Shown here one piece after another: positions 1 to 64,000 of a stretch of DNA of 64,000 nucleotides. The notes under the pieces were generated by a model that saw only the letters and a program-made list of their open reading frames with translations, was not told the DNA's origin and ran no database searches. The stretch is from Gammaproteobacteria bacterium (lineage in GTDB: Bacteria; Pseudomonadota; Gammaproteobacteria; HK1): the NCBI GenBank assembly GCA_965215295.1, contig OZ244045.1, positions 1,581,518 to 1,645,517 of the forward strand, written 5' to 3'. Numbering within the stretch: position 1 is the stretch's first letter; every line of letters starts with the position of its first letter. Made by a program: the position numbers and the translations under genes.

Positions 1-629
1 ACGGGGAAGTGGCGAACCTCGAAGCCGTACTTCTCGGCCTGCCTGTCGAGGACCGGGATCGTCTCCTTGCCGTAGCTCGACTCGTGGTAGAGGTTGGCGA
101 GCTTCTTGCCCTCCAAGTTCCCCATGCCGCCTTCCTTCATCCCGATGTACTTGATCTTCGCCGTGTTCTGGCTCCAGTAGTTGGTCACCAGCGGAAAGAC
201 GTAGGGGAAGACCTTGCCGTTGGTGGCGTCGGTGCGCCCGTACCCCATCGAGATGAGGGGGACCTTGTCGGCGGTGGCGCGCTCGATGAGCCGGTACGTG
301 ATGCCGGTCGAGAGCGGATGCACGACGCTCGCTCCGGTCGGACCCTTGCCCTTGAGCCGCTCGTAGCACTCGACCCCGCGGTCGGAGTTGTACGCGGTCT
401 CGCACTCCTCCCACGTGATCGTCACGCCGCCGACCCCGCCGTCGCGGATGTTGAGCAGCTCCATGTAGTCTTCCATGCCGCCCCAGAACCCGGAACCGCC
501 CGCGGCGTAAGGGCCGGTGCGATACGCGAGCGCCGGGATGAACTGCTCGTTCTGCGCCTGGACGGCCGCGAACGGCGTGAGCGCAATCGCCGCGGCGGTC
601 AGGGACAACAGGCATTTTCCGATTTTCAT
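1..629 (-). CDS. ABC transporter periplasmic substrate-binding protein (Leu/Ile/Val-binding family), N-terminal part; gene runs off window at position 1
   Basis: Absent from ORF track (no stop in window). Minus-strand ATG at 629-627 gives MKIGKCLLSLTAAAIALTPFAAVQAQNEQFIPALAYRTGPYAAGG: signal peptide plus PBP-like N-terminus. Lies directly downstream of LivG/H/M-type genes. Confidence 0.75.
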   Translation of the reverse strand, partial: MKIGKCLLSLTAAAIALTPFAAVQAQNEQFIPALAYRTGPYAAGGSGFWGGMEDYMELLNIRDGGVGGVTITWEECETAYNSDRGVECYERLKGKGPTGASVVHPLSTGITYRLIERATADKVPLISMGYGRTDATNGKVFPYVFPLVTNYWSQNTAKIKYIGMKEGGMGNLEGKKLANLYHESSYGKETIPVLDRQAEKYGFEVRHFP

Positions 630-824
630 TGGCTACATCCTCCCGTATGGATTTCATACAGTTGCGCGCCGCCCACCGGGCGGCAACGGGGAAAGTCTAA
701 GGTATCCGGACCACTGCCGCGAGCGGCGCTCTCCCCGTGCGCCCCCGCGGTCCCGCCGCGGCACCCGCGCGGCGGCGTCATGCCCGGAGCTCCCGCCAGC
801 CCCCTTCGCCCGATCTCCACCTTC

Positions 825-1952
825 TCAGTAGGGGAAAGGCCACTGCCGAAGCTTCTCTTTCGCGATCTGCCACAGGCGGGCGAAGCCGTGCGGCTCCACG
901 ATCAGGAAGAAGATGATGGTGCCGCCGAACACGATCAGCTCGAGGTTCGCCAGCACGTTGCCCGAAAGCGTCCCGCCCATCACCGTGGAGGCGAAAATGT
1001 TGAGGAATACCGGCAGCAGCACGATGAACGCGGCGCCGAGGTACGAGCCCATGATGCTGCCCAGGCCCCCGATGATGATCATGAACAGGATGTTGAACGA
1101 GCGGATGAGGTCGAACGCCTCGGTGTCCGCGTTCCCCACGTAGGTGAACACGTACATCGCGCCGGCGACCCCGCAGTAGAACGAGCTGATCGCGAACGCG
1201 AGCAGCTTGGTGCGCAGGGGCCGCACGCCGATGATCTCGGCCGCGATGTCCATGTCCCGGATCGCCATCCACGAGCGCCCGGTCGCGCTGCGGACCAGGT
1301 TCTTCGCGAGCAGGGTGAGGACGACGACCACCCCCAGGGTCACCAGGTACTTGACCTCGGGGGTCGCGTGCGGACCCGAGACGACGGGGTTGAGCGGCTC
1401 GAGAAAGTCGAGCGGGCCGCCGGCTTCCGCGAGGCGGCCGAAAAGGGTGCTCTGGGGCGCGGACGCGACCCCGGCCGGATCGTAGTTGGTGAACCAGCCG
1501 ACGTGATCGAACAGCCACAGCAGGAAGAACTGCGAGGCGAGGGTGGTGACCGCGAGGTAGAAGCCCTTGATGCGCAGGCTCGGCAGCCCGAACAGGATTC
1601 CCACGAGGGCCGCGAACAGGCCCGATATGAGGAAGCTGAGAACGAGCGGGATCTCGGGCAGGCGCAGGACGAGGTTGTAGCAGGCGTAGGCGCCCACCGC
1701 CATGAACCCGCCGGTGCCCAGCGAGATCTGCCCGGCATAGCCGGTGAGCAGGTTCAGCCCCAGCGCGGCCAGTCCGAACACGAGGAACTGGGTCAGGATC
1801 GGCCCCATGAGGTACTGCGACCCGGTGAGGGGAGGTACGACGCACGCGAAGGCGACGAGCGCGATCACGAACCAGTGGTCCTGGCGGATGGTGAAGATCG
1901 CCTGATCGCTCGCGTACGTGGTCTTGAACTGACCGGCTTCGCGGTAAAACAT
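825..1952 (-). CDS. branched-chain amino acid type ABC transporter permease (LivM family)
   Basis: 375 aa multi-TM ORF with LivM-like motif LNLLTGYAGQISLGTGGFMAVGAY. ATG preceded by GGAAAGAGG. Confidence 0.9.
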   Translation of the reverse strand: MFYREAGQFKTTYASDQAIFTIRQDHWFVIALVAFACVVPPLTGSQYLMGPILTQFLVFGLAALGLNLLTGYAGQISLGTGGFMAVGAYACYNLVLRLPEIPLVLSFLISGLFAALVGILFGLPSLRIKGFYLAVTTLASQFFLLWLFDHVGWFTNYDPAGVASAPQSTLFGRLAEAGGPLDFLEPLNPVVSGPHATPEVKYLVTLGVVVVLTLLAKNLVRSATGRSWMAIRDMDIAAEIIGVRPLRTKLLAFAISSFYCGVAGAMYVFTYVGNADTEAFDLIRSFNILFMIIIGGLGSIMGSYLGAAFIVLLPVFLNIFASTVMGGTLSGNVLANLELIVFGGTIIFFLIVEPHGFARLWQIAKEKLRQWPFPY

Positions 1953-1988
1953 CCTCTTTCCTCGCCTCCTCGCGCGGGCTGCGGCGCG

Positions 1989-3203
1989 TCATACGCGCTC
2001 GATGATCTTCTCTCCGAACAGCCCCTGCGGCCACACCAGCAGGAACAGCGTCCCCAGCATGTACGGGCTCCAGTTCTCGGTCCCGCCGCCGAAGAACGGG
2101 ATCCCGACATAGACCTCGAAGAGCTTCTCCGTCGACCCGACGATCAGGCCGCCGATGATGGCGCCGGGGATGGACGTGAAGCCCCCGATCAGGATCACCG
2201 GCAACGCCTTGAACGCGAGCAGCGAGATCGAGAACTGCACGCCCAGCTTCGACCCCCACATCAGGCCCGCGAACAGCGCGACGATCGCCGAGGCCGACCA
2301 CACCACGGCCCAGATGTTCTTGAGCGGAATCCCCACCGAGAGCGCGGCCTGGTGATCGTCGGCGACCGCGCGCAGGCCCCGCCCCACCCGGGTCTTGTTG
2401 AAGAACCAGGCGAGCGCCGCGACGAGCGCCGCCGCGGTCCCCGCCGCCGCCACGTCGAAGGTGCTGATGAACAGGCCGATGCTGTCCACGAACCACTCGA
2501 TGGGAACGTCGGGAATGCCGATGTCGAGCGGATGCACGTCGGCGTCCCACACGCCCTGCGCCACTCCCTCGATGACGAAGTTCAGGCCGATCGCGGCCAT
2601 GAACAGGATGATGGGCTCCTGGTTCACGAGCGGGCGGAGCACGATCCGCTCGATGGCGATGGCCATCATGATCATCACCAGGAGGGTCACCGCAAGGGCG
2701 CGCCACAGCGTCGCCCCGTCGAGGAAGAAGCACGCCGCCGCGAGCCCGAGCAGGACGCCCGCCGCCCAGTGCGGGGTGCGGGCCCCCACGGTGAGCATCA
2801 GGAAGGTCAGCTCCACGATGAACACCGCCCGCCACATCGCCTGGCCGCCGTCGAACACGATCGGCAGGAACACCACCGCGACCGCCGCGAGGACCACCGG
2901 GGTACGTCCGTACCGGGCCGGCGCATCGAGCACGGGGGTCAGCCGGCGCAACCCGAAGATCCCCGCCGCGAGCAGCGCGAAGACCACCGCGAGCCAGCCG
3001 GTCCAGCTCCAGAAATCCGGCCCCACCTCCAGCATCAGCACGAAGGTCAGCGCCGCGAACAGCACGAAGGCGCCCTGCGCGAAGTTGAAGATCTGGGACG
3101 CCTTGAAGATCAGCACGAGGCCGAGCGCGACCAGCGAGTACATGATGCCGGTCAGCAGCCCGCCGACCAGCACCTCGGAGAAGAACAGGATTTCCTCGAC
3201 CAT
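1989..3203 (-). CDS. branched-chain amino acid type ABC transporter permease (LivH family, extended by extra TM segments)
   Basis: 404 aa. N-terminus GGLLTGIMYSLVALGLVLIFKASQIFNFAQG is typical of LivH. Adjacent to LivM- and LivG-type genes. Confidence 0.9.
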   Translation of the reverse strand: MVEEILFFSEVLVGGLLTGIMYSLVALGLVLIFKASQIFNFAQGAFVLFAALTFVLMLEVGPDFWSWTGWLAVVFALLAAGIFGLRRLTPVLDAPARYGRTPVVLAAVAVVFLPIVFDGGQAMWRAVFIVELTFLMLTVGARTPHWAAGVLLGLAAACFFLDGATLWRALAVTLLVMIMMAIAIERIVLRPLVNQEPIILFMAAIGLNFVIEGVAQGVWDADVHPLDIGIPDVPIEWFVDSIGLFISTFDVAAAGTAAALVAALAWFFNKTRVGRGLRAVADDHQAALSVGIPLKNIWAVVWSASAIVALFAGLMWGSKLGVQFSISLLAFKALPVILIGGFTSIPGAIIGGLIVGSTEKLFEVYVGIPFFGGGTENWSPYMLGTLFLLVWPQGLFGEKIIERV

Positions 3204-3230
3204 CGGTGTCTCCGTCCGGTTCGTCCCCGC

Positions 3231-4406
3231 TCATCCCTGGCCGAGATAGGCGCGGATGACGACCGGGTCGTTGCGCACTTCGTCCGGGGTCCCCTCGGCG
3301 ATCTTCACGCCGTGGTCGAGCACCACCACATGGTTCGAGATGTCCATGACCACGCCCATGTCGTGCTCGATCAGCAGCACTGTCGTCCCGAACTGGTCGT
3401 TCACGTCGAGGACGAAGCGCGCCATGTCCTCCTTCTCCTCGAGGTTCATCCCCGCCATCGGCTCGTCGAGGAGCAGCACCTTGGGCTCCATCGCCAGGGC
3501 CCGCGCGAGTTCCACCCGCTTCTGCAGGCCGTACGGCAACTGGCCGACCGGGGTGCGGCGGATCGGCTGGATCTCGAGGAAGTCGATGATGTGCTCGACG
3601 ACCTCCCGGTGCCTGATCTCTTCCTTGCGCGCGGAACCGAAGTACAGGGCGTCGGTCGCGAAATTGTAGTCCATCTTGAGCAGGCGGCCGGTCATGATGT
3701 TGTCCAGGGTGCTCATGCCCCGGAACAGCGCGATGTTCTGGAACGTCCGCGCGAAGCCGAGCCGCGCGACCTCGAACGTCTTCAGGTGGGTCCGGTCCTG
3801 GCCCTCGAACAGGATGCGTCCGCTCGTCGGCCGGTAGAACCCGCTGACCACGTTCAGCATCGAGGTCTTGCCGGCGCCGTTCGGCCCGATGATCGAGAAC
3901 ACCTCCCCGGGATGCACCGAGAAGCCGACGTTTTCGAGCGCGGTGACCCCGCCGAACCGGAGCAGGATGTCCTCCACCTTCAGGAACGACTCCGCCGACG
4001 TGGTGCCGGTGGTCTGGTGGCGCCGGCGCATGTCGGCGAGGGCGAGCACCGCCGCGTCGCGCGACTCGAACAGGTTGGCGCGGAACTGCGCGCTCTGCGC
4101 GTGCGAGCGGATCGATTCGCGCACGTCGACGTTGACGCCGAACCGCACGGTGCCGAGCCCGTAACCGATGTTGGCGCGTTTGCCGCGCTCGGCGAATGCC
4201 GCCCACGCCTCGGGCGCGATCCTGCAGTCCCCGTAGTTGACGAGGAAGTACCAGCGCGAGCCGGAGTCGCCGACGCTGGCGTCGATCACGTCGTAGAACG
4301 CCTCGACATCCGCGGCCTCGCTGAACGTCATTCCCGAGAAATCGACCTCCAGGGTTTCGCGGTCCTGGTGGAACGTGAGGCGTTCCGCGATCGATCGCTC
4401 GCTCAT
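3231..4406 (-). CDS. ABC transporter ATP-binding protein (LivG type) with about 130 aa N-terminal extension
   Basis: Track ORF 3231..4724 trimmed to ATG 4406 (MSERSIAE), preceded by GGGAGAG. Walker A GPNGAGKT, signature YGLQKRVELARAL, Walker B LLLDEP. Confidence 0.85.
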   Translation of the reverse strand: MSERSIAERLTFHQDRETLEVDFSGMTFSEAADVEAFYDVIDASVGDSGSRWYFLVNYGDCRIAPEAWAAFAERGKRANIGYGLGTVRFGVNVDVRESIRSHAQSAQFRANLFESRDAAVLALADMRRRHQTTGTTSAESFLKVEDILLRFGGVTALENVGFSVHPGEVFSIIGPNGAGKTSMLNVVSGFYRPTSGRILFEGQDRTHLKTFEVARLGFARTFQNIALFRGMSTLDNIMTGRLLKMDYNFATDALYFGSARKEEIRHREVVEHIIDFLEIQPIRRTPVGQLPYGLQKRVELARALAMEPKVLLLDEPMAGMNLEEKEDMARFVLDVNDQFGTTVLLIEHDMGVVMDISNHVVVLDHGVKIAEGTPDEVRNDPVVIRAYLGQG

Positions 4407-4449
4407 CGGGGCGCTCTCCCCGGTGTCGCCGGTCGGTCGTCCGGCCGCA

Positions 4450-6432
4450 TCAGCCCGCCCCGGCCATCGCGCCGGGCGCCGTCTCGATGTCGCCGATCCT
4501 GAGATCCGCGCTGATCTCGCCGCGGCGACCGTCCTCGAACACCACCTCGGTGGCGATGTGGCACGTGTCCGCATCGGAATAGAGCGCGTCGATGAGGGGG
4601 GCATAGCGCTCGGCGACGATGCGGCGGCGGACCTTGCGGGTGCGGGTGAGTTCCCCGTCGTCGGCATCGAGCTCCTTGTGGAGCACGAGGAACCGCCTGA
4701 TCCGGGACGACGCAAGCTGCGCATCGCCGGCCAGGTCCGCGTTCACCTTCGCGATGCAGTCCTTGACCAGCGCATACACCCGGGGATGCGCGGCGAGTTC
4801 CTGGTAGCTGGCGTAGGAGATGTTGTTGCGCTCGGCCCAGTTGCTCACCGCATCGAGGTCGATGTTGACGAACGCGGCGACATAGTCGCGCCCGTGGCCG
4901 AACGTCACCGCCTCGGCGATCTGGGGGAAGTACTTCAGCTTGTTCTCGATGTACTTGGGAGCGAACATCGCACCGTCGTTGAGCTTTCCCACATCCTTCG
5001 CGCGGTCGATGATGCGCAGGTGCCCGTCCTCGTCCAGCAGTCCGGCGTCGCCGGTATGCACCCAGCCGTCCTCGGTCTTCGTCGCCCGGGTCGCCTCTTC
5101 GTTCCTGTAGTAGCTCTGGAAGACGCCCGGGCTGCGGTAGAGGACCTCGCCGTTGTCGGCGATCCTGAGCTCGACCTGCGGCGCGGCGGGACCCACGGTG
5201 TCGGCGCGCACGTCGTCGTCGGACTGGATGGTGACGAACACCGATGCCTCGGTCTGCCCGTAGAGTTGCTTGATGTTGATGCCGAGCGAACGGTAGAAGT
5301 CGAAGATGTCGGTGCCGATCGCCTCGCCGGCAGTGTACGCGAGCCGGATGCGCGAGAAGCCCAGGGTGTTCTTGAGCGGGCCGTAGACCAGCAGGTTTCC
5401 CAGCCAGTACATGAACCTGTCGAAGACCGGCACCGGCTGGCGTTCCAGGATCCCGACTCCCACCCGTCCGGCGAGATCCATGAAGTAGTGGTACATCTTC
5501 TGCTTCACGAAGCTCGCATCCTCGATCCGGATGCTGACGGTGGTGAGCAGGTTCTCGAAGATGGCGGGAGGAGCGAAGTAGTAGGTCGGACCGATCTCCT
5601 TCAGATCGTGCATCACCGTCGCCGCGCTCTCCGGACAGTTCACGCAGAACCCCGCTACGTAGCTCTGCGCGAACGAGAAGATGTTGTCGCCCACCCACGC
5701 CATCGGCAGGTAGGCCAGCACCTCGTCGTCGACCGTGAGCTTCTCGAATTCGACGGCGTTGCGCGCCGTGATCAGCACGTTGTCGTGGGTGAGGATCACC
5801 CCCTTCGGATTCCCGGTCGTCCCCGAGGTGTAGAGGATGATCGCGACGTCGGCGCCGGTGCCCCGCGCGACCCGCTGGTCGTAGTGGCCGGGATTGGCGG
5901 CCGCAAACGCCTTCCCCCGCTCCCGGACCGACTCGTACGAGTGCAGGAAGGGCTGGTCGTAGTGGCGCATGCCCCGGGAGTCTTCGTAGAGGATGACCTC
6001 CAGCGACGGGCACCGATCCCTGATCTCGAGCAGCTTGTCGACCTGCTCCTGATCTTCCGCGATCGCGAACCGGACGCCGGCATGATCGACGACGAACTCG
6101 AGCTCCTTCGCCACCGAGTCCTGGTACATCGGCACCGGTACCCCGCCCAGTGCCTGCGCCGCGCACATCGAGCCGTAGAGCCGGGGGCGGTTGCGCCCGA
6201 TGACGGCAAGCCGGTCGCCCCGTTCGAAGCCGAGCGCCGCGAGCCCGTTGGCGAGTCCTTCGATCTCGGCCTTCAGCTCGCGCCACGTCCAGCTTTGCCA
6301 GATGCCGTACTCCTTCTCGCGCGCCGCGTGCCGAGTCGCGAACCTGCGGGCGTTGAGATCGAGCAGCTTCGGAAACGTGTCGAGAGCGGCCGCAGCGTCT
6401 GCGCTCGGCCCGGCGTCGACTGCTTCGGGCAT
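4450..6432 (-). CDS. AMP-dependent acyl-CoA synthetase (long-chain-fatty-acid--CoA ligase family)
   Basis: 660 aa with AMP-binding motif ILYTSGTTGNPKGVILTH. ATG preceded by GGGAGGAG. Same strand as the Liv-type genes and 43 nt upstream of them. Confidence 0.9.
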   Translation of the reverse strand: MPEAVDAGPSADAAAALDTFPKLLDLNARRFATRHAAREKEYGIWQSWTWRELKAEIEGLANGLAALGFERGDRLAVIGRNRPRLYGSMCAAQALGGVPVPMYQDSVAKELEFVVDHAGVRFAIAEDQEQVDKLLEIRDRCPSLEVILYEDSRGMRHYDQPFLHSYESVRERGKAFAAANPGHYDQRVARGTGADVAIILYTSGTTGNPKGVILTHDNVLITARNAVEFEKLTVDDEVLAYLPMAWVGDNIFSFAQSYVAGFCVNCPESAATVMHDLKEIGPTYYFAPPAIFENLLTTVSIRIEDASFVKQKMYHYFMDLAGRVGVGILERQPVPVFDRFMYWLGNLLVYGPLKNTLGFSRIRLAYTAGEAIGTDIFDFYRSLGINIKQLYGQTEASVFVTIQSDDDVRADTVGPAAPQVELRIADNGEVLYRSPGVFQSYYRNEEATRATKTEDGWVHTGDAGLLDEDGHLRIIDRAKDVGKLNDGAMFAPKYIENKLKYFPQIAEAVTFGHGRDYVAAFVNIDLDAVSNWAERNNISYASYQELAAHPRVYALVKDCIAKVNADLAGDAQLASSRIRRFLVLHKELDADDGELTRTRKVRRRIVAERYAPLIDALYSDADTCHIATEVVFEDGRRGEISADLRIGDIETAPGAMAGAG

Positions 6433-6690
6433 CGTCTCCTCCCTGTCCGTTCCCGCACCGCCGCCGGGACGCCGGAACCGGAACGATGGTCAATGATAAT
6501 CCATACGGCACGCCAGTAAAGCGGATGCTCCCGCCCGGAGCACGATGCGGCCGAGCCGGCCCGACGCGCTTGCAGCCGGAAGGTTCGGCGGGAAGGGTCG
6601 CGGCTTCGATCCGGAGCCACGCATCCCGGCGTGGCGCCGCCGCACCCGCACCGTGCACGACCGTTTCGGCGGCCCGGCCCGGCCTCGACG

Positions 6691-7182
6691 TCATCGCGAC
6701 GCTTCGGTCGTCCCTCTCCGCCGCTCCGCCCGCCAGAACTCGACGAAGAACCGCACCGGCCCTTCGGGCTCCACGCGATGCGGAACCTGCGCGACGATGA
6801 CCGCACTCGACGACGGGACGACCCGGAACGAACGGTGGATCGGGGCGCCCACCCGATAGCGCAGCACCCCGGAGATCACGTGGACCCGGGCCCACACGCC
6901 ACGCTTCGTCGCGTGCTCGGACTTCAGCCCGGCCGGAGTCGTCGTCTCGTCGAACTCCGGCGTCCGGCGGTACGCGACGAGACCGTCGGGCCACTCCATC
7001 CGGTCACAACGCACGCAATCGAGCTCGGCGCCGAGCATCGCATGGCGCCCGGCCTCGGTCTCCGTCCAGGGTCGATTGACGAACGGCGGCCGGTGGCGCA
7101 CGTGCTGGCCGTGACCGCAGTCGAGGTCCGCGACCCAGTCGCCCGGTTCGTCGAGACGAAGGCCGGTGATCGCACGCTTCAC
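6691..7182 (-). CDS. DUF3565 / DUF1971 (TehB-N-like) fusion protein
   Basis: GTG start. N-terminus WVADLDCGHGQHVRHRPPF matches my memory of DUF3565. C-terminal TPAGLKSEHATKRGVWARVHVISGVLRY resembles the tellurite-resistance-related DUF1971. Confidence 0.65.
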   Translation of the reverse strand: MKRAITGLRLDEPGDWVADLDCGHGQHVRHRPPFVNRPWTETEAGRHAMLGAELDCVRCDRMEWPDGLVAYRRTPEFDETTTPAGLKSEHATKRGVWARVHVISGVLRYRVGAPIHRSFRVVPSSSAVIVAQVPHRVEPEGPVRFFVEFWRAERRRGTTEASR

Positions 7183-7393
7183 GGGGTCACCGGGTCCACG
7201 GCGGGTCCGGCCCGTCGGTTCGCGGCCGGGTTCGAACGCATCGCACCCGCCGCCCGCGATCCGGTGCCGGTTCGATCCCGTCCGGCTCGCCGGCGGGCCG
7301 GCTCGACGCGGACGGACCGGCGGCGCCGGCGACAGGGTGCGTCGCGCCGGCCGGCGACACGGAGTGTTGCGCCCGGCGGCACTTCTCCACCGC

Positions 7394-7867
7394 TCAGGGC
7401 CGGAGCCCGTCGGAGAAGATCATCGCGATCCCGACGACCACCACCAGGGTGCCCGCAATCTGCATCGCGCCGAGCGATTCCTTCAGCGCGAAGGACGACA
7501 GCAGCATCGTGAGCACCACGGTCCCGGTCACGATCACCGGCACTGCGACGCTCGCGGCGACCGGGCCGGTCCCGCCGACGCCACGGAACAGGTAGAAGTA
7601 CCCGATTTCGGCAAGGCCGATGCACACCCCCGCTCCCGCCGCCCACGCGTACGCGCTCGTGGAGAGCTTCAGCACGTGACCGCCGCGGGCCAGAAGCGCA
7701 AGCGCGAACGCGCACGACGCGGCGAGCGCGGCGAGTTGCAGGCAGATCGTCGCCAGCACGGTCGACGTGGCCACCTCCGGAACGCGAGTGCTCGATACCT
7801 TCACGAGCAGGTTGTATCCGGCGTACAGCACCGTGATCGCGATCAGGAGAAGGATACCGGTCCACAT
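7394..7867 (-). CDS. small EamA-like (DMT superfamily, half-size) membrane transporter
   Basis: 157 aa with about 5 hydrophobic helices. ATG preceded by GGGAGG. Confidence 0.7.
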   Translation of the reverse strand: MWTGILLLIAITVLYAGYNLLVKVSSTRVPEVATSTVLATICLQLAALAASCAFALALLARGGHVLKLSTSAYAWAAGAGVCIGLAEIGYFYLFRGVGGTGPVAASVAVPVIVTGTVVLTMLLSSFALKESLGAMQIAGTLVVVVGIAMIFSDGLRP

Positions 7868-7954
7868 TTCGAAGCCTCCCGGCAGTCGGCGCGGCTCGAA
7901 GCCCCCCGGCGACCGGCGCGGCTGCGCGCCGGCGCGACCCGCCGCCCGGGGTCC

Positions 7955-8347
7955 TCAACGCGGGCCGTTTCCGGCGTGCGCGCCGTAGCTGCTGATCTCG
8001 ACGAGGTTCCCGTCGGGATCGGTGAAGTAGACCGACATCATCGCGCCGACGGCCCCGGTCTTGGGGACCGGACCTTCGACGATCCCGATACCCGCGCCGC
8101 GAAGATGGGCGATGACGTCGGGCAACGGCCACGTCGTGACGAGGCACAGGTCCCCGGACCCGACCGCGGCGTGATTCCTCGTCTCCATGCCGAGCACCTG
8201 CAGGTTGATCTTCTGGTTCCCGAAATGCAGGGCCCGGCGTCCGTTCGCGAACGTGGAGTCGGTGACGAGCAACGCCCGCTTGTAGAACGCCACCGATGCC
8301 TCGATGTCGCTGACGGTCAGGACCAGATGGTCGATGTGGCTGATCAC
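7955..8347 (-). CDS. VOC / glyoxalase-bleomycin resistance family protein
   Basis: Track ORF 7955..8806 trimmed to GTG 8347 (VISHIDHLVLTVSDIEASVAFY), preceded by GGGAGGGGA. Typical VOC N-terminus; C-terminal YFTDPDGNLVEI. Confidence 0.8.
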   Translation of the reverse strand: MISHIDHLVLTVSDIEASVAFYKRALLVTDSTFANGRRALHFGNQKINLQVLGMETRNHAAVGSGDLCLVTTWPLPDVIAHLRGAGIGIVEGPVPKTGAVGAMMSVYFTDPDGNLVEISSYGAHAGNGPR

Positions 8348-8473
8348 CGAAGCGTCCCCTCCCGGACCGGCGCGCGGGTGTCTGCGGGGCGCACGCCCGG
8401 CCGCACACTCGCCGGCGCGGCGGTACCACGGCCGCATCCACCGGACCCGAGCCCTGCCGGTCCGGCCGGACCA

Positions 8474-8631
8474 CCCGCCCGGGTCACGCTCTCCCGGGTC
8501 ACGCCCGCCCGGGTCATGCTCGCCCGGGCCACGCCTCGGGCTCCGCGGCGGCGGAGACCGTTCAACGAACCCGCCCGGATCACGTCCACCCGAATCACGC
8601 TCTCCCGGGTCACACCCGCCCGGGTCACGCC
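8474..8631. repeat. 15-bp tandem array (two blocks of 4 units, consensus CGCCCGGGTCACGCC) ending on the stop codon of the gene at 8625
   Basis: Read directly. Units at 8476-8535 and 8570-8631. The last unit contains the TCA (TGA on minus strand) stop at 8625-8627. Confidence 0.85.
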
Positions 8632-11051
8632 CGCAACCGCTCGTTGCGCGGATCGTAGGCGGCCTCGGCGAGCACCGTGGCGGCGCGCGGCTCGCCGAGG
8701 ATGTCGATGGCGAACATCGAGCCGGGTTCGGCCAGATGCGGCTCCACGTAGGCGAAGCCGAGGCTCCTGCCCGTGTAGTGGCCGTAGGCGCCGGAGGTGG
8801 TGACACCCACCACCCGACCGTCCGCGATGACCGGCTCCCCGCCGTGCGCGTCGCAGTCTCCCGGCTCGACCTCCAGGTAGACGAGCTGCGTCGCGATGCC
8901 GGCCTGCTTCACGCGCTGGATCGCGGCCCGGCCCACGAAGTCGTCCTTGTCGAGGGCGGCGAAGCGCTCCATGTCGGCCTCGACCAGGGTGATCTCGTTG
9001 GTGAGCTCCGCCCCCCAGCCCCGGTACGCCTTCTCCATGCGCAGCGAATCGACGGCATACGTCCCGAAGTCCGTGATGCCGAACTCCTCGCCCGCCGACC
9101 ACACCGCGTCGTACAGGTCGGCGAGCCGCGCCATCGGGCAGTGCAGCTCCCAGCCGAGCTCGCCGACGTAGTTCACCCGCAGGGCGCGGATCGGGATCCC
9201 GGCCGCCTCGATCTCCCGGCCGGTCAGCCAGCGGAAGCGCTCGTTGCCGAGGTCCGCCCCGGTCAGCTTCGCGAGCACCTCGCGCGAGCGCGGTCCCGCG
9301 AGCACCAGCACGCCCCAGTCGCCGGTGACGTTGGTCACGGCGACGTCGAGCCCGTCGCGCGGCCCCTGGACGAGGGTGTCCATGTCGCGGTCCTCGGCGC
9401 CCGCTCCCGACAGCACGTAGAAGCGGTCCGGGGCGAGTCTGGTGATCGTCGACTCGCCGGTGATGCGGCCCTCCGGAGACAGGTAGTGCGCGAGCACGAT
9501 GCCGCCGCTCCGCCGCGGCATGCGGTTGGCGGTGATCGTGTTCAGGTACGCCTCGGCGCCGGTCCCGGCCACGTCGTACTTCGCGAAGCTCGACAGATCG
9601 AGCACCCCGACCCGCTCGCGCACCGCGCGGCACTCCGCCGCGACGACCTCGAAGACGTTGTTGTGCCGGAAGCCGGGCTCTTCCTCCCGGCCGTCGGGCG
9701 AGAACCACTTCGGGCGCTCCCAGCCGTTCGCCTCGGTGTACACGCACCCCTTCGCGGCGAGCTTGTCGAACAGCGGCGTGACCCGCTCCCCGCGCGAGGC
9801 GGGGCGTTCCTCGCCCGGCAGGTGCAGGGCGTACATGTGCTCGTAGTCCTGGTGGGACTTCGCCTTCGTGTACTCGCCGGGGGCATGGCCGCCGAACCGG
9901 CGCGGGTCGAGGCCGGCCATGTTGATCTCGCTGTCGCCGTGCACCATCCACTGCGCGAGGTACTTGCCGCACCCCGCGCCGGCGGCGATGCCGATGGACG
10001 CGCCGCAGCACTGCCAGAAGTTGCGCAGCCCCGCGGCCGGGCCGAGCAGCGGGTTCGCGTCCGGGGTATGCGGGATCGCACCGCAGACGATGCGCTTGAT
10101 GCCGGCGTCGCGCCACATCGGAATGCGCTCCAGCGCCCGCTCGACATAGGGCGTGAGCCGGTCGAGGTTCGCCTCGAACAGCTCGTTCTCCGAATCCCAC
10201 TCCGGCCACCCGCCGCGGTGGGTCCAGCACTCGGCCGAATCCGCGGTCTCGTAGATGCCGATGAGCCCCGCCTTCTGCTCTTGGCGCAGGTACCCGGAGG
10301 TGTACGGGTCGCGCACCACCACCATCTCCTCGTCGCGCTCCAGGAACTCCCGGATCGGCTCGGTGACGAGGTAGGTGTGCTCCATGTTGGTGATCGGAAC
10401 GTCGGTGCCGGCCATCCGGCTCACTTGGCGCGCGTAGCACCCGGCCGCGTTCACGACCATCTCGCACACGATGGCGCCCCGGTCGGTGACGACCTCCCAC
10501 TCGCCGCTCCGGCGCTGCCTCAGGTCCGTCACCCGGGTGCGACGCTCGATGGTCGCGCCCATGTCGCGCGCGCCCTTCGCGAGCGCGTTGCAGCAGCCGG
10601 CCGGGTCCACGTGGCCGTCCCCGGGGGTCCAGGCCCCCGCGAGCACCCCCTCCACCGTCACGAACGGGTTGATCTGCCTGATCTTCTCGGGGTCGATGAT
10701 CTCGCAGTGAAAGCCGATGAGCTTGCCGACGCTCGCCACGTGGTGGAACCACTCCACCTCGGCCGGCTTCAGCGCGAACCGGATCCCGCCGCATCCGTGC
10801 CAGCTCACGTACTGCCCGGTCTTCTCCTCGAGCTTCGGGTAGAGCCTGACTCCGTAGTCGTGGATCTTCGCCATGTTGTAGTCGGCGATGAAGCTCGGGC
10901 ACTGGCCCGCCGCGTGCCACGTCGAGCCGGAGGTGAGCTCCCCCTTCTCCACGAGCAGGAGGTCGGTCCAGCCCTCCTCGGCGAGGTGGTAGAGCAGTCC
11001 CACTCCCATCATTCCTCCGCCGATGACGACGACTCTCGCGTGTGTCTGCAT
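8625..11051 (-). CDS. FAD-dependent oxidoreductase fused to GcvT-type aminomethyltransferase domain (dimethylglycine/sarcosine dehydrogenase-like)
   Basis: Trimmed to ATG 11051 (MQTHARVVVIGGGMMGVG, dinucleotide-binding GxGxxG), preceded by GGGAGGA. 808 aa. C-terminal half has the GcvT fold pattern. Confidence 0.9.
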   Translation of the reverse strand: MQTHARVVVIGGGMMGVGLLYHLAEEGWTDLLLVEKGELTSGSTWHAAGQCPSFIADYNMAKIHDYGVRLYPKLEEKTGQYVSWHGCGGIRFALKPAEVEWFHHVASVGKLIGFHCEIIDPEKIRQINPFVTVEGVLAGAWTPGDGHVDPAGCCNALAKGARDMGATIERRTRVTDLRQRRSGEWEVVTDRGAIVCEMVVNAAGCYARQVSRMAGTDVPITNMEHTYLVTEPIREFLERDEEMVVVRDPYTSGYLRQEQKAGLIGIYETADSAECWTHRGGWPEWDSENELFEANLDRLTPYVERALERIPMWRDAGIKRIVCGAIPHTPDANPLLGPAAGLRNFWQCCGASIGIAAGAGCGKYLAQWMVHGDSEINMAGLDPRRFGGHAPGEYTKAKSHQDYEHMYALHLPGEERPASRGERVTPLFDKLAAKGCVYTEANGWERPKWFSPDGREEEPGFRHNNVFEVVAAECRAVRERVGVLDLSSFAKYDVAGTGAEAYLNTITANRMPRRSGGIVLAHYLSPEGRITGESTITRLAPDRFYVLSGAGAEDRDMDTLVQGPRDGLDVAVTNVTGDWGVLVLAGPRSREVLAKLTGADLGNERFRWLTGREIEAAGIPIRALRVNYVGELGWELHCPMARLADLYDAVWSAGEEFGITDFGTYAVDSLRMEKAYRGWGAELTNEITLVEADMERFAALDKDDFVGRAAIQRVKQAGIATQLVYLEVEPGDCDAHGGEPVIADGRVVGVTTSGAYGHYTGRSLGFAYVEPHLAEPGSMFAIDILGEPRAATVLAEAAYDPRNERLRA

Positions 11052-11261
11052 GGCGTCCTCCCAACGATGCGGTTCTGCGGCCGGATCTGCGGCCCGGAAC
11101 GGTTCCGGCGATTTCAAAGCACACGGGCACTCCGTGCAACATCTCCCGACGTTCGGCGCCGCCGGAATGCCGCCTCGACGATGTTGCGGGAGAAAACCTC
11201 GGCCAACCCCGCCGGCAGGACGACGGGACCGCCTTGGCCGATTGGAGAGGGGCCGGGGGGC

Positions 11262-11951
11262 TCAGCCGGCCAGGCGCAACGCCCGCAACGCGACGCAGGC
11301 CGCGCCGTAGCCGTTGTCGATATTGACCACGGCCAGACCCGGCGCGCAGCTCGAGAGCGAGGCATCGAGCGCGACCCGACCGCCGACGGACACCCCGTAG
11401 CCGTTCGACGTCGGGACCGCCACCACGAGTCCCGGAACCTGTCCTCCCACCACGCTGGGCAGCGACGCCTCCATGCCCGCGACCGCGACCACCACCGGCA
11501 TCGCGCGGATCTCCTCGATCCGTTCGAGCAGGCGCCACAGGCCCGCGACGCCGACGTCGTAGATCTCCAGGGCCGGCTCGCCGTAGTACGCCAGCGTGCG
11601 TACCGCCTCCTTCGCCACGGGCACGTCGGAAGAGCCCGCGGTCACCACCGCGACCCGCGCCGGCCCGGGCGGGTCGGCGCCCGAACCCAGCACCGCGGTA
11701 CGGGAGATCGGGTCGTAGTCGAGAGCGGCGCGATGCGCGGGGGCCAGCGCATCGACCATCCCGGCGTCGAGCCGCGTGAGGAGCAACGGCCGGCTCCCCG
11801 CGATGCTTCGGGCCAGGATCGCATCGAGCTGGCGACGGGACTTCCCCGCGCAGTAGATCGATTCGTCGAAGCCGATCCTCGCGTGACGCGCGTCGTCGGG
11901 CACGACCTCCCGCTCAGGCATGACGGGGAGATCCCACGAGTGCGCGGCCAT
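11262..11951 (-). CDS. larB: nickel-pincer cofactor biosynthesis protein LarB
   Basis: PurE-like core VAVVTAGSSDVPVAKEA and C-terminal VPTSNGYG. Adjacent to larE and larC. Confidence 0.85.
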   Translation of the reverse strand: MAAHSWDLPVMPEREVVPDDARHARIGFDESIYCAGKSRRQLDAILARSIAGSRPLLLTRLDAGMVDALAPAHRAALDYDPISRTAVLGSGADPPGPARVAVVTAGSSDVPVAKEAVRTLAYYGEPALEIYDVGVAGLWRLLERIEEIRAMPVVVAVAGMEASLPSVVGGQVPGLVVAVPTSNGYGVSVGGRVALDASLSSCAPGLAVVNIDNGYGAACVALRALRLAG

Positions 11952-12025
11952 GACCCGCCGGGCACGGGTGCGGGGCGCAGTGCCCGGCGCCGACCGGCTC
12001 GACGGCGGCCGGCGTCATGCCCCGC

Positions 12026-12856
12026 TCAGGCACGATCGGCGGGCCTCAGAAATGCGCTGCCCATGCGGTAGGGCTCGAACCGGAGCATCCGCGACACCCC
12101 GGCTGCGGCCATGCACTCTCCCACCTCGCCGGCGAGCACGGCGCGGCGTCCCCCGTCGAGGGCGGAAAGCGCGGCGTCGTCGAGTTCGATCACGACCGCA
12201 TGGCTGCGTACCCGGCACCGCACGGTGGCCGCCCCGGTCGCGTCGCGGACGAGCCGCTCGCACGCATCGACGGCCTTCAGCACCTCGGGGTCGATGGCGA
12301 TGCCGGTCTCGACCCGGCTCGACAGGCACGGCGCGGCCGGCAGCTCCGTAAGGTCGTGGAGCCCGAGCCCGGCGGCGATGGCTCGCACCGCGGCTTTGCC
12401 GATGCCGCACTCGACGTAGGGGTGGCGGACCGCGTGCTCGGCCGCAGCCGCGAGCCCCGGCCGGAAGTCCCCGAGATCGTCGGTATTGGTGCCGGAGACG
12501 ATGGTCGTGCCGGCGCCCGCGAGCGGAGCAATCGTGGAGTAGAGGTTCGTCTTGCAGAAGTAGCAGCGGTTGACGGGGTTCGCGACGTAGCGCGGATCGG
12601 CAAGCTCGCCGGCGTCGAGCCGTTCGAGCCGCCATCCCTCACGGCGCGCATACCGCACGACGCGCGCCGTCGCGTCCGCGGGGACGGCGGCGGAGACCGC
12701 GTGGACCATCCTCGCCGAAGGCCCGAGCACCCGGTGCGCAACCACGGCGAGGGTCATGCTGTCCACGCCCCCGCTCACCGCCACCGCGACACGGCCGATG
12801 TCCTCCAGCACGGGTTCGATCGCGCCGATTCGAGACTCCACTCGGGAGCTACCCAT
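12026..12856 (-). CDS. larE: ATP-dependent sacrificial sulfur transferase LarE
   Basis: Trimmed to ATG 12856 after GGAGGAGG. PP-loop VAVSGGVDS and the LarE cysteine context LPAAPCLSSR. Confidence 0.85.
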   Translation of the reverse strand: MGSSRVESRIGAIEPVLEDIGRVAVAVSGGVDSMTLAVVAHRVLGPSARMVHAVSAAVPADATARVVRYARREGWRLERLDAGELADPRYVANPVNRCYFCKTNLYSTIAPLAGAGTTIVSGTNTDDLGDFRPGLAAAAEHAVRHPYVECGIGKAAVRAIAAGLGLHDLTELPAAPCLSSRVETGIAIDPEVLKAVDACERLVRDATGAATVRCRVRSHAVVIELDDAALSALDGGRRAVLAGEVGECMAAAGVSRMLRFEPYRMGSAFLRPADRA

Positions 12857-12954
12857 CCATCCTCCTCCGTGCACCACAGCCGATCGCATCGAACGTCTCG
12901 GGTGCCTTCCGGGACACCGCACCAAGGCCGTGCATCAGCGCTGCCCGTCCCCGT

Positions 12955-14286
12955 TCACACGCCGCCTCCGCCACCCTCACGCTCCGCCGAGCCCCGTACC
13001 CTCTCCCGATCCGCATGGCCGCCGGCCACCGGCGCCAGATCGTCGATCTCCGCCTTCGAGGTCCGGACGGCGCCGGGACGGCGCGCCGACTTCACCCGGA
13101 CCGGGCGGCCGTCCACCACCACTTTCGCCGAAGTGCGGGCAAGCGCCGCCCGGCTCACCTCGTGCCACCGCACGCCCAGGGTGGTGGTCTCGAGAAAGCA
13201 GGACTCGATCACCGATTCCACCGCCGCGAGACCGGCGAGAATGCGTACATGCACCGTGAGCCGCCCCTTCTTGCCGTTCATCGCGTGGCTGGACACGTCC
13301 AGAACGCCGGCGTGCTCCCGGAGCCGGTCGAGGGCAAGCGCCAGATCCTCGCCGGTCTGATCGTCGATCTCGAATTCGCACACCGCGATACGCTCCCGGT
13401 GTACGCCGGCATCGGGGCTGCCGAGCGGCTTGAACGCGAGTAGCCGCAGGACGTTGCTCGTGCCCGGAAGACGGCTGGTGCCGAATCCCGTCCCGGATCG
13501 GTCGAGACGCATCGGACCCGCAAGCGGCTCGAAGCTCGGCGCAAGGTGCGCGACGATCGCGGCGCCGGTCGGGGTGATGCGCTCTCCGTGATGGGTGTCC
13601 TGATCGACGACCATTCCGCGCAGCAGCTCCACCGTCGCCGGCGCGGGGACCGGGAGCCGCCCGTGCGCCGTCTCGACCCGGCCCTGGCCGACGGGGAGCG
13701 GCCCGCAGGACCACGAGGCGCCGAGACGCTCGATCAGCCAGGCCGCGCTCACGATGTCCGCAATCGAGTCGAAGGCCCCGACCTCGTGGAAGCTCACGTC
13801 GTCGACGGGTACGCCGTGCACCGCGGATTCCGCCGCGGCCAGCCGCGCGAACATGTCGAGAGCCCGGTCGCGCACCCCGGCGTCGAGAGCGGACGCCTCC
13901 AGCAGGGTGCGAATGTCGCGGTGGAGATGATGCCCGCGGGCGGGCTCGCGATCGGGGCCGCCACCATGACCCATCCGAACGTCGCGACGCACGACGAGAT
14001 CGCCGCGGGCGGGCTCGCGATCGAGGCCGCGACCATGACCGTCGCCATCGCGCCCGTGCGGCTCGTGCTCCGCGCGGCTCGCCTCGTGCACCACGAACCG
14101 CGATCCGGCCAGTGCGTCGCCGGCGTGATCGAGGCGCTCGACGGTGGCGATCGCGTCGAGTCCGGCGTGCTCCAGGGCCGCAACGAGCGCCGGCTCGAGC
14201 TCGGGCCACGCGTCGAGCACCGCGGCGGCGAACATGTCGCCCGCGATTCCGCCGACGGGATCCATCCGGATGTGCATGGGCGACAT
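12955..14286 (-). CDS. larC: nickel insertion protein LarC (single polypeptide)
   Basis: Start ATG 14286 (MSPMHIRMDPVGGIAGDMF). 443 aa with a His-rich internal segment. Alternative start at 14277. Confidence 0.85.
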   Translation of the reverse strand: MSPMHIRMDPVGGIAGDMFAAAVLDAWPELEPALVAALEHAGLDAIATVERLDHAGDALAGSRFVVHEASRAEHEPHGRDGDGHGRGLDREPARGDLVVRRDVRMGHGGGPDREPARGHHLHRDIRTLLEASALDAGVRDRALDMFARLAAAESAVHGVPVDDVSFHEVGAFDSIADIVSAAWLIERLGASWSCGPLPVGQGRVETAHGRLPVPAPATVELLRGMVVDQDTHHGERITPTGAAIVAHLAPSFEPLAGPMRLDRSGTGFGTSRLPGTSNVLRLLAFKPLGSPDAGVHRERIAVCEFEIDDQTGEDLALALDRLREHAGVLDVSSHAMNGKKGRLTVHVRILAGLAAVESVIESCFLETTTLGVRWHEVSRAALARTSAKVVVDGRPVRVKSARRPGAVRTSKAEIDDLAPVAGGHADRERVRGSAEREGGGGGV

Positions 14287-14380
14287 TGTAAGTCGCACGC
14301 GGACGCCGCACATTCGGGATGCTTCGCGTCGGGAGGCACGGTGCGCCGTCGCGCCGGCCCGCATCCGCGTTCGGTCAAGG

Positions 14381-14630
14381 GGTGACGGGACAGGCTCGAT
14401 TGCGAAGCAGCGCACCCTGCTGGTGCTGGTACTGGTGGCGATGCCGGGTGACGGGACGGCTCGATTGCGAGGCAGCGTACCCTGCTGGTGCTGCTGGCGA
14501 TGCTGAGTGACGGGACAGCTCGATTGCGAGGCAGCAGCGCACCTGTTGGTACTGGTACTGCTGCTGGTACTGCTGCTGGCAGTGCCGGGTGGCCGGGACG
14601 GACTCGCTCGCGAGGCGGCACGCCAGCCGA
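14381..14630. repeat. about 60-66 bp tandem repeat (3-4 copies) filling the larC-larA divergent intergenic region
   Basis: Units begin GGTGACGGGAC(A)GGCTCGATTGCGA(A/G)GCAGCG at 14381, 14447 and 14506; a degenerate copy begins near 14588. Contains CTG/GTG triplet runs. Confidence 0.8.
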
Positions 14631-14674
14631 CGCGGATACACTGTGGAACGCGGGCCGGGACCCGGGAGGCAGCG

Positions 14675-15985
14675 ATGATCGTGGAACTGGAGTACGGCCG
14701 CGGGCGGCTTCCGGTGCGCATGCCCGACACCTGCGAAGTCACGGTGCTGCGCAAGAACCCGCTGCCGCTCGTCGACGACGTGCCGGGCGCCGTCGGACAG
14801 GCGTTCGCCGAGCCCACCGGGGCGCCGCCGCTGGCAGCCCTGGCCGAGGGCAAGCGCTCCGCCTGCATCCTCATATGCGACATCACTCGCCCGGTGCCGA
14901 ACCACGTGTTCCTCGGGCCGATGATCCGCATCCTCCTCGACCGCGGGATCCCCGCCCGGAACATCACCGTCCTGGTCGCCACCGGGCTGCACCGCCCCAA
15001 CGAAGGCGAGGAGCTCGCGGAGCTCATCGGTGATCCGTGGGTGCTCGACACGGTCCGGGTCGAGAACCACTTCGCGCGCGACGCCGCGGCCCACGTCGAC
15101 CTTGGCGTTACCGCGACCCGCGCCACCCCGGTGAAGCTCGACCGGCGGTTCGTCGACGCCGAGCTGCGGATCGCGACCGGGCTGGTGGAGCCGCACTTCA
15201 TGGCCGGCTGGTCGGGCGGGCGCAAGGTCGTCGCCCCCGGGGTGGCGCACGAGGACACCATCCGCACCTTCCACAACGCCCGGTTCATGGAGGACCCGGG
15301 CGCGATCCAGTGCAACCTCGACGCCAATCCGCTGCACGAGGAGCAGCTCGAGATCATGCGCATGCTCGGCGATGTCCATGCCGTCAACACCGTCATCGAC
15401 GAGCGGCGGCGGCTGTGCTTCGTGAACTTCGGCGAAATCGTGGAGAGCCATCTCGAGGCGGTCCGGTTCGTGCACGACTCCTGCGCCGTGCCCGTCGACC
15501 GGAAGTTCGGGACCGTGCTCACCTCCGCCGCGGGCTACCCGCTCGACAAGACCTACTACCAGACCGTGAAGGGCATGGTGACGCCGATCGACATCCTCGC
15601 ACCCGGCGCCAGTCTCATCATCGCCTCCGACTGCTCGGAGGGGATTGGCTCGCCGCAGTACCGCGAGGCCCAGCGCCGGCTCGTCGCGAACGGCCCCGAC
15701 GGATTCCTCGCGGAGATCCTCGACAAACCGCTCGCGGACATCGACGAATGGCAGACCGAGATGCTGCTCAAGCCGATGCGTCGTGCCGGCATCCACCTGT
15801 ATTCCCGGGGCCTGCCGGCCGAGGACCGGGCGCTGACCGGGATAAACGTCATCGATTCGATCGAGGATGCGCTCGTCCGGTCCATCGAGTCGTCGGGAGA
15901 TCCCGCGGTCGCGGTGATTCCGGAAGGACCGTACGTGGTGCCCCGGTTTGCAGGCCCCGCGCCGACGACGAACACCGCGCAGTGA
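14675..15985 (+). CDS. larA: LarA family nickel-dependent 2-hydroxyacid racemase/epimerase homolog
   Basis: ATG 14675 after GGGAGG. Motifs CDITRPVP, ATGLHRPNEG, VEPHFMAGWSGGRKV match the LarA His/His/Lys (pincer-tethering) positions as I recall them. Confidence 0.85.
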   Translation: MIVELEYGRGRLPVRMPDTCEVTVLRKNPLPLVDDVPGAVGQAFAEPTGAPPLAALAEGKRSACILICDITRPVPNHVFLGPMIRILLDRGIPARNITVLVATGLHRPNEGEELAELIGDPWVLDTVRVENHFARDAAAHVDLGVTATRATPVKLDRRFVDAELRIATGLVEPHFMAGWSGGRKVVAPGVAHEDTIRTFHNARFMEDPGAIQCNLDANPLHEEQLEIMRMLGDVHAVNTVIDERRRLCFVNFGEIVESHLEAVRFVHDSCAVPVDRKFGTVLTSAAGYPLDKTYYQTVKGMVTPIDILAPGASLIIASDCSEGIGSPQYREAQRRLVANGPDGFLAEILDKPLADIDEWQTEMLLKPMRRAGIHLYSRGLPAEDRALTGINVIDSIEDALVRSIESSGDPAVAVIPEGPYVVPRFAGPAPTTNTAQ

Positions 15986-16136
15986 CCTCCACCCGGCCCG
16001 GCCGAGCCGGAACCGGAAAGCGGTAGTCGATGCTGTCATCATCAATTGTGGCCGCATCCCGCCGGAGGTGAACGACGGCCGCCGCGGAACGCCGGAGTGC
16101 CGTGACCGGCCATGCTTGGGCCTTCGGCGGTCAGGC

Positions 16137-16315
16137 TCACCCCCGAAACACGACCTTCGGCTCGAATGTCCGCAGGACCAGCATGAACGGCTCGCCATCC
16201 GAGAACGGCCGAAAACCAAACCGCCCGTAGAATGCCTTGGCCTCCCCGTCGAGCGCTTGCACGACAATCGCCCGCGCGCCGATCACATCGGCCACCGCCT
16301 CGCTCGACCGGAGAT
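16137..16315 (-). pseudogene. 3-prime fragment of a GNAT (TacT-like) acetyltransferase toxin gene
   Basis: Only the C-terminal ~55 aa is present (GARAIVVQALDGEAKAFYGRFGFRPF). The fragment abuts the stop of the DUF5615 gene, and no N-terminal half is present. Confidence 0.55.
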
Positions 16316-16660
16316 TCAATCAACCTGCTCGGCTATCACCAGAAAAGCCGCATCCTCGTCGTTGTCGAACTCCAGCAAGTCCGACCGACATTCCCGCAAT
16401 ACACGTTCCACGTCGCCGGTAGTGCAGTTCCCCAACTTGACCCATACGACCTTGGGCGCTGGACCGAGAAGGAAGCTGAGTTGATGGAAATCCTCATCTT
16501 TCGAAACGATCGCGAAGCCCTTGGATTTCGCGTACTCCCAGACGGCATGATCGGATGCTTCCTGAAGGCCGACGTTTCGCACGTGTTCCGAGCCGGGGAA
16601 TGCGTTCCCCAAACGCCCGACGAGCTTGTGTGAGAGATTGTGGTCGAATAACAGCTTCAT
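16316..16660 (-). CDS. DUF5615 (PIN-like) putative toxin
   Basis: 114 aa, MKLLFDHNLSHKLVGRL...AIVSKDEDF. This family usually pairs with a DUF433 antitoxin. Confidence 0.75.
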   Translation of the reverse strand: MKLLFDHNLSHKLVGRLGNAFPGSEHVRNVGLQEASDHAVWEYAKSKGFAIVSKDEDFHQLSFLLGPAPKVVWVKLGNCTTGDVERVLRECRSDLLEFDNDEDAAFLVIAEQVD

Positions 16661-17132
16661 GGCGCGTCAACCTGGAACCACGGTGTCCCGACCAAAGGAA
16701 CTCGCCCATCTCCATTGCCGTTCGTCGACCTCGGCCGTCCGGGCCGGTGCTGAGGATGCCCCACGCGCCCAACGCGACCCAATACGACCGAGACGGCGGA
16801 ATCGCGACTGAACGCCCGGCCTGTGCCGTCCGCCGGCCAATCGTCCCCTCGCCATCGACACCGGGGAGCCGCCTTGCGAGATTCAGTTCCGCCTGATCGA
16901 GAGTACGGCGCGCCTGACCGGATTGGCCCCACTCCGGGGAGGTGCGGGACACCAATACTTGAGCGTGGCCGCAGCCACTTCCGAGTCGTGCTCGACCGAG
17001 ATTCGTACCGTGTCCGGGAATGGTGCAACCCGCCGCTGCGTCCGTGAGCCCAAGATGGCGAAGCGCTCCGCGGCGGCGTCTCCGACGCTTGGCAAACCTG
17101 TGCGAGAGTTTGCGAACGGATAACAGCTTCAC
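16661..17132 (-). pseudogene. decayed, frameshifted second copy of the DUF5615 gene
   Basis: GTG 17132 overlaps the DUF433 stop (GTGA) and gives VKLLSVRKLSHRFAKR, similar to MKLLFDHNLSHKLVGR. Later similarity (ISVEHDSE vs IVSKDEDF; CPAP vs GPAP) lies in another frame. Confidence 0.35.
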
Positions 17133-17356
17133 GACGCGCCGAACGACACGAGCCTCCGTTCCCGGTCGGCAGCGAACGCGAGGCAGGCGCGAATGTCGTC
17201 CCGCGTCAGATCGGGAAAGTCGTCCAGAATCTCCTGCTCCGACATGCCCGATGCGAGGTAGTCCAGCACGTCGTACACGGTGATCCTCAACCCGCGGATG
17301 CAGGGTTTTCCGCCGCGTTTGCCTGGCTCGATCGAGATTCGGTCCTGATAGCTCAT
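17129..17356 (-). CDS. DUF433 domain putative antitoxin
   Basis: 75 aa. ISIEPGKRGGKPCIRGLRITVYDVLDYLASGMSEQEILDDFPDLTRDDI is a DUF433 signature. Confidence 0.8.
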   Translation of the reverse strand: MSYQDRISIEPGKRGGKPCIRGLRITVYDVLDYLASGMSEQEILDDFPDLTRDDIRACLAFAADRERRLVSFGAS

Positions 17357-17633
17357 ACTCGATTACCGCCGAAGAACGGGCCGCTGTTCCTTGCTCGTCA
17401 GCAGCGAGGCCAAGAGTAAGGCAGGGCATTCCCGGGAACAATACTCGCGCCGCAATGCATCTCCGGTCGTTCATCCATTCGACGTCGCGACGAGCCGGCG
17501 CTCCCGAACGCAAGTGGCCTTCTGATCGCCAGCAGCGCCGATACCAGGTTCAGGATGGCCGGGAGGACGACAAGATCGAGGTCGAGCCGGCCGTGTCCTC
17601 TGCATCCTTCTCCCCCCGGCGTTGCGTGACTGC

Positions 17634-18446
17634 CTACTCGTCCGCCTCCCGGTAGAACGCCGCCCGCGCCGCTTCGCGCCATTCGTGGCAGTCGCGGTAG
17701 CGGTAGGCGTGACGGAACCATCCCCACAGGCCCCCTTTCTCGGTCGGGTCCAGCGTCTCCGCCAGACCCAGCTCCTTCGTCTCCTGCGGCTCCAGGCCGA
17801 GGTACGCCCCGACCTCCTTCAGGACCGGCCCGTCGAGCGCCTGCGGCGCCTCTCCTTCTCCGGTGCGCACCCACATCCGCAACCGGACCGTCTCCCGTGC
17901 GTCCCAGCTCCGCGCGTCGAGCTCCAGCGTCTCCGGGTGCGCATGGCGCTCCTCCGCGCTCCCCTTGCGCGGGATCCGGCTCCAGCGCAGATCGCCTTGC
18001 GCGTTCGTCTCGTACGCCCACGGCTCGGGGTAGCCTCCGCCCCGAGGACTCGCCCGGTAACGGGTGCTCCAGATGCTCGTTTGGACCTCGCCGCCGCGCA
18101 TCCCGCTCCCTTCGAGCCGGAAGGCGACCTCCGTACCTCCCCTCCCCGTGCGGATCACCACGTCCTCGAGCGCAGCCGCGATCCGCTCCCCGCTCTGCAC
18201 GCCGATCCGTCCCACCAGTATCCTCGCCAGCACTTGCGCACGTCCGTCGGCGCTGGCGAAGTGCCCGTAGGCCTGCCAGTAGCCTCCCCACGAGTGGCCG
18301 GGCTCGCTGCAACGGGCGCCGAAGTCGAGCACCGCCCCCGGCCCCGCTCCCTTGCCGAACCGGGTCCCCTGCGCGTGCGGGCCTTCCATGCCGGCGAGAG
18401 CCAGGCCGAGCGCCAGGACCCGGACTGCCAGGCGCCGGATGGCCAT
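17634..18446 (-). CDS. hypothetical secreted protein
   Basis: Trimmed to ATG 18446 after GAGGAG. Signal peptide MAIRRLAVRVLALGLALAGMEGPHAQG. No family recognised. Confidence 0.6.
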   Translation of the reverse strand: MAIRRLAVRVLALGLALAGMEGPHAQGTRFGKGAGPGAVLDFGARCSEPGHSWGGYWQAYGHFASADGRAQVLARILVGRIGVQSGERIAAALEDVVIRTGRGGTEVAFRLEGSGMRGGEVQTSIWSTRYRASPRGGGYPEPWAYETNAQGDLRWSRIPRKGSAEERHAHPETLELDARSWDARETVRLRMWVRTGEGEAPQALDGPVLKEVGAYLGLEPQETKELGLAETLDPTEKGGLWGWFRHAYRYRDCHEWREAARAAFYREADE

Positions 18447-18629
18447 CGGGCTCCTCGTCTTCACACCCGCCCTCCCGGGTTCGGCCGCAAACCGGCGTTC
18501 GGACATGGCGCCCCGCCCGGCGCCAGGACCCGGACTGCCAAGTGCCGGATGGCCATCGTGCCCCTCGTCTTCACACCCGCCCTCCCGGGTTCGGCCGCAA
18601 ACCGGCGTCCGGACATGGCGCCCCGCCCG
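18411..18629. repeat. 110-bp tandem duplication (2 copies) of the RBS, start codon and first 12 codons of the secreted-protein gene
   Basis: CGCCAGGACCCGGACTGCCA begins at 18411 and 18521. Copy 2 ends 4 nt before the polA stop. Confidence 0.9.
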
Positions 18630-18632
18630 CCG

Positions 18633-21326
18633 TCAATGCGCCTCGTCCCAGTTGTCCCCTTCGCCGATGTCGACCACCAGCGGCACCGCCAGCTCCGCCG
18701 CCCCGCTCATGCGCTCGCGGACGAGGGGGACAACGTCGCCGACCGCCTCGCTCGCCACCTCGAACACCAGCTCGTCGTGCACCTGCATGATCATGCGCAC
18801 CGGCGCCCCGGAGTCGGCGATCCACGCGTCGAGGCTCAGCATCGCGCGCTTGATGATGTCGGCCGCGGTGCCCTGCATCGGGGCGTTGATCGCGGTCCGC
18901 TCCGCGTACTGGCGGCGGTGGACGTTGCTCGACCTGATCTCGTGCAGGTACAGGCGCCGGCCGAAGACGGTCTCCACGTAGCCCCGCTCGCGCGCGCTCT
19001 CGCGGGTGGTGTCCATGAACGCCTTGACCCCCGGATACCGGGAGAAATACAGATCGACGTAGCGTTGCGCCTCGCCCCGCTCGATGCCGAGCTGGCGGGC
19101 GAGCCCGAACGCGGACATGCCGTAGATCAGCCCGAAGTTGATCGCCTTGGCGCTGCGGCGCTGCTCGTCGTCGACCTCCCCGGCGCCGCCCGCGAAGACC
19201 TCCGCCGCCGTCGCCCGGTGGATGTCGGCCCCGGACGCGAACGCGGCGAGCAGCCCCCGGTCGCCGGACAGGTGCGCCATGATGCGCAGCTCGATCTGGG
19301 AGTAGTCGGCCGCGAGGATTCGGAATCCGGGGTCGGCGACGAACGCCTGGCGGATCCGCCGGCCCTCGCGGGTGCGCACCGGGATGTTCTGCAGGTTCGG
19401 ATCCGCGGACGAGAGGCGTCCGGTGGCGGCGACCGCCTGGTGGTAGCTGGTGTGGACCCGCCCGGTGGCCGGGTTCACGCACGCCGGCAAGGCGTCGGTG
19501 TACGTCGACTTGAGCTTGTGCATCGCCCGGTGCTCCAGGATGAGCTTCGGCAGCTCGTGGTCGAAAGCGAGCTCCTGAAGCACCGACTCCGCCGTGGACG
19601 GCTGTCCCTTGGGGGTCTTGGCGAGCACCGGCAGTCCCAGCCGGCCGAAGAGGATCTCCCGGATCTGCTTCGCGGACCCGAGGTTGAACGGCCCGCCGGC
19701 GCAGGCGTGGGCGGACGCCTCGATCTCGCGCATCCGCGCCGCGAGCTCCGCGCTCTGCCGGTTCAGCCGCCGGACATCGATCCGCACTCCATTGCGCTCG
19801 ACGCGCGAGAGCACCGGCACCAGCGGCATCTCCACCGTGTCGCACAGCGCCGCCAGCGACGCATGCGCTTCGAGCCGCGGGCGCAGCGCCCGGTGCAGCC
19901 GCAGCGTGACGTCCGCGTCCTCCGCCGCGTAGGGCCCCGCGTCCTCGATCGGGATCCGGTCGAACGTGAGCTGCTTCGCGCCCTTGCCGGCGATGTCCTC
20001 GTAGTGGATGGTGCGGTGCCCCAGGTACTTGAGCGCCAGCGAGTCCATGTCGTGCCGGGTCGCGGTGCTGTCGAGCACGTAGGACTCCAGCATGGTGTCG
20101 AACGCGATTCCGGCCAGCCGGATGCCGGCGCGCGCGAGCACGCTCATGTCGTACTTGAGGTTCTGGCCGATCTTGGCCGGCCGCTCCGATTCGAGGATCG
20201 GGCGCAGCCTCTCCAGCACCCTCTCGCGCGGAAGCTGGTCCGGCGCCCCCGGGTAGTCGTGCCCGAACGGGACGTAGGCGGCGTGCCCGGGATCGACCGC
20301 GAACGACACCCCGACCAGCTCCGCCCGCATGTAGTCGAGACTCGTGGTCTCGGTGTCGAACGCGATCTCCCCGGCCGCCCCGAGGCGCTCGATCCAGGCC
20401 TCCAGGGCGGCTTCGTCCAGCACCGTCTCGTACTCGGCCGCGGGTGCTTCGGCCGGCGCGTCGCCGCCCGTGTCGAGCAGCTCCCCGAGCCAGGTCCTGA
20501 ACTCCAGCTCGCCGTAGAGCGCCTTGAGCGCCTCCGCATCCGGCTCGCGAAGCTCCAGTTCGAGCGGGCCGAGGTCGAGGTCCACCTTGCGGTGGATGGT
20601 CACCAGCTCCTTCGAGAGCGGGATCTGCTCCAGGCTCGCGCGCAGGCTCTCCCCCACCTTGCCCTTGATCTCGTCCTTGTGGGCGATGATGTTCTCGACC
20701 GTACGGTACTCGGCCAGCCACTTCACCGCGGTCTTGGGTCCGACCTTCGGGACCCCGGGCACGTTGTCGACCGCATCGCCGACGAGCGCGAGATAGTCGA
20801 CGATGGATTCGGGCGGCACCCCGAACCTGGCCGTGACTCCGGCCGGGTCGAGGACCGGATCGTCCATGGTGTTGACCATCGTGACGCGGTCGTCCACGAG
20901 CTGGGCCATGTCCTTGTCGCCGGTGCATATCAGGACGTCGAGCTCCACCGCCTTGGCCTGCTCGGCGAGGGTGCCGATGACGTCGTCGGCCTCCACTCCC
21001 TCCTCCACCAGCACCGGGAATCCGAGCGCGCGCACGATGGCGTGGATGGAGTCGATCTGGGCGCGCAGCTCCATGGGCATGGGCGGACGGTTCGCCTTGT
21101 ACTGCGGGTACAGATCGTCGCGGAAGGTCCTGCCCTTCGCATCGAAGACCACCGCCGCGAGCTCGGGCGCGGCCTCCGCCTCCAGCCGCTTCAGCATGTT
21201 CGTCATGCCGTAGGCCGCGCCGGTGGGCTTTCCCCTGGAGTTGGTGAGCGAGGGCAGCGCGTGGAACGCGCGGTACAGGTACGAGGAGCCGTCCACCAGG
21301 ACGAGACGGCGGCGTGTCGCGGACAT
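18633..21326 (-). CDS. polA: DNA polymerase I
   Basis: Trimmed to ATG 21326 (MSATRRRLVLVDGSSYLYRAFHALP, 5-prime nuclease N-terminus). 897 aa. C-terminal QVHDELVFE and polymerase motifs. Confidence 0.95.
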   Translation of the reverse strand: MSATRRRLVLVDGSSYLYRAFHALPSLTNSRGKPTGAAYGMTNMLKRLEAEAAPELAAVVFDAKGRTFRDDLYPQYKANRPPMPMELRAQIDSIHAIVRALGFPVLVEEGVEADDVIGTLAEQAKAVELDVLICTGDKDMAQLVDDRVTMVNTMDDPVLDPAGVTARFGVPPESIVDYLALVGDAVDNVPGVPKVGPKTAVKWLAEYRTVENIIAHKDEIKGKVGESLRASLEQIPLSKELVTIHRKVDLDLGPLELELREPDAEALKALYGELEFRTWLGELLDTGGDAPAEAPAAEYETVLDEAALEAWIERLGAAGEIAFDTETTSLDYMRAELVGVSFAVDPGHAAYVPFGHDYPGAPDQLPRERVLERLRPILESERPAKIGQNLKYDMSVLARAGIRLAGIAFDTMLESYVLDSTATRHDMDSLALKYLGHRTIHYEDIAGKGAKQLTFDRIPIEDAGPYAAEDADVTLRLHRALRPRLEAHASLAALCDTVEMPLVPVLSRVERNGVRIDVRRLNRQSAELAARMREIEASAHACAGGPFNLGSAKQIREILFGRLGLPVLAKTPKGQPSTAESVLQELAFDHELPKLILEHRAMHKLKSTYTDALPACVNPATGRVHTSYHQAVAATGRLSSADPNLQNIPVRTREGRRIRQAFVADPGFRILAADYSQIELRIMAHLSGDRGLLAAFASGADIHRATAAEVFAGGAGEVDDEQRRSAKAINFGLIYGMSAFGLARQLGIERGEAQRYVDLYFSRYPGVKAFMDTTRESARERGYVETVFGRRLYLHEIRSSNVHRRQYAERTAINAPMQGTAADIIKRAMLSLDAWIADSGAPVRMIMQVHDELVFEVASEAVGDVVPLVRERMSGAAELAVPLVVDIGEGDNWDEAH

Positions 21327-21528
21327 GGAACCCTTGCCTGCCGGTCGTGGGGCGCCGGGAGCGCGGAGGCGGTCAGTATACGCCCGCGCCGTCCCCGCCT
21401 CCGGCTCGAACGCCTCCGGCGAAGCGCGTGTCTGCGGAGCGCGGAGTCGATCCGTGTCCGGCGAGCCTGGACGGGCGGCGGCGCGTGCCGTCGAGCCCGG
21501 CGCCGGATGCCGTGAGCCGGTACGGCTA

Positions 21529-21556
21529 TTGACGTGTGCATCGGCTACTTCAGAAT
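21529..21556 (+). promoter_or_regulatory. candidate sigma70 promoter for dxs
   Basis: TTGACG (21529-21534), 16-nt spacer, CAGAAT (21551-21556), about 75 nt upstream of the proposed dxs start. Confidence 0.3.
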
Positions 21557-21631
21557 TGGCACCGCACCGGGCGCCGCCCGGTGTGCGGCGGGAAACCGTG
21601 GCCACGGCACTCCGGTTCCGGAGCGGAAACA

Positions 21632-23515
21632 TTGAGCTCGCAAGACGACCATCCCCTCCTCTCTTCGATCCAGGCTCCGGCGGACCTCCGCCGGCTGCCG
21701 GAGCGTGCGCTGCGCGACGTGGCGCGGGAGCTTCGCCGGTACCTCGTCGAGAGCGTCTCCCGGTCGGGCGGCCACTTCGCGGCCGGTCTCGGCGTCGTCG
21801 AGCTCACCATTGCGCTGCACTATCTCTACGACACCCCGCACGACCGCATCGTGTGGGACGTCGGCCACCAGAGCTATCCCCACAAGATCCTCACCGGGCG
21901 GCGCGAGCAGGTGCACTCGGTGCGCAAGTGGGGCGGCCTCTCGCCGTTCCCCACCCGCAGCGAGAGCCCCTACGACGCCTTCGGCGGCGGCCACGCGGGC
22001 AATTCGATCGGAGCGGCGACCGGAATGGCGATCGCGGCCCGGCGCACCGGCAGCGACCGCAAGGTCGTCGCCGTCGTCGGCGACGGGGGCCTGACCTGCG
22101 GCATGGCGTTCGAGGCGCTCAATCACGCCGGCGGCGCCGGCGCCGACCTGCTCGTGGTGTTCAACGACAACGAGATGTCGATCTCGCCGAACGTCGGCGC
22201 ACTCACCAACCGCTTCGCCCAGCTCCTCTCGAGCCGCCTCTACGCCACCGTCAAGGAGGGCGGCAAGAAGGTCCTCGGCAGGATGCCGCCGATCCAGGAG
22301 TTCGCGCGCCGGACCGAGGAGCACGTCAAGGGGCTGATCGTGCCCGGTGCGCTGTTCGAGGAGCTCGGCTTCAACTATGTCGGACCCGTGGACGGACACA
22401 ATCTGAGCGCGTTGCTCCCCACGCTGCGGAACCTCAAGCGGCTCGGCGGCCCGCAGTTGCTGCACGTCGTCACCCGCAAGGGCAAGGGCTACGCGCCCGC
22501 GGAATCCGACCCGGTGAAGTACCACGGCATCGGCTCCCCGTTCGACCCGGCGGTGGGGATCGTGCCGAGTGCGGAGGCGGCGACGGCGGGTCCGACCTAT
22601 TCGCAGGTCTTCGGAGACTGGCTGTGCGACATGGCCGGGCGCGACGAACGGCTCGTGGCGATCACCCCCGCGATGCGCGAGGGCTCGAAGATGGAGCGGT
22701 TCGAGCAGCTTCATCCGGAGCGGTTCTTCGATGTCGCGATCGCCGAGCAACACGCGGTGACGTTCGCCGCCGGGCTCGCCTGCGAGGGGTTGAAGCCGGT
22801 GGTGGCGATCTATTCGACGTTCCTGCAACGCGCCTACGACCAGGTCGTGCACGACGTGGTGCTGCAGGACCTCGCGGTGATGTTCGCGATCGATCGCGCG
22901 GGGGTCGTGGGCGGCGACGGCCCCACCCACGCCGGCGCGTATGACGTGACCTGCCTGCGCTGCCTGCCGAACGTCGTGATCATGACGCCGGCCGACGAGA
23001 ACGAGGCCCGCCGGATGCTGTACACGGGATTCCTCCACGACGGGCCGTGCGCGGTGCGCTATCCGCGGGGCGCGGGTCCGGGGGCGCCGGTCGAGCGCGA
23101 GATGCGGGCGGTTCCCGTCGGCAAGGCCGAGGAGCGGCGCCGGGGGTCGCGGATCGCGTTCCTCTCGTTCGGGCCGCTGCTCCACCATGTGATGGAGGTG
23201 GCGGAGGGGCTCGACGCGACGGTGTTCGACATGCGCTTCGTCAAGCCCCTGGACGAGGAGGCGGTGCTGTCGCTCGCCGGCGATCACGAGCTGCTGGTGA
23301 CGGTCGAGGAGAATGCGGTCGGGGGGGCCGGGGGGGCGGTGAGCGAGTGCCTCGCGGCCCACGGCGTGGCGAAGCGGCTGCTGCAGATAGGACTCCCCGA
23401 TCGGTTCATCCCGCACGGCGGGCGCGGAGACATGCTTGCCGACGCGGGGCTCGACGCGGCCGGGATCGCGCGCTCCGTCGACGAGTACCTCGCCCGCTAC
23501 GAAGGAGCCGCCTGA
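21632..23515 (+). CDS. dxs: 1-deoxy-D-xylulose-5-phosphate synthase
   Basis: Aligns with E. coli Dxs from residue 1 if the TTG at 21632 is used (GGAG 7 nt upstream). Motifs [20 protein letters not shown] and [17 protein letters not shown]. Confidence 0.9.
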
Positions 23516-23556
23516 ACCCGCCCGCCCCCGCGGCATTCCGGGAACACCTCGCCCGG

Positions 23557-23680
23557 GGCGGCAGCCCGGACCGGGGCGTCCGGTCCCTCCGGCAGCCGTT
23601 GCAGCACCGCACAACGCAGCCCCACACGACATCGGGGACGGGGTGGCGGCAGCCCGGACCGGGCCGTCCGGCCCCTCCGG
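23557..23680. repeat. two copies (88 bp apart) of a GC hairpin element between convergent dxs and ptsI
   Basis: GGCGGCAGCCCGGACCGGGGCGTCCGGTCCCTCCGG at 23557-23592 and a near-identical copy at 23645-23680. Each has a GGACCGG/CCGGTCC stem. Possible bidirectional terminators. Confidence 0.5.
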
Positions 23681-23712
23681 GCGGCGTGCGTCGCGGCCGC
23701 ATCCGGACGCGC

Positions 23713-25464
23713 TCAGACCTCGGTCCGGTTCAGCCGGTTCAGTTCGTCGACGAGCGCGTGGCGCGTCGCGGCATGGGTGGAGAGCAGGATGCGGCGGGTG
23801 GACTTCCGGGCCGAGGTGATCCGGGTCTCGCCGATGATCTGCTTGACCTCCAGCAGCGCGTTCGGGTGCACCGAGAACTCCCGCAGCCCCATTCCCAGGA
23901 GCAGCTTCGTGTAACGCGCATCCCCCGCCATCTCTCCGCACATCGCGACCGGGATGCCGGCCTTGCGTCCCGCGGCGATGGTGGTCGCCACCAGCCGCAG
24001 CACCGCCGGATGCAGCGGGTCGTAGAGGTAGCTCACCTCGTCGTCGACGCGGTCGATGGCGATGGTGTACTGGATGAGATCGTTGGTCCCGATCGACAGG
24101 AAGTCGAGCCGGCGGGCGAAGATGTCGGCGCAGATGGCGGCGGCCGGAACCTCGATCATCGCGCCGACCGGCATCGACGCATCGTACCCCTCGCCCCGCT
24201 CGTCGAGCTCGCGCTTGCAGTCGCGCACGATGCGCAGCACCTGGTCCAGCTCGGTGGTGTTCGCGAGCATCGGGATCATCATGCGCACCGGACCGCACGC
24301 CGATGCCCGCAGAATGGCCCGGATCTGCGGCCGGAACAGGCTCTGATCCTTCAGGCACAGCCGCACCGCGCGCAGGCCGAGGGCGGGATTGGAGGTGGCC
24401 GGCGCATCCGGGCGGGCGCCGTCGACCTGCTTGTCCGCGCCGAGATCCAGGGTGCGGACGGTCACCGGAAACCCCTTCAGCGCCGTGACGAGCTCCGAGT
24501 ACGCCTCGAACTGCTCCTGCTCGTCCGGCGGATGGCTGCGGTTCATGAACAGGAACTCGGTCCGGTAGAGCCCGACCCCGGCCGCACCGTCACGCACCGC
24601 ACCGGCGGACTCGCCGGGCAGCTCGACGTTGGCCTGCAGGATCACCGGTTCCCCGTCCGCGGTCACCGTCGGGGTCGCCCGGAGCTTGCGTCGCGCGACC
24701 CTGGTGCGCTCGATCTCGCGCCGGCGGTATTCGTAGAACCGCTTGACGATGTCGGCCGGCGAGACGATGACGACGCCCTCGCGCCCGTCGAGCACCACCT
24801 CGTCCCCGTCTCGCAGCAGCGCCGCCGAGCGGTGCAGGCCCACCACGGCGGGGATGTTCAGGCTGCGGGCGAGAATGGCGGTGTGCGAGTTCGAGCCGCC
24901 GAACTCGGTCATGAACCCCGCGACGCCCTGGTGCTGCATGAGCACGGTATCGGCCGGAGTCAGGTCGTCGGCGTAGACGATCCTCCCGGCGGCGGACTCG
25001 CCCGGCGGCGGCCGCTTCCCGCCCGCTTCCCGGAGATGGGTCTGCACGCGGTCGACCACGTGCTCGACATCGTCCTTGCGGGTGCGCAGGTAGGGGTCGT
25101 CCATCGCGTCGAAGACGGCGACGAGCGCATCGCATTCCAGCTTGAGGGCCCACTCCGCGTTGCATCGCAGCTCGCGGATGTAGCCGAGGGGCGCGGTGGT
25201 GATCGCCTCGTCTTCGAGCATCAGGAGGTGGGTGTCGATGAACGCTGCGATCTCCTTCGGCGTCCCCTCGGGGATTCGCGCCTTGACTGCGCCGAGCTCG
25301 CGGCGGGCGGCGGCCACGGCGCGCCCGAAGCGTTCCACTTCGGCTTCGACCCGGGATGGATCGAGCCTGCGCTCGATCGCCTCCGGCCGGCCGCGGGCCA
25401 CCGCGTGCACGCGTCCGATCGCGAGTCCCCTGGAGGCGCTGATTCCGCGGATGGTGAAGGTCAT
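23713..25464 (-). CDS. ptsI: phosphoenolpyruvate-protein phosphotransferase (PTS enzyme I, no GAF domain)
   Basis: Trimmed to ATG 25464. 583 aa. Active-site region GGSNSHTAILARSL and C-terminal PEP-utiliser TIM barrel motifs. Confidence 0.9.
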   Translation of the reverse strand: MTFTIRGISASRGLAIGRVHAVARGRPEAIERRLDPSRVEAEVERFGRAVAAARRELGAVKARIPEGTPKEIAAFIDTHLLMLEDEAITTAPLGYIRELRCNAEWALKLECDALVAVFDAMDDPYLRTRKDDVEHVVDRVQTHLREAGGKRPPPGESAAGRIVYADDLTPADTVLMQHQGVAGFMTEFGGSNSHTAILARSLNIPAVVGLHRSAALLRDGDEVVLDGREGVVIVSPADIVKRFYEYRRREIERTRVARRKLRATPTVTADGEPVILQANVELPGESAGAVRDGAAGVGLYRTEFLFMNRSHPPDEQEQFEAYSELVTALKGFPVTVRTLDLGADKQVDGARPDAPATSNPALGLRAVRLCLKDQSLFRPQIRAILRASACGPVRMMIPMLANTTELDQVLRIVRDCKRELDERGEGYDASMPVGAMIEVPAAAICADIFARRLDFLSIGTNDLIQYTIAIDRVDDEVSYLYDPLHPAVLRLVATTIAAGRKAGIPVAMCGEMAGDARYTKLLLGMGLREFSVHPNALLEVKQIIGETRITSARKSTRRILLSTHAATRHALVDELNRLNRTEV

Positions 25465-25489
25465 CGGAGGTCCCGCCGTCTGCCGTCCG

Positions 25490-25768
25490 TCATTCCGGCT
25501 CGTCGAACCGTCCCGCGACGAGGCGCTCGATGGCTTCCGTCGCCGCGGCGGCATCGTCCCCCCACGCCACCACCTCGACGCTCGTCCCCCTGGACGCGGC
25601 GAGCATCATGACCTTCATGATGCTCTTCGCATCGGCCTCGCGGCCATCGCGGCGGATCAGGATCCGCGACTCGAATCCCGACGCGAGCTCGACGAGCCTG
25701 GCGGCGGCCCGGGCGTGCAGCCCGAGCTTGTTGACGATCGTCATCGTCCTGCGGTCTTCGGCGCTCAC
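25490..25768 (-). CDS. ptsH: HPr / NPr family phosphocarrier protein
   Basis: IVNKLGLHARAAARLV contains the phospho-His motif. GTG 25768 overlaps the hemD stop (GTGA) and restores a normal-length N-terminus. Alternative ATG at 25744. Confidence 0.8.
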   Translation of the reverse strand: MSAEDRRTMTIVNKLGLHARAAARLVELASGFESRILIRRDGREADAKSIMKVMMLAASRGTSVEVVAWGDDAAAATEAIERLVAGRFDEPE

Positions 25769-26610
25769 TGGACTCGTGGCCCGGCGGACCCACGCCGCGG
25801 CACGCGCCGCTCCCGGGCCGGGGCGCCCACCGCGCGGGCCGCCGCCTCGACGAGCGACGCGGCGTCCGCGCCGCGGGCCACCGCGACCCGCGGCAGGTTC
25901 CGGGCCCGGGCCACGCCGGCGACCCGTTCGCCGGCGGTGACCACGGTCCGATGCGCCAGCCAGGAGGCCGTCCACGGCGCCGCATCGAGCAGGTTCTCAA
26001 GCGCCTCGGCGCTCGTCGCGGTGACGACGTCGACCGACTCGCGCACGCCGTCGAGCCTGTCCGCGAGCCCCTCCGGAGCCGTTCTGCGGTAGACGTCCGC
26101 CTCGATCACCAGGGCGCCGCGCCTGGCCAGCTCCCTCGCGAGAAGGCCGCGCCCGCCTTCGCCCTTGACGATCGCGACGAGCCGGCCCCGCACCCGCCGG
26201 GTCCGGAGCTGCGCACACGCGAGCAACCCCTCGCTGTCGAACCGCCCGGACGGGATACCGACGCCTTCCACCCCGCGAGAGCGCAACGCGGCCGCGGTGG
26301 CCCGGCCGACCGCGAGCACCACCGGCGGCATTCGATCGCCGGCGGCGTCCGGCGCCAGACCGAAGAAGCCGTCGACGGCATTGACGCTGGTGAACACCGC
26401 GACCGCCACGTCGGCCAGCCGGTCGCGAAGCCGATGGACCGAGCGCGCGTCCTCGACCGGAACGATGGCGATCGCGGGCACGCAACGTGCGTCGGCGCCC
26501 TCGGCAACGAACGCGTCCGCCAGCCGCGCCGCCGCCGGTTCGGGTCGCGTCACCAGCACCCGCACGCCCCGCAGGCGTCCGTTTCGCCCGGTCACGGGCG
26601 GCCTCGGCAT
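25765..26610 (-). CDS. hemD: uroporphyrinogen-III synthase
   Basis: Directly downstream of hemC. N-terminus GVRVLVTRP is typical of HemD. Start 26610 chosen; alternative ATG at 26721. Confidence 0.75.
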   Translation of the reverse strand: MPRPPVTGRNGRLRGVRVLVTRPEPAAARLADAFVAEGADARCVPAIAIVPVEDARSVHRLRDRLADVAVAVFTSVNAVDGFFGLAPDAAGDRMPPVVLAVGRATAAALRSRGVEGVGIPSGRFDSEGLLACAQLRTRRVRGRLVAIVKGEGGRGLLARELARRGALVIEADVYRRTAPEGLADRLDGVRESVDVVTATSAEALENLLDAAPWTASWLAHRTVVTAGERVAGVARARNLPRVAVARGADAASLVEAAARAVGAPARERRVPRRGSAGPRVQ

Positions 26611-26725
26611 GGCCGGCCGCGGACCGACCGCGCACGCCCCCGAACCCGCTCCATCGGCCCCGGACCTCCCGCGCCTCGGGTCCGCGCACCTCGCACTTCC
26701 ACGCATCGCGTCCCCATGCATCGCT

Positions 26726-27658
26726 TCATTGTCCCGCCGCGGCGCAGATCCCGGAAAGGATCTCGCCCGCACCCTGTCCGAGCACCGCGTCCGCCGCCTC
26801 CGCGCCCAACCCTTCCGCCTGCTCCGCATCGCCTCGAGCCCGCCCCCGCAGCACCTGCGCGCCGTCGAGGCTCGCGACCAGGCCGCGCAGGTTCAACGCC
26901 GCGCCGTCGAGGGTCGCATACGCCGCGATCGGCACTTGGCATCCGCCTTCGAGCCGCCGGTTGAACGCCCGCTCCGAAAGCACGCACGACGTGGTGCGCG
27001 GACATGCGAGCGGGGCAATCAGCGCCTCCACCCGGGTGTCGCCGCGCCGGCATTCGACACCGAGCGCCCCCTGCCCCGCCGCCGGCAGCATCGTTGCGAC
27101 ATCGAGCGCCTCCGCCACCCTCGAGCCGTGCCCCCCGCGCTCCAGGCCGGACACCGCGAGCACGATCGCGTCGAAGTCGCCGTCGTCCAGCCGCCGCAGC
27201 CGGGTGTCGACACCGCCACGCAGGTTCTCGATGCGCAGGTCCGGGCGATGCGCCGCGAGCTGGCATCGGCGGCGCAGGCTCGACGTGCCCACCGACGCTC
27301 CCTCCGGCAGGGCGTCGAGTCCGCCGAAGCGGGTCGAGACGAGCGCGTCGCGCGGGTCCGCACGGGCCATGATGACCGGAAGGTGAAGCCCCGGCGGCAG
27401 CTCGACCGGCACGTCCTTCATCGAGTGCACCGCGATGTCCGCACGCCCGTCGAACAGCGCGTGCTCCAGCTCCTTGATGAAGAGTCCCTTGCCGCCCACC
27501 CTGGCCAGCGGCGCGTCGAGCATCCTGTCGCCGCTCGTGCGCATCGCCACGAGCTCGACCGCGAGCTCCGGGTTTCGCTCGCGCAACGCGTCGGCGACAT
27601 GCTCCGCCTGCCACAGGGCGAGCGGGCTCCGTCGGGTTGCGATCCTCAACACGGCCAT
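26726..27658 (-). CDS. hemC: hydroxymethylbilane synthase (porphobilinogen deaminase)
   Basis: 310 aa. [43 protein letters not shown]. Confidence 0.95.
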
Positions 27659-28082
27659 CGCGGCTCGAACTCCACGTGCTCCGCACGGACCGATGTCCGG
27701 CCCGGCGTTCGGGCTTCAATGCTAACCCGGATTTCTCATCAGCTACCGGCTGCGGACGCGGATCCGGCGGCATCGGCCGTGCTGTAGCGCGCCGTCCATG
27801 GCGTGCCCCCTTCGGGGCGCCGGGGGGAGTCCAGCCCCGGCGGATTCGTAAACGCGGGCGGGGGCTCGACATACCGGAACGGGTGCCGGAGACTACGACC
27901 GAGAGAAAGGATCCGGACGCAGGACCATCCCGAAGTCGGAGGCATCCCGCTGATTCGCCTTGTTTTCCAGCGGCAATCTGAACAAGTCTATTTTGTATTC
28001 AAATCAATTGCTTACGAGAGAAAACAAGATGCTCCCGGATCTGGACGACTTCGAGATGATGGCGAACCGGTAGTTGTCTACA

Positions 28083-29057
28083 ATGGACCCCACGCTCCTT
28101 CCGGCAGCCGAACGTCCGATGGCTCCCCGCGCAACCGTCACGCCTGCCGCCACCATTCTTCACGGGGACGCCTACGACCTCCTGCCATCACTCGGTTCCG
28201 GGAGCATCGACCTCCTCATCACGAGTCCGCCGTACTGGGGCCACCGAACGTACGAGCAGGAACACAACTGGAACATACTTCAGGACTGGTTGCGCTCCGG
28301 AGCGGAAAAGACCGACATCCCGGACTACGAGTGGTACCGCGATCATGGAGGTTCGCTTGGGCTGGAACCCCTGCCCGATTGGTACATCGCCCATCTGGTG
28401 GAGATGCTCGAGCTCTTCCGCCCCGCACTCAAGCCTTCCGGGAGCATCTGGATCAACCTCGGTGACACCTATTTCGCCCGCTGGGCCAGCATTCGGCAGA
28501 ACGGCCGTCAAGGATTGGACGATAAAGCCCGCCAAAGGCGCCGCACCCCGATGGGTGGTTACCGTCAGGAGAAGCAACTGCTCCTCATCCCCGCCCGATT
28601 CGCTATCGCCATGCAGGAAAAACGCTGGATACTTCGCAACGACGTGATCTGGTACAAGCCGAACATCCCACCCCGTCCGGAGAAAGATCGCCTTCGCCTC
28701 AGCCACGAGCATTTCTTCCATTTCGTTGCGCGGCCGACAAACGGCCGAGCCAAGTACTACTACGATCTTTCGAAAACCGAGGCAGGGTCGAACGACGTCG
28801 TCACGCAGTATGTCCGCCCGGGAGAGAACGGGCATACGGCTACATTTCCGGAATCCCTGATTCGCCCACGCATACTGAGTAGCTGTCCCCCCGGCGGGAC
28901 GGTTCTCGATCCGTTTTGCGGCACCGGTCGGGCTCTGGGGGCCTCGATAGCATCCGGGCGTCGAGCCATCGGGTTCGACACCTCCAGATCGTATGTGGAG
29001 GCGGCATCGGAGCTGACGAAGAGGTGTCAGTCGGGACTGATGGACTCGGACCGATGA
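28083..29057 (+). CDS. DNA methyltransferase, N4/N6 beta class with SPPY motif (likely N4-cytosine)
   Basis: DLLITSPPYW catalytic motif precedes the C-terminal SAM motif VLDPFCGTGR (beta-class order). Start uncertain (TTG 28074, ATG 28083). Stop overlaps the next gene start (ATGA). Confidence 0.85.
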   Translation: MDPTLLPAAERPMAPRATVTPAATILHGDAYDLLPSLGSGSIDLLITSPPYWGHRTYEQEHNWNILQDWLRSGAEKTDIPDYEWYRDHGGSLGLEPLPDWYIAHLVEMLELFRPALKPSGSIWINLGDTYFARWASIRQNGRQGLDDKARQRRRTPMGGYRQEKQLLLIPARFAIAMQEKRWILRNDVIWYKPNIPPRPEKDRLRLSHEHFFHFVARPTNGRAKYYYDLSKTEAGSNDVVTQYVRPGENGHTATFPESLIRPRILSSCPPGGTVLDPFCGTGRALGASIASGRRAIGFDTSRSYVEAASELTKRCQSGLMDSDR

Positions 29058-30169
29058 CGAGCGGACCCGAGCAGGGGAATTTCGTCAGCGAGTGGTTTGG
29101 CTATCGCACGTATCCGCTCGTCCATGGAAGCGCCACTGCACTCCAGGCCCGGAGAGACGGACAGTGTCCCTTTCTCTCGGCCGTCACGCGCAACCCTCGG
29201 GTCTGCGTAAAGGCTCCGTCTTCCTCCGGCGTATGCACGATCAACAACGCCAGCAACGGCAGCCGGCAGGATTGGCTCGTCTGTCCGTATCGGGCACTCG
29301 ATCCGGATCTGGTCGAAGAGGTCGTGCGTCGTCTCTTCGAAGCAGAGCCGCGTCAATCCGTAACGGTTACTCCCGCACCCGCCATTACCGAACAAGCCAC
29401 CAGGACCGAACTCCTCAATCAAGCGCAAGGCGGCGCGCTGACGGTCGTCTATCTCCAGAACAAGCTCGGTGGCGAAATCTCCGTGAATGCAACGGCACGC
29501 TCTCCGCAACTGTCCTTTGACATTACGTTCGTGGAGCTGACGCCTGCCGGCAACGGTAGCGTCGGCATCGGACGTTTTGGTGTCCTGGAAATCCAGACGA
29601 TGGATTTCCACGGCTCGTACCGCCACGCCGTGAAGAATCTCCAGGATTCGTTGCGTCTTCACGGACCTGGTTTCGCAGATACTTTGCAGAAGAACCAACG
29701 GTGGCTGGCTGAACGAGTCGAGGGTCCCAACATCGCAAACGTGTTCAAGCGCACGTTCTACCAGATGATGCTCAAGTTTCAGCTTGGCATGCACCCGCGC
29801 TCGATCGGTACGTCACTCGCCATTCCGCAATCTGTCTGGGACAGTTGGCAACCCCACCTTGGCCGGCCTGACCTCGTTTCACGCGGCGACGGCACATATG
29901 CGCTACAACATCCCGACACAGGTGACGCTGGCGTCCGTGCATGGATCTACGTCTTCGACATCGACACGAGGTCTGCCATGCACCCAAGTCCGATCGTGGT
30001 CCGGCGGACGATCGCGACGGACGCCGCGTCGGTCGCGCGCTACGCACTGGAGGAAGTGCCGAGCCATGCTTTCTCGAACCCCGAAGCCGCCGGCACCGTC
30101 GTGGCAGCCATCCATCGGCGGCTGTCGGAGTGGTGGCCGGAGCTGGCCCTGGAATCTCCCAAGTCCTGA
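29054..30169 (+). CDS. type II restriction endonuclease, NotI family
   Basis: 371 aa. Four-Cys N-terminal motif (CPFLSA...CVKA...GVCTI...WLVCPYRALD), VLEIQTMDFHGSYRHAV and GPNIANVFKRTFYQM match my recollection of R.NotI. ATGA-coupled to the methyltransferase. Confidence 0.75.
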   Translation: MTSGPEQGNFVSEWFGYRTYPLVHGSATALQARRDGQCPFLSAVTRNPRVCVKAPSSSGVCTINNASNGSRQDWLVCPYRALDPDLVEEVVRRLFEAEPRQSVTVTPAPAITEQATRTELLNQAQGGALTVVYLQNKLGGEISVNATARSPQLSFDITFVELTPAGNGSVGIGRFGVLEIQTMDFHGSYRHAVKNLQDSLRLHGPGFADTLQKNQRWLAERVEGPNIANVFKRTFYQMMLKFQLGMHPRSIGTSLAIPQSVWDSWQPHLGRPDLVSRGDGTYALQHPDTGDAGVRAWIYVFDIDTRSAMHPSPIVVRRTIATDAASVARYALEEVPSHAFSNPEAAGTVVAAIHRRLSEWWPELALESPKS

Positions 30170-30352
30170 ATTTCGTGAAAACCCATGCGCAAGGCGCCCC
30201 TCTCCTGGCTCTGCAACAGAAGCCGATACAGCCCATGAAGCTTGACCGATCTGCATCCCCGGACCATCGACCGACACCCTCTTCGGACTTCAACGAACCT
30301 CGATGGGCTGGAAGGCAAGGCGTCGAAGATGCCGAAATTCCAAGGTGACCTG

Positions 30353-31336
30353 ATGAATGTCGAGGTCGGTATCGTGATGGACCCCATCGGCTCCATCATC
30401 GTGAAGAAGGACACCACGCTCGCGATGATGCTGGCCGCGCAACGCCGCGGCTGGGAGCTCCGGTACATGGAGCTCGGCGACCTGTTCGTCCGCGACGGGC
30501 ACGCCCACGCCCGGATGCGCCCGATCGAGGTGCGTGACGACCCGGCCGACTGGTACACCCTGGGCGAGCCCGCCACCGGACCGCTGGGCTCGCTCGACGT
30601 CATCCTGATGCGCAAGGACCCGCCGTTCGACATGGAGTTCGTGTACGCGACCTACATTCTGGAGCGGGCGGAAGCGGCCGGGGCGCTCGTGGTCAACAAG
30701 CCGCAGAGTCTGCGCGACGCCAACGAGAAGATGTTCACCGCCTGGTTCCCGCAGTGCTGCCCGCCCACCTTGGTGACGCGCGAACATGCGCGGATGGACG
30801 CTTTCCTCGAAGCGCACGGCGACATCATCGTCAAGCCGCTCGACGGCATGGGCGGCGTGTCGATCTTCCGGGTGCGCGCGGGCGACCCGAACGTGAACGT
30901 CGTCTTCGAGACCCTGACCGGGAAACAGACTCGCTATGCGATGTGCCAGCGCTACATCCCGGAGATCCGCGACGGCGACAAGCGGGTGCTGCTGATCGAG
31001 GGGGAGCCCGTCGACCATGCGCTCGCGAGAGTCCCCGCGGGCGGCGACCCCCGCGGCAACCTCGCGGCCGGGGCCCGGGGGGTGGGGGTGGTGACCACGA
31101 CGCGGATGCGCGCCATCGCGAACGAAGTGGGCCCGGTGCTGCGCGAGAAGGGCATCGTCTTCGCGGGGCTCGACATCATTGGCGACTACCTCACGGAGAT
31201 CAACGTCACCAGTCCGACATGTGTTCGCGAGCTCGACGCCGCGTTCGGGGTCGACATCGCCGGCAAGCTCATGAACGCCATCGAGGCGCGGCTTGCCGAC
31301 CGCCGGAACGCGAGCATCGCCACGACCGCTTCCTGA
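30353..31336 (+). CDS. gshB: glutathione synthetase
   Basis: Collinear with E. coli GshB from MxxxxGIVMDPI through LTEINVTSPTC to AIEARL. 327 aa. Confidence 0.95.
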   Translation: MNVEVGIVMDPIGSIIVKKDTTLAMMLAAQRRGWELRYMELGDLFVRDGHAHARMRPIEVRDDPADWYTLGEPATGPLGSLDVILMRKDPPFDMEFVYATYILERAEAAGALVVNKPQSLRDANEKMFTAWFPQCCPPTLVTREHARMDAFLEAHGDIIVKPLDGMGGVSIFRVRAGDPNVNVVFETLTGKQTRYAMCQRYIPEIRDGDKRVLLIEGEPVDHALARVPAGGDPRGNLAAGARGVGVVTTTRMRAIANEVGPVLREKGIVFAGLDIIGDYLTEINVTSPTCVRELDAAFGVDIAGKLMNAIEARLADRRNASIATTAS

Positions 31337-31660
31337 ACCTCCCGTGAGCATCAAGGCGCGGCTTGCCGACCGCCGGGACACGGGCATCGCCACGACCGCT
31401 TCCTGAACCTCCGTGAGCATCGAGGCGCGGCTTGCCGCCCGCCGAGACGCGAGTATCGCCACGACCGCTTCCTGAACCTCCGTGAGCATCGAGGCGCGGC
31501 TTGTCGACCGCCGGAACGCGAGCATCGCCACGACCGCTTCCTGAACCTCCGTGCGCATCGAGGCGCGGCTTGCCGACCGCCGAGACGCGGGTATCGCCAC
31601 GACCGCTTCCTGAACCTCCGTGAGCATCGAGGCGCGGCTTGCCGACCGCCGGGACGCGAG
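31279..31660. repeat. 69-bp tandem array (5.5 copies) that repeats the last 19 codons plus the stop codon of gshB
   Basis: Unit starts at 31279, 31349, 31418, 31487, 31556 and 31625 (partial). Each full unit keeps ...CCACGACCGCTTCCTGA. Copies differ by a few substitutions. Confidence 0.95.
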
Positions 31661-31711
31661 GGCGAGGGCCCTCTCCCGCAACCGCCCGGGACCCGATCCC
31701 GCCGCCGGGGT

Positions 31712-31865
31712 TCGGACCGCCACCGCACCGCCATGCGGCCCGCACGGTCCACGCGGCCGGACACCGCGTCCAGGCAGGGGTCCGGACCGCCACCGCACCA
31801 CCATGCGGCCCGCACGGCGGGGGTGGCCGCCGTATACTCGAACGACGAAATACTCGAACGACGAA
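31712..31865. repeat. further short tandem duplications in the gshB-tonB spacer
   Basis: GGACCGCCACCGCACC(G/A)CCATGCGGCCCGCACGG at about 31714 and 31783 (period 69). ATACTCGAACGACGAA x2 at 31834-31865. Confidence 0.6.
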
Positions 31866-31888
31866 CGGCGAGCCGCCCGGACACCGCG

Positions 31889-32800
31889 TTGCATGCGTCC
31901 ACCACCCGTCCCGACATCTCGCCGGCCGATCGGCTCGGCGTCACGGTCTTCTTCGCGGTCCTCGCCCACCTGATCGTCATGCTCGGCGTGACGTTCACGC
32001 AGGAGGATCGTCCCGAACGCCACGCCACGACGCTCGATGTCGTGCTGGTTCCGCCGGACGCCGCGGCGGTGCCCGAACAGCCCGACCACATGGCCCGGGC
32101 AAATCGGGACGGCGGCGGCGACGACGCCGAAAGGGTGCGGCCCAAGGCTCCGCCGCCGGCGCCGGCCGCCTCCATCGAACCGTCCATGGCCGCGATGCCC
32201 GCCGAGAACGAGACGGCGGCGTCCGGCGCGTCGGCCGTCGAATCGCGACCCGCATCGCGACCCGCCCGGCCGGCGGTGGCGCCGGCGCCCGCACCCACGA
32301 CCGCGACCGTCGCGGAGGACGGCCCGGCCGCTCCCCCTCTCCCCGCGCGCGACCCCGGCGCCGCCCCGCCGGCGGGCCGCAGCGCCACGCTCGCCGCGCT
32401 CGGCGCGGAGCTCGAACGCAAGCTGCGGGAGTACCCCCGGAGGCCGCGCAGAAAGTGGATATCGGCGCGCACCCGAGAGCACAGGTTCGCCGCCTACATG
32501 GACGCATGGCGGCGCAAGGTCGAACGAGTCGGCAACCTGAACTATCCCGACGAGGCGGTGCGGCGCGGGCTCTCCGGCAGCCTGCTCCTCGAAGTCGCCC
32601 TCAACCCGGACGGCACCGTCCGCGACATCGTGCTGCGGCGCTCGTCGGGCCGGCGGGTGCTCGACGACGCCGCGGTGCGCACCGTGCGGCTCGCGGCGCC
32701 GTTCGCGAAGTTCCCGGAAGACTTCGCCGGCGAGGTGGACGTCCTGCATGTCGAACGCACCTGGATCTTCCACTCGGGCAACCGGCTCACGACCCCCTGA
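31889..32800 (+). CDS. TonB C-terminal domain protein (energy transducer TonB family)
   Basis: N-terminal TM helix (VFFAVLAHLIVMLGV), Pro/Ala-rich linker, C-terminal YPDEAVRRGLSGSLLLEVALNPDGTV...SSGRRVLDDAAV. Start uncertain: in-frame TTG 31889 or ATG 31733 inside repeats. Confidence 0.7.
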   Translation: MHASTTRPDISPADRLGVTVFFAVLAHLIVMLGVTFTQEDRPERHATTLDVVLVPPDAAAVPEQPDHMARANRDGGGDDAERVRPKAPPPAPAASIEPSMAAMPAENETAASGASAVESRPASRPARPAVAPAPAPTTATVAEDGPAAPPLPARDPGAAPPAGRSATLAALGAELERKLREYPRRPRRKWISARTREHRFAAYMDAWRRKVERVGNLNYPDEAVRRGLSGSLLLEVALNPDGTVRDIVLRRSSGRRVLDDAAVRTVRLAAPFAKFPEDFAGEVDVLHVERTWIFHSGNRLTTP

Positions 32801-32994
32801 ACGGACGACGACGGCCGCCGCCGGGCATTGGCCCGGGAACACCGCTCGCCACGCGGCGGCGCAACACGACGGGCGATGCGCGTCGGCGGAGACCGGCCGG
32901 CCGCGCGCCCCTCCCCCAGGCCGGCGGCGCCGGAGTCGTACCCGGTGGGCCCGGGGCCGCCGCGGCGCTTGTCGCAACCGCGCACCCTGCGATA

Positions 32995-33555
32995 ATGACC
33001 CGCATGGATCTGACCAACCAGTTCCTCATCGCGATGCCGAGCCTCGCCGATCCGAACTTTCATCGGACCGTGACCCTGATGTGCGCACACAGCGAGGACG
33101 GTGCGATGGGCATCGTCATCAACCGGCCGCTCGACATCAGCCTCACCTCGGTGCTCGACCACATGAGCATCGAGACGACCTCGACCGACACCGACCGGAT
33201 TCCGGTGCTCCAGGGCGGTCCGGTGCAGCGCGAGCGCGGATTCGTCATCCACCACCCGCCGGGAAATTGGGACTCGGTGCTCCGGATCGGGGACGAAATC
33301 GGCATCGCGACATCGAAGGACATTCTCTCGGCGGTGGCCGAAGGCCGCGGTCCGGAACGGGTCGCCATCGCGCTGGGCTACGCGGGCTGGGGGGCGGGGC
33401 AGCTCGAGCGCGAGGTGCAGCAGAACGCGTGGCTGAGCGGTCCGGCGGACTCGCGCATCATCTTCGACACCCCCTACGAAGACCGGTGGACGTCGGCGGC
33501 GCGCCTGCTCGGAATCGATCCCCACCAGTTGTCCGGCGAGGCGGGCCACGCGTGA
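32995..33555 (+). CDS. yqgE: YqgE/AlgH family protein
   Basis: MTRMDLTNQFLIAMPSLADPNFHRTVTLMCAHSEDGAMGIVINRP is the family signature. Lies downstream of gshB-tonB, as in pseudomonads. Confidence 0.9.
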   Translation: MTRMDLTNQFLIAMPSLADPNFHRTVTLMCAHSEDGAMGIVINRPLDISLTSVLDHMSIETTSTDTDRIPVLQGGPVQRERGFVIHHPPGNWDSVLRIGDEIGIATSKDILSAVAEGRGPERVAIALGYAGWGAGQLEREVQQNAWLSGPADSRIIFDTPYEDRWTSAARLLGIDPHQLSGEAGHA

Positions 33556-33703
33556 GCGTGGCGCCCGCCAGGTGCCGCCGCCCCGCCGGGCGCCCGGCCC
33601 GTGCAGAGGAGCGCGCCGGCGGCCCGCCGGTGGTTGCCGTCCCGCCCCGGGCGCTTCCGGTCACATTCCCTCTCCTACCCACATCGGACAAGGACTCGAT
33701 GCA

Positions 33704-33994
33704 ATGAGCAGGATTTGCCTGGTCGTCGATTTCACGGTCAAGCCGGGAGCGAAGGCGCAGTTCCTCGACCTCATCCGGGAGCACGCGTCGAAGACGCTCG
33801 CGCACGAGGAAGGATGCCTCCAGTTCGAGGTATGCGACCCGGTGGAAGGCGAACACCGCGTCTTCCTCTACGAGATGTACGCCGACGACGCCGCGTTCGA
33901 GGTCCACAAGGCGTCGCCGATCCTCGCCCGGACCCGCGCACGCTACGCGGACGTCGTCGAGTCGCGCGACATCCACGTCTGCCGCGTCCTGTAG
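33704..33994 (+). CDS. antibiotic biosynthesis monooxygenase (ABM) domain protein
   Basis: 96 aa with the ferredoxin-like ABM pattern (FLYEMYADDAAFEVHKASP). Confidence 0.7.
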   Translation: MSRICLVVDFTVKPGAKAQFLDLIREHASKTLAHEEGCLQFEVCDPVEGEHRVFLYEMYADDAAFEVHKASPILARTRARYADVVESRDIHVCRVL

Positions 33995-34009
33995 GCAGGG
34001 AGGCCGGCC

Positions 34010-34624
34010 ATGATCACACTCTACGGCTCACCGATTTCGGGCAACGCCTACAAGGCGAGACTGCTCCTCGGCCTCCTCGGGCTCGAGTTCGAGGAGACCG
34101 TCATCGATCTGCAGGCCGGGGAGAACCGGACCGCGGCGTTCCTTGCGCTGAACCCGCGCGGACAGATTCCGACCCTGGTCGACGGCGGGGTCACGGTCTG
34201 GGACTCGCAGGCGATCCTCGTCTACCTCGCCCGGCGCTACGGCGAGGCGTGGCTGCCGGTCGCGCCGGCCGCCATGGCCGAGGTGATGCAGTGGCTCGCG
34301 GTGTCGGAGAACGAGCTCCTGTTCGGTCTCGCCCGCGCCCGCGCGGCCAAGTACTTCGGGCGCGACTTCGACCTCCCGTCCTGCCAGACGTACGGACACG
34401 CCGGGCTGAAGGTGCTGGAGCAGCGGCTCGGCGAGCATCGGTGGCTCGCGGCCGGCAGGCCCACGATCGCCGATGTCGCCTGCATGCCCTATGTCGCGCT
34501 TTCCCACATGGGCGGCATCCCGCTCGACGACTATCCGGCCGTCCGCGCATGGGTCGATCGCGTCCGCGCGTTGCCGGGCTTCATCGCGATGGAGGGGATC
34601 CGAGAGCCGGCTCGGGGAGCATGA
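34010..34624 (+). CDS. glutathione S-transferase
   Basis: 204 aa. N-terminal GST fold (LNPRGQIPTLVDGGVTVWDSQAILVYL). ATG after GGGAGG. Confidence 0.85.
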   Translation: MITLYGSPISGNAYKARLLLGLLGLEFEETVIDLQAGENRTAAFLALNPRGQIPTLVDGGVTVWDSQAILVYLARRYGEAWLPVAPAAMAEVMQWLAVSENELLFGLARARAAKYFGRDFDLPSCQTYGHAGLKVLEQRLGEHRWLAAGRPTIADVACMPYVALSHMGGIPLDDYPAVRAWVDRVRALPGFIAMEGIREPARGA

Positions 34625-34625
34625 C

Positions 34626-34674
34626 GCGCCCCGGACTCCTCGACTCCTCGGCCCGCCTCGCCGAGCCGGGGCGC
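34626..34674. terminator. candidate bidirectional hairpin between convergent GST and CoA-ligase genes
   Basis: GCGCCCCGG (34626-34634) pairs with CCGGGGCGC (34666-34674). Inner stem CTCGGC/GCCGAG. No clear U-tract. Confidence 0.3.
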
Positions 34675-34678
34675 AGTC

Positions 34679-36454
34679 TCACCGGCCCTGTCCCCGGAGC
34701 CTGAACCGCTGGATCTTGCCGGTGGCGGTCTTCGGGAGTGCGCCGGCGAACTCGATCCAGCGCGGGTACTTGAACGGCGCGAGCCGGTCCTTGACGAACT
34801 CCCGGAGCGCGGCGGCGAGCTCCGCATCCGCCTCGACACCCTCGCGGGGTACGACGAACGCCTTCGGCTTGATCAGGCCCCGCTCGTCCTCGGCCGCGAC
34901 CACCGCCGCCTCGAGCACCGCCTCGTGCGCAAGCAGGGCGGACTCCACCTCGAAGGGCGACACCCACTGTCCGCTCACCTTGAGCATGTCGTCGGTGCGC
35001 CCGCAGTAGCGGTAGTAGCCTTCCTCGTCGACGACGTACTTGTCCCCGGTGCGGGTCCAGGGCCCGTGGAAGGTGGCGAGCGACTTCTCCCGCTGGTTCC
35101 AGTACGCGACCGCCGACGAGTCGCCGCTCACCCACAGCTCCCCGATCTCGCCCGGCGCGGCGGGCTCGCCGGTCTCGGCCACCACCTTGAGCCGATACCC
35201 CGGCACCGCCTTGCCCGAAGTACCGTAGCGCACGTCGCCCTCGCGGTTGGAGAGGAAGATGTGCAGCATCTCGGTCGAACCGAGCCCGTCGAGGACGGGG
35301 GCGCCGAAGCGCTCTTCCCATCCGGAGCCGATCTCCGCCGGCAACGCCTCGCCGGCCGACACCGCGAGGCGCAGTCGCGACGGCCTCCCATCACGGCCTC
35401 GCCCGCCACCGGCCGATCGTGCGTCGCTGGATGCGCCGCCATCCCGCCCTTGGGCCACGCCGCCCCCCGCTGCGGAAGCATCGCCCTGCCCGCGCGCCGC
35501 CGGGCCGTCCTCGATGCGGGGTTGCGCGAGCATCGCGCCGTAGAGCGTCGGCACGCCGTAGAAGATGGTCGGCCGGTGCTCGCGCAGGAGCGCCATCACC
35601 GCATCCGGCGTAGGGCGGCCCGCGAGGACCACCGTGGTCGCGCCGACGTAGAACGGGAAGGTCATGCCGTTGCCCAGGCCGTAGGCGAAGAAGAGCTTGG
35701 CGGCGGAGTAGACGAGGTCGTCCTCCCGGATCCCGAGGGTCGCCACGCCGTAGTGCTCGGCGGTGGCGATCAGATCGCGGTGCAGGTGCATCGAGCCCTT
35801 CGGCGCACCGGTGGAGCCCGAGGTGTAGAGCCAGAACGCGACGTCGTCGCAGGTGGTGGGCGCCGCGTCGAGGTCCGGGGACGCGGCCGCGAGCAGGTCC
35901 GCGAGTCGCGGCCGACCCGCGCGGCCGGGTGCGGCCGCGGTCTCCGGCCGGCCGGGGTTCCCGGGTCCCGCCGCGGCGGGACCTGGGCCATCGGGCCCGC
36001 TTCCCGCCGCCACGACCTGCTCCAGGTGGGGTTGATCCGCAAGCGCCGGCGCGAACCGGTCGAGCAGCGCCTCGCTCACCACCGCGATGGGCGCGCGCGA
36101 GTCGCGCAGCAGGTGGGCGTAGTCGTTCGAGGTCAGCAGCGTGTTGATCGGGACCGGCACGCACCCGGCCTTGATCGCGCCCCAGAACACCGCGGGGAAG
36201 TCGATGCCGTCGAGCATGCACATCAGCACCCGGGTCTCCGGACCCGCCCCGAGGTTGCGCAGCGCGTTGCCGGCGCGATTCACCCGCTCGGCCAGCTCGC
36301 GGTAGGTGTAGCGGCCCGCGGCGTCGATGAAGGCGGTCTTGTCCGCCCGCCCTTTTGCGAGATTGGCGTCGATGAACTCCAGCGCCGCGTTGTACTCTCG
36401 CGGCAGATCGATGGTTGCGGGCGTCGTGGAGCGATCCACTCGGGCGAGCTGCAT
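34679..36454 (-). CDS. benzoate-CoA ligase family AMP-binding enzyme
   Basis: Trimmed to ATG 36454 after GGAGAA. YTSGSTGAPKG, and GRTDDMLKVSGQWVSPFEVE is characteristic of the benzoate/4-hydroxybenzoate-CoA ligase family. Two Gly/Ala/Pro-rich insertions. Confidence 0.85.
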   Translation of the reverse strand: MQLARVDRSTTPATIDLPREYNAALEFIDANLAKGRADKTAFIDAAGRYTYRELAERVNRAGNALRNLGAGPETRVLMCMLDGIDFPAVFWGAIKAGCVPVPINTLLTSNDYAHLLRDSRAPIAVVSEALLDRFAPALADQPHLEQVVAAGSGPDGPGPAAAGPGNPGRPETAAAPGRAGRPRLADLLAAASPDLDAAPTTCDDVAFWLYTSGSTGAPKGSMHLHRDLIATAEHYGVATLGIREDDLVYSAAKLFFAYGLGNGMTFPFYVGATTVVLAGRPTPDAVMALLREHRPTIFYGVPTLYGAMLAQPRIEDGPAARGQGDASAAGGGVAQGRDGGASSDARSAGGGRGRDGRPSRLRLAVSAGEALPAEIGSGWEERFGAPVLDGLGSTEMLHIFLSNREGDVRYGTSGKAVPGYRLKVVAETGEPAAPGEIGELWVSGDSSAVAYWNQREKSLATFHGPWTRTGDKYVVDEEGYYRYCGRTDDMLKVSGQWVSPFEVESALLAHEAVLEAAVVAAEDERGLIKPKAFVVPREGVEADAELAAALREFVKDRLAPFKYPRWIEFAGALPKTATGKIQRFRLRGQGR

Positions 36455-36684
36455 CGGGCCGTTCTCCGTCGAGAGCCGGGTCGGGTCGGCACCCGTATTT
36501 CTACCACCTGGAGCCCGTTCCCGCCCATCTCGCGCGGGCACCGCTCCGGGACCCCTGCCCCGCATGGACCGGACCGGGTTCCCGCTCGTCTCGCGCAGGC
36601 ACCGCTCCGGCGGGAAGCGTCCTTGGCGAGGGACCGCCGTGGCCGGACTGCCCGGCGGGATCGACGCGGCGGCGGACCATCGCG

Positions 36685-36812
36685 CTCGGGCGCCGCCGGG
36701 CAATCCACTCGGGCGCCGCCGGGCAGTCCGCTCGGGCGCCGCCGGGCAGTCCGCTCGGGCTCAGCCGGGCAATCCGCTCGGGCGCCGCTGGGCAATCCGC
36801 TCGGGCTCAGCC
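36685..36812. repeat. 23-bp tandem array (5.5 units) whose last unit carries the stop codon of the Ldh2-family gene
   Basis: CTCGGG recurs at 36685, 36708, 36731, 36754, 36777 and 36800. GCTCGGGCTCAGCC occurs twice, and the second holds the real stop at 36807-36809. Confidence 0.9.
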
Positions 36813-37829
36813 GTCGATGTACTCCCGCAACGTGGCGTACAGGGATCCCGGAATCGTGACACCTTCAGCCGGGGTGCGTTCCCGCGCCCGGTACCTGCGA
36901 TCGGACGGCAGCCGGGTTCCGTCCTGTGCCAGGACCTCGGCGAAGAGCTTCTCGGCATGGGCGAGCTGCGCGGCGCGGTCGCCGTGGCCGACGCAGCGCG
37001 CGGGGTCGATCGCCATCACGAGCTCGCCGCCGCAGGGCGCGCCGACGTTTTCGGGATCCCTCTCGCCAGCCTCGAAGCTGAACACGTCCCCGATCAGCGC
37101 GCCCGCGAGCAGCTCGACCATCAGCGCGATGGCCGCGCCCTTGTAGCCGCCGAACGGAAGCTGCGCGCCGGCCAGAGCGGTGGCGGGGTCGGTGGTGGGC
37201 GCGCCGTCCGGGCCGACCGCCCAGCCCTCGGGAAGCGGCTTCCCGTCGCGCAGGTGGATCTGGATCTCGCCGCGGGCGCTCGCGCTCGACGCCTGGTCGA
37301 AGACGAGCGGCGGCCGTCCTTCGCGAGGCCAGGCGAACGCCATCGGATTGGTGCCGTAGAGCGGCCTGATGCCGCCGGCCGGAGCGACGTACGGAAGCGC
37401 GGCGGTGAAGGCGATGGCGACGAGGCCGCGTTCGGCGAGACGCTCGACCTCGGGCCAGAGCGCCGCGACGTTGTACGCGTTCACGATGCACAGCGCCGCG
37501 ATGCCGAGCTCCCGGGCCCGTTGCTCCAGCGGGTCGGCGGCGAGCTGCAGTGCGAGAGGCGCGAAGCCGAAGTGCGCATCGGCCTGCAGTACCGCGGGGG
37601 CGAGGTCCCGGATTGTCGGCTCGGCGTCGGGCGAGACCGTCGCCGCCCCCAGGGCCTTCACGTAGAAGGGGATCCGGAACAGGCCGTGCGACGTGCACTC
37701 GTCGCGTTCCGCCGCAGTGACCGTGTCGGCGATGGCATGCGCATGCCGCTTCGAGAATCCCTTGGCGCGGAGCGCCTCCGTCGCGAGCTCGCGAACCTCT
37801 TCGAGGGTCAGGCGTATGCGGTCGTTCAC
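36807..37829 (-). CDS. Ldh2 family (type-2 malate/L-lactate dehydrogenase; Pyr2C/Pip2C reductase-like) oxidoreductase
   Basis: GTG 37829. 340 aa. TSHGLFRIPFYV, NPMAFAWP, ARGEI and LPFGGYKGAAIALMVELL match the family. Confidence 0.85.
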   Translation of the reverse strand: MNDRIRLTLEEVRELATEALRAKGFSKRHAHAIADTVTAAERDECTSHGLFRIPFYVKALGAATVSPDAEPTIRDLAPAVLQADAHFGFAPLALQLAADPLEQRARELGIAALCIVNAYNVAALWPEVERLAERGLVAIAFTAALPYVAPAGGIRPLYGTNPMAFAWPREGRPPLVFDQASSASARGEIQIHLRDGKPLPEGWAVGPDGAPTTDPATALAGAQLPFGGYKGAAIALMVELLAGALIGDVFSFEAGERDPENVGAPCGGELVMAIDPARCVGHGDRAAQLAHAEKLFAEVLAQDGTRLPSDRRYRARERTPAEGVTIPGSLYATLREYIDG

Positions 37830-38006
37830 GGCATGTCCTCGTCGTTCTCGGGGCGGTCGGGCGTTCCGTATACTGGCTGGCCACCGTCCCTGCAACCCGG
37901 CCCTGCCGCGCACGGGGAACGAACGCTTGGTCGCCCGGGATCCTGGGGGGCGCGTAGCCCGGCCCGCCGCGCACGGGGAACGAACGATGCAACGGAGACT
38001 CCCCCA

Positions 38007-38963
38007 ATGACCGCCATGCCGGTCGATCCGCAGATTCGGCAGGTCATCGATGCGTTGGCCGCGTCGGATTTCGCACCCGTCCACCTTCAGACCCCGGAGG
38101 AGGCGCGGGCGCAGTACGTACGGATGGTGGAGGCGCGCGGCATCGTGCCGGCACCGGTCGGGGCGATCGAGGAGCGGACGATTCCGGGTCCCGCCGGCGA
38201 GTTGCCGGTGCGCATCTACCGCCCCGCTCCCGACACCGGAGACCTGCCGGCGCTCGTGTACTTCCACGGCGGCGGGCATGTCGTCGGGAACCTCGACACC
38301 CACGATGCGGTTGCGCGCAACCTGTGCAACGGCGCCGGGTGCGTGGTGGTGTCCGTCGACTACCGGCTCGCGCCGGAGGACAAGTTTCCCGCCGCGGCGG
38401 AGGACGCCCTCGCGGCGGTGCGATGGTGCGCGGAGCGCGGCTCCGGGATTGGCGTCGATCCGCTGCGGATGGCGGTCGGGGGCGACAGTGCGGGCGGCAA
38501 TCTCGCGGCGGTGGCGGCGCTGATGGCACGCGACGCCGGCGGCCCCGCCATCCGGCTCCAGGTGCTCGTCTATCCGGTGGTCGACTACGGCTGCGACACG
38601 GAGTCGTACCGGACCTATGCGGACGGCTACGGAATGCTCGATGCCCGGTCGATGCGGTGGTTTCGCGACCACTACCTGCGCGACGAAGCGGACCGGCTCG
38701 ACTGGCGGGCGGCGCCGCTGCGCGCCGCCGACCTCTCCGGCCTGCCGCCGGCGCTCGTTCTCACCGCCGAGCGCGACATCCTCCATGACGAGGGCGAGGC
38801 GTACGCGCAGCGGCTGCGGGCGGCGGGAGTGGACGTCGAGTACCGGGACTGCGAGGGCATGATTCACGGATTCTTCACGATGGCGCCGATGATCGACGGC
38901 GCGGTGCGGGCCCAAAAGCTGGTGTGCGACGCGATGACGCGCGCGTTCGCACGAACCGCTTGA
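38007..38963 (+). CDS. alpha/beta hydrolase fold-3 esterase/lipase (HSL family)
   Basis: HGGG oxyanion motif (YFHGGGHVVG), nucleophile elbow GGDSAGGN, C-terminal HGF. Confidence 0.9.
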   Translation: MTAMPVDPQIRQVIDALAASDFAPVHLQTPEEARAQYVRMVEARGIVPAPVGAIEERTIPGPAGELPVRIYRPAPDTGDLPALVYFHGGGHVVGNLDTHDAVARNLCNGAGCVVVSVDYRLAPEDKFPAAAEDALAAVRWCAERGSGIGVDPLRMAVGGDSAGGNLAAVAALMARDAGGPAIRLQVLVYPVVDYGCDTESYRTYADGYGMLDARSMRWFRDHYLRDEADRLDWRAAPLRAADLSGLPPALVLTAERDILHDEGEAYAQRLRAAGVDVEYRDCEGMIHGFFTMAPMIDGAVRAQKLVCDAMTRAFARTA

Positions 38964-38995
38964 ATCCCGGCCTGGTATGGCCGTACCGTGAATTC

Positions 38996-39271
38996 ATGGC
39001 CACCGTCACCATAAAGTCGACCTGTTCGCTCGACGCCGAATCCGTGCGGAAGCTGGAAGGCTTGGCGAAGCACTGGAACACGTCCAGGTCCGCCGCGCTC
39101 CGGCGCGCCATTCACACCGCGGCGCGACAGGCGCACTCCGACGACAACGAAGCGCTTGCGGCGCTCGACCGCTTGCAGAGCCGGCTTGCGCTGGATCGAG
39201 GAACCGCCGGAATCTGGGCGGACGAGGTGAGGCGGGAACGCCGGGCGGCGGCGGAACGCAACGCCTCCTGA
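38996..39271 (+). CDS. ribbon-helix-helix type antitoxin (VapB-like)
   Basis: 91 aa. KSTCSLDAESVRKLEGLAKHWNTSRSAALRRAI fits an RHH fold. Followed 8 nt later by a PIN-like start. Confidence 0.6.
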   Translation: MATVTIKSTCSLDAESVRKLEGLAKHWNTSRSAALRRAIHTAARQAHSDDNEALAALDRLQSRLALDRGTAGIWADEVRRERRAAAERNAS

Positions 39272-39279
39272 TCCCGGGA

Positions 39280-39335
39280 ATGATCCACCTCGACAGGAGC
39301 TTTCTGATCCGCGGACTCACCGGAGGCTCTCGGTC
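39280..39335 (+). pseudogene. 5-prime remnant (about 18 codons) of a PIN-domain vapC toxin gene, truncated by a low-GC insertion
   Basis: ATG 39280 gives MIHLDRSFLIRGLTGGSR (VapC-like MIxLDTSxLI with the first acidic residue). Homology stops where GC drops and the REase stop lies (39334). Confidence 0.45.
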
Positions 39336-40005
39336 ATCCAGCCCAAATGTCATCCTTCGACTCCCAATACTTCCTTACCATGTTGAATCGATCGATTCTG
39401 GTTCGAATCTTAAGGATTTCTTTTGGATAGAATTCGGACATCATGTTACATAGCTGCAACATCCACTTCCTTCGTGAATATCCATCGATCACGCGAATGT
39501 CGTTGGAGTTCGCGATCTGAATCTGACCCCAGCCCAGTGCACCTATCGTGAGGCACTTCCAGTCCAGGAATTCGATCGGAGAGAACAGAACCTCAGAGAC
39601 AGTGACCTTCGTACCTTCAACCGAGTATTTGATGATAATTGGAGAGAAGACATTGGCATCCGATTCGTAAAGTTCAGACAGCCGCTTCACCGATGTGAGG
39701 TTGGGCATGTTGAACTGGGTATCCTTCCTGTGCGTCTTGACGTCTACTACGGAGTAAAAGCCTTCCGTGTCGGTGAAGGCCAAATCGGCCATGGCGCGGC
39801 GAGCAAAATTTTTCGAATATTCGTCACACCAATTCCCGAGAAAAGTGTCGAATTCATCTGCTACCAGTGATTGAAGTGCATCGCCAACCGCTCTCGGGCT
39901 ACTCGCCGTTTGCGGCGACAGGAAATCTCGTGAAGAGTTGATATGCCTCTTGATCTTGGAGGCCACCCCGCGATGATGACCTTCGTAATAGAATCTCGAT
40001 TTCAT
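39334..40005 (-). CDS. putative type II restriction endonuclease (family not recognised)
   Basis: Trimmed to ATG 40005, which overlaps the methyltransferase stop (ATGA). 223 aa. Possible PD-(D/E)xK core MADLAF...SVVDVKTH. Low GC by eye. Confidence 0.55.
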   Translation of the reverse strand: MKSRFYYEGHHRGVASKIKRHINSSRDFLSPQTASSPRAVGDALQSLVADEFDTFLGNWCDEYSKNFARRAMADLAFTDTEGFYSVVDVKTHRKDTQFNMPNLTSVKRLSELYESDANVFSPIIIKYSVEGTKVTVSEVLFSPIEFLDWKCLTIGALGWGQIQIANSNDIRVIDGYSRRKWMLQLCNMMSEFYPKEILKIRTRIDRFNMVRKYWESKDDIWAG

Positions 40006-41006
40006 GAGAACAGGCCGTCCTGACGATCGATCGGTTTGGCCCTGCTCGGCCGATTGGAAAACGAGTTTCTTTCCCAGAATATGCCGTCTGCATATCCCTG
40101 GATTGTCGGATCGTCTCTGGCGGCAGCGATCCGTTTCAGCGTCCAGCACAGGTACTCGACGTTGATTTCGACTCCGCACCAGCGTCTTGACAATTTTTCT
40201 GCTACAACCGCGGTTGTTCCACTGCCAAGAAACGGATCAAACACGAAATCTCCCTTCCTGGAGCTCGCCAGTATCAATTTGGCGATCAATTTCTCGGGTT
40301 TCTGAGTGGGATGGTCGGTATTCTCCGGCATCGACCAGAATGGAACTGTCAAATCGGTCCAAATGTTCGACGGATGGGTCAGGCGATAGTTGCCTTCCTT
40401 TTCCCGTCGCCAATCTTTCGGCTCTCCTTTGATTTTGTAAGGAGCGAGAACTTTGCGTTTCAACTTCACCGCCTCGACATCGAAATAATATCTCTCCGAT
40501 TTTGTGCAGAACCAGATGTCTTCCGTGTTGTTCTTCCAGTTCATCTTTGCACCCCGTCCTTTCTCCCGTTCCCAAGTGATTCGATTTCTGATGTGAAGTT
40601 TCGACTCCAGGATCGGAAAGACAAGTGTGGATGTCCTCCAGTCCGAACACACGTAGAGCGTGGCGTTCGGCTTCATCATCGGAATCAGCAAGTCGACGAT
40701 TTCCTCGAACCAGGATCGATATTCATCGTCTTCTTTTCTTCTGAACGAATTTCCATTGAAGTTCTTGGATAGATTGTACGGAGGATCCAAAATCAGGAGA
40801 TCTACGAATTCGGAAGGAAGAAATTTCGCTATTTCGAGAATATTTCCTGCGACGAGACGTCTTTCCAGATCTTGCGGGGCGACCGCCGTATCCAACCGCA
40901 TGATGTCACGAGAAAATCGGACGCTTTCTTCTTCCGTGCACGAAAGCGTTTGATTTCTGGGAGCACGTTTTCGCATGTGAGTGACCGTGTTGAACTGTGG
41001 TTTCAT
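40002..41006 (-). CDS. DNA methyltransferase, N4/N6 beta class (DPPY)
   Basis: LLILDPPYNL catalytic motif, then HPTQKPEKL and VFDPFLGSGTT (beta-class order, CcrM/HinfI-like architecture). Start ATG 41006; alternatives 41030 GTG and 40976. Confidence 0.85.
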   Translation of the reverse strand: MKPQFNTVTHMRKRAPRNQTLSCTEEESVRFSRDIMRLDTAVAPQDLERRLVAGNILEIAKFLPSEFVDLLILDPPYNLSKNFNGNSFRRKEDDEYRSWFEEIVDLLIPMMKPNATLYVCSDWRTSTLVFPILESKLHIRNRITWEREKGRGAKMNWKNNTEDIWFCTKSERYYFDVEAVKLKRKVLAPYKIKGEPKDWRREKEGNYRLTHPSNIWTDLTVPFWSMPENTDHPTQKPEKLIAKLILASSRKGDFVFDPFLGSGTTAVVAEKLSRRWCGVEINVEYLCWTLKRIAAARDDPTIQGYADGIFWERNSFSNRPSRAKPIDRQDGLFS

Positions 41007-41009
41007 GGT

Positions 41010-41046
41010 ATCGCAGCCTCGCCACTTCACTCTTCGAGGCTGCGAT
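41010..41046 (-). promoter_or_regulatory. perfect 12-bp inverted repeat between the UGSC gene stop and the methyltransferase start
   Basis: ATCGCAGCCTCG (41010-41021) and CGAGGCTGCGAT (35-46), 13-nt loop. On the minus-strand mRNA the 3-prime arm holds the only SD-like GAGG and ends 3 nt before the ATG. No U-tract. Confidence 0.4.
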
Positions 41047-41060
41047 CCGGTGTATTCCGG

Positions 41061-41585
41061 TCAGCCGGCGGTGAGCTTCTCCACGATCTCCTCCAGCGCC
41101 TCATCGGCGATGGCCCGAATCTCGTCGTCGGTGCGGTTCTGGATCGGATGCGGGACCCAGACGATCGCGGGCTCGTAGCCAAGCGACGCGGACTGCGCGG
41201 CGGCCGCCTGCCGGAACGCGGTGGTCGCGATCATCACGCCGGGGATCCCTCGTTCATCGAGGTCGAGCATGTCATGCACACTGCACGACGTGCACGAGCC
41301 TCAGTCGGAGAGGGCATCGACGACGACATCGACCTCCTCGGCGATGGTCTGCGAGAGGTCGACCGGCGCGGTGCGGGTGTTGGTGGGCTTCGCGTAGCGC
41401 CTCACAGCGAGCCCACGTCCGACGAAGTGCGATTCGAGCCGGTCGAGAAACGTGTTCCCGCGGGCCTTGCCGATGTCGAGCAGCCCGAGGGTCAGGCCGT
41501 CGAGCGCCGGCGGCGGCGGGCGGCGCCCGCGCCGGACCGGCGAGGACTCCGCTGTCGGGTCGAGCAACCGGATGCCTTCATTCAT
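41061..41585 (-). CDS. UGSC family selenoprotein (in-frame UGA at 41303-41301 read as selenocysteine)
   Basis: Track ORFs 41301..41834 and 41061..41279 share one frame, separated only by TGA. Read-through gives ...VVDALSD-U-GSCTSCSVHDMLDLDERGIPGV. Start ATG 41585 after GGGAGG; alternative 41621. Confidence 0.7.
41272..41297 (-). other. candidate bacterial SECIS hairpin
   Basis: mRNA positions +4 to +29 after UGA: UCGUGCACGU / loop CGUGCA / GUGUGCAUGA. 10-bp stem including 3 G-U pairs, with G in the apical loop. Confidence 0.4.
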
Positions 41586-41703
41586 GGCTTCAACCTCCCG
41601 CATGGTTTGAATGCCTTCCATGGCTTCATCTCCTCCTTGACGGGGGTGCCGCTGAAGGAACCGCCCGCGGTCCATCACCCCCGAGACCCGCCGATTCCCT
41701 GCG

Positions 41704-42135
41704 TTACTCCTGTGGGTACTGTATATCCGGAGTTTCGTTTTCGCGTCCGTCCTGGCACATCGGAATCTTGATGGTGTGCGGATAGATGCGGTGTGCATCC
41801 GTGTGTGCATCCACAATTGCACCGATTCCGCCACCGAAGATGATGTTTCCCCAGATCATGCCTCCCATCTTCGAATCCACCGCATTTACGTAGACCCGCC
41901 CGTCGCGTGTCCTGCACGTGATATGCAGCGGATCATCCGATTTGGGGATGGTCAGAGTCCCTGGCACCTGTACCGAATACTGTCCCTTCTTGTGCTCCAC
42001 CGTGCACTGTGTGCCGTCCGGACATTCCGGGGCGTCGAAATTGATCGTGGACATGTCCTCGTTCACGATGCTCGAACATCCGCCAAGGAGCGCACTTGCC
42101 ACCACCACCCCTGCAATCAAGTTTCTCGGTTTCAT
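41704..42135 (-). CDS. lipoprotein, unknown function
   Basis: Trimmed to ATG 42135 after GGAAGGAG. Lipobox ALLGGC. 143 aa with Gly-rich GNIIFGGGIGAIVD. GC lower than flanks by eye. Confidence 0.75.
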   Translation of the reverse strand: MKPRNLIAGVVVASALLGGCSSIVNEDMSTINFDAPECPDGTQCTVEHKKGQYSVQVPGTLTIPKSDDPLHITCRTRDGRVYVNAVDSKMGGMIWGNIIFGGGIGAIVDAHTDAHRIYPHTIKIPMCQDGRENETPDIQYPQE

Positions 42136-42284
42136 GTTGCTCCTTCCCTTCTTTCGTTCGGATGTGTTGTTCTTCCGTGACGGCACACGAGCCATGCCAT
42201 GATGCATCCGGGAATCACTCCGCCGGCGAGTGTCACCCCGATCACCGCCGCTGCTGCATACCATCGTCTCTTGCCTTGATTCAT
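42132..42284 (-). CDS. 50-aa single-TM small protein
   Basis: Not in track (under 60 aa). ATG 42284 after GGAGAGAAG gives MNQGKRRWYAAAAVIGVTLAGGVIPGCIMAWLVCRHGRTTHPNERREGAT. Stop overlaps the lipoprotein ATG (ATGA). Confidence 0.5.
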   Translation of the reverse strand: MNQGKRRWYAAAAVIGVTLAGGVIPGCIMAWLVCRHGRTTHPNERREGAT

Positions 42285-42296
42285 GTCTTCTCTCCT

Positions 42297-42554
42297 TCAG
42301 CTCGAAGATGGCGCGGTAGTGGAGCGGGACGCGTTCATGCCATGTCGCCGACCCGGGGACAACGCCTCGCCAGTGACAGGATGCGCCATCACCGGCAACG
42401 CGAGCAAACGGCTGCCGAAATACTCCTCCGCTGACCACAACCGCGATCGCGGATAGACGGCTCCTTCCATATCGGCCAACCCCTCTTTGGCCGCCGACGC
42501 CCGGGCCGTTGCGCCGTCCAAGCGCCTGAGCGTGCCGCCTTCACGGCAATTCAC
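42297..42554 (-). CDS. hypothetical 85-aa ORF
   Basis: GTG 42554 overlaps the stop of the thioredoxin-fusion gene (GTGA). Ends 13 nt before the 50-aa ORF. No family recognised; intermediate third-position GC. Confidence 0.25.
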   Translation of the reverse strand: MNCREGGTLRRLDGATARASAAKEGLADMEGAVYPRSRLWSAEEYFGSRLLALPVMAHPVTGEALSPGRRHGMNASRSTTAPSSS

Positions 42555-43978
42555 GTCTTCACCTCCCTGGTGATGGGGCTGGTGCCGCGAGCGCCGCTCG
42601 CCACCCACCCCCCGATGATGGCGCTCATGAGCCCGGCCTCGCCGCCGGCGCGCACGATGTTCAGGCCGCCTTCGCGGAACTTCGGCATCGAATCCTCGAC
42701 GAGCTCCGGCTTCACGCCGACGTCGATGCCGTCCGCCCCGCGCACCAGCTCCGAGCCCGGACGCGTTGTCGCCGCCATGAGCCCGGCCTTGATCCGGGCC
42801 CGGTCCCACCCTCCTTCCTTGAAGATCGCCCAGTGCTCGGGAGAGAGGACGAGGAAGGCGTCGATGGTCTGCACGAGCCTCGGATGGCCAACCGAGCTCA
42901 GCGTCATCGCAAGCGAGCGCGCGAGCGACTCCGGCGTGCGCGAGCCCTCGTCCATGATCGGGCTCAGGCCGCCGGCCCCGAACAGGGTCACCGCCGACAC
43001 GCCGGGCGAGACCCCGCGCTCCACGCTGAGCGGCTGCCAGTCCGGATCGGACTCGTCCTCGGCGAAACACAGGGTGTACTTGCCGGGCCACCCGAGGGTC
43101 GCCCGATCGATCCCGCCCGGCACCCCGCCGCCGACGTTGCGGACCACGAGCTGCAACGCGCGCCCGATGCTCGCATTCGCCCGGTTGCCCGGGCCGAGCG
43201 CGTTCACCCCCGAATTCATTCCGATGCGCCGCGCGACGGGGCCGTTCACCACCACCATCGGACCCGAGAACCAGGTGGTGCAGAGCAGCCCGTGCATCGC
43301 GAACCCGGGTTCGAGCGCCGCCTCCACCACCGCGAGGACGACCGGCATGTACTCGGGCTTGCAGCCCGCCATCACCGCGTTGATCGCGACTTTCTCGACC
43401 GTGCACGGCGCGTGGTTCGGCGGGATCCGGCCGATGGTCTCCTGCGGATCGCGCGGCGTGCCCCCGAGCATGCGCAGCACCCGCACCGGGGTCGGCGGGA
43501 CCACCGGCAGGCCGTCGCTCCAGCCGCGGGAGAAGCACAGCTCGTGCTCGTCCTCCGGAGCGTGCACGTCGATGACGCGCGCCTTCATGGGCGGCGTTCC
43601 GAACGCGACCTCCAGCACCTCCGGCATGCCGGGGTCCACGCTCTTCGAGCCGCACCCCGGCTGAAAATCGGGAAGCGCGGCGCCGAGCGCTCCGAGCCCG
43701 GTCACCCGGGTCCACTCGGCGCGGTCCCAGCCGACGGTGCGCTCCGCCTCGGCACCGCCTTCGAGACGGATGAGGGTCGGCACCGTCTCGATGCCCAAGC
43801 GCCACGACTGCTCCAGCGAGCGGTCGTCGATGGCGCCCACACCCTCCGGAAACGCCGGATCGTCTTGCGTGTAGACGGTCAGATCCATCCCGCTCGCGGC
43901 GATCTCGCGCAGCACCGGCCGCACCAGATCGCAGGTCGGGCAGTCGCGCTTGGCGACGACGATGAAGCTCGCGCTCAC
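42551..43978 (-). CDS. thioredoxin-fold (CPTC) N-terminal domain fused to a ~350-aa domain of unknown function
   Basis: GTG start after GAGGGGA. FIVVAKRDCPTCDLVRPVL is a Trx-like redox motif. I do not recognise the C-terminal domain. Confidence 0.8.
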   Translation of the reverse strand: MSASFIVVAKRDCPTCDLVRPVLREIAASGMDLTVYTQDDPAFPEGVGAIDDRSLEQSWRLGIETVPTLIRLEGGAEAERTVGWDRAEWTRVTGLGALGAALPDFQPGCGSKSVDPGMPEVLEVAFGTPPMKARVIDVHAPEDEHELCFSRGWSDGLPVVPPTPVRVLRMLGGTPRDPQETIGRIPPNHAPCTVEKVAINAVMAGCKPEYMPVVLAVVEAALEPGFAMHGLLCTTWFSGPMVVVNGPVARRIGMNSGVNALGPGNRANASIGRALQLVVRNVGGGVPGGIDRATLGWPGKYTLCFAEDESDPDWQPLSVERGVSPGVSAVTLFGAGGLSPIMDEGSRTPESLARSLAMTLSSVGHPRLVQTIDAFLVLSPEHWAIFKEGGWDRARIKAGLMAATTRPGSELVRGADGIDVGVKPELVEDSMPKFREGGLNIVRAGGEAGLMSAIIGGWVASGARGTSPITREVKT

Positions 43979-44140
43979 CGTCCCCTCGTCCGGGGAGCGG
44001 ACCCGGAGCCCTGACGGCCGCGCCTGTCGACGATGAGGCTGGTGGCGCTCACGACTGCCGAACCTCCCGAATGTGACGCGGTCGCACTTGACGACGGCAA
44101 CGGCGGTGGACGATACGACGACGGGCGACGGAACGCACCC

Positions 44141-44974
44141 TCACAGCAGCTTCGCATGCCGGTCGAGGAGCGGCAGCACCTCGTCGCGCCCCTTCGGCGG
44201 GATGGTGACGAGGGCGCGGAAGACGCCGGCCTCGCGATAGCTGTCGATCGCGGCCGGGTCGCCGGTGGCCCCGAACACCGAGGTCCGGATGGTGTTCACG
44301 TCGCGCCCGGCCCGGTCCGCGAACTCCGCAAGCCGCGCCATCTCCGCCCTGGCGTCCCCGAACGACCGCGTGCGCGGCATCCAGCCTTCGCAGAAATCGA
44401 CCACCCGCTCGAGCGAGTACCTCGTCTCGCCGCCGAGCAGCACCGGCGGACCGGGCCGCTGCACCGGCTTCGGATACGACCAGATGGGGTCGAAGTCGAC
44501 GAACGGACCGTGGTACTCGGGCGTCTCCTCGCGCCACATGGTCTTGATCGCCTTCGCGCGATCGCACATGACCTTGAACCGGTCCTTGAACGTGGTGCCG
44601 TGGTTCTCCATCTCCTCCGCGTTCCATCCCGCCCCGATGCCGAGCTCGAAGCGCCCGCCGGAGAGCAGGTCGAGGGTCGCGCACTCCTTCGCGAGCACGA
44701 TGGGGTCGCGTTCGGTGAGTAGCGCGATGGCGGTGCCGATGCGAAGGTTCTTCGTCGAAGCCGCGGCATAGGCGAGCCCGACGAAGGGATCGACGGTGTG
44801 CTTGTACTCCTCCGGCAACACCGGCCCCCCCGGCCACGGACTCCTGCGGCTGGTGGGGATGTGGGTGTGCTCGGGGACGAAGAGCGACTCGAAGCCGCGG
44901 TCTTCGGCCTCGCGGGCGAGCTCGTCGATGCGGATGGTGTAGCCGGTGGAGAACTGGGTAAGGCCGATGTGCAT
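44141..44974 (-). CDS. LLM class (luciferase-like) flavin/F420-dependent oxidoreductase
   Basis: Trimmed to ATG 44974 (MHIGLTQFST). 277 aa. ESLFVPEHTHIP, LDLLSGGRFELGIGAGW. Confidence 0.85.
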   Translation of the reverse strand: MHIGLTQFSTGYTIRIDELAREAEDRGFESLFVPEHTHIPTSRRSPWPGGPVLPEEYKHTVDPFVGLAYAAASTKNLRIGTAIALLTERDPIVLAKECATLDLLSGGRFELGIGAGWNAEEMENHGTTFKDRFKVMCDRAKAIKTMWREETPEYHGPFVDFDPIWSYPKPVQRPGPPVLLGGETRYSLERVVDFCEGWMPRTRSFGDARAEMARLAEFADRAGRDVNTIRTSVFGATGDPAAIDSYREAGVFRALVTIPPKGRDEVLPLLDRHAKLL

Positions 44975-45111
44975 GGGGATGGCTCCGGGGTTCGGTGCAT
45001 GAAACGAGAGGCGCCTTTCTACCAGAAAACCGGTCAATCGCGTGTCCCGCCCGGAAAGCGATTTCGCGGCTTCGAGTCCCCGGCCCGCCGGGGGAACGCC
45101 GCGCGAGCCCG

Positions 45112-45900
45112 TCAGCCGCTCGGGACGACCTCGGCAACGAACGCCTCGATCGTGGCGAGAGTCTCCCGGGGACGTTCCCGGTGCGGCGCGTGCCCGCAAT
45201 CCTCGATCCATCGTCGCGTCACCGGCCCGGCCACCCCGCGTTCGATGGCGTCGAGCTGCGCCGCCGATCCGTAGGCATCGCGCTCGCCCTGAACCAGCAG
45301 CACCGGCGCGGTGATGGGCGGCAGGAACGCCTCGATCGACCACTGCCCGAACCCCGGTTGAAGCCAGGCGTCGTGCCATCCGAAGAAGGCGTCATCGACC
45401 TGCTCGCCGTGGTAGCGGGCGAGCCGCTCGCGCAGCCCCCCGCCGCGGTAGGCATCCCCTGCCGCACGGATGCTCGCGATGCTCATGTCCTCGCAGAACA
45501 CGTGCGGGGCCAGCAGGACCAGCCCGCGGATGCGCGGTTCCGAGCCCTCCGGGAGCCTCCCCGCGTGCACGATCGCGATCGATGCGCCATCGCTGTGTCC
45601 GACGAGCACCGCGTCGTCGATGCCGGCGGCGTCGAGGACCGTGCCGGTGACCTCGCGCCCTTCGACGTGCATGTAGTCGATCCCCCGCGGCAGCTCGGCG
45701 GGACCCGATCCACCGTAGCCGGCGCGGGACCAGGCGAACACCGGGAGTCCCGTTCGCCGGTGCAGCAGGGCGGGAAAGTCCCGCCACATGGCGACGCAGC
45801 CGAGCCCCTCGTGCAGGAGGACGAGGGTCGTGCCCGCACGGTCCCGCGCGCCCCACCATCGGCATTCGAGCCGGACCTCACCGACCGTGATCGTCCGCAT
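45112..45900 (-). CDS. alpha/beta hydrolase
   Basis: Trimmed to ATG 45900 after GGAGAGGA. 262 aa. HEGLG oxyanion region, nucleophile elbow GHSDGA, C-terminal CGHAPH. Confidence 0.85.
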   Translation of the reverse strand: MRTITVGEVRLECRWWGARDRAGTTLVLLHEGLGCVAMWRDFPALLHRRTGLPVFAWSRAGYGGSGPAELPRGIDYMHVEGREVTGTVLDAAGIDDAVLVGHSDGASIAIVHAGRLPEGSEPRIRGLVLLAPHVFCEDMSIASIRAAGDAYRGGGLRERLARYHGEQVDDAFFGWHDAWLQPGFGQWSIEAFLPPITAPVLLVQGERDAYGSAAQLDAIERGVAGPVTRRWIEDCGHAPHRERPRETLATIEAFVAEVVPSG

Positions 45901-45990
45901 CGTCCTCTCCGGCCTCCGGGCCTCCGATCTCCGGGCCGCCGGGCCGCCGGCGACCCGCCCGGGCCGATCGTCCGCCGTCCGGGGCCTGCC

Positions 45991-46145
45991 GTCGACCCGC
46001 CCGGGCCGAGCCGAGCCGGCGGGGTGGCCGCCGCGGTGGAGCCTGCGGCGCGTCGACCCGTCCGGGCCGGGCCGAGCCGGCGGGGTGACCGCCGCGGTGG
46101 AGCCCGCGGCGCGTCGACCCGCGCGAGCCGAGCCGAGCCGAGCCA
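45991..46145. repeat. 61-bp tandem repeat (2.5 copies) upstream of the hydrolase gene
   Basis: GTCGACCCG begins units at 45991, 46052 and 46113. Confidence 0.85.
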
Positions 46146-46303
46146 CGGCCGGAGAAGTGTCTGGAGTGCCGGTTTCCGTATCGATCCAGGGACGCGCGTC
46201 GCATTAGTTTTTCTTTAGACAGCCCGGAGTGATTCTCGATTGAGTCGAACGCGATCCACCCCCATCTGTCCAGTCGGGAACCACACGAACCTGGACGGAG
46301 ACC

Positions 46304-46702
46304 ATGAACGACTTCAAAGACCATGAGCGCGAGCTGTGGCTTGCGCATGATCCGCGCGTGTACTACCTGCTGTACACGGTGCGCGCCCGCCGGCTCCAGT
46401 CCGAGGCGGTCGGCCACGCGCTCGGTGTGGCGGGACGTTTTCTCGCCCGGATCGGGGCCGTCGCATACCGCCGGATTGCCGCTGCGCTCCGCAAGCGACG
46501 GACGATCGCGCAGCTCCGGCGGCTCGACGACCACCTGCTTTCCGACATCGGCATCGACCGCGGGCAGATCCCCATGATCGCGCAGGGGCTGATCGCACCG
46601 AGCGGCGAGGCGCCGCGGCGGACCATCCCCTCCGGGACGTGTCCGCCGGAGTATCGCGGCGACACCGCGAACGACGCGAAGCCGCCGGCACTCGCCGCCT
46701 GA
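46304..46702 (+). CDS. DUF1127 domain protein
   Basis: RRTIAQLRRLDDHLLSDIGIDRGQI is the DUF1127 signature. ATG after GGACGGAG. Confidence 0.8.
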   Translation: MNDFKDHERELWLAHDPRVYYLLYTVRARRLQSEAVGHALGVAGRFLARIGAVAYRRIAAALRKRRTIAQLRRLDDHLLSDIGIDRGQIPMIAQGLIAPSGEAPRRTIPSGTCPPEYRGDTANDAKPPALAA

Positions 46703-47087
46703 CGCGACGGCGCCGTCAACGGTTCGGCAGGGGCCGGAGGCTCTGCGGTCGGCCCTCCCTCCCCGACCGGAATCCTCCGGCCCGTCTGCCGAAGCCGGCA
46801 AGAACCGCCGCGACCGTGCCTCGCGAACCGGGGCAGGGTCGCTCCGGAACCGGATGCCACGGCATCGCGGAAGCACCGTCAACGGTGACGCGAAGCCGCC
46901 GGCGCTCGCCGCCTGACGCGACGGCGCCGCCAACGGTTCGGCAGGGGCCGGAGGCTCTGCGGTCGGCCCTCCCTCCCCGACCGGAATCCTCCGGCCCATC
47001 TGCCGAAGCCGGCAAGAGCCGCCCCGGCCGTGCCTCGCGAGCCGGGGCAGGGTCGCTCCGGAACCGGATGCCACGGCGTCGCGGATC
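46673..47087. repeat. 214-bp tandem duplication (1.9 copies) that starts inside the last 10 codons of the DUF1127 gene and includes its stop
   Basis: GACGCGAAGCCGCCGGC(A/G)CTCGCCGCCTGACGCGACGGCGCC at 46673 and 46887. Copies are collinear with few substitutions. Confidence 0.9.
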
Positions 47088-47254
47088 GGACGCTCCCCGT
47101 CCCGGCGTCCGGCGGCGCGTTCCCTCCGCCGCACCCTTGCGACGCCTGCGCGGACTCTCCACCATTGCGCCCCTCCCGGGGAGGGGCCGCCACCATCACC
47201 GCTCGACAGTCACTCGCGCTTCGGGTCAACGACCGGTTCTTCTACGGCTGGGCG

Positions 47255-48481
47255 ATGCTCGCCATCGCCTCGCTCGCGATGTTCGCGAGCGGCCCCGGAC
47301 AGTCGCATACCTTCAGCGTCTTCCTGCTGCCGATCTCCGAGGATCTGGGCATCTCCCGGACCTCGGTGGCGAGCGCCTATGCGTTCGCCACCCTGGTCGC
47401 CGCCTTCGGATTGCCGCACATCGGGAGGCTGGTCGACCGCCACGGCGTGCGCACCGTGCTGATCGGGGTGGGGGCCGCGTTCGGGACCGCGGCGGTCGCG
47501 TTCGGTGCGGTCAACGGATTCGTGCTGCTGACCTTCGGGTTCGCCGCGCTGCGATTCTTCGGGCAGGGCTCGCTGATGCTCTGCGCGGGGAACCTCGCGT
47601 CGCAGTGGTTCGACCGCAGGCGCGGCCTCGCCCTCAGCCTGATCGTGCTCGGATTCTCGCTGAGCGTCGCGGTGCATCCGCCGCTCGCGCAGTGGCTGAC
47701 CGATGCCTTCGGCTGGCGGATGGCGTGGGTGGCGATGGGAGTGGCGACGTGGCTGTTGCTGCTGCCGCCGGTCCTGCTGCTCGTCTTCGACCGGCCGGAG
47801 GCGCTCGGACTCCGGCCCGACGGACCCGACGGACCGGCCGGGGACGCCGCGCCGCCGCGCCCGGAAGTCCCGGGCGACGGCGCCGTGGTCGGCCTGAGCC
47901 TTCCCGAAGCGAAGCGCACCGGCGCGTTCCGGATCATCCTGGCGTCCAACTGCTCGTTCTCGGCGCTGGTGACCGCGATGTTCTTCCACCAGGTATCGGT
48001 GTTCGAGGCCCAGGGTCTCGACGCCGCCACCGCGGCCTCGATGTTCTCCATCTCCGCCGTGATCATGGTGATCGCGACGCCCCTCGTCGGCATCCTGCTC
48101 GACCGGTATCCCACGAAGCCGCTCTATGCGGCGGCGCTGCTGTCGGTCGGCGTCTCGCTCGTCGCGATGAGCTTGGTGAGCGACCTCCGCAGCGCCATCG
48201 TGTTCAGCGTCCTCTTCGGAGTGGCCAACGCGGCGATGCACGCGCACTTCACCTTCGTCTGGCCGAAGTTCTTCGGCCGCCGGCATCTCGGATCGATTCA
48301 GGGGTTCGCCCAGATGGGCGCCGTGATCGGCGCGTCGGTGGGTCCGATTCCCCTCGGATTCGGATACGACCATTTCGGCGGCTACGGCGGCACGCTGGTG
48401 GCCCTGGCCGCGATTCCGGTCGCGTGCGCCGTCGCGGTGGCGTTCATGCGCGCGCCGCACCTGGACGGAGCCCGGGCCTGA
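47255..48481 (+). CDS. MFS transporter
   Basis: 12-TM-like hydrophobic profile. The first in-frame ATG is 47255, but conserved-looking RFFYGW lies just upstream, so a non-ATG start is possible. Confidence 0.75.
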   Translation: MLAIASLAMFASGPGQSHTFSVFLLPISEDLGISRTSVASAYAFATLVAAFGLPHIGRLVDRHGVRTVLIGVGAAFGTAAVAFGAVNGFVLLTFGFAALRFFGQGSLMLCAGNLASQWFDRRRGLALSLIVLGFSLSVAVHPPLAQWLTDAFGWRMAWVAMGVATWLLLLPPVLLLVFDRPEALGLRPDGPDGPAGDAAPPRPEVPGDGAVVGLSLPEAKRTGAFRIILASNCSFSALVTAMFFHQVSVFEAQGLDAATAASMFSISAVIMVIATPLVGILLDRYPTKPLYAAALLSVGVSLVAMSLVSDLRSAIVFSVLFGVANAAMHAHFTFVWPKFFGRRHLGSIQGFAQMGAVIGASVGPIPLGFGYDHFGGYGGTLVALAAIPVACAVAVAFMRAPHLDGARA

Positions 48482-48502
48482 TTCGTCGACCGACGCCGGC
48501 GC

Positions 48503-49300
48503 CTATCTCGACAGCAGGTCCGCCCGCACCACCTCGTTGGCCGGGGCGGCGGCGGGAGCGAGGTCCTTGCGCCGCTGCCGGAAATTGAAGCTGACGCTGA
48601 TTCGCTCGGCGCCGCGGACACCTTCCTCGTCCGCCGCCGCGCTGTCGCCCGGCGCGTTCCCGTCGTCGTCCGGGGCCGGGGCCCGGGCCGTCGCCGGGTC
48701 GGCACTCGCCATGTTCGGGTGCGTGGAGTGGACGAGCCATCCGGGAAAGGCGATGAGGCGCCCGGCCACCGGCTGGTAAAAGGCTTCCGCCCAGGTGTGC
48801 GGGGAGCGGCGCTTCGGATCGAAGTACGGAGTGATCACGTGGGCTTGGGGGCGGGGGTCGGTGAGGCAGAGCAGGCCGCAGTCGTCGGGGGCGCGGACGT
48901 AGTAGACCCCGCTCCACAGCGCGTGCGGATGGGTGTGATGGCGATTGAAGGCGCCGCGCGGATTCACGTTCGCCCACATCGAGTCGCACACCGGCTCGTA
49001 GTCGTCGTCGTAGCCCTGGTCCGTGAACACGCCGTGCATCAGCTCGAAGATCTCGCGGGTGAGGCCGGTGAACTCCGCTCGCAGGTGCATGTCGGTCGCG
49101 CTGTGCCAACCGCCGAGCTGCGGCGTGTTCGACCGGAACGTCCCGCCGGGGTCCCGGTCCCGCCATGCGCGGATGTCCGCGACGAGACGCGCGTTGAGGT
49201 CCTGCGCCCGGGCAAGATCGGTGTAGTAGACCGGCGTCGGGAAGAAGTAGTCCCGCGCCATGCGCTTCCCGCTTGCGGTCGGGGCGGTATCGTCCGTCAT
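48503..49300 (-). CDS. 2OG-Fe(II) oxygenase-like protein (TIGR02466-type)
   Basis: FFPTPVYYTDL, NRHHTHPHALWSGVYYV, FPGWLVHS and RISVSFNF fit my memory of this family. Start 49300 or 49261. Low-complexity insert before the last strand. Confidence 0.6.
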   Translation of the reverse strand: MTDDTAPTASGKRMARDYFFPTPVYYTDLARAQDLNARLVADIRAWRDRDPGGTFRSNTPQLGGWHSATDMHLRAEFTGLTREIFELMHGVFTDQGYDDDYEPVCDSMWANVNPRGAFNRHHTHPHALWSGVYYVRAPDDCGLLCLTDPRPQAHVITPYFDPKRRSPHTWAEAFYQPVAGRLIAFPGWLVHSTHPNMASADPATARAPAPDDDGNAPGDSAAADEEGVRGAERISVSFNFRQRRKDLAPAAAPANEVVRADLLSR

Positions 49301-49624
49301 CGTTCGCGTCCGGTGCGGCGTCGCCATTCCCGATGCATCGCCCAGTGGCGGCGATGCGGGTCGTCGCCAATCATGTCACTTCATCATCCGGATACGCCAC
49401 GTCCGGTGCCCGGGCGCGCCGTCTGTCCGCCATCGGGCGCCCGGCGCCGAACCCTTGCCATCGCCCGCGACGGATGGAACATTTCGCACCGCGCTCTCCC
49501 GGCAGGGCCGCTGGCGGGGCGAGCGTTCGGCATGTCCCGCCGCGATCGCCCGCCCCGACCAGGAACCCGGTCGCCGAATCCGGTCAAAGGAACGTTTCGA
49601 ACATACGGCAAGGAAATTCCACGA

Positions 49625-51799
49625 ATGTCATCGACCCCCCCGATTGCGCCCCGCAAGCCGGCCGTCCGTTCCCCCCTGCACGGCCGCCGCCGCACCGACG
49701 ACTACGCCTGGCTCAGGGACGAGCACTGGCAGCAGGTGATGCGCGATCCGGCGGTCCTGCGCGCGGACATCCGGGCCTACCTCGAAGCGGAGAACGCCTA
49801 CAAGGATGCGGCGCTCGCACCCGCCGAGGCGCTCCGCACCGCGCTCTTCGACGAGTTCCGCGGCCGCATCAGGGAGGACGACTCCAGTGTCCCCGCGAGG
49901 GACGGCGGATGGGAGTACTACCACCGCTATCGTGAAGGCGGCCAGCACCCGGTAGTGTGCCGGCGTCCGGCCGGCGTCGCCGGCCGCGACGCCGCGGACG
50001 GCGAGAGCCGCGACCTCTCCGGGCCCATCGCGGGCGCCGCCGCCGATGCCACGGCCGGCGACCCCGCCGGGGAGCAGATCCTGCTCGACGGGGACGCGGA
50101 AGCCGAGGGGAAGAGCTACTACCGCGTGGGCGGCCACGGTCATTCCCTGAACCACCGGCGGTTCGCCTGGACCGTCGACGAGAACGGGTCGGAGTTCTTC
50201 ACCCTGAAGGTCAAGGATCTCGGGACCGGGAAGGAGCTCGACGACGTCATCGAGCGGTGCTCGGGGGGGTTCGCGTGGGCCGCGGACCACCGGACGCTGT
50301 TCTGCACCGTGCTCGACGACAATCACCGCCCCTGCAAGGTGCTGCGCCACCGCCTCGGCACCGAAGCCGCGGCCGACGCCGTCGTCTACGAAGAGCCGGA
50401 CGCCGGGTTCTTCCTCGACGTGGCGCTCACCGAGTCGCGCCGGTTCGTGGTGATCGACGCGCACGACCACGTCACCAGCGAGGTGCGGCTCATCGAGGCG
50501 GGGCGGCCCGATGCCGCGCCGGTCCTGATCGCCGAGCGAGACCCGAACACCGAGTACGACGTCTCCCACCACGGGGACCGGCTCATCATCCTCACCAACG
50601 CCGACGGCGCCGAGGACTTCAGGATCGTCGAGGCGCCGGTCGCGTCGCCGGGACGCGCGCACTGGGTCGATCTCGTGCCGCATCGCCCCGGGGTCCTGAT
50701 CACCGGCTTCGAGGTGTACGCGCGGTGGCTGGTGCGCCTGGAGCGCGAGAACGCCCTGCCCCGCATCGTGGTGCGGGACCTGGAAAGCGGCGAGGAGCAC
50801 GCGATCGCGTTCGAGGAGGAGGCGTACAGCCTCGGACTCGCCGGCGGCTACGAGTTCGACACCGACACGCTGCGGTTCGCGTACTCCTCGATGACCACGC
50901 CCGAGCACGTCTTCGACTACGACATGCGCACCCGGGAGCGAATCGTGCGCAAGGTGCAGGAAGTCCCGAGCGGCCACGACCCCGCCGACTACGTCACCCG
51001 CCGCATCATGGCCGTGTCGCACGACGGGGAGGCGGTGCCCGTTTCGGTGCTTCATCGCAAGGACACCGCCATCGACGGCTCCGCGCCCCTGCTCCTCTAC
51101 GGGTACGGGTCCTACGGAATGTCGATGCCGGCATCGTTCGGCACCACGCGCCTGAGCCTCGTCGACCGGGGCTTCGTCTACGCCATCGCGCACGTGCGCG
51201 GCGGCACCGAGCGCGGCTACGCCTGGTACACCGGCGGCAAGCTCGAGAAGAAGACCAACACCTTCCACGACTTCATCGCGGCCGCCCACGCGCTCGCCGA
51301 TCGCGGCTTCACCCGCCGCGGCCGCATCGCCATCCACGGCGGCAGCGCCGGGGGCCTGCTGGTCGGAGCGTGCGCGAACATGGCGCCGGAGCTGTTCCAC
51401 GCGGTGGTCGCCGAGGTGCCGTTCGTCGACGTGCTCAACACCATCTGCGACGACACCCTGCCGCTCACCCCGCCGGAGTGGCCGGAGTGGGGCAACCCGA
51501 TCGAGAGCGAGGCGGCGTACGACCGCATCGCCGCGTACAGCCCCTACGACAACGTCGAGGCGAAGGACTACCCGCACATCATCGCCACCGCCGGACTCAC
51601 CGACCCCCGCGTCACCTGGTGGGAGCCCGCGAAGTGGGTGGCGAAGCTCCGGGCGACCAGGACCGACGATCGCCTGCTGGTGCTGCACACCAACATGGAG
51701 GCGGGGCACGGGGGCGCGGCGGGACGGTTCGACCGGCTCGAGGAGACCGCGCTCGTCTACGCGTTCGTGCTCCACGTGTTCGGCGTCGGGGCCGAGTGA
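49625..51799 (+). CDS. ptrB: oligopeptidase B (S9A prolyl oligopeptidase family)
   Basis: 724 aa. N-terminus HGRRRTDDYAWLRD, catalytic GGSAGGLLVGA, C-terminal HGG. Confidence 0.9.
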   Translation: MSSTPPIAPRKPAVRSPLHGRRRTDDYAWLRDEHWQQVMRDPAVLRADIRAYLEAENAYKDAALAPAEALRTALFDEFRGRIREDDSSVPARDGGWEYYHRYREGGQHPVVCRRPAGVAGRDAADGESRDLSGPIAGAAADATAGDPAGEQILLDGDAEAEGKSYYRVGGHGHSLNHRRFAWTVDENGSEFFTLKVKDLGTGKELDDVIERCSGGFAWAADHRTLFCTVLDDNHRPCKVLRHRLGTEAAADAVVYEEPDAGFFLDVALTESRRFVVIDAHDHVTSEVRLIEAGRPDAAPVLIAERDPNTEYDVSHHGDRLIILTNADGAEDFRIVEAPVASPGRAHWVDLVPHRPGVLITGFEVYARWLVRLERENALPRIVVRDLESGEEHAIAFEEEAYSLGLAGGYEFDTDTLRFAYSSMTTPEHVFDYDMRTRERIVRKVQEVPSGHDPADYVTRRIMAVSHDGEAVPVSVLHRKDTAIDGSAPLLLYGYGSYGMSMPASFGTTRLSLVDRGFVYAIAHVRGGTERGYAWYTGGKLEKKTNTFHDFIAAAHALADRGFTRRGRIAIHGGSAGGLLVGACANMAPELFHAVVAEVPFVDVLNTICDDTLPLTPPEWPEWGNPIESEAAYDRIAAYSPYDNVEAKDYPHIIATAGLTDPRVTWWEPAKWVAKLRATRTDDRLLVLHTNMEAGHGGAAGRFDRLEETALVYAFVLHVFGVGAE

Positions 51800-51801
51800 C
51801 G

Positions 51802-52620
51802 TCACCCCGTCTTCGCGGACGGGTCCGCGCTTTCTCCGACCTTCGCGGACAGGCCGGCGCTTTCTCCGGCACCACCGCGCCGGCGACCATCGACGGGTCC
51901 GGGCCGGGAGCCGCGGTTTCCGGGCGAACCCAGGAGCTGGTCGAGAAACCCGTCGAGCCACCGCTCGCTGGCGCCCGCGTGGCGCGCGTAGCCTTCGAGC
52001 TGGGTCTCGCGGCCTTGGGCACCGGGGCGGTCGAGCCTCGCCGATCTATCGTCCGGGCCGCACCACGACTCGATCATCTCGCGGGTCATCTCGGGGTGGA
52101 ACTCGATGCCGTACACATGCTCCCGGTATCGAAACGCCTGGCCCGGAAACAGGGCGTTCTCCGCCAGGTGGACCGCGTCGCGCGGGATCTCGAACATCTC
52201 CCGGTGCCACTGGTAGAACATCGTCGGCGCCGCCAGAAACCGCGGGCAACGCCCGGTCGGACGCACCTCGCAGTATCCGATCTCGACCAGGCCGTCCGGA
52301 TGGGGTCCGACCCGCGCGCCGAGCACCCGGGCGATCTGCTGGCCGCCCAAGCAGATCCCGAGCAGCGGCACGCCGCTCGGCAGCGCAACGCCTTCGAGCC
52401 AGTCGAGCTCGGCCCGGATGCCGGGATCGTGGTCGTCGTTCGCACTCTGCGGCCCGCCGAACACGATGGCCGCGGCGTACCCGGACAGGTCCCCGGGCAG
52501 CGTGTCGCCGTGGCACGGCCGGCGGGCGTCGACCTCGAAGCCGCGGGCGGCAAGGCGCTCGCCGAGCTTGCCGGCGGTGGAGTCCCGGCCGTGGAAGACG
52601 GCGATCATCCTGTCCGCCAT
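51802..52620 (-). CDS. class I glutamine amidotransferase
   Basis: Trimmed to ATG 52620. Nucleophile LLGICLGGQ, catalytic EFHPE. 272 aa. Stop lies 2 nt from the convergent ptrB stop. Confidence 0.85.
   Translation of the reverse strand: MADRMIAVFHGRDSTAGKLGERLAARGFEVDARRPCHGDTLPGDLSGYAAAIVFGGPQSANDDHDPGIRAELDWLEGVALPSGVPLLGICLGGQQIARVLGARVGPHPDGLVEIGYCEVRPTGRCPRFLAAPTMFYQWHREMFEIPRDAVHLAENALFPGQAFRYREHVYGIEFHPEMTREMIESWCGPDDRSARLDRPGAQGRETQLEGYARHAGASERWLDGFLDQLLGSPGNRGSRPGPVDGRRRGGAGESAGLSAKVGESADPSAKTG
51811..51870. repeat. 30-bp in-frame tandem duplication in the amidotransferase C-terminal tail
   Basis: CTTCGCGGAC(G/A)GG(T/C)C(C/G)GCGCTTTCTCCG at 51811 and 51841, encoding GESAGLSAKV / GESADPSAKT. 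Confidence 0.8.
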
Positions 52621-52735
52621 TGCGTATGCTCCTCCTCCGGGCACATCCGTGCACGACCCCGGTGGGAGAGCTTGCCATCCGCCCCGCCGGGATGGCCAGC
52701 GATGCCGTAGCGGGAGGTGGGAACCTCCCGCCGTT

Positions 52736-52846
52736 CCGGGAACGGCATTCCGAAGATCCGGAGGCCGGTACCCCCGGTGAGGAAGTACGAGAGCCGGCAC
52801 CGGGGCGGCTCCGGAACGGCATCCCGAAGATCCGGAGGCCGGTGCC
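52736..52846. repeat. direct repeat, two ~37-bp copies 75 bp apart
   Basis: CCGG(G)AACGGCAT(T/C)CCGAAGATCCGGAGGCCGGT(A/G)CC at 52736 and 52811, in the divergent region between the amidotransferase and uxaA-like genes. Confidence 0.75.
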
Positions 52847-52931
52847 GGCCATGCCGGGCCGCACGGCAACGCAAACGGCGCTATAGTCCGCGCCGGTCGA
52901 GAGGCGCGACAATCAGGAACGGAGGAACGCA

Positions 52932-53213
52932 ATGATCGATTTCGTGGTGCATGACGAGGGCGACAGCGTCGGGGTCGTCGTGGTCGAGGGGGTCGAGTCG
53001 GGAGCCGAGCTGACCGGCTGGATCATGGACCAGGACAAGGAGATCGCCTTCAGGGCGGCGAGCGACATCCCCATCGGGCACAAGCTCGCGATCAAGCCGA
53101 TGAGCACCGGCGACACCGTGATCAAGTACGGCGTCGACATCGGCCGGGTGGTGGCGGACATCGCGGTGGGCGAGCACGCGCACGTGCACAACATCAAGAC
53201 CAAGCGCTGGTAG
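52932..53213 (+). CDS. UxaA family hydrolase, SAF-domain small subunit
   Basis: 93 aa. [26 protein letters not shown]...[11 protein letters not shown] after GGAGGAA. Confidence 0.85.
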
Positions 53214-53224
53214 GAGGCGACGAC

Positions 53225-54400
53225 ATGGCAATGGATCTGGCAAACGCGACGTTCCGGGGCTACCGCCGCGAGAACGGCCGGACGGGCGTGCGCAACCACG
53301 TGATCGTCCTTCCCGTCGACGACCTCTCGAACGCGGCGTGCGAGGCGGTGGCGAACAACATCAAGGGCACGATGGCGATCCCCCACCCCTACGGACGCCT
53401 GCAGTTCGGCGCGGACCTGGAACTGCACTTCCGCACCCTGATCGGCACCGGCTCCAACCCCAACGTCGCCGCGGTGGTGGTGATCGGGATCGAGGAAGGC
53501 TGGACCCGGCGCGTGGTGGACGGCATCGCCGAGACCGGCAAGCCGGTCACCGGCTACGGCATCGAGCTGCATGGCGACCACGAGACGATCATGCGGGCGT
53601 CGAAGACCGCGCGCGAGTACGTGCAGTGGGCGTCGGAGCTCGTCCGCGAGGAGACGCCGCTCGCGGACCTGTGGGTATCGACCAAGTGCGGGGAGTCGGA
53701 CACCACCTCGGGTTGCGGGGCCAACCCCACCGTCGGCAACGCCTTCGACAAGCTCTACCGGCACGGCACCACCCTGGTGTTCGGGGAGACCACGGAGATC
53801 ACCGGCGGCGAGCACCTGGTGGCGGACCGGTGCCGCACCCCCGAGGTCCGCGAGCGGTTCATGTTCATGTTCGACCGCTACCAGGAGCTCGTCGAGCGGC
53901 ACAAGACCAGCGATCTCTCGGAGTCCCAGCCCACCAAGGGCAACATCGCGGGCGGGCTCACCACCATCGAGGAGAAGGCGCTCGGCAACATCCAGAAGAT
54001 CGGCCGCGAGTGCCTGATCGACGGGGTGCTCGACAAGGCGGAGACACCGGACGGCCCGGGGCTGTGGTTCATGGACTCGTCCTCGGCCGCGGCGGAGATG
54101 GTGACCCTGTGCGCCGCGTCCGGGTTCGTGGTGCACTTCTTCCCCACCGGCCAGGGCAACATCATCGGCAACCCCATCCTCCCGAACGTCAAGATCTGCG
54201 CGAACCCGCGCACCGTGCGCACCATGGGCGAGCACGTGGACGTCGACGTGTCGGGCCTGCTGCGCAAGGAGATGACGCCGGACGAGGCCGGCGACGCGCT
54301 GCTGGAGATGATGCTCCGCACCGCGAACGGAAGGCTCACCGCGGCGGAGGCCTTGGGCCACCGCGAGTTCGTGCTCACGAGGCTCTACGAGAGCGCCTGA
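53225..54400 (+). CDS. UxaA family (altronate/galactarate dehydratase-like) large subunit
   Basis: 391 aa. [19 protein letters not shown] and [16 protein letters not shown] (Cys cluster). ATG after AGGAGG. Confidence 0.9.
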
Positions 54401-54683
54401 GCGCGTCACTCCGGCCCGCGAGAGGCTCGGCGCGGCGGCTCGATTCCTCCGTTCAGTACGCCTCTCGGAACGCCTCGTCCGGCAGCTCGCGACGGCGGCG
54501 GGCCACGAACTCGTCGAGCCCTTGGGCGATGCCCTCGTCGAAAGGATTTTCCGGGCCGGGAACGACATCGGTCGAGCCCGCATCGTCCTTGGCAAGGTCC
54601 GGCACGTCATCGAGGCCGGCGGCACTCGGCTCCCGTGACGCAAGGTCACCAAGGTGCAACACTATTGGCCGGAAGTGAACGCA

Positions 54684-54845
54684 ATGACCGAACCGATGGA
54701 AGTGCGGGAAGACGCGGCGCCCCGTGGACGGGGACGTGAACGGCAGGCTTCGATGTTCAGCCGCGCTACGCCCGGGGAATCGGCCGGTGATGAGGCATGG
54801 GTCGGTGCGACCTTCTTCTCGTCCGAGCGCGGTGCCGTGCAATGA
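54684..54845 (+). CDS. hypothetical 53-aa charged small ORF, translationally coupled to the ATPase
   Basis: ATG 54684 after GGAAG (the track begins it at GTG 54654). Stop overlaps the ATPase ATG (ATGA). No homology recognised. Confidence 0.3.
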   Translation: MTEPMEVREDAAPRGRGRERQASMFSRATPGESAGDEAWVGATFFSSERGAVQ

Positions 54846-56023
54846 CCCCTGAATCGAGTCCGTTCAGGCCGGGACAGCCCGTACCGATCGAGTTCTTCGT
54901 CGGCCGCAGCGCCGAAGTCGAACGCCTGAGCGGCATGGTGGCCGGCAGCACCCGGGGTCGATTCGGGATCGGCTTCGTCAGCGGTGAACGCGGTATCGGC
55001 AAGAGCTCTCTCGCGTCCTTCGTCCTGCGCCTCGTCGAGCGCGAACACGACGCTATGGGGTGCCATGTCTTCCTGGGAGGCGTTCAGGATCTGAAGGAGA
55101 TGCTGCGACGCACCTTCGATCGCCTGTTGAAGGAGAGCATCGACAAGCCTTGGCACAAGCAGGTCAGAGATTTCTTCGGCGATCATGTCCGCAAGGTCGG
55201 CCTCTTCGGCATTTCGCTCGAGCTGAACCTCGCCGATCGCGATCTCTCAGCCATGGAACATCACTTCGTCCCGTCCATCAGACGATTGCTGGACGAGATC
55301 GGGGAGCACAGGAAATCGCTCTTCCTGATTCTCGACGACATCAACGGGCTGGCGGGTTCCAGCGACTTCGCCAACTGGCTGAAAAGCACCGTGGACGAGA
55401 TCGCCACGGCCCGGGAAGCGACGAGGCTCTGCATCCTCGTAGTGGGCCTTGAACAGCGGCGTCACGAGCTGGTAGCGGGTCAACCGTCTCTGGACCGTGT
55501 CTTCGAACTGTTCGACATCGCTCCATGGTCCAACGAGGAAACGTTTGATTTCTACCGGGATTCATTCCTCGCCGGCAATGCGGACATCTCGGAAGAGCAC
55601 TTGCAGCTACTCGTACGGTACTCCGGCGGATTGCCGGTTCTGGCGCATGAAATCGGAGACGCCGTTTGGCGTATCGCTCGCAGGCCGAAGATCGAGGATG
55701 AAGAAATCGCTCTCGGCATTCTCACGGCGGCCGAGGTCATCGGGAGAAAAATGCTGGAGCCCAAAGTTTTCAAAGCTGTCCGCAGCGATCGCTATCGCTC
55801 CATCCTCCGCAAGATAGCGGACCCGCCTGAAATGTACTTCCGCAGGGGTGAGCTTCTGCAACGCCTGACAGGTACGGAGAAGAAGGTTCTGGACAATTTT
55901 CTGCGCCGCATGAGAGATCTGGGGATACTGGAAGCAGATCCTGAAATCCAGGGCGGATACCGCTTTCTCAATCATCTTCACGCCCTGTATTTCTCTATGG
56001 AAGCCCGGCGCATGACGACGTGA
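54842..56023 (+). CDS. orphan AAA+ / STAND-like ATPase with C-terminal winged-helix-like region
   Basis: FVGRSAEVERL...GFVSGERGIGKSSL (Walker A), LFLILDDIN (Walker B). C-terminal LLQRLTGTEKKVLDNFLRRMRDLGIL. GC and third-position GC below host genes by eye. Confidence 0.8.
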   Translation: MTPESSPFRPGQPVPIEFFVGRSAEVERLSGMVAGSTRGRFGIGFVSGERGIGKSSLASFVLRLVEREHDAMGCHVFLGGVQDLKEMLRRTFDRLLKESIDKPWHKQVRDFFGDHVRKVGLFGISLELNLADRDLSAMEHHFVPSIRRLLDEIGEHRKSLFLILDDINGLAGSSDFANWLKSTVDEIATAREATRLCILVVGLEQRRHELVAGQPSLDRVFELFDIAPWSNEETFDFYRDSFLAGNADISEEHLQLLVRYSGGLPVLAHEIGDAVWRIARRPKIEDEEIALGILTAAEVIGRKMLEPKVFKAVRSDRYRSILRKIADPPEMYFRRGELLQRLTGTEKKVLDNFLRRMRDLGILEADPEIQGGYRFLNHLHALYFSMEARRMTT

Positions 56024-56159
56024 ACGACAGGCGGTGCCGGATGATCCCGAAGGAAACCATGCGGATCGTCTCCCCCGAGCGTGCGGAGGCTGTCGTTCGC
56101 CCGCACGGGCGAGAGCTCCCTTCCTGTTCGCGCAACGCGGCTGCTCCGGCCCGTACTGG

Positions 56160-57686
56160 TCAGTCCCCGGCGAGCGCCTGATCGAGGATCCGGCCCGGAT
56201 CGGTCCAGCCCGTCTCGTCCTGGATGTCCCGGCAACGTTCGAGGATCGGAGCGAATCCGGGGCCGGGGGACAGCCCGCGCTCGATCAGGTGCCGGCCGAG
56301 GACCACGTCGCGCGGCGCGGCGCGGTCGACGCGACAGGCGCGGGCGGCGGCGAGGAAGGCGTCGCCGGCGTCGAAGCGGCCGGCGAGCGCGTCGGCGGTG
56401 GTGCGCCCGAGGTGGTCGGCGCGCGCGACCCTCACGAGCAGCTCGACGCTCACGCCGGCGCGTTCGAGCTTGCGGGCGAGGCGCCGGTAGCCTTTCGCGG
56501 TCGCGCCGTTCCTGATGAACGAGGCCGGCGCAAGGTGGTGCTCGACGAGCGCCGCAACCTGGTCGGTGAGCGCGCCCGGCGCCCGCATCCGCCCGAGCAG
56601 CGCGCGGGTCGGCACGATCCCTTCGACATCGTGCCGGAGGGAGCGGATCCGGCCATCGATCAGGGCAGTGGTGCCCGGCTTGCCGAGGTCGTGGCAGAGC
56701 GCACCGAACATCAGTGCGAGATCCTCACCGGCGCCGTCGCGCGGGAGAGCCGTCGTCGATCGAATCGTGCGCTCCGGGTCGTCCTCGCCGGCGTCGGCGC
56801 CGTGCGGGGACGCCGGTGTCGTCATCGGCCGGTCCACGCACTCCGCATCGTCCTCCCCGGTGCCGTCGCGGCCGATGCCGTCTCCGGCGCGCAGGGAGGC
56901 CGCCACGTCCAGGACCATGAGGGTGTGCACCCATACGTCACCTTCCGGGTGCCACTCGGGGTCCTGGGGGACGCCGCGCAGCGCGTCGAGCTCGGGGAAG
57001 GAGCGGAGCTGGCCGGTATCCTCCAGCACCTTGAAGCCGAGCGAAGGCTTCGCCGCGCGCAGCAGCAGCTTCCTGAACTCTTCGAACACCCGCTCACCGG
57101 ACAGCTCGCTCAGGTCCAGGGTCCGGCACAGCGCGATCAGCTCGTCGTCCGGCGCCATCTCGAGCCGGGCCGCGAGCTGGGCGACGCGCAAGCCGCGCAG
57201 CGGGTCCTCGGGGAAGTGCGCCGGATCGGTCGCGCGCAGCACGCGACGCTCCAGATCCCTGCGCCCGCCGTGCGGGTCCAGCACCTCGGCGGTGAGCGGA
57301 TCGATCCCGATGCTGTTCACGGTGAGGTCGCGGCGCCGTGCGGCCTCGGCGAAATCGAGCGACGGGTCCGGAGCCACGTCGAAGCCGCGATGGCCGGGGC
57401 CGCGCTTGCTGTCGCGCCGCGGGAGCGAGAAGTCCATGTCGAGGTCGCCGACCCGGAACACGCCGAAGGCGCGTCCGACCGCGTGCACCTTGCCGAAACC
57501 CCCGAGAAGGGATTCGAGCCGCTCCGCATCGAGGCCGAACACTTCGATGTCGATGTCCTTCGAGTACACGCCGAGGAGGCAATCGCGTACCCAGCCGCCC
57601 ACGACGATGGCCCGGCCGCCCGCGTCACGCACGGCGGCCGCGATGTCGCCGATCGCGGGATCGAGCATCGGGCGGGGATCGGTCAT
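56160..57686 (-). CDS. cca: CCA-adding tRNA nucleotidyltransferase with HD domain
   Basis: GGWVRDCLLG...DIDIE head domain, RRDLTVNS, HD motif LCHDLGKP. About 55-aa acidic insertion inside the HD domain. Confidence 0.85.
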   Translation of the reverse strand: MTDPRPMLDPAIGDIAAAVRDAGGRAIVVGGWVRDCLLGVYSKDIDIEVFGLDAERLESLLGGFGKVHAVGRAFGVFRVGDLDMDFSLPRRDSKRGPGHRGFDVAPDPSLDFAEAARRRDLTVNSIGIDPLTAEVLDPHGGRRDLERRVLRATDPAHFPEDPLRGLRVAQLAARLEMAPDDELIALCRTLDLSELSGERVFEEFRKLLLRAAKPSLGFKVLEDTGQLRSFPELDALRGVPQDPEWHPEGDVWVHTLMVLDVAASLRAGDGIGRDGTGEDDAECVDRPMTTPASPHGADAGEDDPERTIRSTTALPRDGAGEDLALMFGALCHDLGKPGTTALIDGRIRSLRHDVEGIVPTRALLGRMRAPGALTDQVAALVEHHLAPASFIRNGATAKGYRRLARKLERAGVSVELLVRVARADHLGRTTADALAGRFDAGDAFLAAARACRVDRAAPRDVVLGRHLIERGLSPGPGFAPILERCRDIQDETGWTDPGRILDQALAGD

Positions 57687-57878
57687 CGCAGTCGCTGCTC
57701 CCGGGTGTTTCGCATCCGTGATCGGTCAGGGCTCCATGGATGCCCGCTCTCGTGAACACGGGGAACGGGGACCCATCGGATCGGGTCGCGAATCCGGTCG
57801 ACGGCCATGCGGCCCGGACCGGTGGGGCCGGCAGTCCGCCCGGACCCACGTGGGAATCCATGGATTGGGTCGGTGACT

Positions 57879-58066
57879 GTACAAGCGCAGACTCCATTGG
57901 CCGAACACGGATGCGACGATCTGGTATGGACGCTGGCCGTGGTCGTGAAGCAGGTACAGCGCGGACCCCATTGGCCGGACACGGATGCGGCGACCTGGTA
58001 TGGACGCTGGCCGTGGTCGTGAAGCAGGTACAGCGCAGACCCGTTGGCCGGACACGGATGCGGCGC
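57879..58066. repeat. 75-bp tandem repeat (2.5 copies) between cca and the aminotransferase gene
   Basis: GTACA(A)GCGC...CATTGGCCG units begin at 57879, 57954 and 58028. Confidence 0.9.
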
Positions 58067-58089
58067 TGCGCGCGGCTCGGGCGGCGGGC

Positions 58090-59232
58090 TCAGGCCGCGG
58101 CGGGGAGCACCCGCGCAAGCGCGGCGAAGAGCCGGTCGACGTCCGCATCGGTGTTGTACAGATGGGGCGTGACGCGCACCGAGCTTCCGCGCACGCTCAC
58201 GTAGACCTTCTCGCGCGCGAGCGCATCGAGCAGGCCGGGCGGGACGCCCTCCGCGAACCGGAGCCCCAGGAAGTGCCCGGCCCGCAGCTCCGTCGGCTGC
58301 GAGCCGAGGCCGATCGCCCGCGCCCGGTCGGCGATGGCCGCGGTGCGCGCGCTCAGGGTGCTCGCAACGTTCTCGACTCCCCAGGCGAGGACCTGCTCCA
58401 GCGCGGCGATCGCCATCGGCGCCAGATGGAAGTTCGCCGGCTCGCCCATGTCGTAGCGCCGGGCGCCGGGCGCGTACTCGTCGCGGTAGTCGACGAGGCG
58501 GGCGAAGTCCTCCGAGCCCGCGCGCGGGGCCCAGCCGTACTCCAGCGGCTCGCCGTCGTGGTGGTCCGGGTGGACGTAGAGGAACCCGAACGTATACGGC
58601 CCCATCAGCCACTTGTAGCACGCCGCCGCCGCGAAGGCGGGCCGCACTCTCGCGACGTCGATCGGCAGGGCGCCGGCGGACTGCGTGAGGTCGAGCACGA
58701 GTGCCGCGCCGACCGCGCGCACGCGCTCGCCAATCGCGTCGAGGTCGAGCAGCGCGCCGTCGGTCCAGCGGCAGTGCGGCAACGCGGCGATGGCGGTGCG
58801 CTCGTCGATCGCGGCGAGGACCGCGGCGGTCAGGTCCCCGTCGGGAGCATCGACGGTGACGATCCCGGCGCCTTCGCGCGCCGCCGCCGCACGCCACGGA
58901 TAGAGGTTCGACGGGAACTGGTCCGCGAGCACCACGATGGTCTGTCCGGCCGCGAGCGGCAGGTTGCGGGCCGCCGCCGACATGCCGTAGCTCGCGGCCG
59001 GGACGATCGCGATGTCTTCCGCGCGGGCGTTGACGACGCGCGCGAAGAGGCCGCGGGCATGGGCGAGATCGGAGAAGAAGTCGGGGGCCGCGATCTCCCA
59101 CGGGCGCGCCTTGCGCCGTACCCCCCGAACCCCCGCTTCGACCACCGGGCGCATGAGCGGCGCCATGTACGCGCAGTTGAGGTACGCGACGTCGTCGGGC
59201 AGATCGAAGAGGTGGCGCTGGTTTGCAATCAT
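58090..59232 (-). CDS. aminotransferase class V-fold PLP-dependent enzyme
   Basis: 380 aa. LNCAYMAP N-terminus and LDLTQSAGALPIDV...ACYKWL (PLP lysine context). Confidence 0.85.
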   Translation of the reverse strand: MIANQRHLFDLPDDVAYLNCAYMAPLMRPVVEAGVRGVRRKARPWEIAAPDFFSDLAHARGLFARVVNARAEDIAIVPAASYGMSAAARNLPLAAGQTIVVLADQFPSNLYPWRAAAAREGAGIVTVDAPDGDLTAAVLAAIDERTAIAALPHCRWTDGALLDLDAIGERVRAVGAALVLDLTQSAGALPIDVARVRPAFAAAACYKWLMGPYTFGFLYVHPDHHDGEPLEYGWAPRAGSEDFARLVDYRDEYAPGARRYDMGEPANFHLAPMAIAALEQVLAWGVENVASTLSARTAAIADRARAIGLGSQPTELRAGHFLGLRFAEGVPPGLLDALAREKVYVSVRGSSVRVTPHLYNTDADVDRLFAALARVLPAAA

Positions 59233-59446
59233 GGTGCCTGGGCTCCTTCACTCGTCGTGGCTGCGGCCGTTCGCGGGCCTGCGAGCCGGGCCGGCTCGCG
59301 AACCCGCGCCCGGCTTCTTCACCGCGACCCGGAACACTGCCTGCCCGAAGGATGATTCGCAACGCCGCCGGCGTGATGCGTCCGTCGATCGTGGCCCGGT
59401 GGTGCCGTTCCCGCATCTGGCGCCCGGCCGGAAGGGCCCACTCCGG

Positions 59447-59712
59447 CGCCCCGGGCACGGCCCCGGAAGGCAATTGCGCGCCGGTCGACGGTGCGGGCTC
59501 ACCCTGACGCCCCGGGCGCGGCCCCGGAAGACAGTTGCGCGCCGGTCGGCGGTGCGGGCTCACCCTGACGCCCCGGGCACGGCCCCGGAAGGCAATTGCG
59601 CGCCGGTCGGCGGTGCGGGTTCGCTCCGGCGCCCCGGGCACGGCCCCGGAAGGCGGTTGCGCGCCAGTCAGTGGTGCGGGCTGGCCTTGGCGCCCCGGGC
59701 GCGGCCGTCTCC
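59447..59712. repeat. 61-bp tandem repeat (4.3 copies)
   Basis: CGCCCCGGGC(A/G)CGGCCCCGGAAG recurs at 59447, 59508, 59569, 59630 and 59691. Confidence 0.95.
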
Positions 59713-59725
59713 GCGGCGGCCGGCC

Positions 59726-61981
59726 CTACGGCGCCGTCCCGTCGAAGACGTAGATCGGGCTCGACCAGATCTGGTGCCCGTCCTCGCAGACGATGTAGAC
59801 GTAGAGCGCGTTGTCGACACCCTTCTCGAGCGTGACCCGGCGCTCGATCCCGACCCTCGTGTGGGGGTTGTCGTCGGGCATGCGGAACACCCGGATGCGG
59901 CGCTGGATGCCGCCGGCGTCGTGGACGACGTCCTCGCGGCCGATGTCCGCGATCGGGATCGCGGCCTTGACCAGGGCGGTGTCGATGCGCAGGGTGCCGG
60001 CGCGCGGGTCGGCGAGCCAGGCATCGAAGCCGCCGAAGCCGCCGGTGGTGAGCGCGGTCCACTCGACCGCGTCCGGCGCGGTCTGCTCGAACCGCTTGTC
60101 GAGGTTGTAGTGGTTGATCGGTGCGAGCCGCTCGAAGGCGTTGCCTTCGAGGGTGGCGCCGCCGTCCCAGATCGTCTGCCGGCCGCGCCCGCGGTACTCC
60201 GAACCCTCCCAGACGACCCGGATGCGGCGGCCGAGGTCCGCTTCGGCGAACGGCCGGAACACTTCCAGGGTCTTCAGGGCGTTGCGGATCTCGATGCGTT
60301 CGATCGGCGCCTGCGTCACCGCCTCGATCGTGAACGTCACCTGCGCGTCGTCCGAACGGACCACGTCGCCCATCATCGCCTCCCGCGCCATCTCGCTCGT
60401 GGTCGGACCCAGGTTCGGATCGTCGGAGAAGCGCTCCGCGTCGTTGTCGAACCGCGCGCGGGTGTCGAGGAGCATCCGGCAGCCGGTGGTGCCGTAGAAG
60501 TGGCGCGCCCGGAAGCAGTCCGCGAGCGCCTGGCGCGTGAGGTCCGTGGCCAGCAGGCAGGTGAGGCCCCCGTAGGCGCCGAAGGACGTCGCGCCGGGAT
60601 GGCTCGCGCCGGGCCGGCCCTTGTGCCCGTCGCTGTTCGCGCAGATGCCGACCCGGTAGCCCTGCTCCATCGCGTCGTGCACCAGCCACTCGAACGTGCC
60701 CCACGCGGAGTGCACCTCCACCGCGCGCTCGAGGCGCGCATCGTGGCTCATCCTGATGTCCGCGTACCGCCCGCCGATATGGGCGAACACCACGCAGTCC
60801 TCGTCCTTGAGGGCTTCGAACAGGTCCTCGGCGGAGTTGGCGTCGGTCTCGAGGTCGGAGAGGTCGTCGACCAGTGCGTGCGAGGAGCGGTGGATCTGGC
60901 GACCCTCGTCGAGGAAGAGCACGTTGCGGTCGCCACCCAGCCCGGTGTTGCCCGACCACTCGTAGCCGGGGAACGCGATGAACCGCCCGTCGTCGTTGAA
61001 CTCGGCGGTGAGGTCGTTCAGGTGGTTCCAGAACGCGGTGGTGATCTGGAAGTCGTTGCCCTGGTGGCTGCACACGTCGAGGAACGCCCGGTCGCGCGCG
61101 AACTCGAAGAATTCGCGGGCGGAGTTGGTTCCGATGGTCTCCTCGGACTGGCCGTGCAGATCGCCCCAGTACGGCTTCAGCGTCATCGATTCCGAGATGC
61201 GCAGCGGGTTCGAGCGGGCGAGCACGGCGCCGTCGGGACCGAGCATCTCGATCCGGAGGTCGCCCGGTGCTCCGACCGAGAGATCGTCGACCACCACCGC
61301 GAACCCGCCCGGCGTGAACCGCACCGTTTCGGGCAACCCGCCGACCGGCAGGTTCGAGCGCAGGCTCGCCACCAGATCGCACTGGTCGCTCGGATTGCCC
61401 CAAGGATCCTCGCCCTTCAGGCACAGGCGGAACCGCTCTCCGGCGACCCGCTCGGTGGGCAGGACCGCCTTCCACCGCACCGGCGGCGCGGGAACGATGG
61501 CGATCTCCGGCTGCACCGGCAGCTCGACGTAGTTGCAGGTGGCGATGGCGTCGACCAGCACCCGGAACTCGAACGTCGATTCGCAGAACGTCTGCAGCCG
61601 CATCCCCGGCGACCCCTGCCGCGGGTCGCCGAAGCGCACGATGATCCGGTCCCCCTCGCGCAGGAACCCGCGCACCACCTGGATGTAGAGCGTCTTGTCC
61701 CACGGGCGGATGTTCATCTTCCCCTCGTAGCGCACGTCGAGCACCGCTCCGTTGCTCGCCTCCGCGGTGACGTAGTTGGGCGCGCCCGGGTCGTCGAATT
61801 GCGGCTTGCCCATGTCGCCCGCGAACCGGTGCGCGATCTTGATGCTGCCGGTGTCGTCGATGCCGAAGTAGCCGGCGGTGTAGGTGAGGGTGAAGGATTG
61901 GAACGACCCCGCTTCGAAGCGTCCCGTGGGGTCGATGACGGCGTTGCCCATGCGGTGGGGCAGGTACGTGGAATGGGGCAT
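59726..61981 (-). CDS. DUF3604 domain protein (PHP-like metal-dependent hydrolase fold)
   Basis: Trimmed to ATG 61981 after GGAGAC. 751 aa. YWGDLHGQSE...HQGNDF...FPGYEWSGN...SDGHKGRPGAS fits my memory of DUF3604. Confidence 0.8.
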   Translation of the reverse strand: MPHSTYLPHRMGNAVIDPTGRFEAGSFQSFTLTYTAGYFGIDDTGSIKIAHRFAGDMGKPQFDDPGAPNYVTAEASNGAVLDVRYEGKMNIRPWDKTLYIQVVRGFLREGDRIIVRFGDPRQGSPGMRLQTFCESTFEFRVLVDAIATCNYVELPVQPEIAIVPAPPVRWKAVLPTERVAGERFRLCLKGEDPWGNPSDQCDLVASLRSNLPVGGLPETVRFTPGGFAVVVDDLSVGAPGDLRIEMLGPDGAVLARSNPLRISESMTLKPYWGDLHGQSEETIGTNSAREFFEFARDRAFLDVCSHQGNDFQITTAFWNHLNDLTAEFNDDGRFIAFPGYEWSGNTGLGGDRNVLFLDEGRQIHRSSHALVDDLSDLETDANSAEDLFEALKDEDCVVFAHIGGRYADIRMSHDARLERAVEVHSAWGTFEWLVHDAMEQGYRVGICANSDGHKGRPGASHPGATSFGAYGGLTCLLATDLTRQALADCFRARHFYGTTGCRMLLDTRARFDNDAERFSDDPNLGPTTSEMAREAMMGDVVRSDDAQVTFTIEAVTQAPIERIEIRNALKTLEVFRPFAEADLGRRIRVVWEGSEYRGRGRQTIWDGGATLEGNAFERLAPINHYNLDKRFEQTAPDAVEWTALTTGGFGGFDAWLADPRAGTLRIDTALVKAAIPIADIGREDVVHDAGGIQRRIRVFRMPDDNPHTRVGIERRVTLEKGVDNALYVYIVCEDGHQIWSSPIYVFDGTAP

Positions 61982-62324
61982 GGCGGGGGTCTCCAGGCAG
62001 GGCTCGTCCGTGACGGACCGGGAGGGTACCGGCAATCGCGTTCGCGGACACGCTCGCGCCGGCGGGCGGATGCGGCGGAGGCGCGGTACGGGCTCTCCCC
62101 GCTCGGGGACGCCGGCAAGCCGGTCGACTGCGTCATCGCAGTGCCGAGCGAAGGCGGTGACGTCTCGACGAGGTAGCGGGACGGAGCCGGCGGCGAAGCG
62201 GGCGAAAGCACGGCGCAATGTCCGACGCGACCCGGTCACGTGCGATGCCGTCCGTGGTACACGGGGTGAAACATGGCCCGGAGCACGGGGAAACCGCCTG
62301 CAAAACGAACCGTTGAAGAAATGA

Positions 62325-62414
62325 TGGCGGAGAGGGAGGGATTCGAACCCCCGGTCCCCCGGAAGGGACAACTGATTTCGAGTCAGCCCCGTTCGGCCGC
62401 TCCGGCACCTCTCC
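62325..62414 (-). tRNA. tRNA-Ser (anticodon CGA), CCA encoded
   Basis: GGAGAGGTGCCGGAGCGG...GCTGACTCGAAATCAGT...long variable arm...GGGGGTTCGAATCCCTCCCTCTCCGCCA. 7-bp acceptor, anticodon loop CUCGAAA, T-loop GTTCGAATC. Confidence 0.9.
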
Positions 62415-62448
62415 GGGCGCGAAACGGACGTCCCGCGCGAGGGGCTGT

Positions 62449-62477
62449 ATTGTAGGCAATCGGCGGTCCCGCGGGAA
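62449..62477 (-). promoter_or_regulatory. candidate promoter for tRNA-Ser
   Basis: TACAAT (-10) at 62454-62449 on the minus strand, about 35 nt upstream of the mature 5-prime end. Weak -35 TTCCCG. Confidence 0.3.
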
Positions 62478-62590
62478 CGTCCGGAACATCGACGACTCGT
62501 CCATGCATCGATGCCGTGGAGGTGAACGGTCTCATGTCGGCGCACGGGAATGTCCGGGATTTCGACGACTCGTCCATGCGTGCCGATGCA
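62473..62590. repeat. 73-bp-period direct repeat upstream of tRNA-Ser
   Basis: GGGAA(C/T)GTCCGG(A/G)A..TCGACGACTCGTCCATGC at 62473 and 62546. Confidence 0.75.
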
Positions 62591-62742
62591 CGCATCCGGT
62601 GCCGGGAACGGCGCCGATTCCGCGATCGATGCCCGGGAGCCCGTGGATGCGGTGACGGTGCATGACGGCCACATGGAGGGCGGCGCGCGCCGGAATCCCG
62701 CTCGCGGCACCGGTGGGTGTCCGGACGGCACGGACCCGCGGA

Positions 62743-63495
62743 TCAGTCCGCTGCGGGTCGGTCTGCTGCGGGTCGGTCCGCTGCGGGTCGGTCTGCTGCG
62801 GGTCGGTCCGCTGCGGGTCGGTCCGCTGCGGGTCGCCCCGGCGCCGGCGCTTCGATCAGCACCCTGGTGCCCGCCTCCACCCGGTCGAACAGATCGATGA
62901 CGTCGTCGTTGCGCATGCGGATGCAGCCATGGGAGCCGGGGCGCGTGATGTCGACGTCGTCCGGACAGCCGTGGATGTAGATGTAGCGGCGCATGGTGTC
63001 GACGCGGCCCAGGCGGTTCCGGCCGGGCTCGGTGCCGGAGAGCCACAGGATCCGGGTGAGGATCCAGTCGCGCCCGGGGTGCGCGGCCCCGAGCGCCGGC
63101 GTGTGGCGTTCACCCGTCGGTCTCCGGCCGACGAAGACGGTGCCCGGATCGGCGCCGGCGCCGATCCGGGCGCGGATCACGTGCCATCCCCGCGGAGTGC
63201 ATTCACTGCCTTCCTGCTCGCCGGGGCCGTTGGCGGCGGTGGACACGGGATAGGTCCTGCGCACCTCGCCGTGTACGTACAGCTCCAGGCGCTGGCGATC
63301 GATGTCGATGTGCACGAGGGTGCCGGCCGCGCGAGCGTGTTCCGGAGCGTGGCTGGCCCGGGCATTCGTGCCTCCCGCTTGCGCGAGGGCGCCGTGCGCA
63401 CCGGCGCGTTCCGGAGCGGGCGCCGGCTCCGGGCATTCCGCGCCGGAGGCAGCGCGAAAGGCGGCAGCGAACTTCTTCGAGGTCTTGTTCGGCAT
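62743..63495 (-). CDS. L,D-transpeptidase (YkuD domain) with C-terminal (RPAAD)x6 tail
   Basis: Trimmed to ATG 63495. YIYIHGCPDD...GSHGCIRMRNDDV is the YkuD catalytic His/Cys motif. 250 aa. Confidence 0.85.
   Translation of the reverse strand: MPNKTSKKFAAAFRAASGAECPEPAPAPERAGAHGALAQAGGTNARASHAPEHARAAGTLVHIDIDRQRLELYVHGEVRRTYPVSTAANGPGEQEGSECTPRGWHVIRARIGAGADPGTVFVGRRPTGERHTPALGAAHPGRDWILTRILWLSGTEPGRNRLGRVDTMRRYIYIHGCPDDVDITRPGSHGCIRMRNDDVIDLFDRVEAGTRVLIEAPAPGRPAADRPAADRPAADRPAADRPAADRPAAD
62746..62835. repeat. 15-bp tandem repeat x6, in frame, immediately before the stop codon
   Basis: GTC(C/T)GCTGCGGGTCG x6, encoding RPAAD x6. Confidence 0.95.
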
Positions 63496-63763
63496 CCGGG
63501 GCTGTCCCGTGTGGTCGCCGGATACGCGCCACGGAGCGCCGACGACACCGGTCCATTGTCCGGCAATCCCTCCGGACGGGCCAGCCGGCCCGGGACCATG
63601 CAACGATCGAGCACACGGGGTCCGCCGCACCCGCGGGAGCACCGGCCGCAAGTCGAGGTCCTGTTGGACACGCAGAGGTAGCCGTGTCCACCGCACCCGC
63701 GGGCGCACCGGCCGCAGGCGGCGATGCCACGGGACGGTCGTGGACACCGCGGCACCGGCGGGA

Positions 63764-63990
63764 CGCTTCGTGCACGTACCGAATTTCCGGTCACCACCCG
63801 GTCCGAAGCCTCGCCCGCCGCGGGATGGCTTCGTGCGCATACCGATCTCCATTCGGTGAGCGTACCCCCGGGGTATCGCGACAGGACGCTCCGTGCGCAT
63901 ACCGATCTCCGGTCACCACCCGGTCCGGAACCTCGCCCGCCGCGGGACGCTTCGTGCGCGTACCGATCTCCACGTGGCCGTGGCATCCCC
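63764..63990. repeat. about 61-bp tandem repeat (3.7 copies) running to the window edge
   Basis: C(T/G)CT(T/C)CGTGC(A/G)C(G/A)TACCGA units at about 63765, 63828, 63887 and 63948. Confidence 0.8.
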
Positions 63991-64000
63991 GGCCTGGAAG

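Follow-up and report, generated by a model that had tools for sequence, protein, structure and literature searches.

The question raised by this locus is why short tandem arrays should be so frequent beside polA, gshB, dxs, cca, larC and other housekeeping genes, and whether their apparent attachment to gene ends reflects the process that makes them or the selection that follows. Tandem Repeats Finder (TRF), run on the window (the whole 64-kb stretch of DNA that was analysed), returned 21 rows that merge into 18 arrays, with periods of 15, 15, 16, 18, 22, 23, 24, 25, 27, 30, 59-64, 61, 61, 61, 69, 74, 110 and 214 bp, 1.9-10 copies and 64-100% matches. A direct-repeat search adds four more, at 13929-14040 (69 bp), 23557-23687 (88 bp), 31704-31817 (70 bp) and 36510-36610 (61 bp). 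A third-order Markov simulation of the genome, which served as the null for array counts, yields 0.018 arrays/kb, or ~1.2 per 64 kb, with none of period 40 bp or more. The first-pass annotation was therefore right that tandem arrays are numerous in the window, and the in-frame arrays that it described in LarC, the amidotransferase tail, the L,D-transpeptidase tail and the HD-domain insert of the CCA-adding enzyme all held up when each was checked (Table 1).

Table 1. Tandem arrays and direct-repeat pairs in the window. Percentages are matches between copies; genes were called with an in-house codon-usage caller, for which stops are exact and starts approximate.
Position	Strand	Repeat	Context
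7324..7380		25 bp x 2.3, weak, 78%	intergenic; ends 14 nt from stop of EamA gene 7394-7867(-)
7869..7923		27 bp x 2.0, 85%	starts 2 nt upstream of EamA start codon
8474..8634		15 bp, degenerate, two blocks, ~10 units, 64%	includes stop 8625-8627 of gene 8625-11051(-), a DAO/GcvT-fusion oxidoreductase
13929..14040	-	69-bp (23-aa) duplication, in frame	larC; linker varying in length in every congener
14380..14579		59-64 bp x 2.8, 81%	divergent larC-larA spacer; overruns called larA start (14507)
18400..18629	-	110 bp x 2.0-2.1, 92-95%	ends 4 nt past polA stop; includes start of gene 17634-18464(-)
21476..21518		22 bp x 2.0, weak	polA-dxs divergent spacer
23557..23687		two 43-nt copies, 88% alike, spaced 88 bp	between convergent dxs and PEP-utilising enzyme genes
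31279..31660	+	69 bp x 5.5, 92%	gshB 3' end
31704..31865		70-bp-spaced pair (93%) and perfect 16 bp x 2	same spacer as gshB array; 16-bp repeat at called tonB-like start
35862..35914	-	24 bp x 2.2, weak, in frame	within AMP-binding enzyme gene
36510..36836		61-bp-spaced pair (85%), then 23 bp x 5.7 (88%)	23-bp array extends 6 nt past stop of Ldh_2 gene 36807-37829(-)
45906..46140		21 bp x 3.4 and 61 bp x 2.5 (91%)	begin 6 nt upstream of alpha/beta-hydrolase start codon (45900)
46673..47085	+	214 bp x 1.9, 95%	starts 10 codons ahead of DUF1127 gene stop; includes that stop
51811..51868	-	30 bp x 1.9, in frame (10-aa unit, two copies: GESAGLSAKV/GESADPSAKT)	C-terminal tail of class-I glutamine amidotransferase, 9 nt from stop
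56722..56907	-	69 bp x 2.0, decayed, in frame, 68%	~50-aa insert in CCA-adding enzyme HD domain
57879..58062		74 bp x 2.5, 91%	between cca start and class-V aminotransferase stop
59447..59706		61 bp x 4.3, 88%	between aminotransferase start and DUF3604 gene stop
62738..62835	-	15 bp x 6.5, 92%	L,D-transpeptidase C-terminal tail, PAADR x 6, stop included
63758..63971		61 bp x 3.5, degenerate, 68%	upstream of L,D-transpeptidase gene; alternate copies 93% alike at 122-bp spacing

The window is no outlier within its genome. That genome (4.14 Mb, 69% GC, ~85% coding) holds 951 arrays, which make up 3.65% of all bases, 10.1% of non-coding bases and 2.5% of coding bases; their density is 0.229 arrays/kb (a mean of 14.6 per 64 kb), and 0.074/kb (306 arrays) for units of at least 40 bp. 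For comparison, ~150 loci of other bacteria, sampled at the same locus, were set beside the sister genus and six congeners. The other bacteria (mostly Gammaproteobacteria) have 0.043-0.066 arrays/kb, and 0.002-0.005/kb with units of at least 40 bp, and the sister genus is similar (0.045 and 0.005/kb). The congeners carry 0.125-0.35 arrays/kb, and 0.03-0.058/kb with the longer units, in complete and fragmented assemblies alike. The excess is a genus-wide trait, common to all six congeners sampled. Thus, the earlier proposal of an unusually active duplication process, or unusual retention of its products, is borne out by the densities, but its second half, which placed the process at the boundaries of transcription or translation, is not supported, since array edges match a uniform null (see below). 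The arrays themselves are not conserved at orthologous sites in the congeners. CCA and LarC have differing inserts at one position in different congeners, a case of independent recurrence; the CCA HD-domain insert is absent from that place in three of five congeners and replaced by a different insert in the other two. A search for conspecific DNA found none, the genome collection having one genome per species.

The units are duplicates of native, locus-specific sequence. In an all-against-all BLAST across the genome, 503 of 612 units of at least 20 bp are singletons, and every multi-member family lies within giant repeat proteins. Among non-genic units of at least 25 bp, 233 of 246 have no second copy when compared with the genome by BLAST, in agreement with the earlier view that the arrays are mutually unrelated. 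Native origin is evident from the units that span gene junctions, which hold the ends of both adjoining genes, and from the gshB site, where the congeners have no array and the unit opens at the conserved IEARLA C-terminus. In base composition, the non-coding arrays exceed the rest of the non-coding DNA in G+C (73.6% versus 67.6%) and contain less adenine (13.4% versus 16.2%). The first-pass annotation had set aside CRISPR and dispersed REP/MITE families, and rightly so: copies abut without spacers and repeats differ between loci, only 13 of the 246 non-genic units have a copy elsewhere, and their folding z-scores are those of control intergenic DNA, which also disposes of BIMEs. Phase-variable contingency loci, with units of 1-9 bp, were likewise rejected; units no longer than 9 bp occur in only 38-39 of the 951 arrays, and the window arrays flank housekeeping genes.

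The reading that we favour, with a probability of about 0.7, is that the arrays are locus-specific minisatellites which arise by native tandem duplication and are filtered by selection, throughout the genome and the genus. This account has four steps. Template switching or slippage during replication, partly by way of microhomologies of 3-10 nt, would duplicate a local segment, usually of 15-135 bp; arrays, once established, go on gaining copies; purifying selection, as the statistics below show, sets which duplications last; and the genus would either make duplications more often than its relatives or clear them more slowly.

The first two steps can be judged from the copies and their flanks. 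Partial repeats of at least 3 nt flank 38% of 48 clean young two-copy arrays (null 8%), and those of at least 4 nt flank 27% (null 3%). This flank microhomology points to template switching in replication and fits microhomology-mediated tandem duplication (bioRxiv 10.64898/2026.02.28.708716), although ~60% of the young two-copy arrays are without a microhomology of at least 3 nt, which counts against this part of the model. Adjacent identical copies are present in 20 of 246 non-genic arrays (18 of them with at least three copies), indicating ongoing expansion. With respect to the fourth step, one might expect a defective repair complement, to which the first-pass annotation had directed attention. 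However, mutS, mutL, recJ, xseA, a uvrD-like gene, recC, dnaQ and the Pol I 5' nuclease are all present (sbcB and Ku were not found in the repair-gene search of the genome), and the excess is not explained by any gene loss.

The third step has left the clearest statistical traces. Inside genes, the only survivors are in-frame duplications in tolerant loops and tails, and 102 of the 103 genic arrays with units of at least 40 bp have units that are multiples of 3 (about one third do so among non-genic arrays). Between genes, survival is best where there is no promoter, and arrays per kb of spacer number 1.03 in convergent, 0.74 in tandem and 0.53 in divergent spacers. Copying a stop codon does no harm because the first copy still terminates the protein; in the gshB array, the unit comprises the final 19 gshB codons from the IEARLA motif, the TGA and 9-10 nt more, and translation of gshB takes in the first copy alone. 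Where a start codon or a whole operon junction has been copied, the duplication lasts mainly if the short ORF opened by the decoy start ends at or beside the true start, so that translational coupling is kept and no out-of-frame ribosomes pass over the real start. The start-overlapping arrays include 30 with a period not divisible by 3; in 23 of these the decoy ORF ends between -45 and +12 nt of the true start, an outcome seen in 38% of 20,000 in-silico duplications (p = 2e-5). In arrays that span an operon junction, the period equals the stop/start frame offset modulo 3 in 13 of 15 cases (p = 3e-5); the mini-ORFs predicted there have 22-61 codons, are open and terminate exactly at the copied stop. 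As judged from these reading frames, the predicted mini-ORF seems to restore the original stop/start coupling. In the 110-bp array, for example, a decoy GTG at 18574 would begin a mini-ORF of 37 codons with a TGA (18463-18461) that overlaps the true GTG start of gene 17634-18464(-).

Unit lengths raise the possibility of a different origin. Their distribution peaks twice, at 60-79 and at 100-129 bp, and drops steeply above ~135 bp, and the same two classes recur in pooled congener samples. Such a spectrum is not predicted by simple slippage. The excess might instead come from a distinct, length-limited duplication process, with a fixed physical ruler underlying it; a protein-wrapped DNA stretch or a template-switch distance defined by the replisome could be such a ruler. 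We consider this unlikely.

The divergence of the copies bears on whether duplication is still under way. Of the 90 two-copy arrays just one is perfect, and the pairs most often show 3-4 differences, so that new duplications may be rarer now than formerly; moreover, the class with 98-100% identity is ~2.5 times poorer than the classes below it, and the repair genes tested are all intact today. These data would be consistent with relics of a past burst, for example from a transient mutator state or a population bottleneck, either in the ancestor of the genus or in each species, the unusual rate having since ended. This explanation is slightly less likely again. At orthologous sites each species has its own arrays, which excludes a single ancestral burst, so that at least six separate ones would be needed, and the 18 multi-copy arrays with identical adjacent copies also argue against it. 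The scarcity of perfect pairs can be read in other ways, since contraction of older arrays can also yield two-copy arrays and since a population-consensus assembly, which the MAG-style quality figures suggest this to be, would under-represent young low-frequency alleles.

Native duplication followed by selection also has to account for the positions of the arrays. The claim that most arrays begin or end at start or stop codons was overstated: an edge falls within 9 nt of a called terminus in 7 of the 18 window arrays and in 15% genome-wide. When each unit was placed uniformly among positions not wholly within a gene, the expected genome-wide value was 14.5 +/- 2.2%, against an observed 15.3%, and the fractions within 6, 15 and 30 nt also match that null. 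Anchoring of the arrays at termini is not supported. Stops are overlapped by 101 arrays (92 expected) and starts by 47 (65 expected). The 7 window arrays, the richness of convergent spacers and a small genome-wide excess within 3 nt (9.5% versus 5.4 +/- 1.5%) might nevertheless suggest that duplication is itself directed to the boundaries of transcription or translation, for instance through fork stalling at terminators or coupled ribosomes. We find this improbable: edge density around stops is even, at ~1-1.4 per bp from -60 to +30 nt, offsets to the terminus in the 96-135-bp class spread from -1 to -121 nt, in-frame arrays are found throughout the length of genes, and the frame rules for junctions and starts are possible only through selection after the event. 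The position of arrays at gene ends seems to be due only to selection, which purges those that harm genes or coupled translation; the apparent anchoring results from purifying selection together with geometry (short spacers and long units), and is not a mutational property.

Preserved coupling, along with the sheer investment of 10% of non-coding DNA, could also be taken to mean that the arrays are kept for a function, as regulatory RNAs, arrays of protein-binding sites, ladders of terminators or stop codons, or expression-tuning spacers; regulatory RNA roles have been proposed for similar Borg repeats (PMC9879509). Such a function is equally hard to credit. The units have no sequence in common and fold no more strongly than control intergenic DNA (mean z -0.57 versus -0.39, p = 0.11), array boundaries show no enriched motif, neither terminator-like nor promoter-like sites occur in the gshB array, congeners do not conserve the arrays at orthologous sites, and the transition/transversion ratio between drifting copies is an ordinary 1.8-2.3. 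Coupling that is kept represents harm avoided rather than function gained. Although the genome and most congeners resemble long-read MAGs, in which repeat-prone high-GC DNA might be misassembled, an assembly or sequencing artefact is scarcely conceivable, since the copies differ by 1-20% through substitutions and not indels (the argument already made in the first-pass annotation), long genic arrays keep frame, no assembler can create the junction and start-codon rules, and density is equal in fragmented short-read congeners, some of whose contigs end within arrays.

Among known repeats, the closest are bacterial VNTR loci, or minisatellites, of which the ETR and QUB loci of Mycobacterium tuberculosis are examples. 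The loci used for MLVA typing, as in Burkholderia pseudomallei (PMC1853098), are like the present arrays in being locus-specific, head-to-tail direct repeats that are mostly intergenic, have units in multiples of three inside genes, and are formed and resized by replication slippage, as is probably the case here too. With the TRF criteria of that study (over 30 bp, at least 80% matches), there are 173 arrays/Mb here, versus 70-102 in B. pseudomallei, itself described as having a "preponderance" of arrays, 37 in Y. pestis and 12.6 in B. anthracis (PMC1853098). The present arrays consist of head-to-tail direct repeats of at least ~10 bp, with locally derived, locus-specific units whose copies are in register. 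They are an extreme case of bacterial minisatellites, with a MIRU-like architecture but no shared repeat family.

MIRUs (mycobacterial interspersed repetitive units; Supply et al. 1997) are 40-100-bp tandem units at operon junctions whose small ORFs overlap or abut the flanking starts and stops; they form a dispersed family of related sequences at ~40 loci. The likeness lies in the junction units with coupling mini-ORFs (13-14 of the 15 junction-spanning arrays). The difference is that each unit here copies its own junction and has no relative elsewhere in the genome by BLAST, so these are not members of the MIRU family. A MIRU-like layout, with mini-ORFs chained between coupled genes, can thus come from self-duplication plus selection, and a mobile element is unnecessary; hundreds of independent duplication events stand behind this argument. 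The genome is in effect a natural experiment on which short duplications a bacterium tolerates, and it yields a quantitative trace of selection that favours translational coupling and opposes out-of-frame read-through of starts. Because duplication repeatedly adds loops or tails to the CCA-adding enzyme, LarC, GshB and the L,D-transpeptidase, it makes proteins vary in length within the genus. On the practical side, arrays of this kind fragment short-read assemblies and lead gene callers astray on start codons and C-termini, and they would suit strain typing of this uncultured group. The genus-level excess despite intact repair genes is an addressable question of replication fidelity.

Related tandem repeats occur in other replicons. 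The chromosome of the whitefly endosymbiont Portiera is said to have expanded intergenic regions with tandem and direct repeats, and its instability is tied to the loss of replication and repair genes, dnaQ among them. Genomic instability in Portiera is the subject of PMC3673631; here dnaQ, mutS, mutL, recJ, xseA and the uvrD-like gene are all retained. The genome of Ehrlichia ruminantium is AT-rich, whereas the present one is 69% GC. According to the part of PMC10710844 that draws on Collins 2005 and Frutos 2006, E. ruminantium has many expanding and contracting tandem repeats that inflate the non-coding regions of its chromosome, as do the present arrays, but in a small obligate intracellular genome (there given as 1.3 Mb) that is ~64% coding, versus 4.1 Mb and ~85% coding here, with a full complement of repair genes apart from sbcB and Ku.

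The Borg extrachromosomal elements of Methanoperedens (PMC9879509) similarly contain pervasive locus-specific tandem repeats of independent origin, with units divisible by three inside ORFs, where they add disordered protein segments (compare the 102 of 103 long genic units here), with partial repeats at their flanks (compare the 38% versus 8% above), and with repeats missing at the same sites in close relatives. Borgs differ in being archaeal and extrachromosomal, in contrast to a bacterial chromosome, and their units are A-rich, in contrast to arrays that exceed other non-coding DNA in G+C. Borg repeats are also essentially perfect and recent, making up 0.62% of the genome (PMC9879509). By the Borg criteria (perfect, at least 3 units, at least 50 nt, about 0.3-1% of the replicon), the present genome falls short, with 35 regions totalling 3,451 bp, or 0.083%, whereas its diverged arrays amount to 3.65%.

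Tandem Repeats Finder (TRF) reported 21 rows in the window, which merge into 18 arrays with periods of 15-214 bp, 1.9-10 copies and 64-100% matches, and a repeat-pair search beyond TRF added four diverged pairs (see the table of coordinates). In a third-order Markov simulation of the genome, only 0.018 arrays/kb arise, equivalent to some 1.2 in 64 kb, and every simulated period is below 40. The first-pass annotation, which had counted at least 16 independent arrays, was therefore right, and the number is far above chance. When the copies are aligned in register, their differences are mostly substitutions; the observation of dense tandem arrays is real.

The window lies at 1581518-1645517 of the main chromosome contig (G000:C1), which is 4.14 Mb long with 68.8% GC; the assembly also has a second contig of 5.7 kb. 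Genes were called with this study's own codon-usage model trained on the genome, on which the start codons also rest; it gave 3,138 genes and 84.7% coding, and Pfam matches in the window are consistent with the calls. The genes of the window are ordinary housekeeping genes, including polA, dxs, gshB, larC/larA, cca and an L,D-transpeptidase gene. The sole match in an Rfam search of the window is a tRNA gene located between a DUF3604 gene and the L,D-transpeptidase gene. Two lower-GC stretches match the positions of restriction-modification cassettes that the first pass had recorded, and neither contains strong tandem arrays. Among public sequences, the nearest relatives are uncultured Gammaproteobacteria represented by complete MAG chromosomes, whose GshB is 83-87% identical; the genome collection includes 11 congeneric species, with sizes of 3.4-6.2 Mb. 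A search for conspecific DNA with the gshB product gave no record, and the best aminotransferase match in a metagenome scan was just 85% identical, so the scanned metagenomes contain no conspecific contig.

The genome as a whole contains 951 merged TRF arrays (3.65% of bases), with a mean of 14.6 per 64 kb, and so the window is typical. Arrays fill 10.1% of non-coding versus 2.5% of coding bases. Counted as in PMC1853098 (>30 bp, at least 80% matches), the genome has 173 arrays/Mb; the values for B. pseudomallei (termed repeat-rich in that study), Y. pestis and B. anthracis are 70-102, 37 and 12.6. The unusual density suspected in the first pass also holds against other genomes and metagenome loci (see the table of densities), and the array excess is a genome-wide and genus-wide property. 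In the fragmented congeners, some contigs terminate within arrays.

Array densities in this genome and in comparison sets (congener values are from samples of 50-200 kb)
Set	Arrays/kb	Arrays/kb, unit >=40 bp
This genome	0.229	0.074
Four complete-chromosome congeners, 200 kb each	0.125-0.35	0.03-0.04
Two fragmented congeners	0.136-0.170	0.033-0.058
Sister genus, same family (longest contigs of a fragmented assembly; repeats may be under-sampled)	0.045	0.005
Two other families	0.04-0.08	0-0.010
75 other genomes (mostly Gammaproteobacteria), same gshB neighbourhood	0.043	0.002
79 metagenome loci	0.066	0.002

Two 64-kb bins reach 33 arrays each because of clusters of giant repeat-protein genes. 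Their shared units, all in frame, measure 321-345 bp (corresponding to ~110-aa domains), 21 bp and 36/72/108 bp. The chromosome also encodes four ankyrin-repeat proteins; ankyrin matches outnumber those in the congeners and sister genus tested, although the count is modest, and these proteins may hint at host association but are uninformative alone.

The unit sequences were originally described as unrelated to one another, and this description stands genome-wide: 503 of 612 units of at least 20 bp are singletons, and 233 of 246 non-genic units of at least 25 bp occur nowhere else in the genome. All multi-member families consist of in-frame repeats within giant proteins, and the singleton counts and genome-wide unit search rule out a hidden dispersed family. 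One of the few non-genic units without locus specificity, the 154-bp unit of array A0184, has 19 further copies elsewhere in the chromosome, several of them 100% identical, and probably represents the terminus of an IS or MITE. The gshB unit begins at the conserved C-terminal motif IEARLA and includes the stop codon; in four congeners gshB ends at this motif and the downstream sequence is unrelated, and in a fifth (G011) the GshB C-terminus carries an in-frame repeat, GKSA x 3. The CCA-adding enzyme and LarC each show the same loop with a different insert, or none, in each congener. In the CCA HD domain the loop follows ...DVAA(S/T)LR, and the inserts are independent among species: ~50 aa in this genome, ~90 aa in congener G004 (locus L241), where a tandem duplication spans the flanking conserved EDLALM motif, and a short ESPDE repeat in G011 (L245), with three congeners insert-free. 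The LarC C-terminus of G011 (L250) has an in-frame VEAKVEAT x 2. Together, the unit singletons and these comparisons show that the arrays are recent, independent duplications of local sequence, not inserted elements.

The flanks of young arrays bear on how such duplications form. Among 48 clean young two-copy arrays, 38% have a flanking partial repeat of at least 3 nt (null 8%) and 27% one of at least 4 nt (null 3%). This microhomology is consistent with microhomology-mediated tandem duplication, which has been proposed as the general origin of tandem repeats (preprint 10.64898/2026.02.28.708716). Identical neighbouring copies occur in 18 multi-copy arrays, so expansion is still going on. Of 90 two-copy arrays just one is free of differences, and the modal difference count is 3-4; new duplications may be rarer than expansions or, alternatively, a population-consensus assembly may hide young alleles. 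The first-pass annotation had proposed inspecting the repair genes. Loss of a repair or replication gene was rejected as the cause of the excess for the genes searched: this genome and the four congeners examined all carry mutS, mutL, recJ, xseA, a uvrD-like gene, recC and dnaQ. ExoI and Ku are lacking here, and the same goes for most control genomes; Pol I is the sole protein with a 5'-nuclease domain in the genus and in array-poor outgroups alike. The Ts/Tv ratio of the differences between copies is 1.8-2.3, an ordinary value that rules out a RIP-like or mismatch-repair-deficient spectrum. Structured-RNA or hairpin units were rejected because structure is no greater than in control intergenic DNA, and no convincing motif was found at duplication boundaries (GCCGAT occurs six times, in instances that are not independent).

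The lengths of non-genic units are distributed unevenly: 55 arrays fall in a hump at 60-79 bp and 60 in another at 100-129 bp, 16 lie in a dip at 80-94 bp, and numbers drop steeply above ~135 bp. The 96-135-bp class has nearly always exactly two copies, and higher-order (half-period) structure was rejected for the 100-130-bp class. Pooled congener samples contain the same two classes.

Coordinates of features in the window, elsewhere on the chromosome (G000:C1) and in a congener locus
Feature	Location	Details
Diverged repeat pair	window 13929-14040	69-bp spacing
Diverged repeat pair	window 23557-23687	88-bp spacing
Diverged repeat pair	window 31704-31817	70-bp spacing
Diverged repeat pair	window 36510-36610	61-bp spacing
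Examples of unit-length classes	window 18410-18629, 45990-46140, 57879-58062, 59447-59706	
Decoy GTG after polA	window 18574	
Gene with the overlapped true GTG	window 17634-18464	
CCA insert	window 56722-56907	
Lower-GC stretches	window 27950-30250, 38996-41060	62-64% GC in 4-kb windows
tRNA gene	window 62328-62414 (-)	
Array A0184	G000:C1:794961	
Clean operon-junction duplications	G000:C1:276200-276414, 1538339-1538580, 2352791-2353039, 3903516-3903770	
Giant repeat-protein gene clusters	G000:C1 ~106-137 kb, 551-555 kb, 1.84-1.87 Mb, 2.01-2.08 Mb, 2.51-2.54 Mb, 4.06-4.08 Mb	
Ankyrin-repeat proteins	G000:C1:1362524-1368338, 1986488-1987432, 600402-600977	open frames 379-821 aa
GshB C-terminal repeat of G011	L005 10953-10995	

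The arrays had also been proposed to be anchored at gene termini, which the placement test does not support. For 222 non-genic arrays (unit at least 25 bp, at least 80% matches), the null placed the ancestral unit uniformly at its own locus, in positions not wholly within a gene. An edge lies within 9 nt of a terminus in 15.3% of arrays (null 14.5 +/- 2.2%) and within 30 nt in 44.6% (null 42.3 +/- 3.0%), while 101 arrays overlap a stop and 47 a start (null 92 and 65); the small excess over the null is limited to edges within 3 nt (9.5% versus 5.4 +/- 1.5%). Around stop codons, edges occur at an even density between -60 and +30 nt. Of the window's 18 arrays, 7 have an edge no more than 9 nt away from a terminus. 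The positional pattern arises because long units sit in short spacers, and the duplication process itself is not anchored at termini. The anchoring reading is replaced by one of duplication everywhere and survival at gene ends.

Several patterns reveal this survival. Of 103 genic arrays whose unit is at least 40 bp long, 102 have a unit length divisible by three, versus about one third of non-genic arrays. Per kb of spacer, convergent gene pairs have 1.03 arrays, tandem pairs 0.74 and divergent pairs 0.53. Fifteen arrays span same-strand junctions, their units including the stop of the upstream gene and the start of the downstream one; 13 have a period equal to the stop/start frame offset modulo 3 (binomial p = 3e-5 versus one third) and an intact copied start codon, which opens a predicted mini-ORF of 22-61 codons ending exactly at the copied stop beside the true start. 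One of the two exceptions makes a new ATGA overlap. Four operon-junction duplications are particularly clean; one of them, a 106-bp duplication at G000:C1:276200-276414, lies at a lolE/lolD-like junction whose genes overlap by CATGAGTGA. In all four, the original overlap is restored by a chimeric mini-ORF (37-43 codons) that joins the downstream gene's N-terminus to the upstream gene's C-terminus. Thirty arrays copy a start with a period not divisible by three; in 23 of them the decoy ORF ends between -45 and +12 nt relative to the true start, compared to 38% of 20,000 in-silico duplications at array-free gene starts (p = 2e-5), and periods of 2 mod 3, which give an NTGA-overlap ending, outnumber those of 1 mod 3 by 22 to 8. 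The one example in the window is the 110-bp duplication after polA, where a decoy GTG opens a 37-codon ORF whose TGA overlaps the true GTG of gene 17634-18464. Neither an assembler nor a mutational bias can produce these frame rules, which are survivorship signatures: selection decides which duplications persist.

The arrays are an extreme, genus-wide case of a known kind. CRISPR, REP/MITE elements and contingency loci are all excluded as their identity. In the defining features covered, head-to-tail direct repeats and locus-specific units of local origin, the arrays match bacterial VNTRs and minisatellites. MIRUs carry small ORFs that overlap the flanking stop and start codons at operon junctions; the arrays work alike at such junctions, but they do not form a dispersed family. 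The frame rules also reproduce the MIRU architecture, with no shared repeat family involved. The nearest chromosomal precedent for repeat-inflated spacers is Ehrlichia ruminantium, but its genome is small and that of an intracellular organism (PMC10710844). Borg tandem repeats likewise pervade their genomes, are specific to each locus, keep the reading frame and have partial repeats at their flanks, but the arrays here are mostly diverged (perfect repeats 0.083% versus 0.62% in Borgs), G+C-rich and chromosomal, whereas Borg units are A-rich (PMC9879509).

Follow-up and report, generated by a model that had tools for sequence, protein, structure and literature searches.

The stretch of DNA analysed here (termed the window) is 64 kb long and is an ordinary piece of chromosome from a high-GC gammaproteobacterium, with polA, dxs, ptsI, hemC, gshB, a larABE cluster and liv-type transporter genes; the organism's relatives, together with the sequencing runs that contain it, point to sponge-associated communities. 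On the minus strand of the window a reading frame extends from an ATG at 41585 to a stop codon at 41063-41061 with a single interruption, which is a TGA at 41303-41301. When this TGA is read as selenocysteine (Sec or U), the frame yields a joined product of 174 aa (...VVDALSD-U-GSCTSCSVHDMLDLDERGIPGVMIATTAF). A preliminary description of this DNA had proposed just such a product by joining ORFs 41301..41834 and 41061..41279 as one minus-strand frame across the TGA, and both the ORF list and a translation from the ATG agree with it; the spacing to the second ORF, however, had been put at 18 nt, whereas the distance from the TGA to the GTG start of that ORF is 21 nt (7 codons). The features of the gene and of its surroundings are collected in Table 1.

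Table 1. Features of the UGSC locus, in window coordinates
Feature	Coordinates	Strand	Details and basis
UGSC-family gene, predicted selenoprotein	41061..41585	-	174 codons including one predicted Sec codon, plus TGA stop at 41063-41061
In-frame UGA, candidate Sec codon	41301..41303	-	Residue 95; Cys-column alignment, 40/80 genomes, four DNA runs
Shine-Dalgarno sequence GGGAGG	41594..41599	-	8 nt 5' of ATG 41585; direct reading of the sequence
SECIS-like helix, 19 bp	41258..41303	-	Fold energy, pairing in Sec forms, contrast between Sec and Cys forms
Apical hairpin, 8-bp stem	41289-41271	-	Starts 11 nt after the UGA
GUG apical loop	41281-41279	-	19 nt after the UGA
P475, conserved partner gene, 475 aa	42551..43978	-	Synteny, alignment A3, AF2 and Foldseek
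Strain-specific insertion, 951 bp, GC 0.59	41600..42550	-	Not in conspecific contigs L081/L082 (96-98% nucleotide identity)
Lipoprotein-like ORF, 143 aa, inside the insertion	42135-41704	-	No family match
Imperfect 19/20-bp direct repeats flanking the insertion	42567-42549, 41599-41580	-	Regenerate the Shine-Dalgarno sequence and start codon

That standard annotation would split this gene, as was also claimed at the outset, holds for Prodigal-type gene calls, which on near-identical ENA contigs give two fragments of 94 aa and 69 aa. The PGAP pipeline of NCBI should give this gene its correct name, because a dedicated model (NF041046) exists; hence the statement that the gene is missed by standard annotation is limited to those pipelines that do not handle Sec.

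Scored with Cys substituted at the UGA, the joined product matches two curated models over their full length and above their cut-offs, namely the NCBIfam model NF041046, 'UGSC family (seleno)protein' (140.9 bits against a cut-off of 125, profile positions 2-147 of 147), and the Pfam model PF24696 (138.1 bits against a cut-off of 25, profile positions 2-171 of 172). A database search returned 542 homologues, and the matches listed are full-length Cys forms that carry PF24696 and that share at most 63% identity with the window protein. Membership in the UGSC family, as first proposed, is thereby upheld, and the literature agrees with the accompanying account of the family as one that came from ocean-metagenome selenoproteome surveys and whose function is uncharacterised: UGSC proteins were among the most abundant GOS selenoproteins, where they numbered 255 Sec forms as against 21 Cys homologues (PMC2398784), and reviews of 2022 and 2026 describe the family as functionally uncharacterised. 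Compared with the family as catalogued (NF041046, PF24696; PMC2398784), the window gene is alike in its length (~175 aa), in its full-length HMM match above cut-off, in its D-U/C-G-S-C-T-S-C motif with Sec at the Cys column, and in its SECIS-like element right after the UGA; there is no essential difference, except that here a 951-bp insertion parts the gene from its usual upstream partner. Judged by its sequence, the gene is a genuine Sec-form member of an already catalogued family--that is, one more correctly recognised member, for which a split gene call is corrected.

At the position of the UGA, all 24 aligned Cys homologues have the invariant Cys of the D-C-G-S-C-T-S-C motif; in this alignment D94, G96, S97, C98, T99, S100 and C101 are invariant as well, and the homologues align on each side of the UGA, with both halves conserved. 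A scan of species-representative genomes yielded 80 loci, half of which (40) have TGA at this codon and half (40) TGC or TGT. The closest relatives, which are Gammaproteobacteria MAGs of ~70% GC with 84-90% amino acid and 85-92% nucleotide identity, keep both the TGA and an intact downstream frame to the equivalent stop in 13 of 13 intact cases. Within the set of 14 sequences made up of the window gene and these 13 relatives, both halves of the gene are under purifying selection: pN/pS is 0.23 upstream of the TGA and 0.17 downstream, which indicates that the 3' part is subject to selection at the protein level. Moreover, synonymous diversity within the same set is halved at codons 96-108, where the hairpin described below is located, as is expected if an RNA structure overlaps the coding sequence. 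At the level of RNA, sponge metatranscriptome contigs of relatives (85-95% similar) span the TGA.

These patterns bear directly on whether the TGA is a true nonsense mutation, leaving behind a decaying pseudogene or two unrelated fragments. Such a mutation would account for the two fragments reported by gene callers that do not handle Sec, and Sec machinery was not found in the 64-kb window; yet the closest relatives share this TGA, as do 40 of the 80 species-level genomes, the downstream region has a pN/pS of 0.17 and contains no more stops or frameshifts, and the TGA-bearing forms have a conserved hairpin that is particular to them. A nonsense mutation is accordingly regarded as very improbable. 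In a fourteenth close relative, L006 (6001-6628), the TGA is likewise kept and ~106 extra bases in the 5' half break the UGSC frame.

Directly downstream of the UGA, the preliminary description had placed a 10-bp hairpin that starts 4 nt after this codon. Its SECIS-like position and G-containing loop are borne out, but the structure itself is an interrupted 19-bp helix; it starts right at the UGA, and its apical stem of 8 bp follows 11 nt after that codon. The 47 nt that start with the UGA fold with an energy of -26.2 kcal/mol (z = -4.2), and none of 200 shuffled sequences is as stable. Published constraints for bacterial SECIS (bSECIS) elements call for a loop of 3-9 nt with a G in its first two positions, an upper stem of 4-16 bp, a distance of 16-37 nt between UGA and loop and an MFE of -7.5 kcal/mol or lower (PMC13188914). 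The window hairpin lies within every one of these limits, having a GUG loop (3 nt), an 8-bp stem, a spacing of 19 nt and the folding energy just given. When the window is searched against Rfam at gathering thresholds, the sole match is to tRNA-Ser, with no match to a SECIS family.

The conservation of this hairpin is particular to the TGA-bearing members of the family. Across 38 distinct Sec-form sequences, 89.9% of the cells of the 19-pair helix are paired, as against 27-40% when the partner is slid. Both-side changes that keep the helix occur at two of the 19 pairs (18-48, GC/CG; 31-35, AU/GC), the others being invariant or changed on one side, as one would expect of a hairpin within a coding sequence; covariation has little scope here, since these bases also specify conserved residues. 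When the 40 Sec genes are set against the 40 Cys genes, the apical pairs are formed in 95% of the former and in 65% of the latter, and the mean MFE is -21.2 kcal/mol versus -10.2 kcal/mol at equal GC (p = 4e-14). Codon choice follows the same division: all 40 Sec forms use TCG for Ser100, TGC for Cys101 and GAC for Asp105, whereas the Cys forms use all synonymous codons, and at residue 103 most Sec forms have Leu or Val (UUG/GUG), while most Cys forms have Thr.

It is conceivable that the UGA terminates translation and that the downstream 72-79 residues are made separately, through re-initiation at GTG 41279, so that the gene would give rise to two polypeptides. The location of this GTG, 7 codons after the TGA, would suit such an arrangement. 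Within most Sec forms, however, the corresponding codon specifies Leu (TTG/CTG) or Thr (ACG), for which reason GTG 41279 is not a conserved start; the Cys homologues are single chains; and the UGSCTSC motif bridges the junction, while the fold model places both halves within one beta-sheet. Re-initiation is thus accorded only a few chances in a hundred at most--as slight a standing as that of a nonsense mutation--and reading through the UGA as Sec remains the preferred interpretation.

A still more improbable alternative, to which next to no weight is given, is that an error of sequencing or assembly has put TGA in place of TGC or TGT, or else that UGA has been reassigned to a standard amino acid. 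No evidence specifically favours either version. As regards error, contigs from four independent DNA runs cover the codon with no variants listed there, and independently assembled relatives have the same TGA. As regards reassignment, TGA is the normal terminator of ~30 of the 36 high-GC3 ORFs in the window, from which it follows that UGA is not generally reassigned. The position of this particular TGA is also singular. A scan of both strands of the 64-kb window for TGA codons flanked on each side by 45 stop-free codons with coding-type GC3/GC2 picked up, besides two ordinary gene boundaries (LivG/LivH and LivH/LivM), this one site as the sole TGA with coding signal on both sides; hence the scan reveals no selenoprotein candidate in the window other than the UGSC gene.

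The window contains none of the genes selA, selB, selC and selD, and its only tRNA gene is that for Ser-CGA, so that actual Sec insertion by the source organism is something that we infer from sequence comparisons. The machinery can be seen in a relative, L057, which is a MAG of the Burkholderiales whose UGSC gene is of the Sec form: here selA, selB and tRNA-Sec form an operon at 8935-12274, 2.4-6 kb downstream of that gene; the encoded SelA matches PF03841 with 520 bits and SelB matches TIGR00475 with 389 bits. The runs containing the source organism include tRNA-Sec-like and selA-like contigs at comparable depth, which are not assignable to one genome. Comparing the selA-selB-selC region of L057 with these runs gave many partial matches at several depths; these, being likewise unassignable to one genome, were dropped as evidence.

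Upstream of the UGSC gene the window encodes a second conserved protein of 475 aa (termed P475), whose homologues directly precede UGSC at 77 of the 78 loci where the gene order can be assessed. These loci span the Pseudomonadota (Gamma-, Alpha- and Betaproteobacteria), Acidobacteriota, Bacteroidota and Actinomycetota (Acidimicrobiia), and often the two genes overlap stop-to-start (GTGA/ATGA). At the sole locus without a preceding P475 gene (L014), UGSC (6001-6522) adjoins a divergently oriented homologue of SBP56, the 56-kDa selenium-binding protein (PF05694), at 3827-5941 on the minus strand.

P475 has more than 8000 homologues, and among the 120 listed a Pfam domain occurs only in P0203, which is a frameshift artefact. 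The P475 alignment (A3) has a mean column identity of 67%, with Cys 13, 16, 109, 148, 192, 206, 233 and 304 invariant or nearly so. Within the AF2 model, approximately residues 1-95 adopt a thioredoxin fold with a CPTC motif, as Foldseek also indicates. The remaining ~370 aa have no relative in Pfam, NCBIfam, PDB sequences or Foldseek-PDB; the full model retrieves thioredoxins for the N-terminal domain only, with nothing convincing beyond it, and a search of PDB sequences with UGSC and P475 profiles gave only marginal glutaredoxin/thioredoxin matches. No match to the GrdE/PrdA models was found in the 35 P475 members scanned, and no description of P475 was found in the literature searched.

The protein P0203 (569 aa, with a UGSC domain) was considered as a natural P475-UGSC fusion and rejected: it derives from a frameshifted P475 gene (L083, 3001-4710), where an alternative frame runs into the UGSC frame and the whole is called as a 569-aa 'fusion'. 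Both this frameshift and the extra bases in L006 may reflect either mistakes of long-read assembly or genuine disruption of the genes. A 'UGSC/Unknown_1' fusion appears in a figure of the 2008 survey (PMC2398784).

Unlike conspecific contigs L081/L082 (which were reached through P0122, a protein 99% identical to the window P475), where P475 and UGSC overlap, the window carries an insertion exactly at the P475/UGSC junction. The depth of this insertion in runs X1-X4 is a fraction of the depth of its flanks, and a contig joint skips it; the insertion is therefore polymorphic in the population. Given its location between the two genes, co-transcription and coupling of P475 and UGSC may be altered in the window strain.

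For structural comparison, an AF2 model of a Cys homologue (P0001, 63% identical to the window protein; pLDDT 90) was used. It shows a five-fold beta-alpha sandwich with five parallel strands, flavodoxin-like in arrangement, in which the Sec/Cys residue is at the N-terminus of helix 3. The top Foldseek matches are flavodoxin, TIR and corrinoid-binding domains (TM 0.4-0.5), and no thioredoxin folds occur among the top 50. A thioredoxin-like fold had been suggested for UGSC in 2008 (PMC2398784), in contrast to the present model; because the matches are of flavodoxin type and include no thioredoxins, that suggestion is not supported, and UGSC proteins are predicted instead to be flavodoxin-like. 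With the small UxxC/CxxU selenoproteins (Trx-like, Prx-like and SelW-like), UGSC shares a helix whose N-terminus bears a Sec two residues away from a Cys, and a thiol/selenol redox role is presumed in both; the difference lies in the five-strand parallel flavodoxin-like sandwich of the P0001 model.

A more distant relationship links UGSC to the selenoprotein-B subunits of Stickland reductases (GrdB/GrdF/GrdH and PrdB; TIGR01917, TIGR01918, PF07355). Individually, 37 of 43 family members match the GrdB model, with 30 matching GrdF, nine GrdH and eight a general selenoprotein-B model; the matched region comprises residues ~80-154, aligned to model positions 332-401 of 431. Furthermore, U95-G-S-C98-T-S-C101 in the window protein corresponds to the UxxCxxC motif of GrdB (PMC13188914). 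The likeness thus consists of a shared UxxCxxC motif and of an HMM similarity, weak yet reproducible, across a stretch of ~70 residues that surrounds the Sec; in addition, each protein would be the Sec-bearing subunit of a multi-protein system for which thioredoxin-type recycling is expected. Owing to these matches and the motif, UGSC can be read, at the level of sequence, as a remote homologue of the selenoprotein-B Sec domain that stands on its own as a protein.

UGSC nevertheless lies outside the selenoprotein-B family, since its scores are far below cut-off and since the GrdE, PrdA and GrdA partners are absent: the window protein scores 19.7 bits (~20, E ~1e-4) in the GrdB-type comparison, as against a cut-off of 602, aligns over residues 80-154 only and so falls short of a full-length match, and has no match to PF07355 at E <= 0.01. 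UGSC is also shorter (174 aa, versus ~240 for PrdB and ~435 for GrdB). In contrast to Stickland systems, no GrdE/PrdA pyruvoyl proprotein, GrdA, GrdC or other reductase subunit is encoded near UGSC, whose neighbours are P475, an LLM oxidoreductase, a hydrolase and a restriction-modification-like island; and whereas Stickland hosts are amino-acid-fermenting anaerobes, those of UGSC are aerobic marine, soil and sponge-associated bacteria.

Taken as a whole, the best explanation, which is held with high confidence, is that 41585-41061 (minus strand) is a single intact UGSC gene, that its UGA is translated as Sec by means of a SECIS element, and that its product is probably a redox subunit working with P475. 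The comparative evidence suggests that UGA 41303-41301 would be decoded as selenocysteine and not as a stop: the downstream mRNA would fold into a SECIS hairpin of the bacterial kind, whose apical stem has 8 bp and whose G-U-containing triloop lies 19 nt past the UGA; by the established bacterial mechanism this hairpin would recruit SelB-GTP-Sec-tRNA(Sec) to the ribosome. The resulting U-G-S-C-T-S-C centre is predicted to lie at the start of helix 3, this motif being shared with a putative remotely homologous domain of GrdB, GrdF, GrdH and PrdB. UGSC would then be the subunit responsible for selenol/thiol redox activity in an enzyme of two proteins, the other being P475; within the latter, the thioredoxin domain (CPTC) would recycle a selenenyl-sulfide and the Cys-rich C-terminal domain of ~370 aa would bind the substrate. 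A selenol/thiol redox relay inside a P475-UGSC complex may be considered the most economical mechanism. What the sequences show is membership in the family, the Sec/Cys column, a conserved SECIS, purifying selection acting on the two halves, and the synteny; Sec insertion in the source organism, a physical and functional coupling of UGSC with P475, and the chemistry are inferred from these.

From this perspective a further proposal can be made, though it is speculative and its correctness is rather doubtful: UGSC and P475 might constitute a previously undescribed two-subunit selenoenzyme, in which UGSC is a free-standing version of the Stickland selenoprotein-B Sec domain and in which P475 provides the substrate site as well as a thioredoxin of its own. 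If this were true, such an enzyme would occur widely among aerobic bacteria, whether marine, soil-dwelling or symbiotic, and reductive chemistry of the GrdB/PrdB type would be carried outside anaerobic fermenters. More generally, the analysis provides three leads on an abundant family: a near-obligatory partner that lies outside the domain libraries, a predicted flavodoxin-like fold, and a link to GrdB/PrdB. Cultured carriers of Cys forms, namely Sphingosinicella xenopeptidilytica and Rhodoplanes roseus DSM 5909, are among the matches, and this makes the partner hypothesis genetically testable.

Several further observations concern expression of the family and other parts of the window. Within metatranscriptome runs X22-X24 and X30, the summed contig depth over 41264-41311 (i.e., a 48-nt block comprising the UGA and SECIS) reaches up to ~100-fold that of the rest of the gene, with numerous loose contig ends on both sides of the block; owing to this spike, the exact UGA-SECIS block appears to be common to many distinct UGSC genes that are expressed in communities of sponges.

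Directly downstream of UGSC, a low-GC (~0.50) island at 39334-41030 (minus strand) encodes an N6/N4 DNA methyltransferase (PF01555) and a 281-aa ORF with no family assigned to it, and hence looks like a restriction-modification cassette; it is also present in conspecific contigs, where an IS66 element is inserted beside it, and is not found in more distant relatives. At 38924-39271 (plus strand) there is a small ribbon-helix-helix ORF (CopG-type, PF01402), which resembles an antitoxin or regulator and whose position is conserved in several relatives. Elsewhere, a 1127-codon open frame with a DUF3604 match (59726-63109, minus strand) overlaps the gene for tRNA-Ser(CGA) at 62325-62414 on the same strand, so that the true start of the gene must lie 3' of the tRNA, the 1127-codon frame being a high-GC artefact. 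Finally, a nickel-pincer cofactor cluster occupies 11262-15985; it consists of a LarB-LarE pair and, after it, a LarA-family racemase gene in divergent orientation.

What the first reader, a model, noticed from the sequence alone, without database searches (positions are those of the whole stretch)
41061..44974. Minus-strand redox gene run of unknown function: LLM oxidoreductase, Trx(CPTC)-fusion protein, small ORFs, UGSC selenoprotein
All genes from 44974 down to 41061 are on one strand. They are an LLM flavin/F420-type oxidoreductase, a 475-aa protein with an N-terminal thioredoxin-fold CPTC motif fused to a large domain I cannot assign, three tightly coupled small ORFs, and the UGSC selenoprotein. 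The Sec/Cys redox centre, a thioredoxin-like partner and a flavoenzyme together suggest an uncharacterised thiol/selenol redox relay, but none of the components has an assigned substrate.
Basis: inference. Interest (0 to 1): 0.65.

Follow-up and report, generated by a model that had tools for sequence, protein, structure and literature searches.

The report
UGSC selenoprotein with thioredoxin-fused partner
The selenium-containing protein UGSC, whose function has been unknown for about 20 years, sits here with its almost universal partner, a thioredoxin-tagged protein unlike any solved structure, while the neighbouring flavin-type oxidoreductase and the small genes between the two are local additions.

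Summary
The gene run is real. All genes lie on the minus strand: an F420-type LLM oxidoreductase, a 475-aa Trx(CPTC)-fusion protein, small ORFs and a UGSC selenoprotein with an in-frame TGA. The genome carries selA, selB, selD and tRNA-Sec.

Only two genes form a conserved unit. In 80 loci from many phyla, UGSC follows the Trx-fusion gene within 250 nt in 75. The Sec codon is TGA in 73 of 76, with a conserved hairpin after it that the two Cys forms lack.

The large domain ("X") matches no Pfam or NCBIfam family and no solved structure, although the model is confident (pLDDT 91). In other genomes X is fused to UGSC, peroxiredoxin-like domains, a ferredoxin-thioredoxin-reductase subunit or a TrxR-like flavoprotein.

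The LLM gene is a neighbour in this genus only, and it persists in genus members that lack both other genes. The small ORFs are a low-GC lipoprotein cassette inserted between the pair, seen only in this genome.

Best reading: a two-subunit Sec-dependent reductase recharged by its tethered thioredoxin domain, substrate unknown.

This scan has noted the same pair on other DNA many times. The UGSC family, and a fusion of UGSC to an unknown domain, have been in print since 2008.

The parts
42551..43978 (-). Trx-X gene, 475 aa: N-terminal thioredoxin-fold domain, a linker with invariant PGCGS, and the uncatalogued ~340-aa domain X
   Evidence: ORF. No Pfam or NCBIfam family. More than 8000 homologues and 5938 representative clusters. 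Model of residues 100-475: pLDDT 91.2, pTM 0.90. No PDB fold match; best Foldseek E 5.5e-3 with TM <= 0.27.
43931..43942 (-). CPTC redox motif (Cys13, Cys16) of the thioredoxin-fold domain
   Evidence: K10-R-D-C-P-T-C16 is invariant in 14 homologues of 63-89% identity, as is the V66-P67-T68 cis-Pro region. It aligns with the thioredoxin CxxC.
43646..43660 (-). PGCGS motif (Cys109) in the linker between Trx and X
   Evidence: Invariant in alignments A1 and A2. Cys is present in 33 of 36 representatives that cover this segment, which is the N-terminal extension (linker) that stand-alone X proteins largely lack.
43361..43363 (-). Cys206 (motif NAVMAGC), the most conserved cysteine of domain X and a candidate catalytic residue
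   Evidence: Cys in 138 of 142 representatives of the wider X family. Other near-invariant residues are D155, G156, P158, R266, N268, R273, C304 (120/138), E307 and H382.
41061..41585 (-). UGSC family selenoprotein gene, 174 aa: Sec95-G-S-Cys98-T-S-Cys101-S-V-His104
   Evidence: Read-through translation. NF041046 140.6 bits (cut-off 125) and PF24696. It is the only UGSC gene in the genome and has one TGA. Start placed by alignment with genus relatives.
41301..41303 (-). In-frame TGA read as selenocysteine
   Evidence: Same column is TGA in 73, TAG in 1 and TGC in 2 of 76 homologous loci. selA, selB, selD and tRNA-Sec are present.
41272..41288 (-). SECIS-like hairpin core, 15 nt after the first base of the UGA
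   Evidence: A six-pair stem is kept in 44 of 44 Sec-type sequences, with G-U/G-C wobble and one compensatory C-G to U-A change. Third codon positions are frozen (ACG UCG UGC). The two Cys-type genes have lost the stem. The local fold in the window is -31.7 kcal/mol, z = -1.9.
44141..44974 (-). F420-type LLM oxidoreductase (TIGR03619): a genus-level neighbour, not part of the conserved unit
   Evidence: Family hits. cofD is present in the genome. Adjacent to Trx-X in 8 of 8 genus loci, abutting it in 3. Adjacent in none of the 79 loci outside the genus in the broad set. The orthologue persists where the pair is absent.
41704..42284 (-). Inserted cassette: 50-aa membrane-like ORF (42132-42284) overlapping the start of a 143-aa lipoprotein gene (41704-42135)
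   Evidence: GC3 is 0.51 and 0.67 here, against 0.88-0.93 in the flanking genes. The cassette is absent from this position in all 8 genus loci. Lipoprotein homologues sit in unrelated contexts. The stop-to-start spacer is 965 nt here, against a median gap of 14 nt between the matched protein segments in other loci.
42389..42544 (-). 51-aa Arg-rich ORF, probably not a gene
   Evidence: ORF only. No family match. GC3 0.64, unlike native genes.

Best explanation
The functional unit is two genes, not the whole run. They are the Trx-X gene (42551-43978) and the UGSC selenoprotein gene (41061-41585).

Proposed mechanism:
1. Domain X is the substrate-binding subunit. It has a polar, invariant site (D155, R266, N268, R273, K300, E307, H382) and two conserved cysteines (C206, C304). 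This role is inferred.
2. UGSC supplies the redox centre, Sec95-x-x-Cys98 (plus Cys101 and His104). In the manner of selenoprotein B of the glycine and D-proline reductases, the selenol attacks the bound substrate or a cysteine adduct, and the centre ends as a Se-S bond. This step is inferred.
3. The tethered thioredoxin-fold domain (Cys13/Cys16), possibly via the linker Cys109, reduces that bond again. This step is inferred from fusions.
4. The donor that reduces the Trx domain is not encoded locally.

Shown: gene pairing, fusions, Sec decoding and conservation.
Inferred: the physical complex, the direction of electron flow and the chemistry. The substrate is unknown.

The LLM gene is a genus-specific neighbour that may be co-transcribed, but it is not needed by the pair. 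The lipoprotein cassette is a recent insertion that splits the otherwise tightly coupled pair in this genome.
For: Pairing:
- UGSC lies within 250 nt downstream of Trx-X in 75 of 80 loci from Proteobacteria, Actinomycetota, Chloroflexota, Acidobacteriota, Myxococcota and Spirochaetes. Two of the five exceptions are contig ends.
- The median gap between the matched segments is 14 nt, and several overlap.
- Within the genus, the pair is present together in nine species, counting the window's own, and absent together in G006 and G011.

Fusions:
- Of 62 long representatives of the X family, 23 carry UGSC, in either order and mostly truncated at the TGA by gene callers.
- Eight carry AhpC-TSA/Redoxin, two Thioredoxin_8, two FeThRed_B, and one a TrxR-like Pyr_redox_2 domain with CAVC.

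Selenocysteine:
- Sec codon in 73 of 76 loci. The SECIS-like hairpin is conserved only in the Sec forms. The Sec machinery is present.
- selA or selA-selB directly follow UGSC in 7 loci.

Link to selenoprotein B:
- UGSC aligns weakly with the Sec region of GrdB and GrdF (E 4e-4).
- It also aligns with a PrdB-like profile, with U on U, C on C and RGIP on RGIP.

Domain X:
- Confident model (pLDDT 91).
- Enzyme-like invariant residues.
Against: - No experiment exists on either protein.
- The similarity to GrdB/PrdB is weak (hhalign E 0.005, probability 7%), so the chemistry rests on a motif.
- No pyruvoyl-type partner was recognised. Domain X matches no Pfam or NCBIfam family (which include the GrdE family) and no solved structure, so 'substrate-binding subunit' is an inference.
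- A TrxR-like gene lies within 6 kb in only 2 of 80 loci, and none lies in the 64-kb window. The source of electrons is therefore open. An earlier check in this scan (e1-1113801) also found no trxB enrichment.
- The pair can be split: in G007 the two genes are 3.8 Mb apart.
- Many X paralogues stand alone.
- In this genome the 965-nt insert may uncouple expression.
Confidence: 0.6

Rival explanations
1. LLM flavoenzyme, Trx-fusion protein and UGSC form one three-part relay, in which the LLM enzyme feeds electrons (from F420H2 or FMNH2) to the thioredoxin domain and then to the Sec centre.
For: All genes are on the same strand. LLM abuts or overlaps the Trx-X start in three genus members and is adjacent in 8 of 8 genus loci. 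The genome has cofD, so F420 is probably made.
Against: LLM is adjacent in none of the 79 loci outside the genus. Other genera of the same family have the pair without LLM nearby. G006 and G011 keep a 75-76% identical LLM orthologue but lack both Trx-X and UGSC. From general knowledge of the family, LLM enzymes transfer hydride to small substrates and are not known to reduce disulfides.
Confidence: 0.07
2. UGSC is a metal, metalloid or Fe-S binding site rather than a redox-cycling Sec/Cys pair. U95, C98, C101 and H104 (UxxCxxCxxH) would ligate a metal or cluster. X/UGSC would then be a metalloenzyme or a handling or detoxification protein for a chalcogen or metal.
For: D-U-G-S-C-T-S-C-x-x-H is almost invariant, with all four candidate ligands conserved in 30 of 30 or at least 90% of sequences. 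CxxCxxC spacing is typical of cluster-binding sites (general knowledge). Two X fusions carry the Fe-S subunit FeThRed_B.
Against: The fusion partners of X are overwhelmingly dithiol-disulfide exchangers: Trx, Redoxin/AhpC, and a TrxR-like domain. No metal transport or resistance genes recur next to the pair.
Confidence: 0.15
3. The pair is a general antioxidant or protein-disulfide/peroxide reductase. UGSC would act like a Sec-peroxiredoxin or SelW-type protein, with X as a scaffold or regulator and no dedicated small-molecule substrate.
For: X is fused to AhpC-TSA/Redoxin domains in 8 representatives. UxxC motifs are typical of thiol oxidoreductase-like selenoproteins (PMC2398784).
Against: X is a 340-aa domain with many invariant polar residues (R266, N268, R273, K300, E307, H382, D155), which is more than a scaffold would need. 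The family is very large and has many paralogues per genome (up to 11 matches in G013), as expected for substrate-diversified enzymes.
Confidence: 0.12
4. In this genome the module is uncoupled or decaying because of the lipoprotein insertion, so what is seen is a relic.
For: The stop-to-start spacer is 965 nt, against a median of 14 nt between matched segments elsewhere, and only L070 (4.9 kb) is larger among the 76 comparison loci. A second foreign island (restriction-modification) lies directly downstream.
Against: Both reading frames are intact. The Sec codon and hairpin are intact. GC3 is native (0.92 and 0.88). The inserted genes run in the same direction. No terminator-like site was found in the region.
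Confidence: 0.1

Closest known systems
UGSC family (seleno)protein (NCBIfam NF041046, Pfam PF24696): the 'UGSC-containing protein' of Zhang and Gladyshev, PMC2398784
   Same: The window's 174-aa protein is an ordinary member. It scores above both curated cut-offs and has the UGSC motif with an in-frame TGA and a downstream hairpin. The 2008 paper already reported a fusion of UGSC with an unknown domain ('Unknown_1').
   Different: Nothing differs in the protein itself. In print the family has no function (2026 review PMC13188914), and I found no description there of its partner gene. I could not confirm that 'Unknown_1' is domain X, because the figure is held only as an image.
Selenoprotein B of glycine/sarcosine/betaine reductase (GrdB/F/H with GrdE) and of D-proline reductase (PrdB with PrdA)
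   Same: A UxxC(xxC) Sec motif after a hydrophobic strand, followed by a conserved RGIP turn. UGSC aligns with this region at E 4e-4 (TIGR01917, NF040794) and with a PrdB-like profile with Sec on Sec. Both are two-gene units of a selenoprotein plus a larger partner. In the Grd system, regeneration is by a thiol system (general knowledge).
   Different: UGSC is much shorter (174 aa). It scores far below the family cut-offs (19 bits against 602). Its partner X matches no Pfam or NCBIfam family, the GrdE family among them. The hosts are mostly aerobic heterotrophs rather than Stickland fermenters. No grdA/C/D-type genes lie nearby.
Thioredoxin-fold domains fused to the enzymes they reduce (for example Trx-MsrA/B fusions, from general knowledge)
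   Same: An N-terminal CxxC thioredoxin fold with a cis-Pro region, tethered to a larger catalytic domain. In other family members the same position is taken by Redoxin/AhpC-like domains.
   Different: The motif is CPTC rather than WCGPC. It is not recognised by the Pfam thioredoxin models at threshold. There is an additional invariant linker cysteine (PGCGS).
TIGR03619 (Rv2161c-type) F420-dependent LLM oxidoreductases
   Same: The LLM gene scores 251.8 bits against a cut-off of 166.9, and cofD is present.
   Different: No substrate is known for this subfamily. Its link to the selenoprotein pair is confined to one genus.

Membership tests
UGSC family (seleno)protein | Scores above the curated cut-offs of NF041046 and PF24696 | tested here: met
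   140.6 bits against 125; PF24696 137.7 bits against 25. The genome search gives 130.4 bits with one TGA.
UGSC family (seleno)protein | U-G-S-C motif with Sec encoded by an in-frame TGA | tested here: met
   DALSD-U-GSCTSC at 41301-41303. The same column is TGA in 73 of 76 homologous loci.
UGSC family (seleno)protein | Bacterial SECIS-type hairpin just after the UGA, and Sec machinery in the genome | tested here: met
   Stem kept in 44 of 44 Sec forms and lost in the 2 Cys forms. selA, selB, selD and tRNA-Sec all score above their cut-offs.
Glycine/betaine/sarcosine/D-proline reductase selenoprotein B (GrdB/PrdB) | Scores above the family models (TIGR01917, NF040794, PF07355) | tested here: not met
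   19.4 bits against 602 and 19.1 against 800. PF07355 did not match UGSC in the genome search and found only another gene.
Glycine/betaine/sarcosine/D-proline reductase selenoprotein B (GrdB/PrdB) | UxxC Sec motif homologous to that of GrdB/PrdB | tested here: inconclusive
   Sec aligns on Sec, Cys on Cys and RGIP on RGIP. Statistically the match is weak: hhalign E 0.0025-0.005, probability 7-12%.
Glycine/betaine/sarcosine/D-proline reductase selenoprotein B (GrdB/PrdB) | Pyruvoyl-forming proprotein partner (GrdE/PrdA) encoded alongside | tested here: not met
   The partner is domain X, with no Pfam or NCBIfam match at all. Whether the invariant Cys109 in PGCGS is a self-cleavage site is untested.
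Thioredoxin fold (N-terminal domain of the 475-aa protein) | Thioredoxin fold with CxxC at the start of helix 1 and a cis-Pro loop | tested here: met
   Foldseek probability 1.0, TM (target) 0.5-0.74 to many thioredoxins. The PDB profile hit at E 0.006 aligns CPTC with CxxC and VPT with the cis-Pro region. Pfam thioredoxin models do not reach threshold.
TIGR03619 F420-dependent LLM class oxidoreductase | Score above the curated cut-off, and capacity to make F420 | tested here: met
   251.8 against 166.9. cofD scores 299.6 against 257.45. The other cof genes were not searched.
Any catalogued family or solved fold for domain X | Sequence or structure match | tested here: not met
   Pfam gave nothing recurrent or significant on 76 members even at E up to 10 (best: SDA1_HEAT in 9 of 76, E 0.016). 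NCBIfam gave none. PDB by sequence matched only the Trx part. PDB by fold gave a best E of 5.5e-3 with TM <= 0.27 for a pLDDT-91 model.

The most novel reading that the evidence does not exclude
Domain X plus UGSC is a widespread, undescribed class of two-subunit selenoenzyme with a catalytic fold unlike any solved structure. It would carry out GrdB/PrdB-like reductive chemistry on a small metabolite in aerobic aquatic and soil bacteria and be recharged by tethered or free thiol-disulfide carriers. UGSC would then be the main reason many of these organisms keep the Sec machinery, since selA-selB lie directly behind it in several genomes.
Probability: 0.45. Interest if true: 0.8.

Novelty: new variant of a known kind. 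Interest (0 to 1): 0.55.

Why it matters
[quoted passage not shown] Knowing that it works with one specific, uncatalogued, enzyme-sized partner makes the question directly testable. The fusion partners of X also point to thiol-disulfide chemistry. The practical route is to co-express the two proteins, trap the mixed intermediate and look for a substrate.

For this window the result also corrects the annotation picture. The unit is two genes. The LLM enzyme is a lineage-specific neighbour. The intervening small genes are an insertion.

Tried and rejected
- Family searches on the 475-aa protein and on 76 X domains found nothing. These were Pfam and NCBIfam, also at E up to 10.
- A PDB sequence profile matched only the thioredoxin part.
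- Foldseek with the full-length model was dominated by the thioredoxin domain. With the confident C-terminal model it gave only weak, low-TM hits to Toblerone-fold amidohydrolases, class I fumarase and PurM/SelD-like proteins. I do not take these as homology.
- The UGSC profile against PDB gave nothing meaningful.
- I considered a target-site duplication at the borders of the lipoprotein insert and rejected it. The similar 20-mers are explained by the variable native spacer and start region seen in relatives.
- Conserved neighbours beyond the pair were sought by clustering all ORFs of 80 loci. No family was present in more than 11 loci. CoA-transferase genes lie at variable positions and strands. 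A thiolase gene lies directly downstream in 8 loci labelled gammaproteobacterial (Pseudomonadales, Pseudohongiella and unclassified). selA lies downstream in 7 loci.
- A TrxR-like gene near the pair was found in only 2 of 80 loci.
- The promoter/terminator scan and Rfam found nothing in the region.
- A look-up of lipoprotein homologue P0276 found nothing on record.
- The 2008 figure showing the UGSC/Unknown_1 fusion is held only as an image, so identity with X could not be verified.

Full report
**What is there**

The window is about 70% G+C. On the minus strand between 44974 and 41061 lie six ORFs:
- an LLM oxidoreductase gene (44141-44974);
- a 475-aa gene (42551-43978);
- ORFs of 51 aa (42389-42544), 50 aa (42132-42284) and 143 aa (41704-42135);
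- a gene interrupted by one TGA (41061-41585).

The LLM protein is a clear member of PF00296 and of the F420-dependent subfamily TIGR03619, at 251.8 bits against a cut-off of 166.9. The genome has cofD, so F420 is plausible.

Reading the TGA at 41301-41303 as Sec gives ...DALSD-U-GSCTSCSVHD.... That product scores above the curated cut-offs of NF041046 and PF24696. The genome has selA, selB and tRNA-Sec in one cluster and selD elsewhere, all above their cut-offs. It has only this one UGSC gene.

**The 475-aa protein**

Residues 1 to about 95 are a thioredoxin fold with CPTC at the CxxC position and a VPT cis-Pro region. The rest matches no Pfam or NCBIfam model. This stays true when 76 homologues are scanned at E up to 10.

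The family is nonetheless very large. More than 8000 homologues were found in the word-indexed search, and 5938 clusters at 50% identity in the exhaustive search.

With a 76-sequence alignment, residues 100-475 fold confidently (pLDDT 91.2, pTM 0.90). Foldseek still finds nothing in the PDB better than E 5.5e-3 with TM <= 0.27. I call this domain X.

Across 150 representatives its near-invariant residues are D155, G156, P158, C206 (138/142), R266, N268, R273, K300, C304 (120/138), E307 and H382. That is an enzyme-like set with two conserved cysteines. The linker cysteine in PGCGS (C109) is conserved (33 of 36) in the members whose sequence covers that N-terminal extension, which stand-alone X proteins largely lack.

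**Which genes belong together**

I fetched 80 loci that encode relatives of the 475-aa protein, at 53-84% identity. They come from Alpha-, Beta-, Gamma- and Deltaproteobacteria, Actinomycetota, Chloroflexota, Acidobacteriota, Myxococcota and Spirochaetes.
- A UGSC gene lies directly downstream on the same strand in 75 of them.
- One has it 4.9 kb away.
- Two contigs end at the Trx-X gene.
- Two have none within 6 kb.

The gap between the two matched segments has a median of 14 nt and is at most 60 nt in 59 of 76. This fits translational coupling.

Outside the window's genus, only one locus (L095) has a close LLM homologue, 4 kb away. Five others have weak (26-35% identical) LLM homologues within 6 kb.

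ORF clustering of all 80 loci found no other family in more than 11 loci. The only recurrent immediate downstream genes are selA (7 loci, 4 of them followed by selB) and a thiolase (8 loci labelled gammaproteobacterial).

**Within the window's own genus and family**

In eight other species of the genus the order LLM, Trx-X is kept. The LLM stop abuts the Trx-X start in three of them. UGSC follows in seven. In G007 the UGSC gene lies 3.8 Mb away.

Three other genera of the same family have Trx-X and UGSC without LLM nearby. Their closest LLM genes are 67 kb or more away in the two complete genomes (G015, G016) and on another contig in G013.

Two genus members, G006 and G011, lack both Trx-X and UGSC but keep a 75-76% identical LLM orthologue.

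So Trx-X and UGSC co-occur and are lost together, and LLM is phyletically independent.

**The small ORFs**

No genus relative has anything resembling them between Trx-X and UGSC. The window's stop-to-start spacer is 965 nt, and only one of the 76 comparison loci (L070, 4.9 kb) has a wider separation.

Third-position G+C is 0.92 (Trx-X), 0.88 (UGSC) and 0.93 (LLM). It is 0.67 for the lipoprotein gene, 0.51 for the 50-aa ORF and 0.64 for the 51-aa ORF.

The 143-aa product has a lipobox (LLGGC) and 80 homologues. The closest ones lie in unrelated contexts. One sits next to a transketolase gene in another assembly. Another lies about 800 kb from the pair in G004.

The cassette is therefore a foreign insertion, not a component. 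The 51-aa ORF has no support as a gene. All inserted genes point the same way and no terminator-like site was found, so read-through to UGSC is possible.

**Selenocysteine**

Among 76 UGSC genes next to Trx-X, the Sec column is TGA in 73, TAG in one (L065) and TGC in two.

The 40 nt after the UGA are conserved at the nucleotide level, including third codon positions (ACG UCG UGC AGU nUG CAY GAC). They form a stem of six to eight pairs that starts 15 nt after the first base of the UGA.
- The stem is kept in 44 of 44 Sec forms examined.
- The His codon wobble (CAU/CAC) gives G-U or G-C.
- One compensatory C-G to U-A change is seen in two Marinobacter loci.
- The two Cys forms use other synonymous codons and lose the stem. 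They serve as a natural control.

**How it probably works**

Architectures in the wider X family act as Rosetta-stone evidence. Of the 62 representatives of at least 400 aa:
- 23 carry a UGSC domain, either before or after X and usually cut at the TGA by the gene caller;
- 8 carry AhpC-TSA/Redoxin;
- 2 carry Thioredoxin_8;
- 2 carry the catalytic subunit of ferredoxin-thioredoxin reductase;
- 1 carries a low-Mr thioredoxin-reductase-like domain with CAVC and GGGDSA motifs.

Tandem X-X proteins and stand-alone X proteins also exist.

UGSC itself shows weak similarity to the Sec region of GrdB and GrdF (E 4e-4). It also aligns with a PrdB-like profile that I built from a second selenoprotein of this same genome. 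That alignment places Sec on Sec, Cys on Cys and RGIP on RGIP, but it is statistically weak (E 0.0025-0.005, probability 7-12%).

I therefore propose the following:
- X binds a substrate.
- The Sec95/Cys98 centre of UGSC carries out the reductive step and ends as a selenenylsulfide.
- The tethered thioredoxin domain, perhaps through Cys109, reduces it again.

The upstream donor is not local. A TrxR-like gene lies within 6 kb in only 2 of 80 loci, and none lies in this window. This agrees with a later check recorded in this scan (e1-1113801).

The complex, the electron path and the chemistry are all inferences. The substrate is unknown.

**Rivals**

- A metal or Fe-S site formed by U95, C98, C101 and H104. 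These are all conserved, with CxxCxxC-like spacing.
- A general antioxidant role.
- Functional decay in this genome because of the insertion. Against decay: both frames, the Sec codon and the hairpin are intact.

**Comparison with what is known**

UGSC has been in print since the mid-2000s as an abundant selenoprotein of unknown function. A fusion with an 'Unknown_1' domain was noted in 2008 (PMC2398784). A 2026 review still lists the family as uncharacterised (PMC13188914), and I found no paper on its function. I could not confirm that 'Unknown_1' is X, because the figure is stored only as an image.

The window's UGSC is an ordinary member of its family. It is not a member of the GrdB/PrdB family, whose model cut-offs and GrdE/PrdA-type partner are both missing. 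It may still work like one.

This scan has flagged the same pair many times on other DNA: 335 notes in at least 245 genomes. My results were obtained independently here and agree with those notes on pairing, fusions and the lack of a structural relative.

**Verdict**

The finding is real and the core idea, a Sec centre with a thioredoxin-type partner, holds. The unit is two genes. The LLM gene is a genus-level neighbour. The small ORFs are an insertion.

Noticed in passing
window 39334-41030 (-): A low-GC island (G+C 0.50 against about 0.71) lies directly downstream of UGSC. It holds an N6/N4 DNA methyltransferase gene (40002-41030; PF01555 E 2e-43) and an overlapping 281-aa ORF with no family match (39334-40179). 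This is probably an acquired type II restriction-modification pair. It is absent from this position in genus relatives.
   Followed up: partly
window 38924-39453 (+): A ribbon-helix-helix (CopG-type) antitoxin-like gene (38924-39271; PF01402 E 1.5e-4) is followed by a 57-aa ORF with no family match, which ends about where the low-GC island begins. It may be a toxin gene cut short by the island insertion, but nothing tested here supports that.
   Followed up: partly
own genome G000:C1:2006697-2007662 (L125:1054-2019, -): A second selenoprotein gene, PrdB/GRDB-like, about 321 aa, with an in-frame TGA in the motif LLVPA-U-PVC-HQS (PF07355 32 bits). Full-length homologues elsewhere are Cys forms annotated as D-proline reductase PrdB. 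No PrdA-like gene was seen beside it.
   Followed up: partly
L065 (Candidatus Blastococcus massiliensis AP3), position 7650: The Sec position of UGSC is TAG instead of TGA, although the downstream hairpin sequence is intact. This could be a sequencing error, a recent inactivating mutation or something stranger.
   Followed up: no
L036, L042, L043, L055, L066, L078, L084: selA lies directly downstream of UGSC on the same strand, followed by selB in four of these loci. In those bacteria the Sec machinery may be kept chiefly for UGSC.
   Followed up: partly
L032, L041, L053, L059, L060, L067, L077, L099: A thiolase (acetyl-CoA acetyltransferase-like) gene lies directly after UGSC on the same strand in 8 loci labelled gammaproteobacterial (Pseudomonadales, Pseudohongiella and unclassified). 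This is a possible lineage-specific hint to acyl-CoA metabolism.
   Followed up: no
G007 (L117 and L127): In one genus member the pair is split. LLM and Trx-X lie at 1.84 Mb and the UGSC gene (with its TGA) at 5.64 Mb.
   Followed up: partly
window 45990-46140 and 46673-47085: Tandem repeats lie in the intergenic region between the alpha/beta-hydrolase gene and the MFS transporter gene: a 61-nt unit x 2.5 (91% matches) and a 214-nt unit x 1.9 (95% matches).
   Followed up: no
proteins P0169 and P0239 (representative library): Domain X occurs fused to a ferredoxin-thioredoxin-reductase catalytic subunit (CPC...CPC...CHC motifs) and to a TrxR-like flavoprotein (CAVC). These architectures are rare but informative.
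   Followed up: partly
protein P0084 (569 aa, close relative): An apparent Trx-X/UGSC 'fusion' in a public gene call is a frameshifted read-through that ends at the Sec TGA. It is an example of how gene callers mis-annotate this locus.
   Followed up: yes
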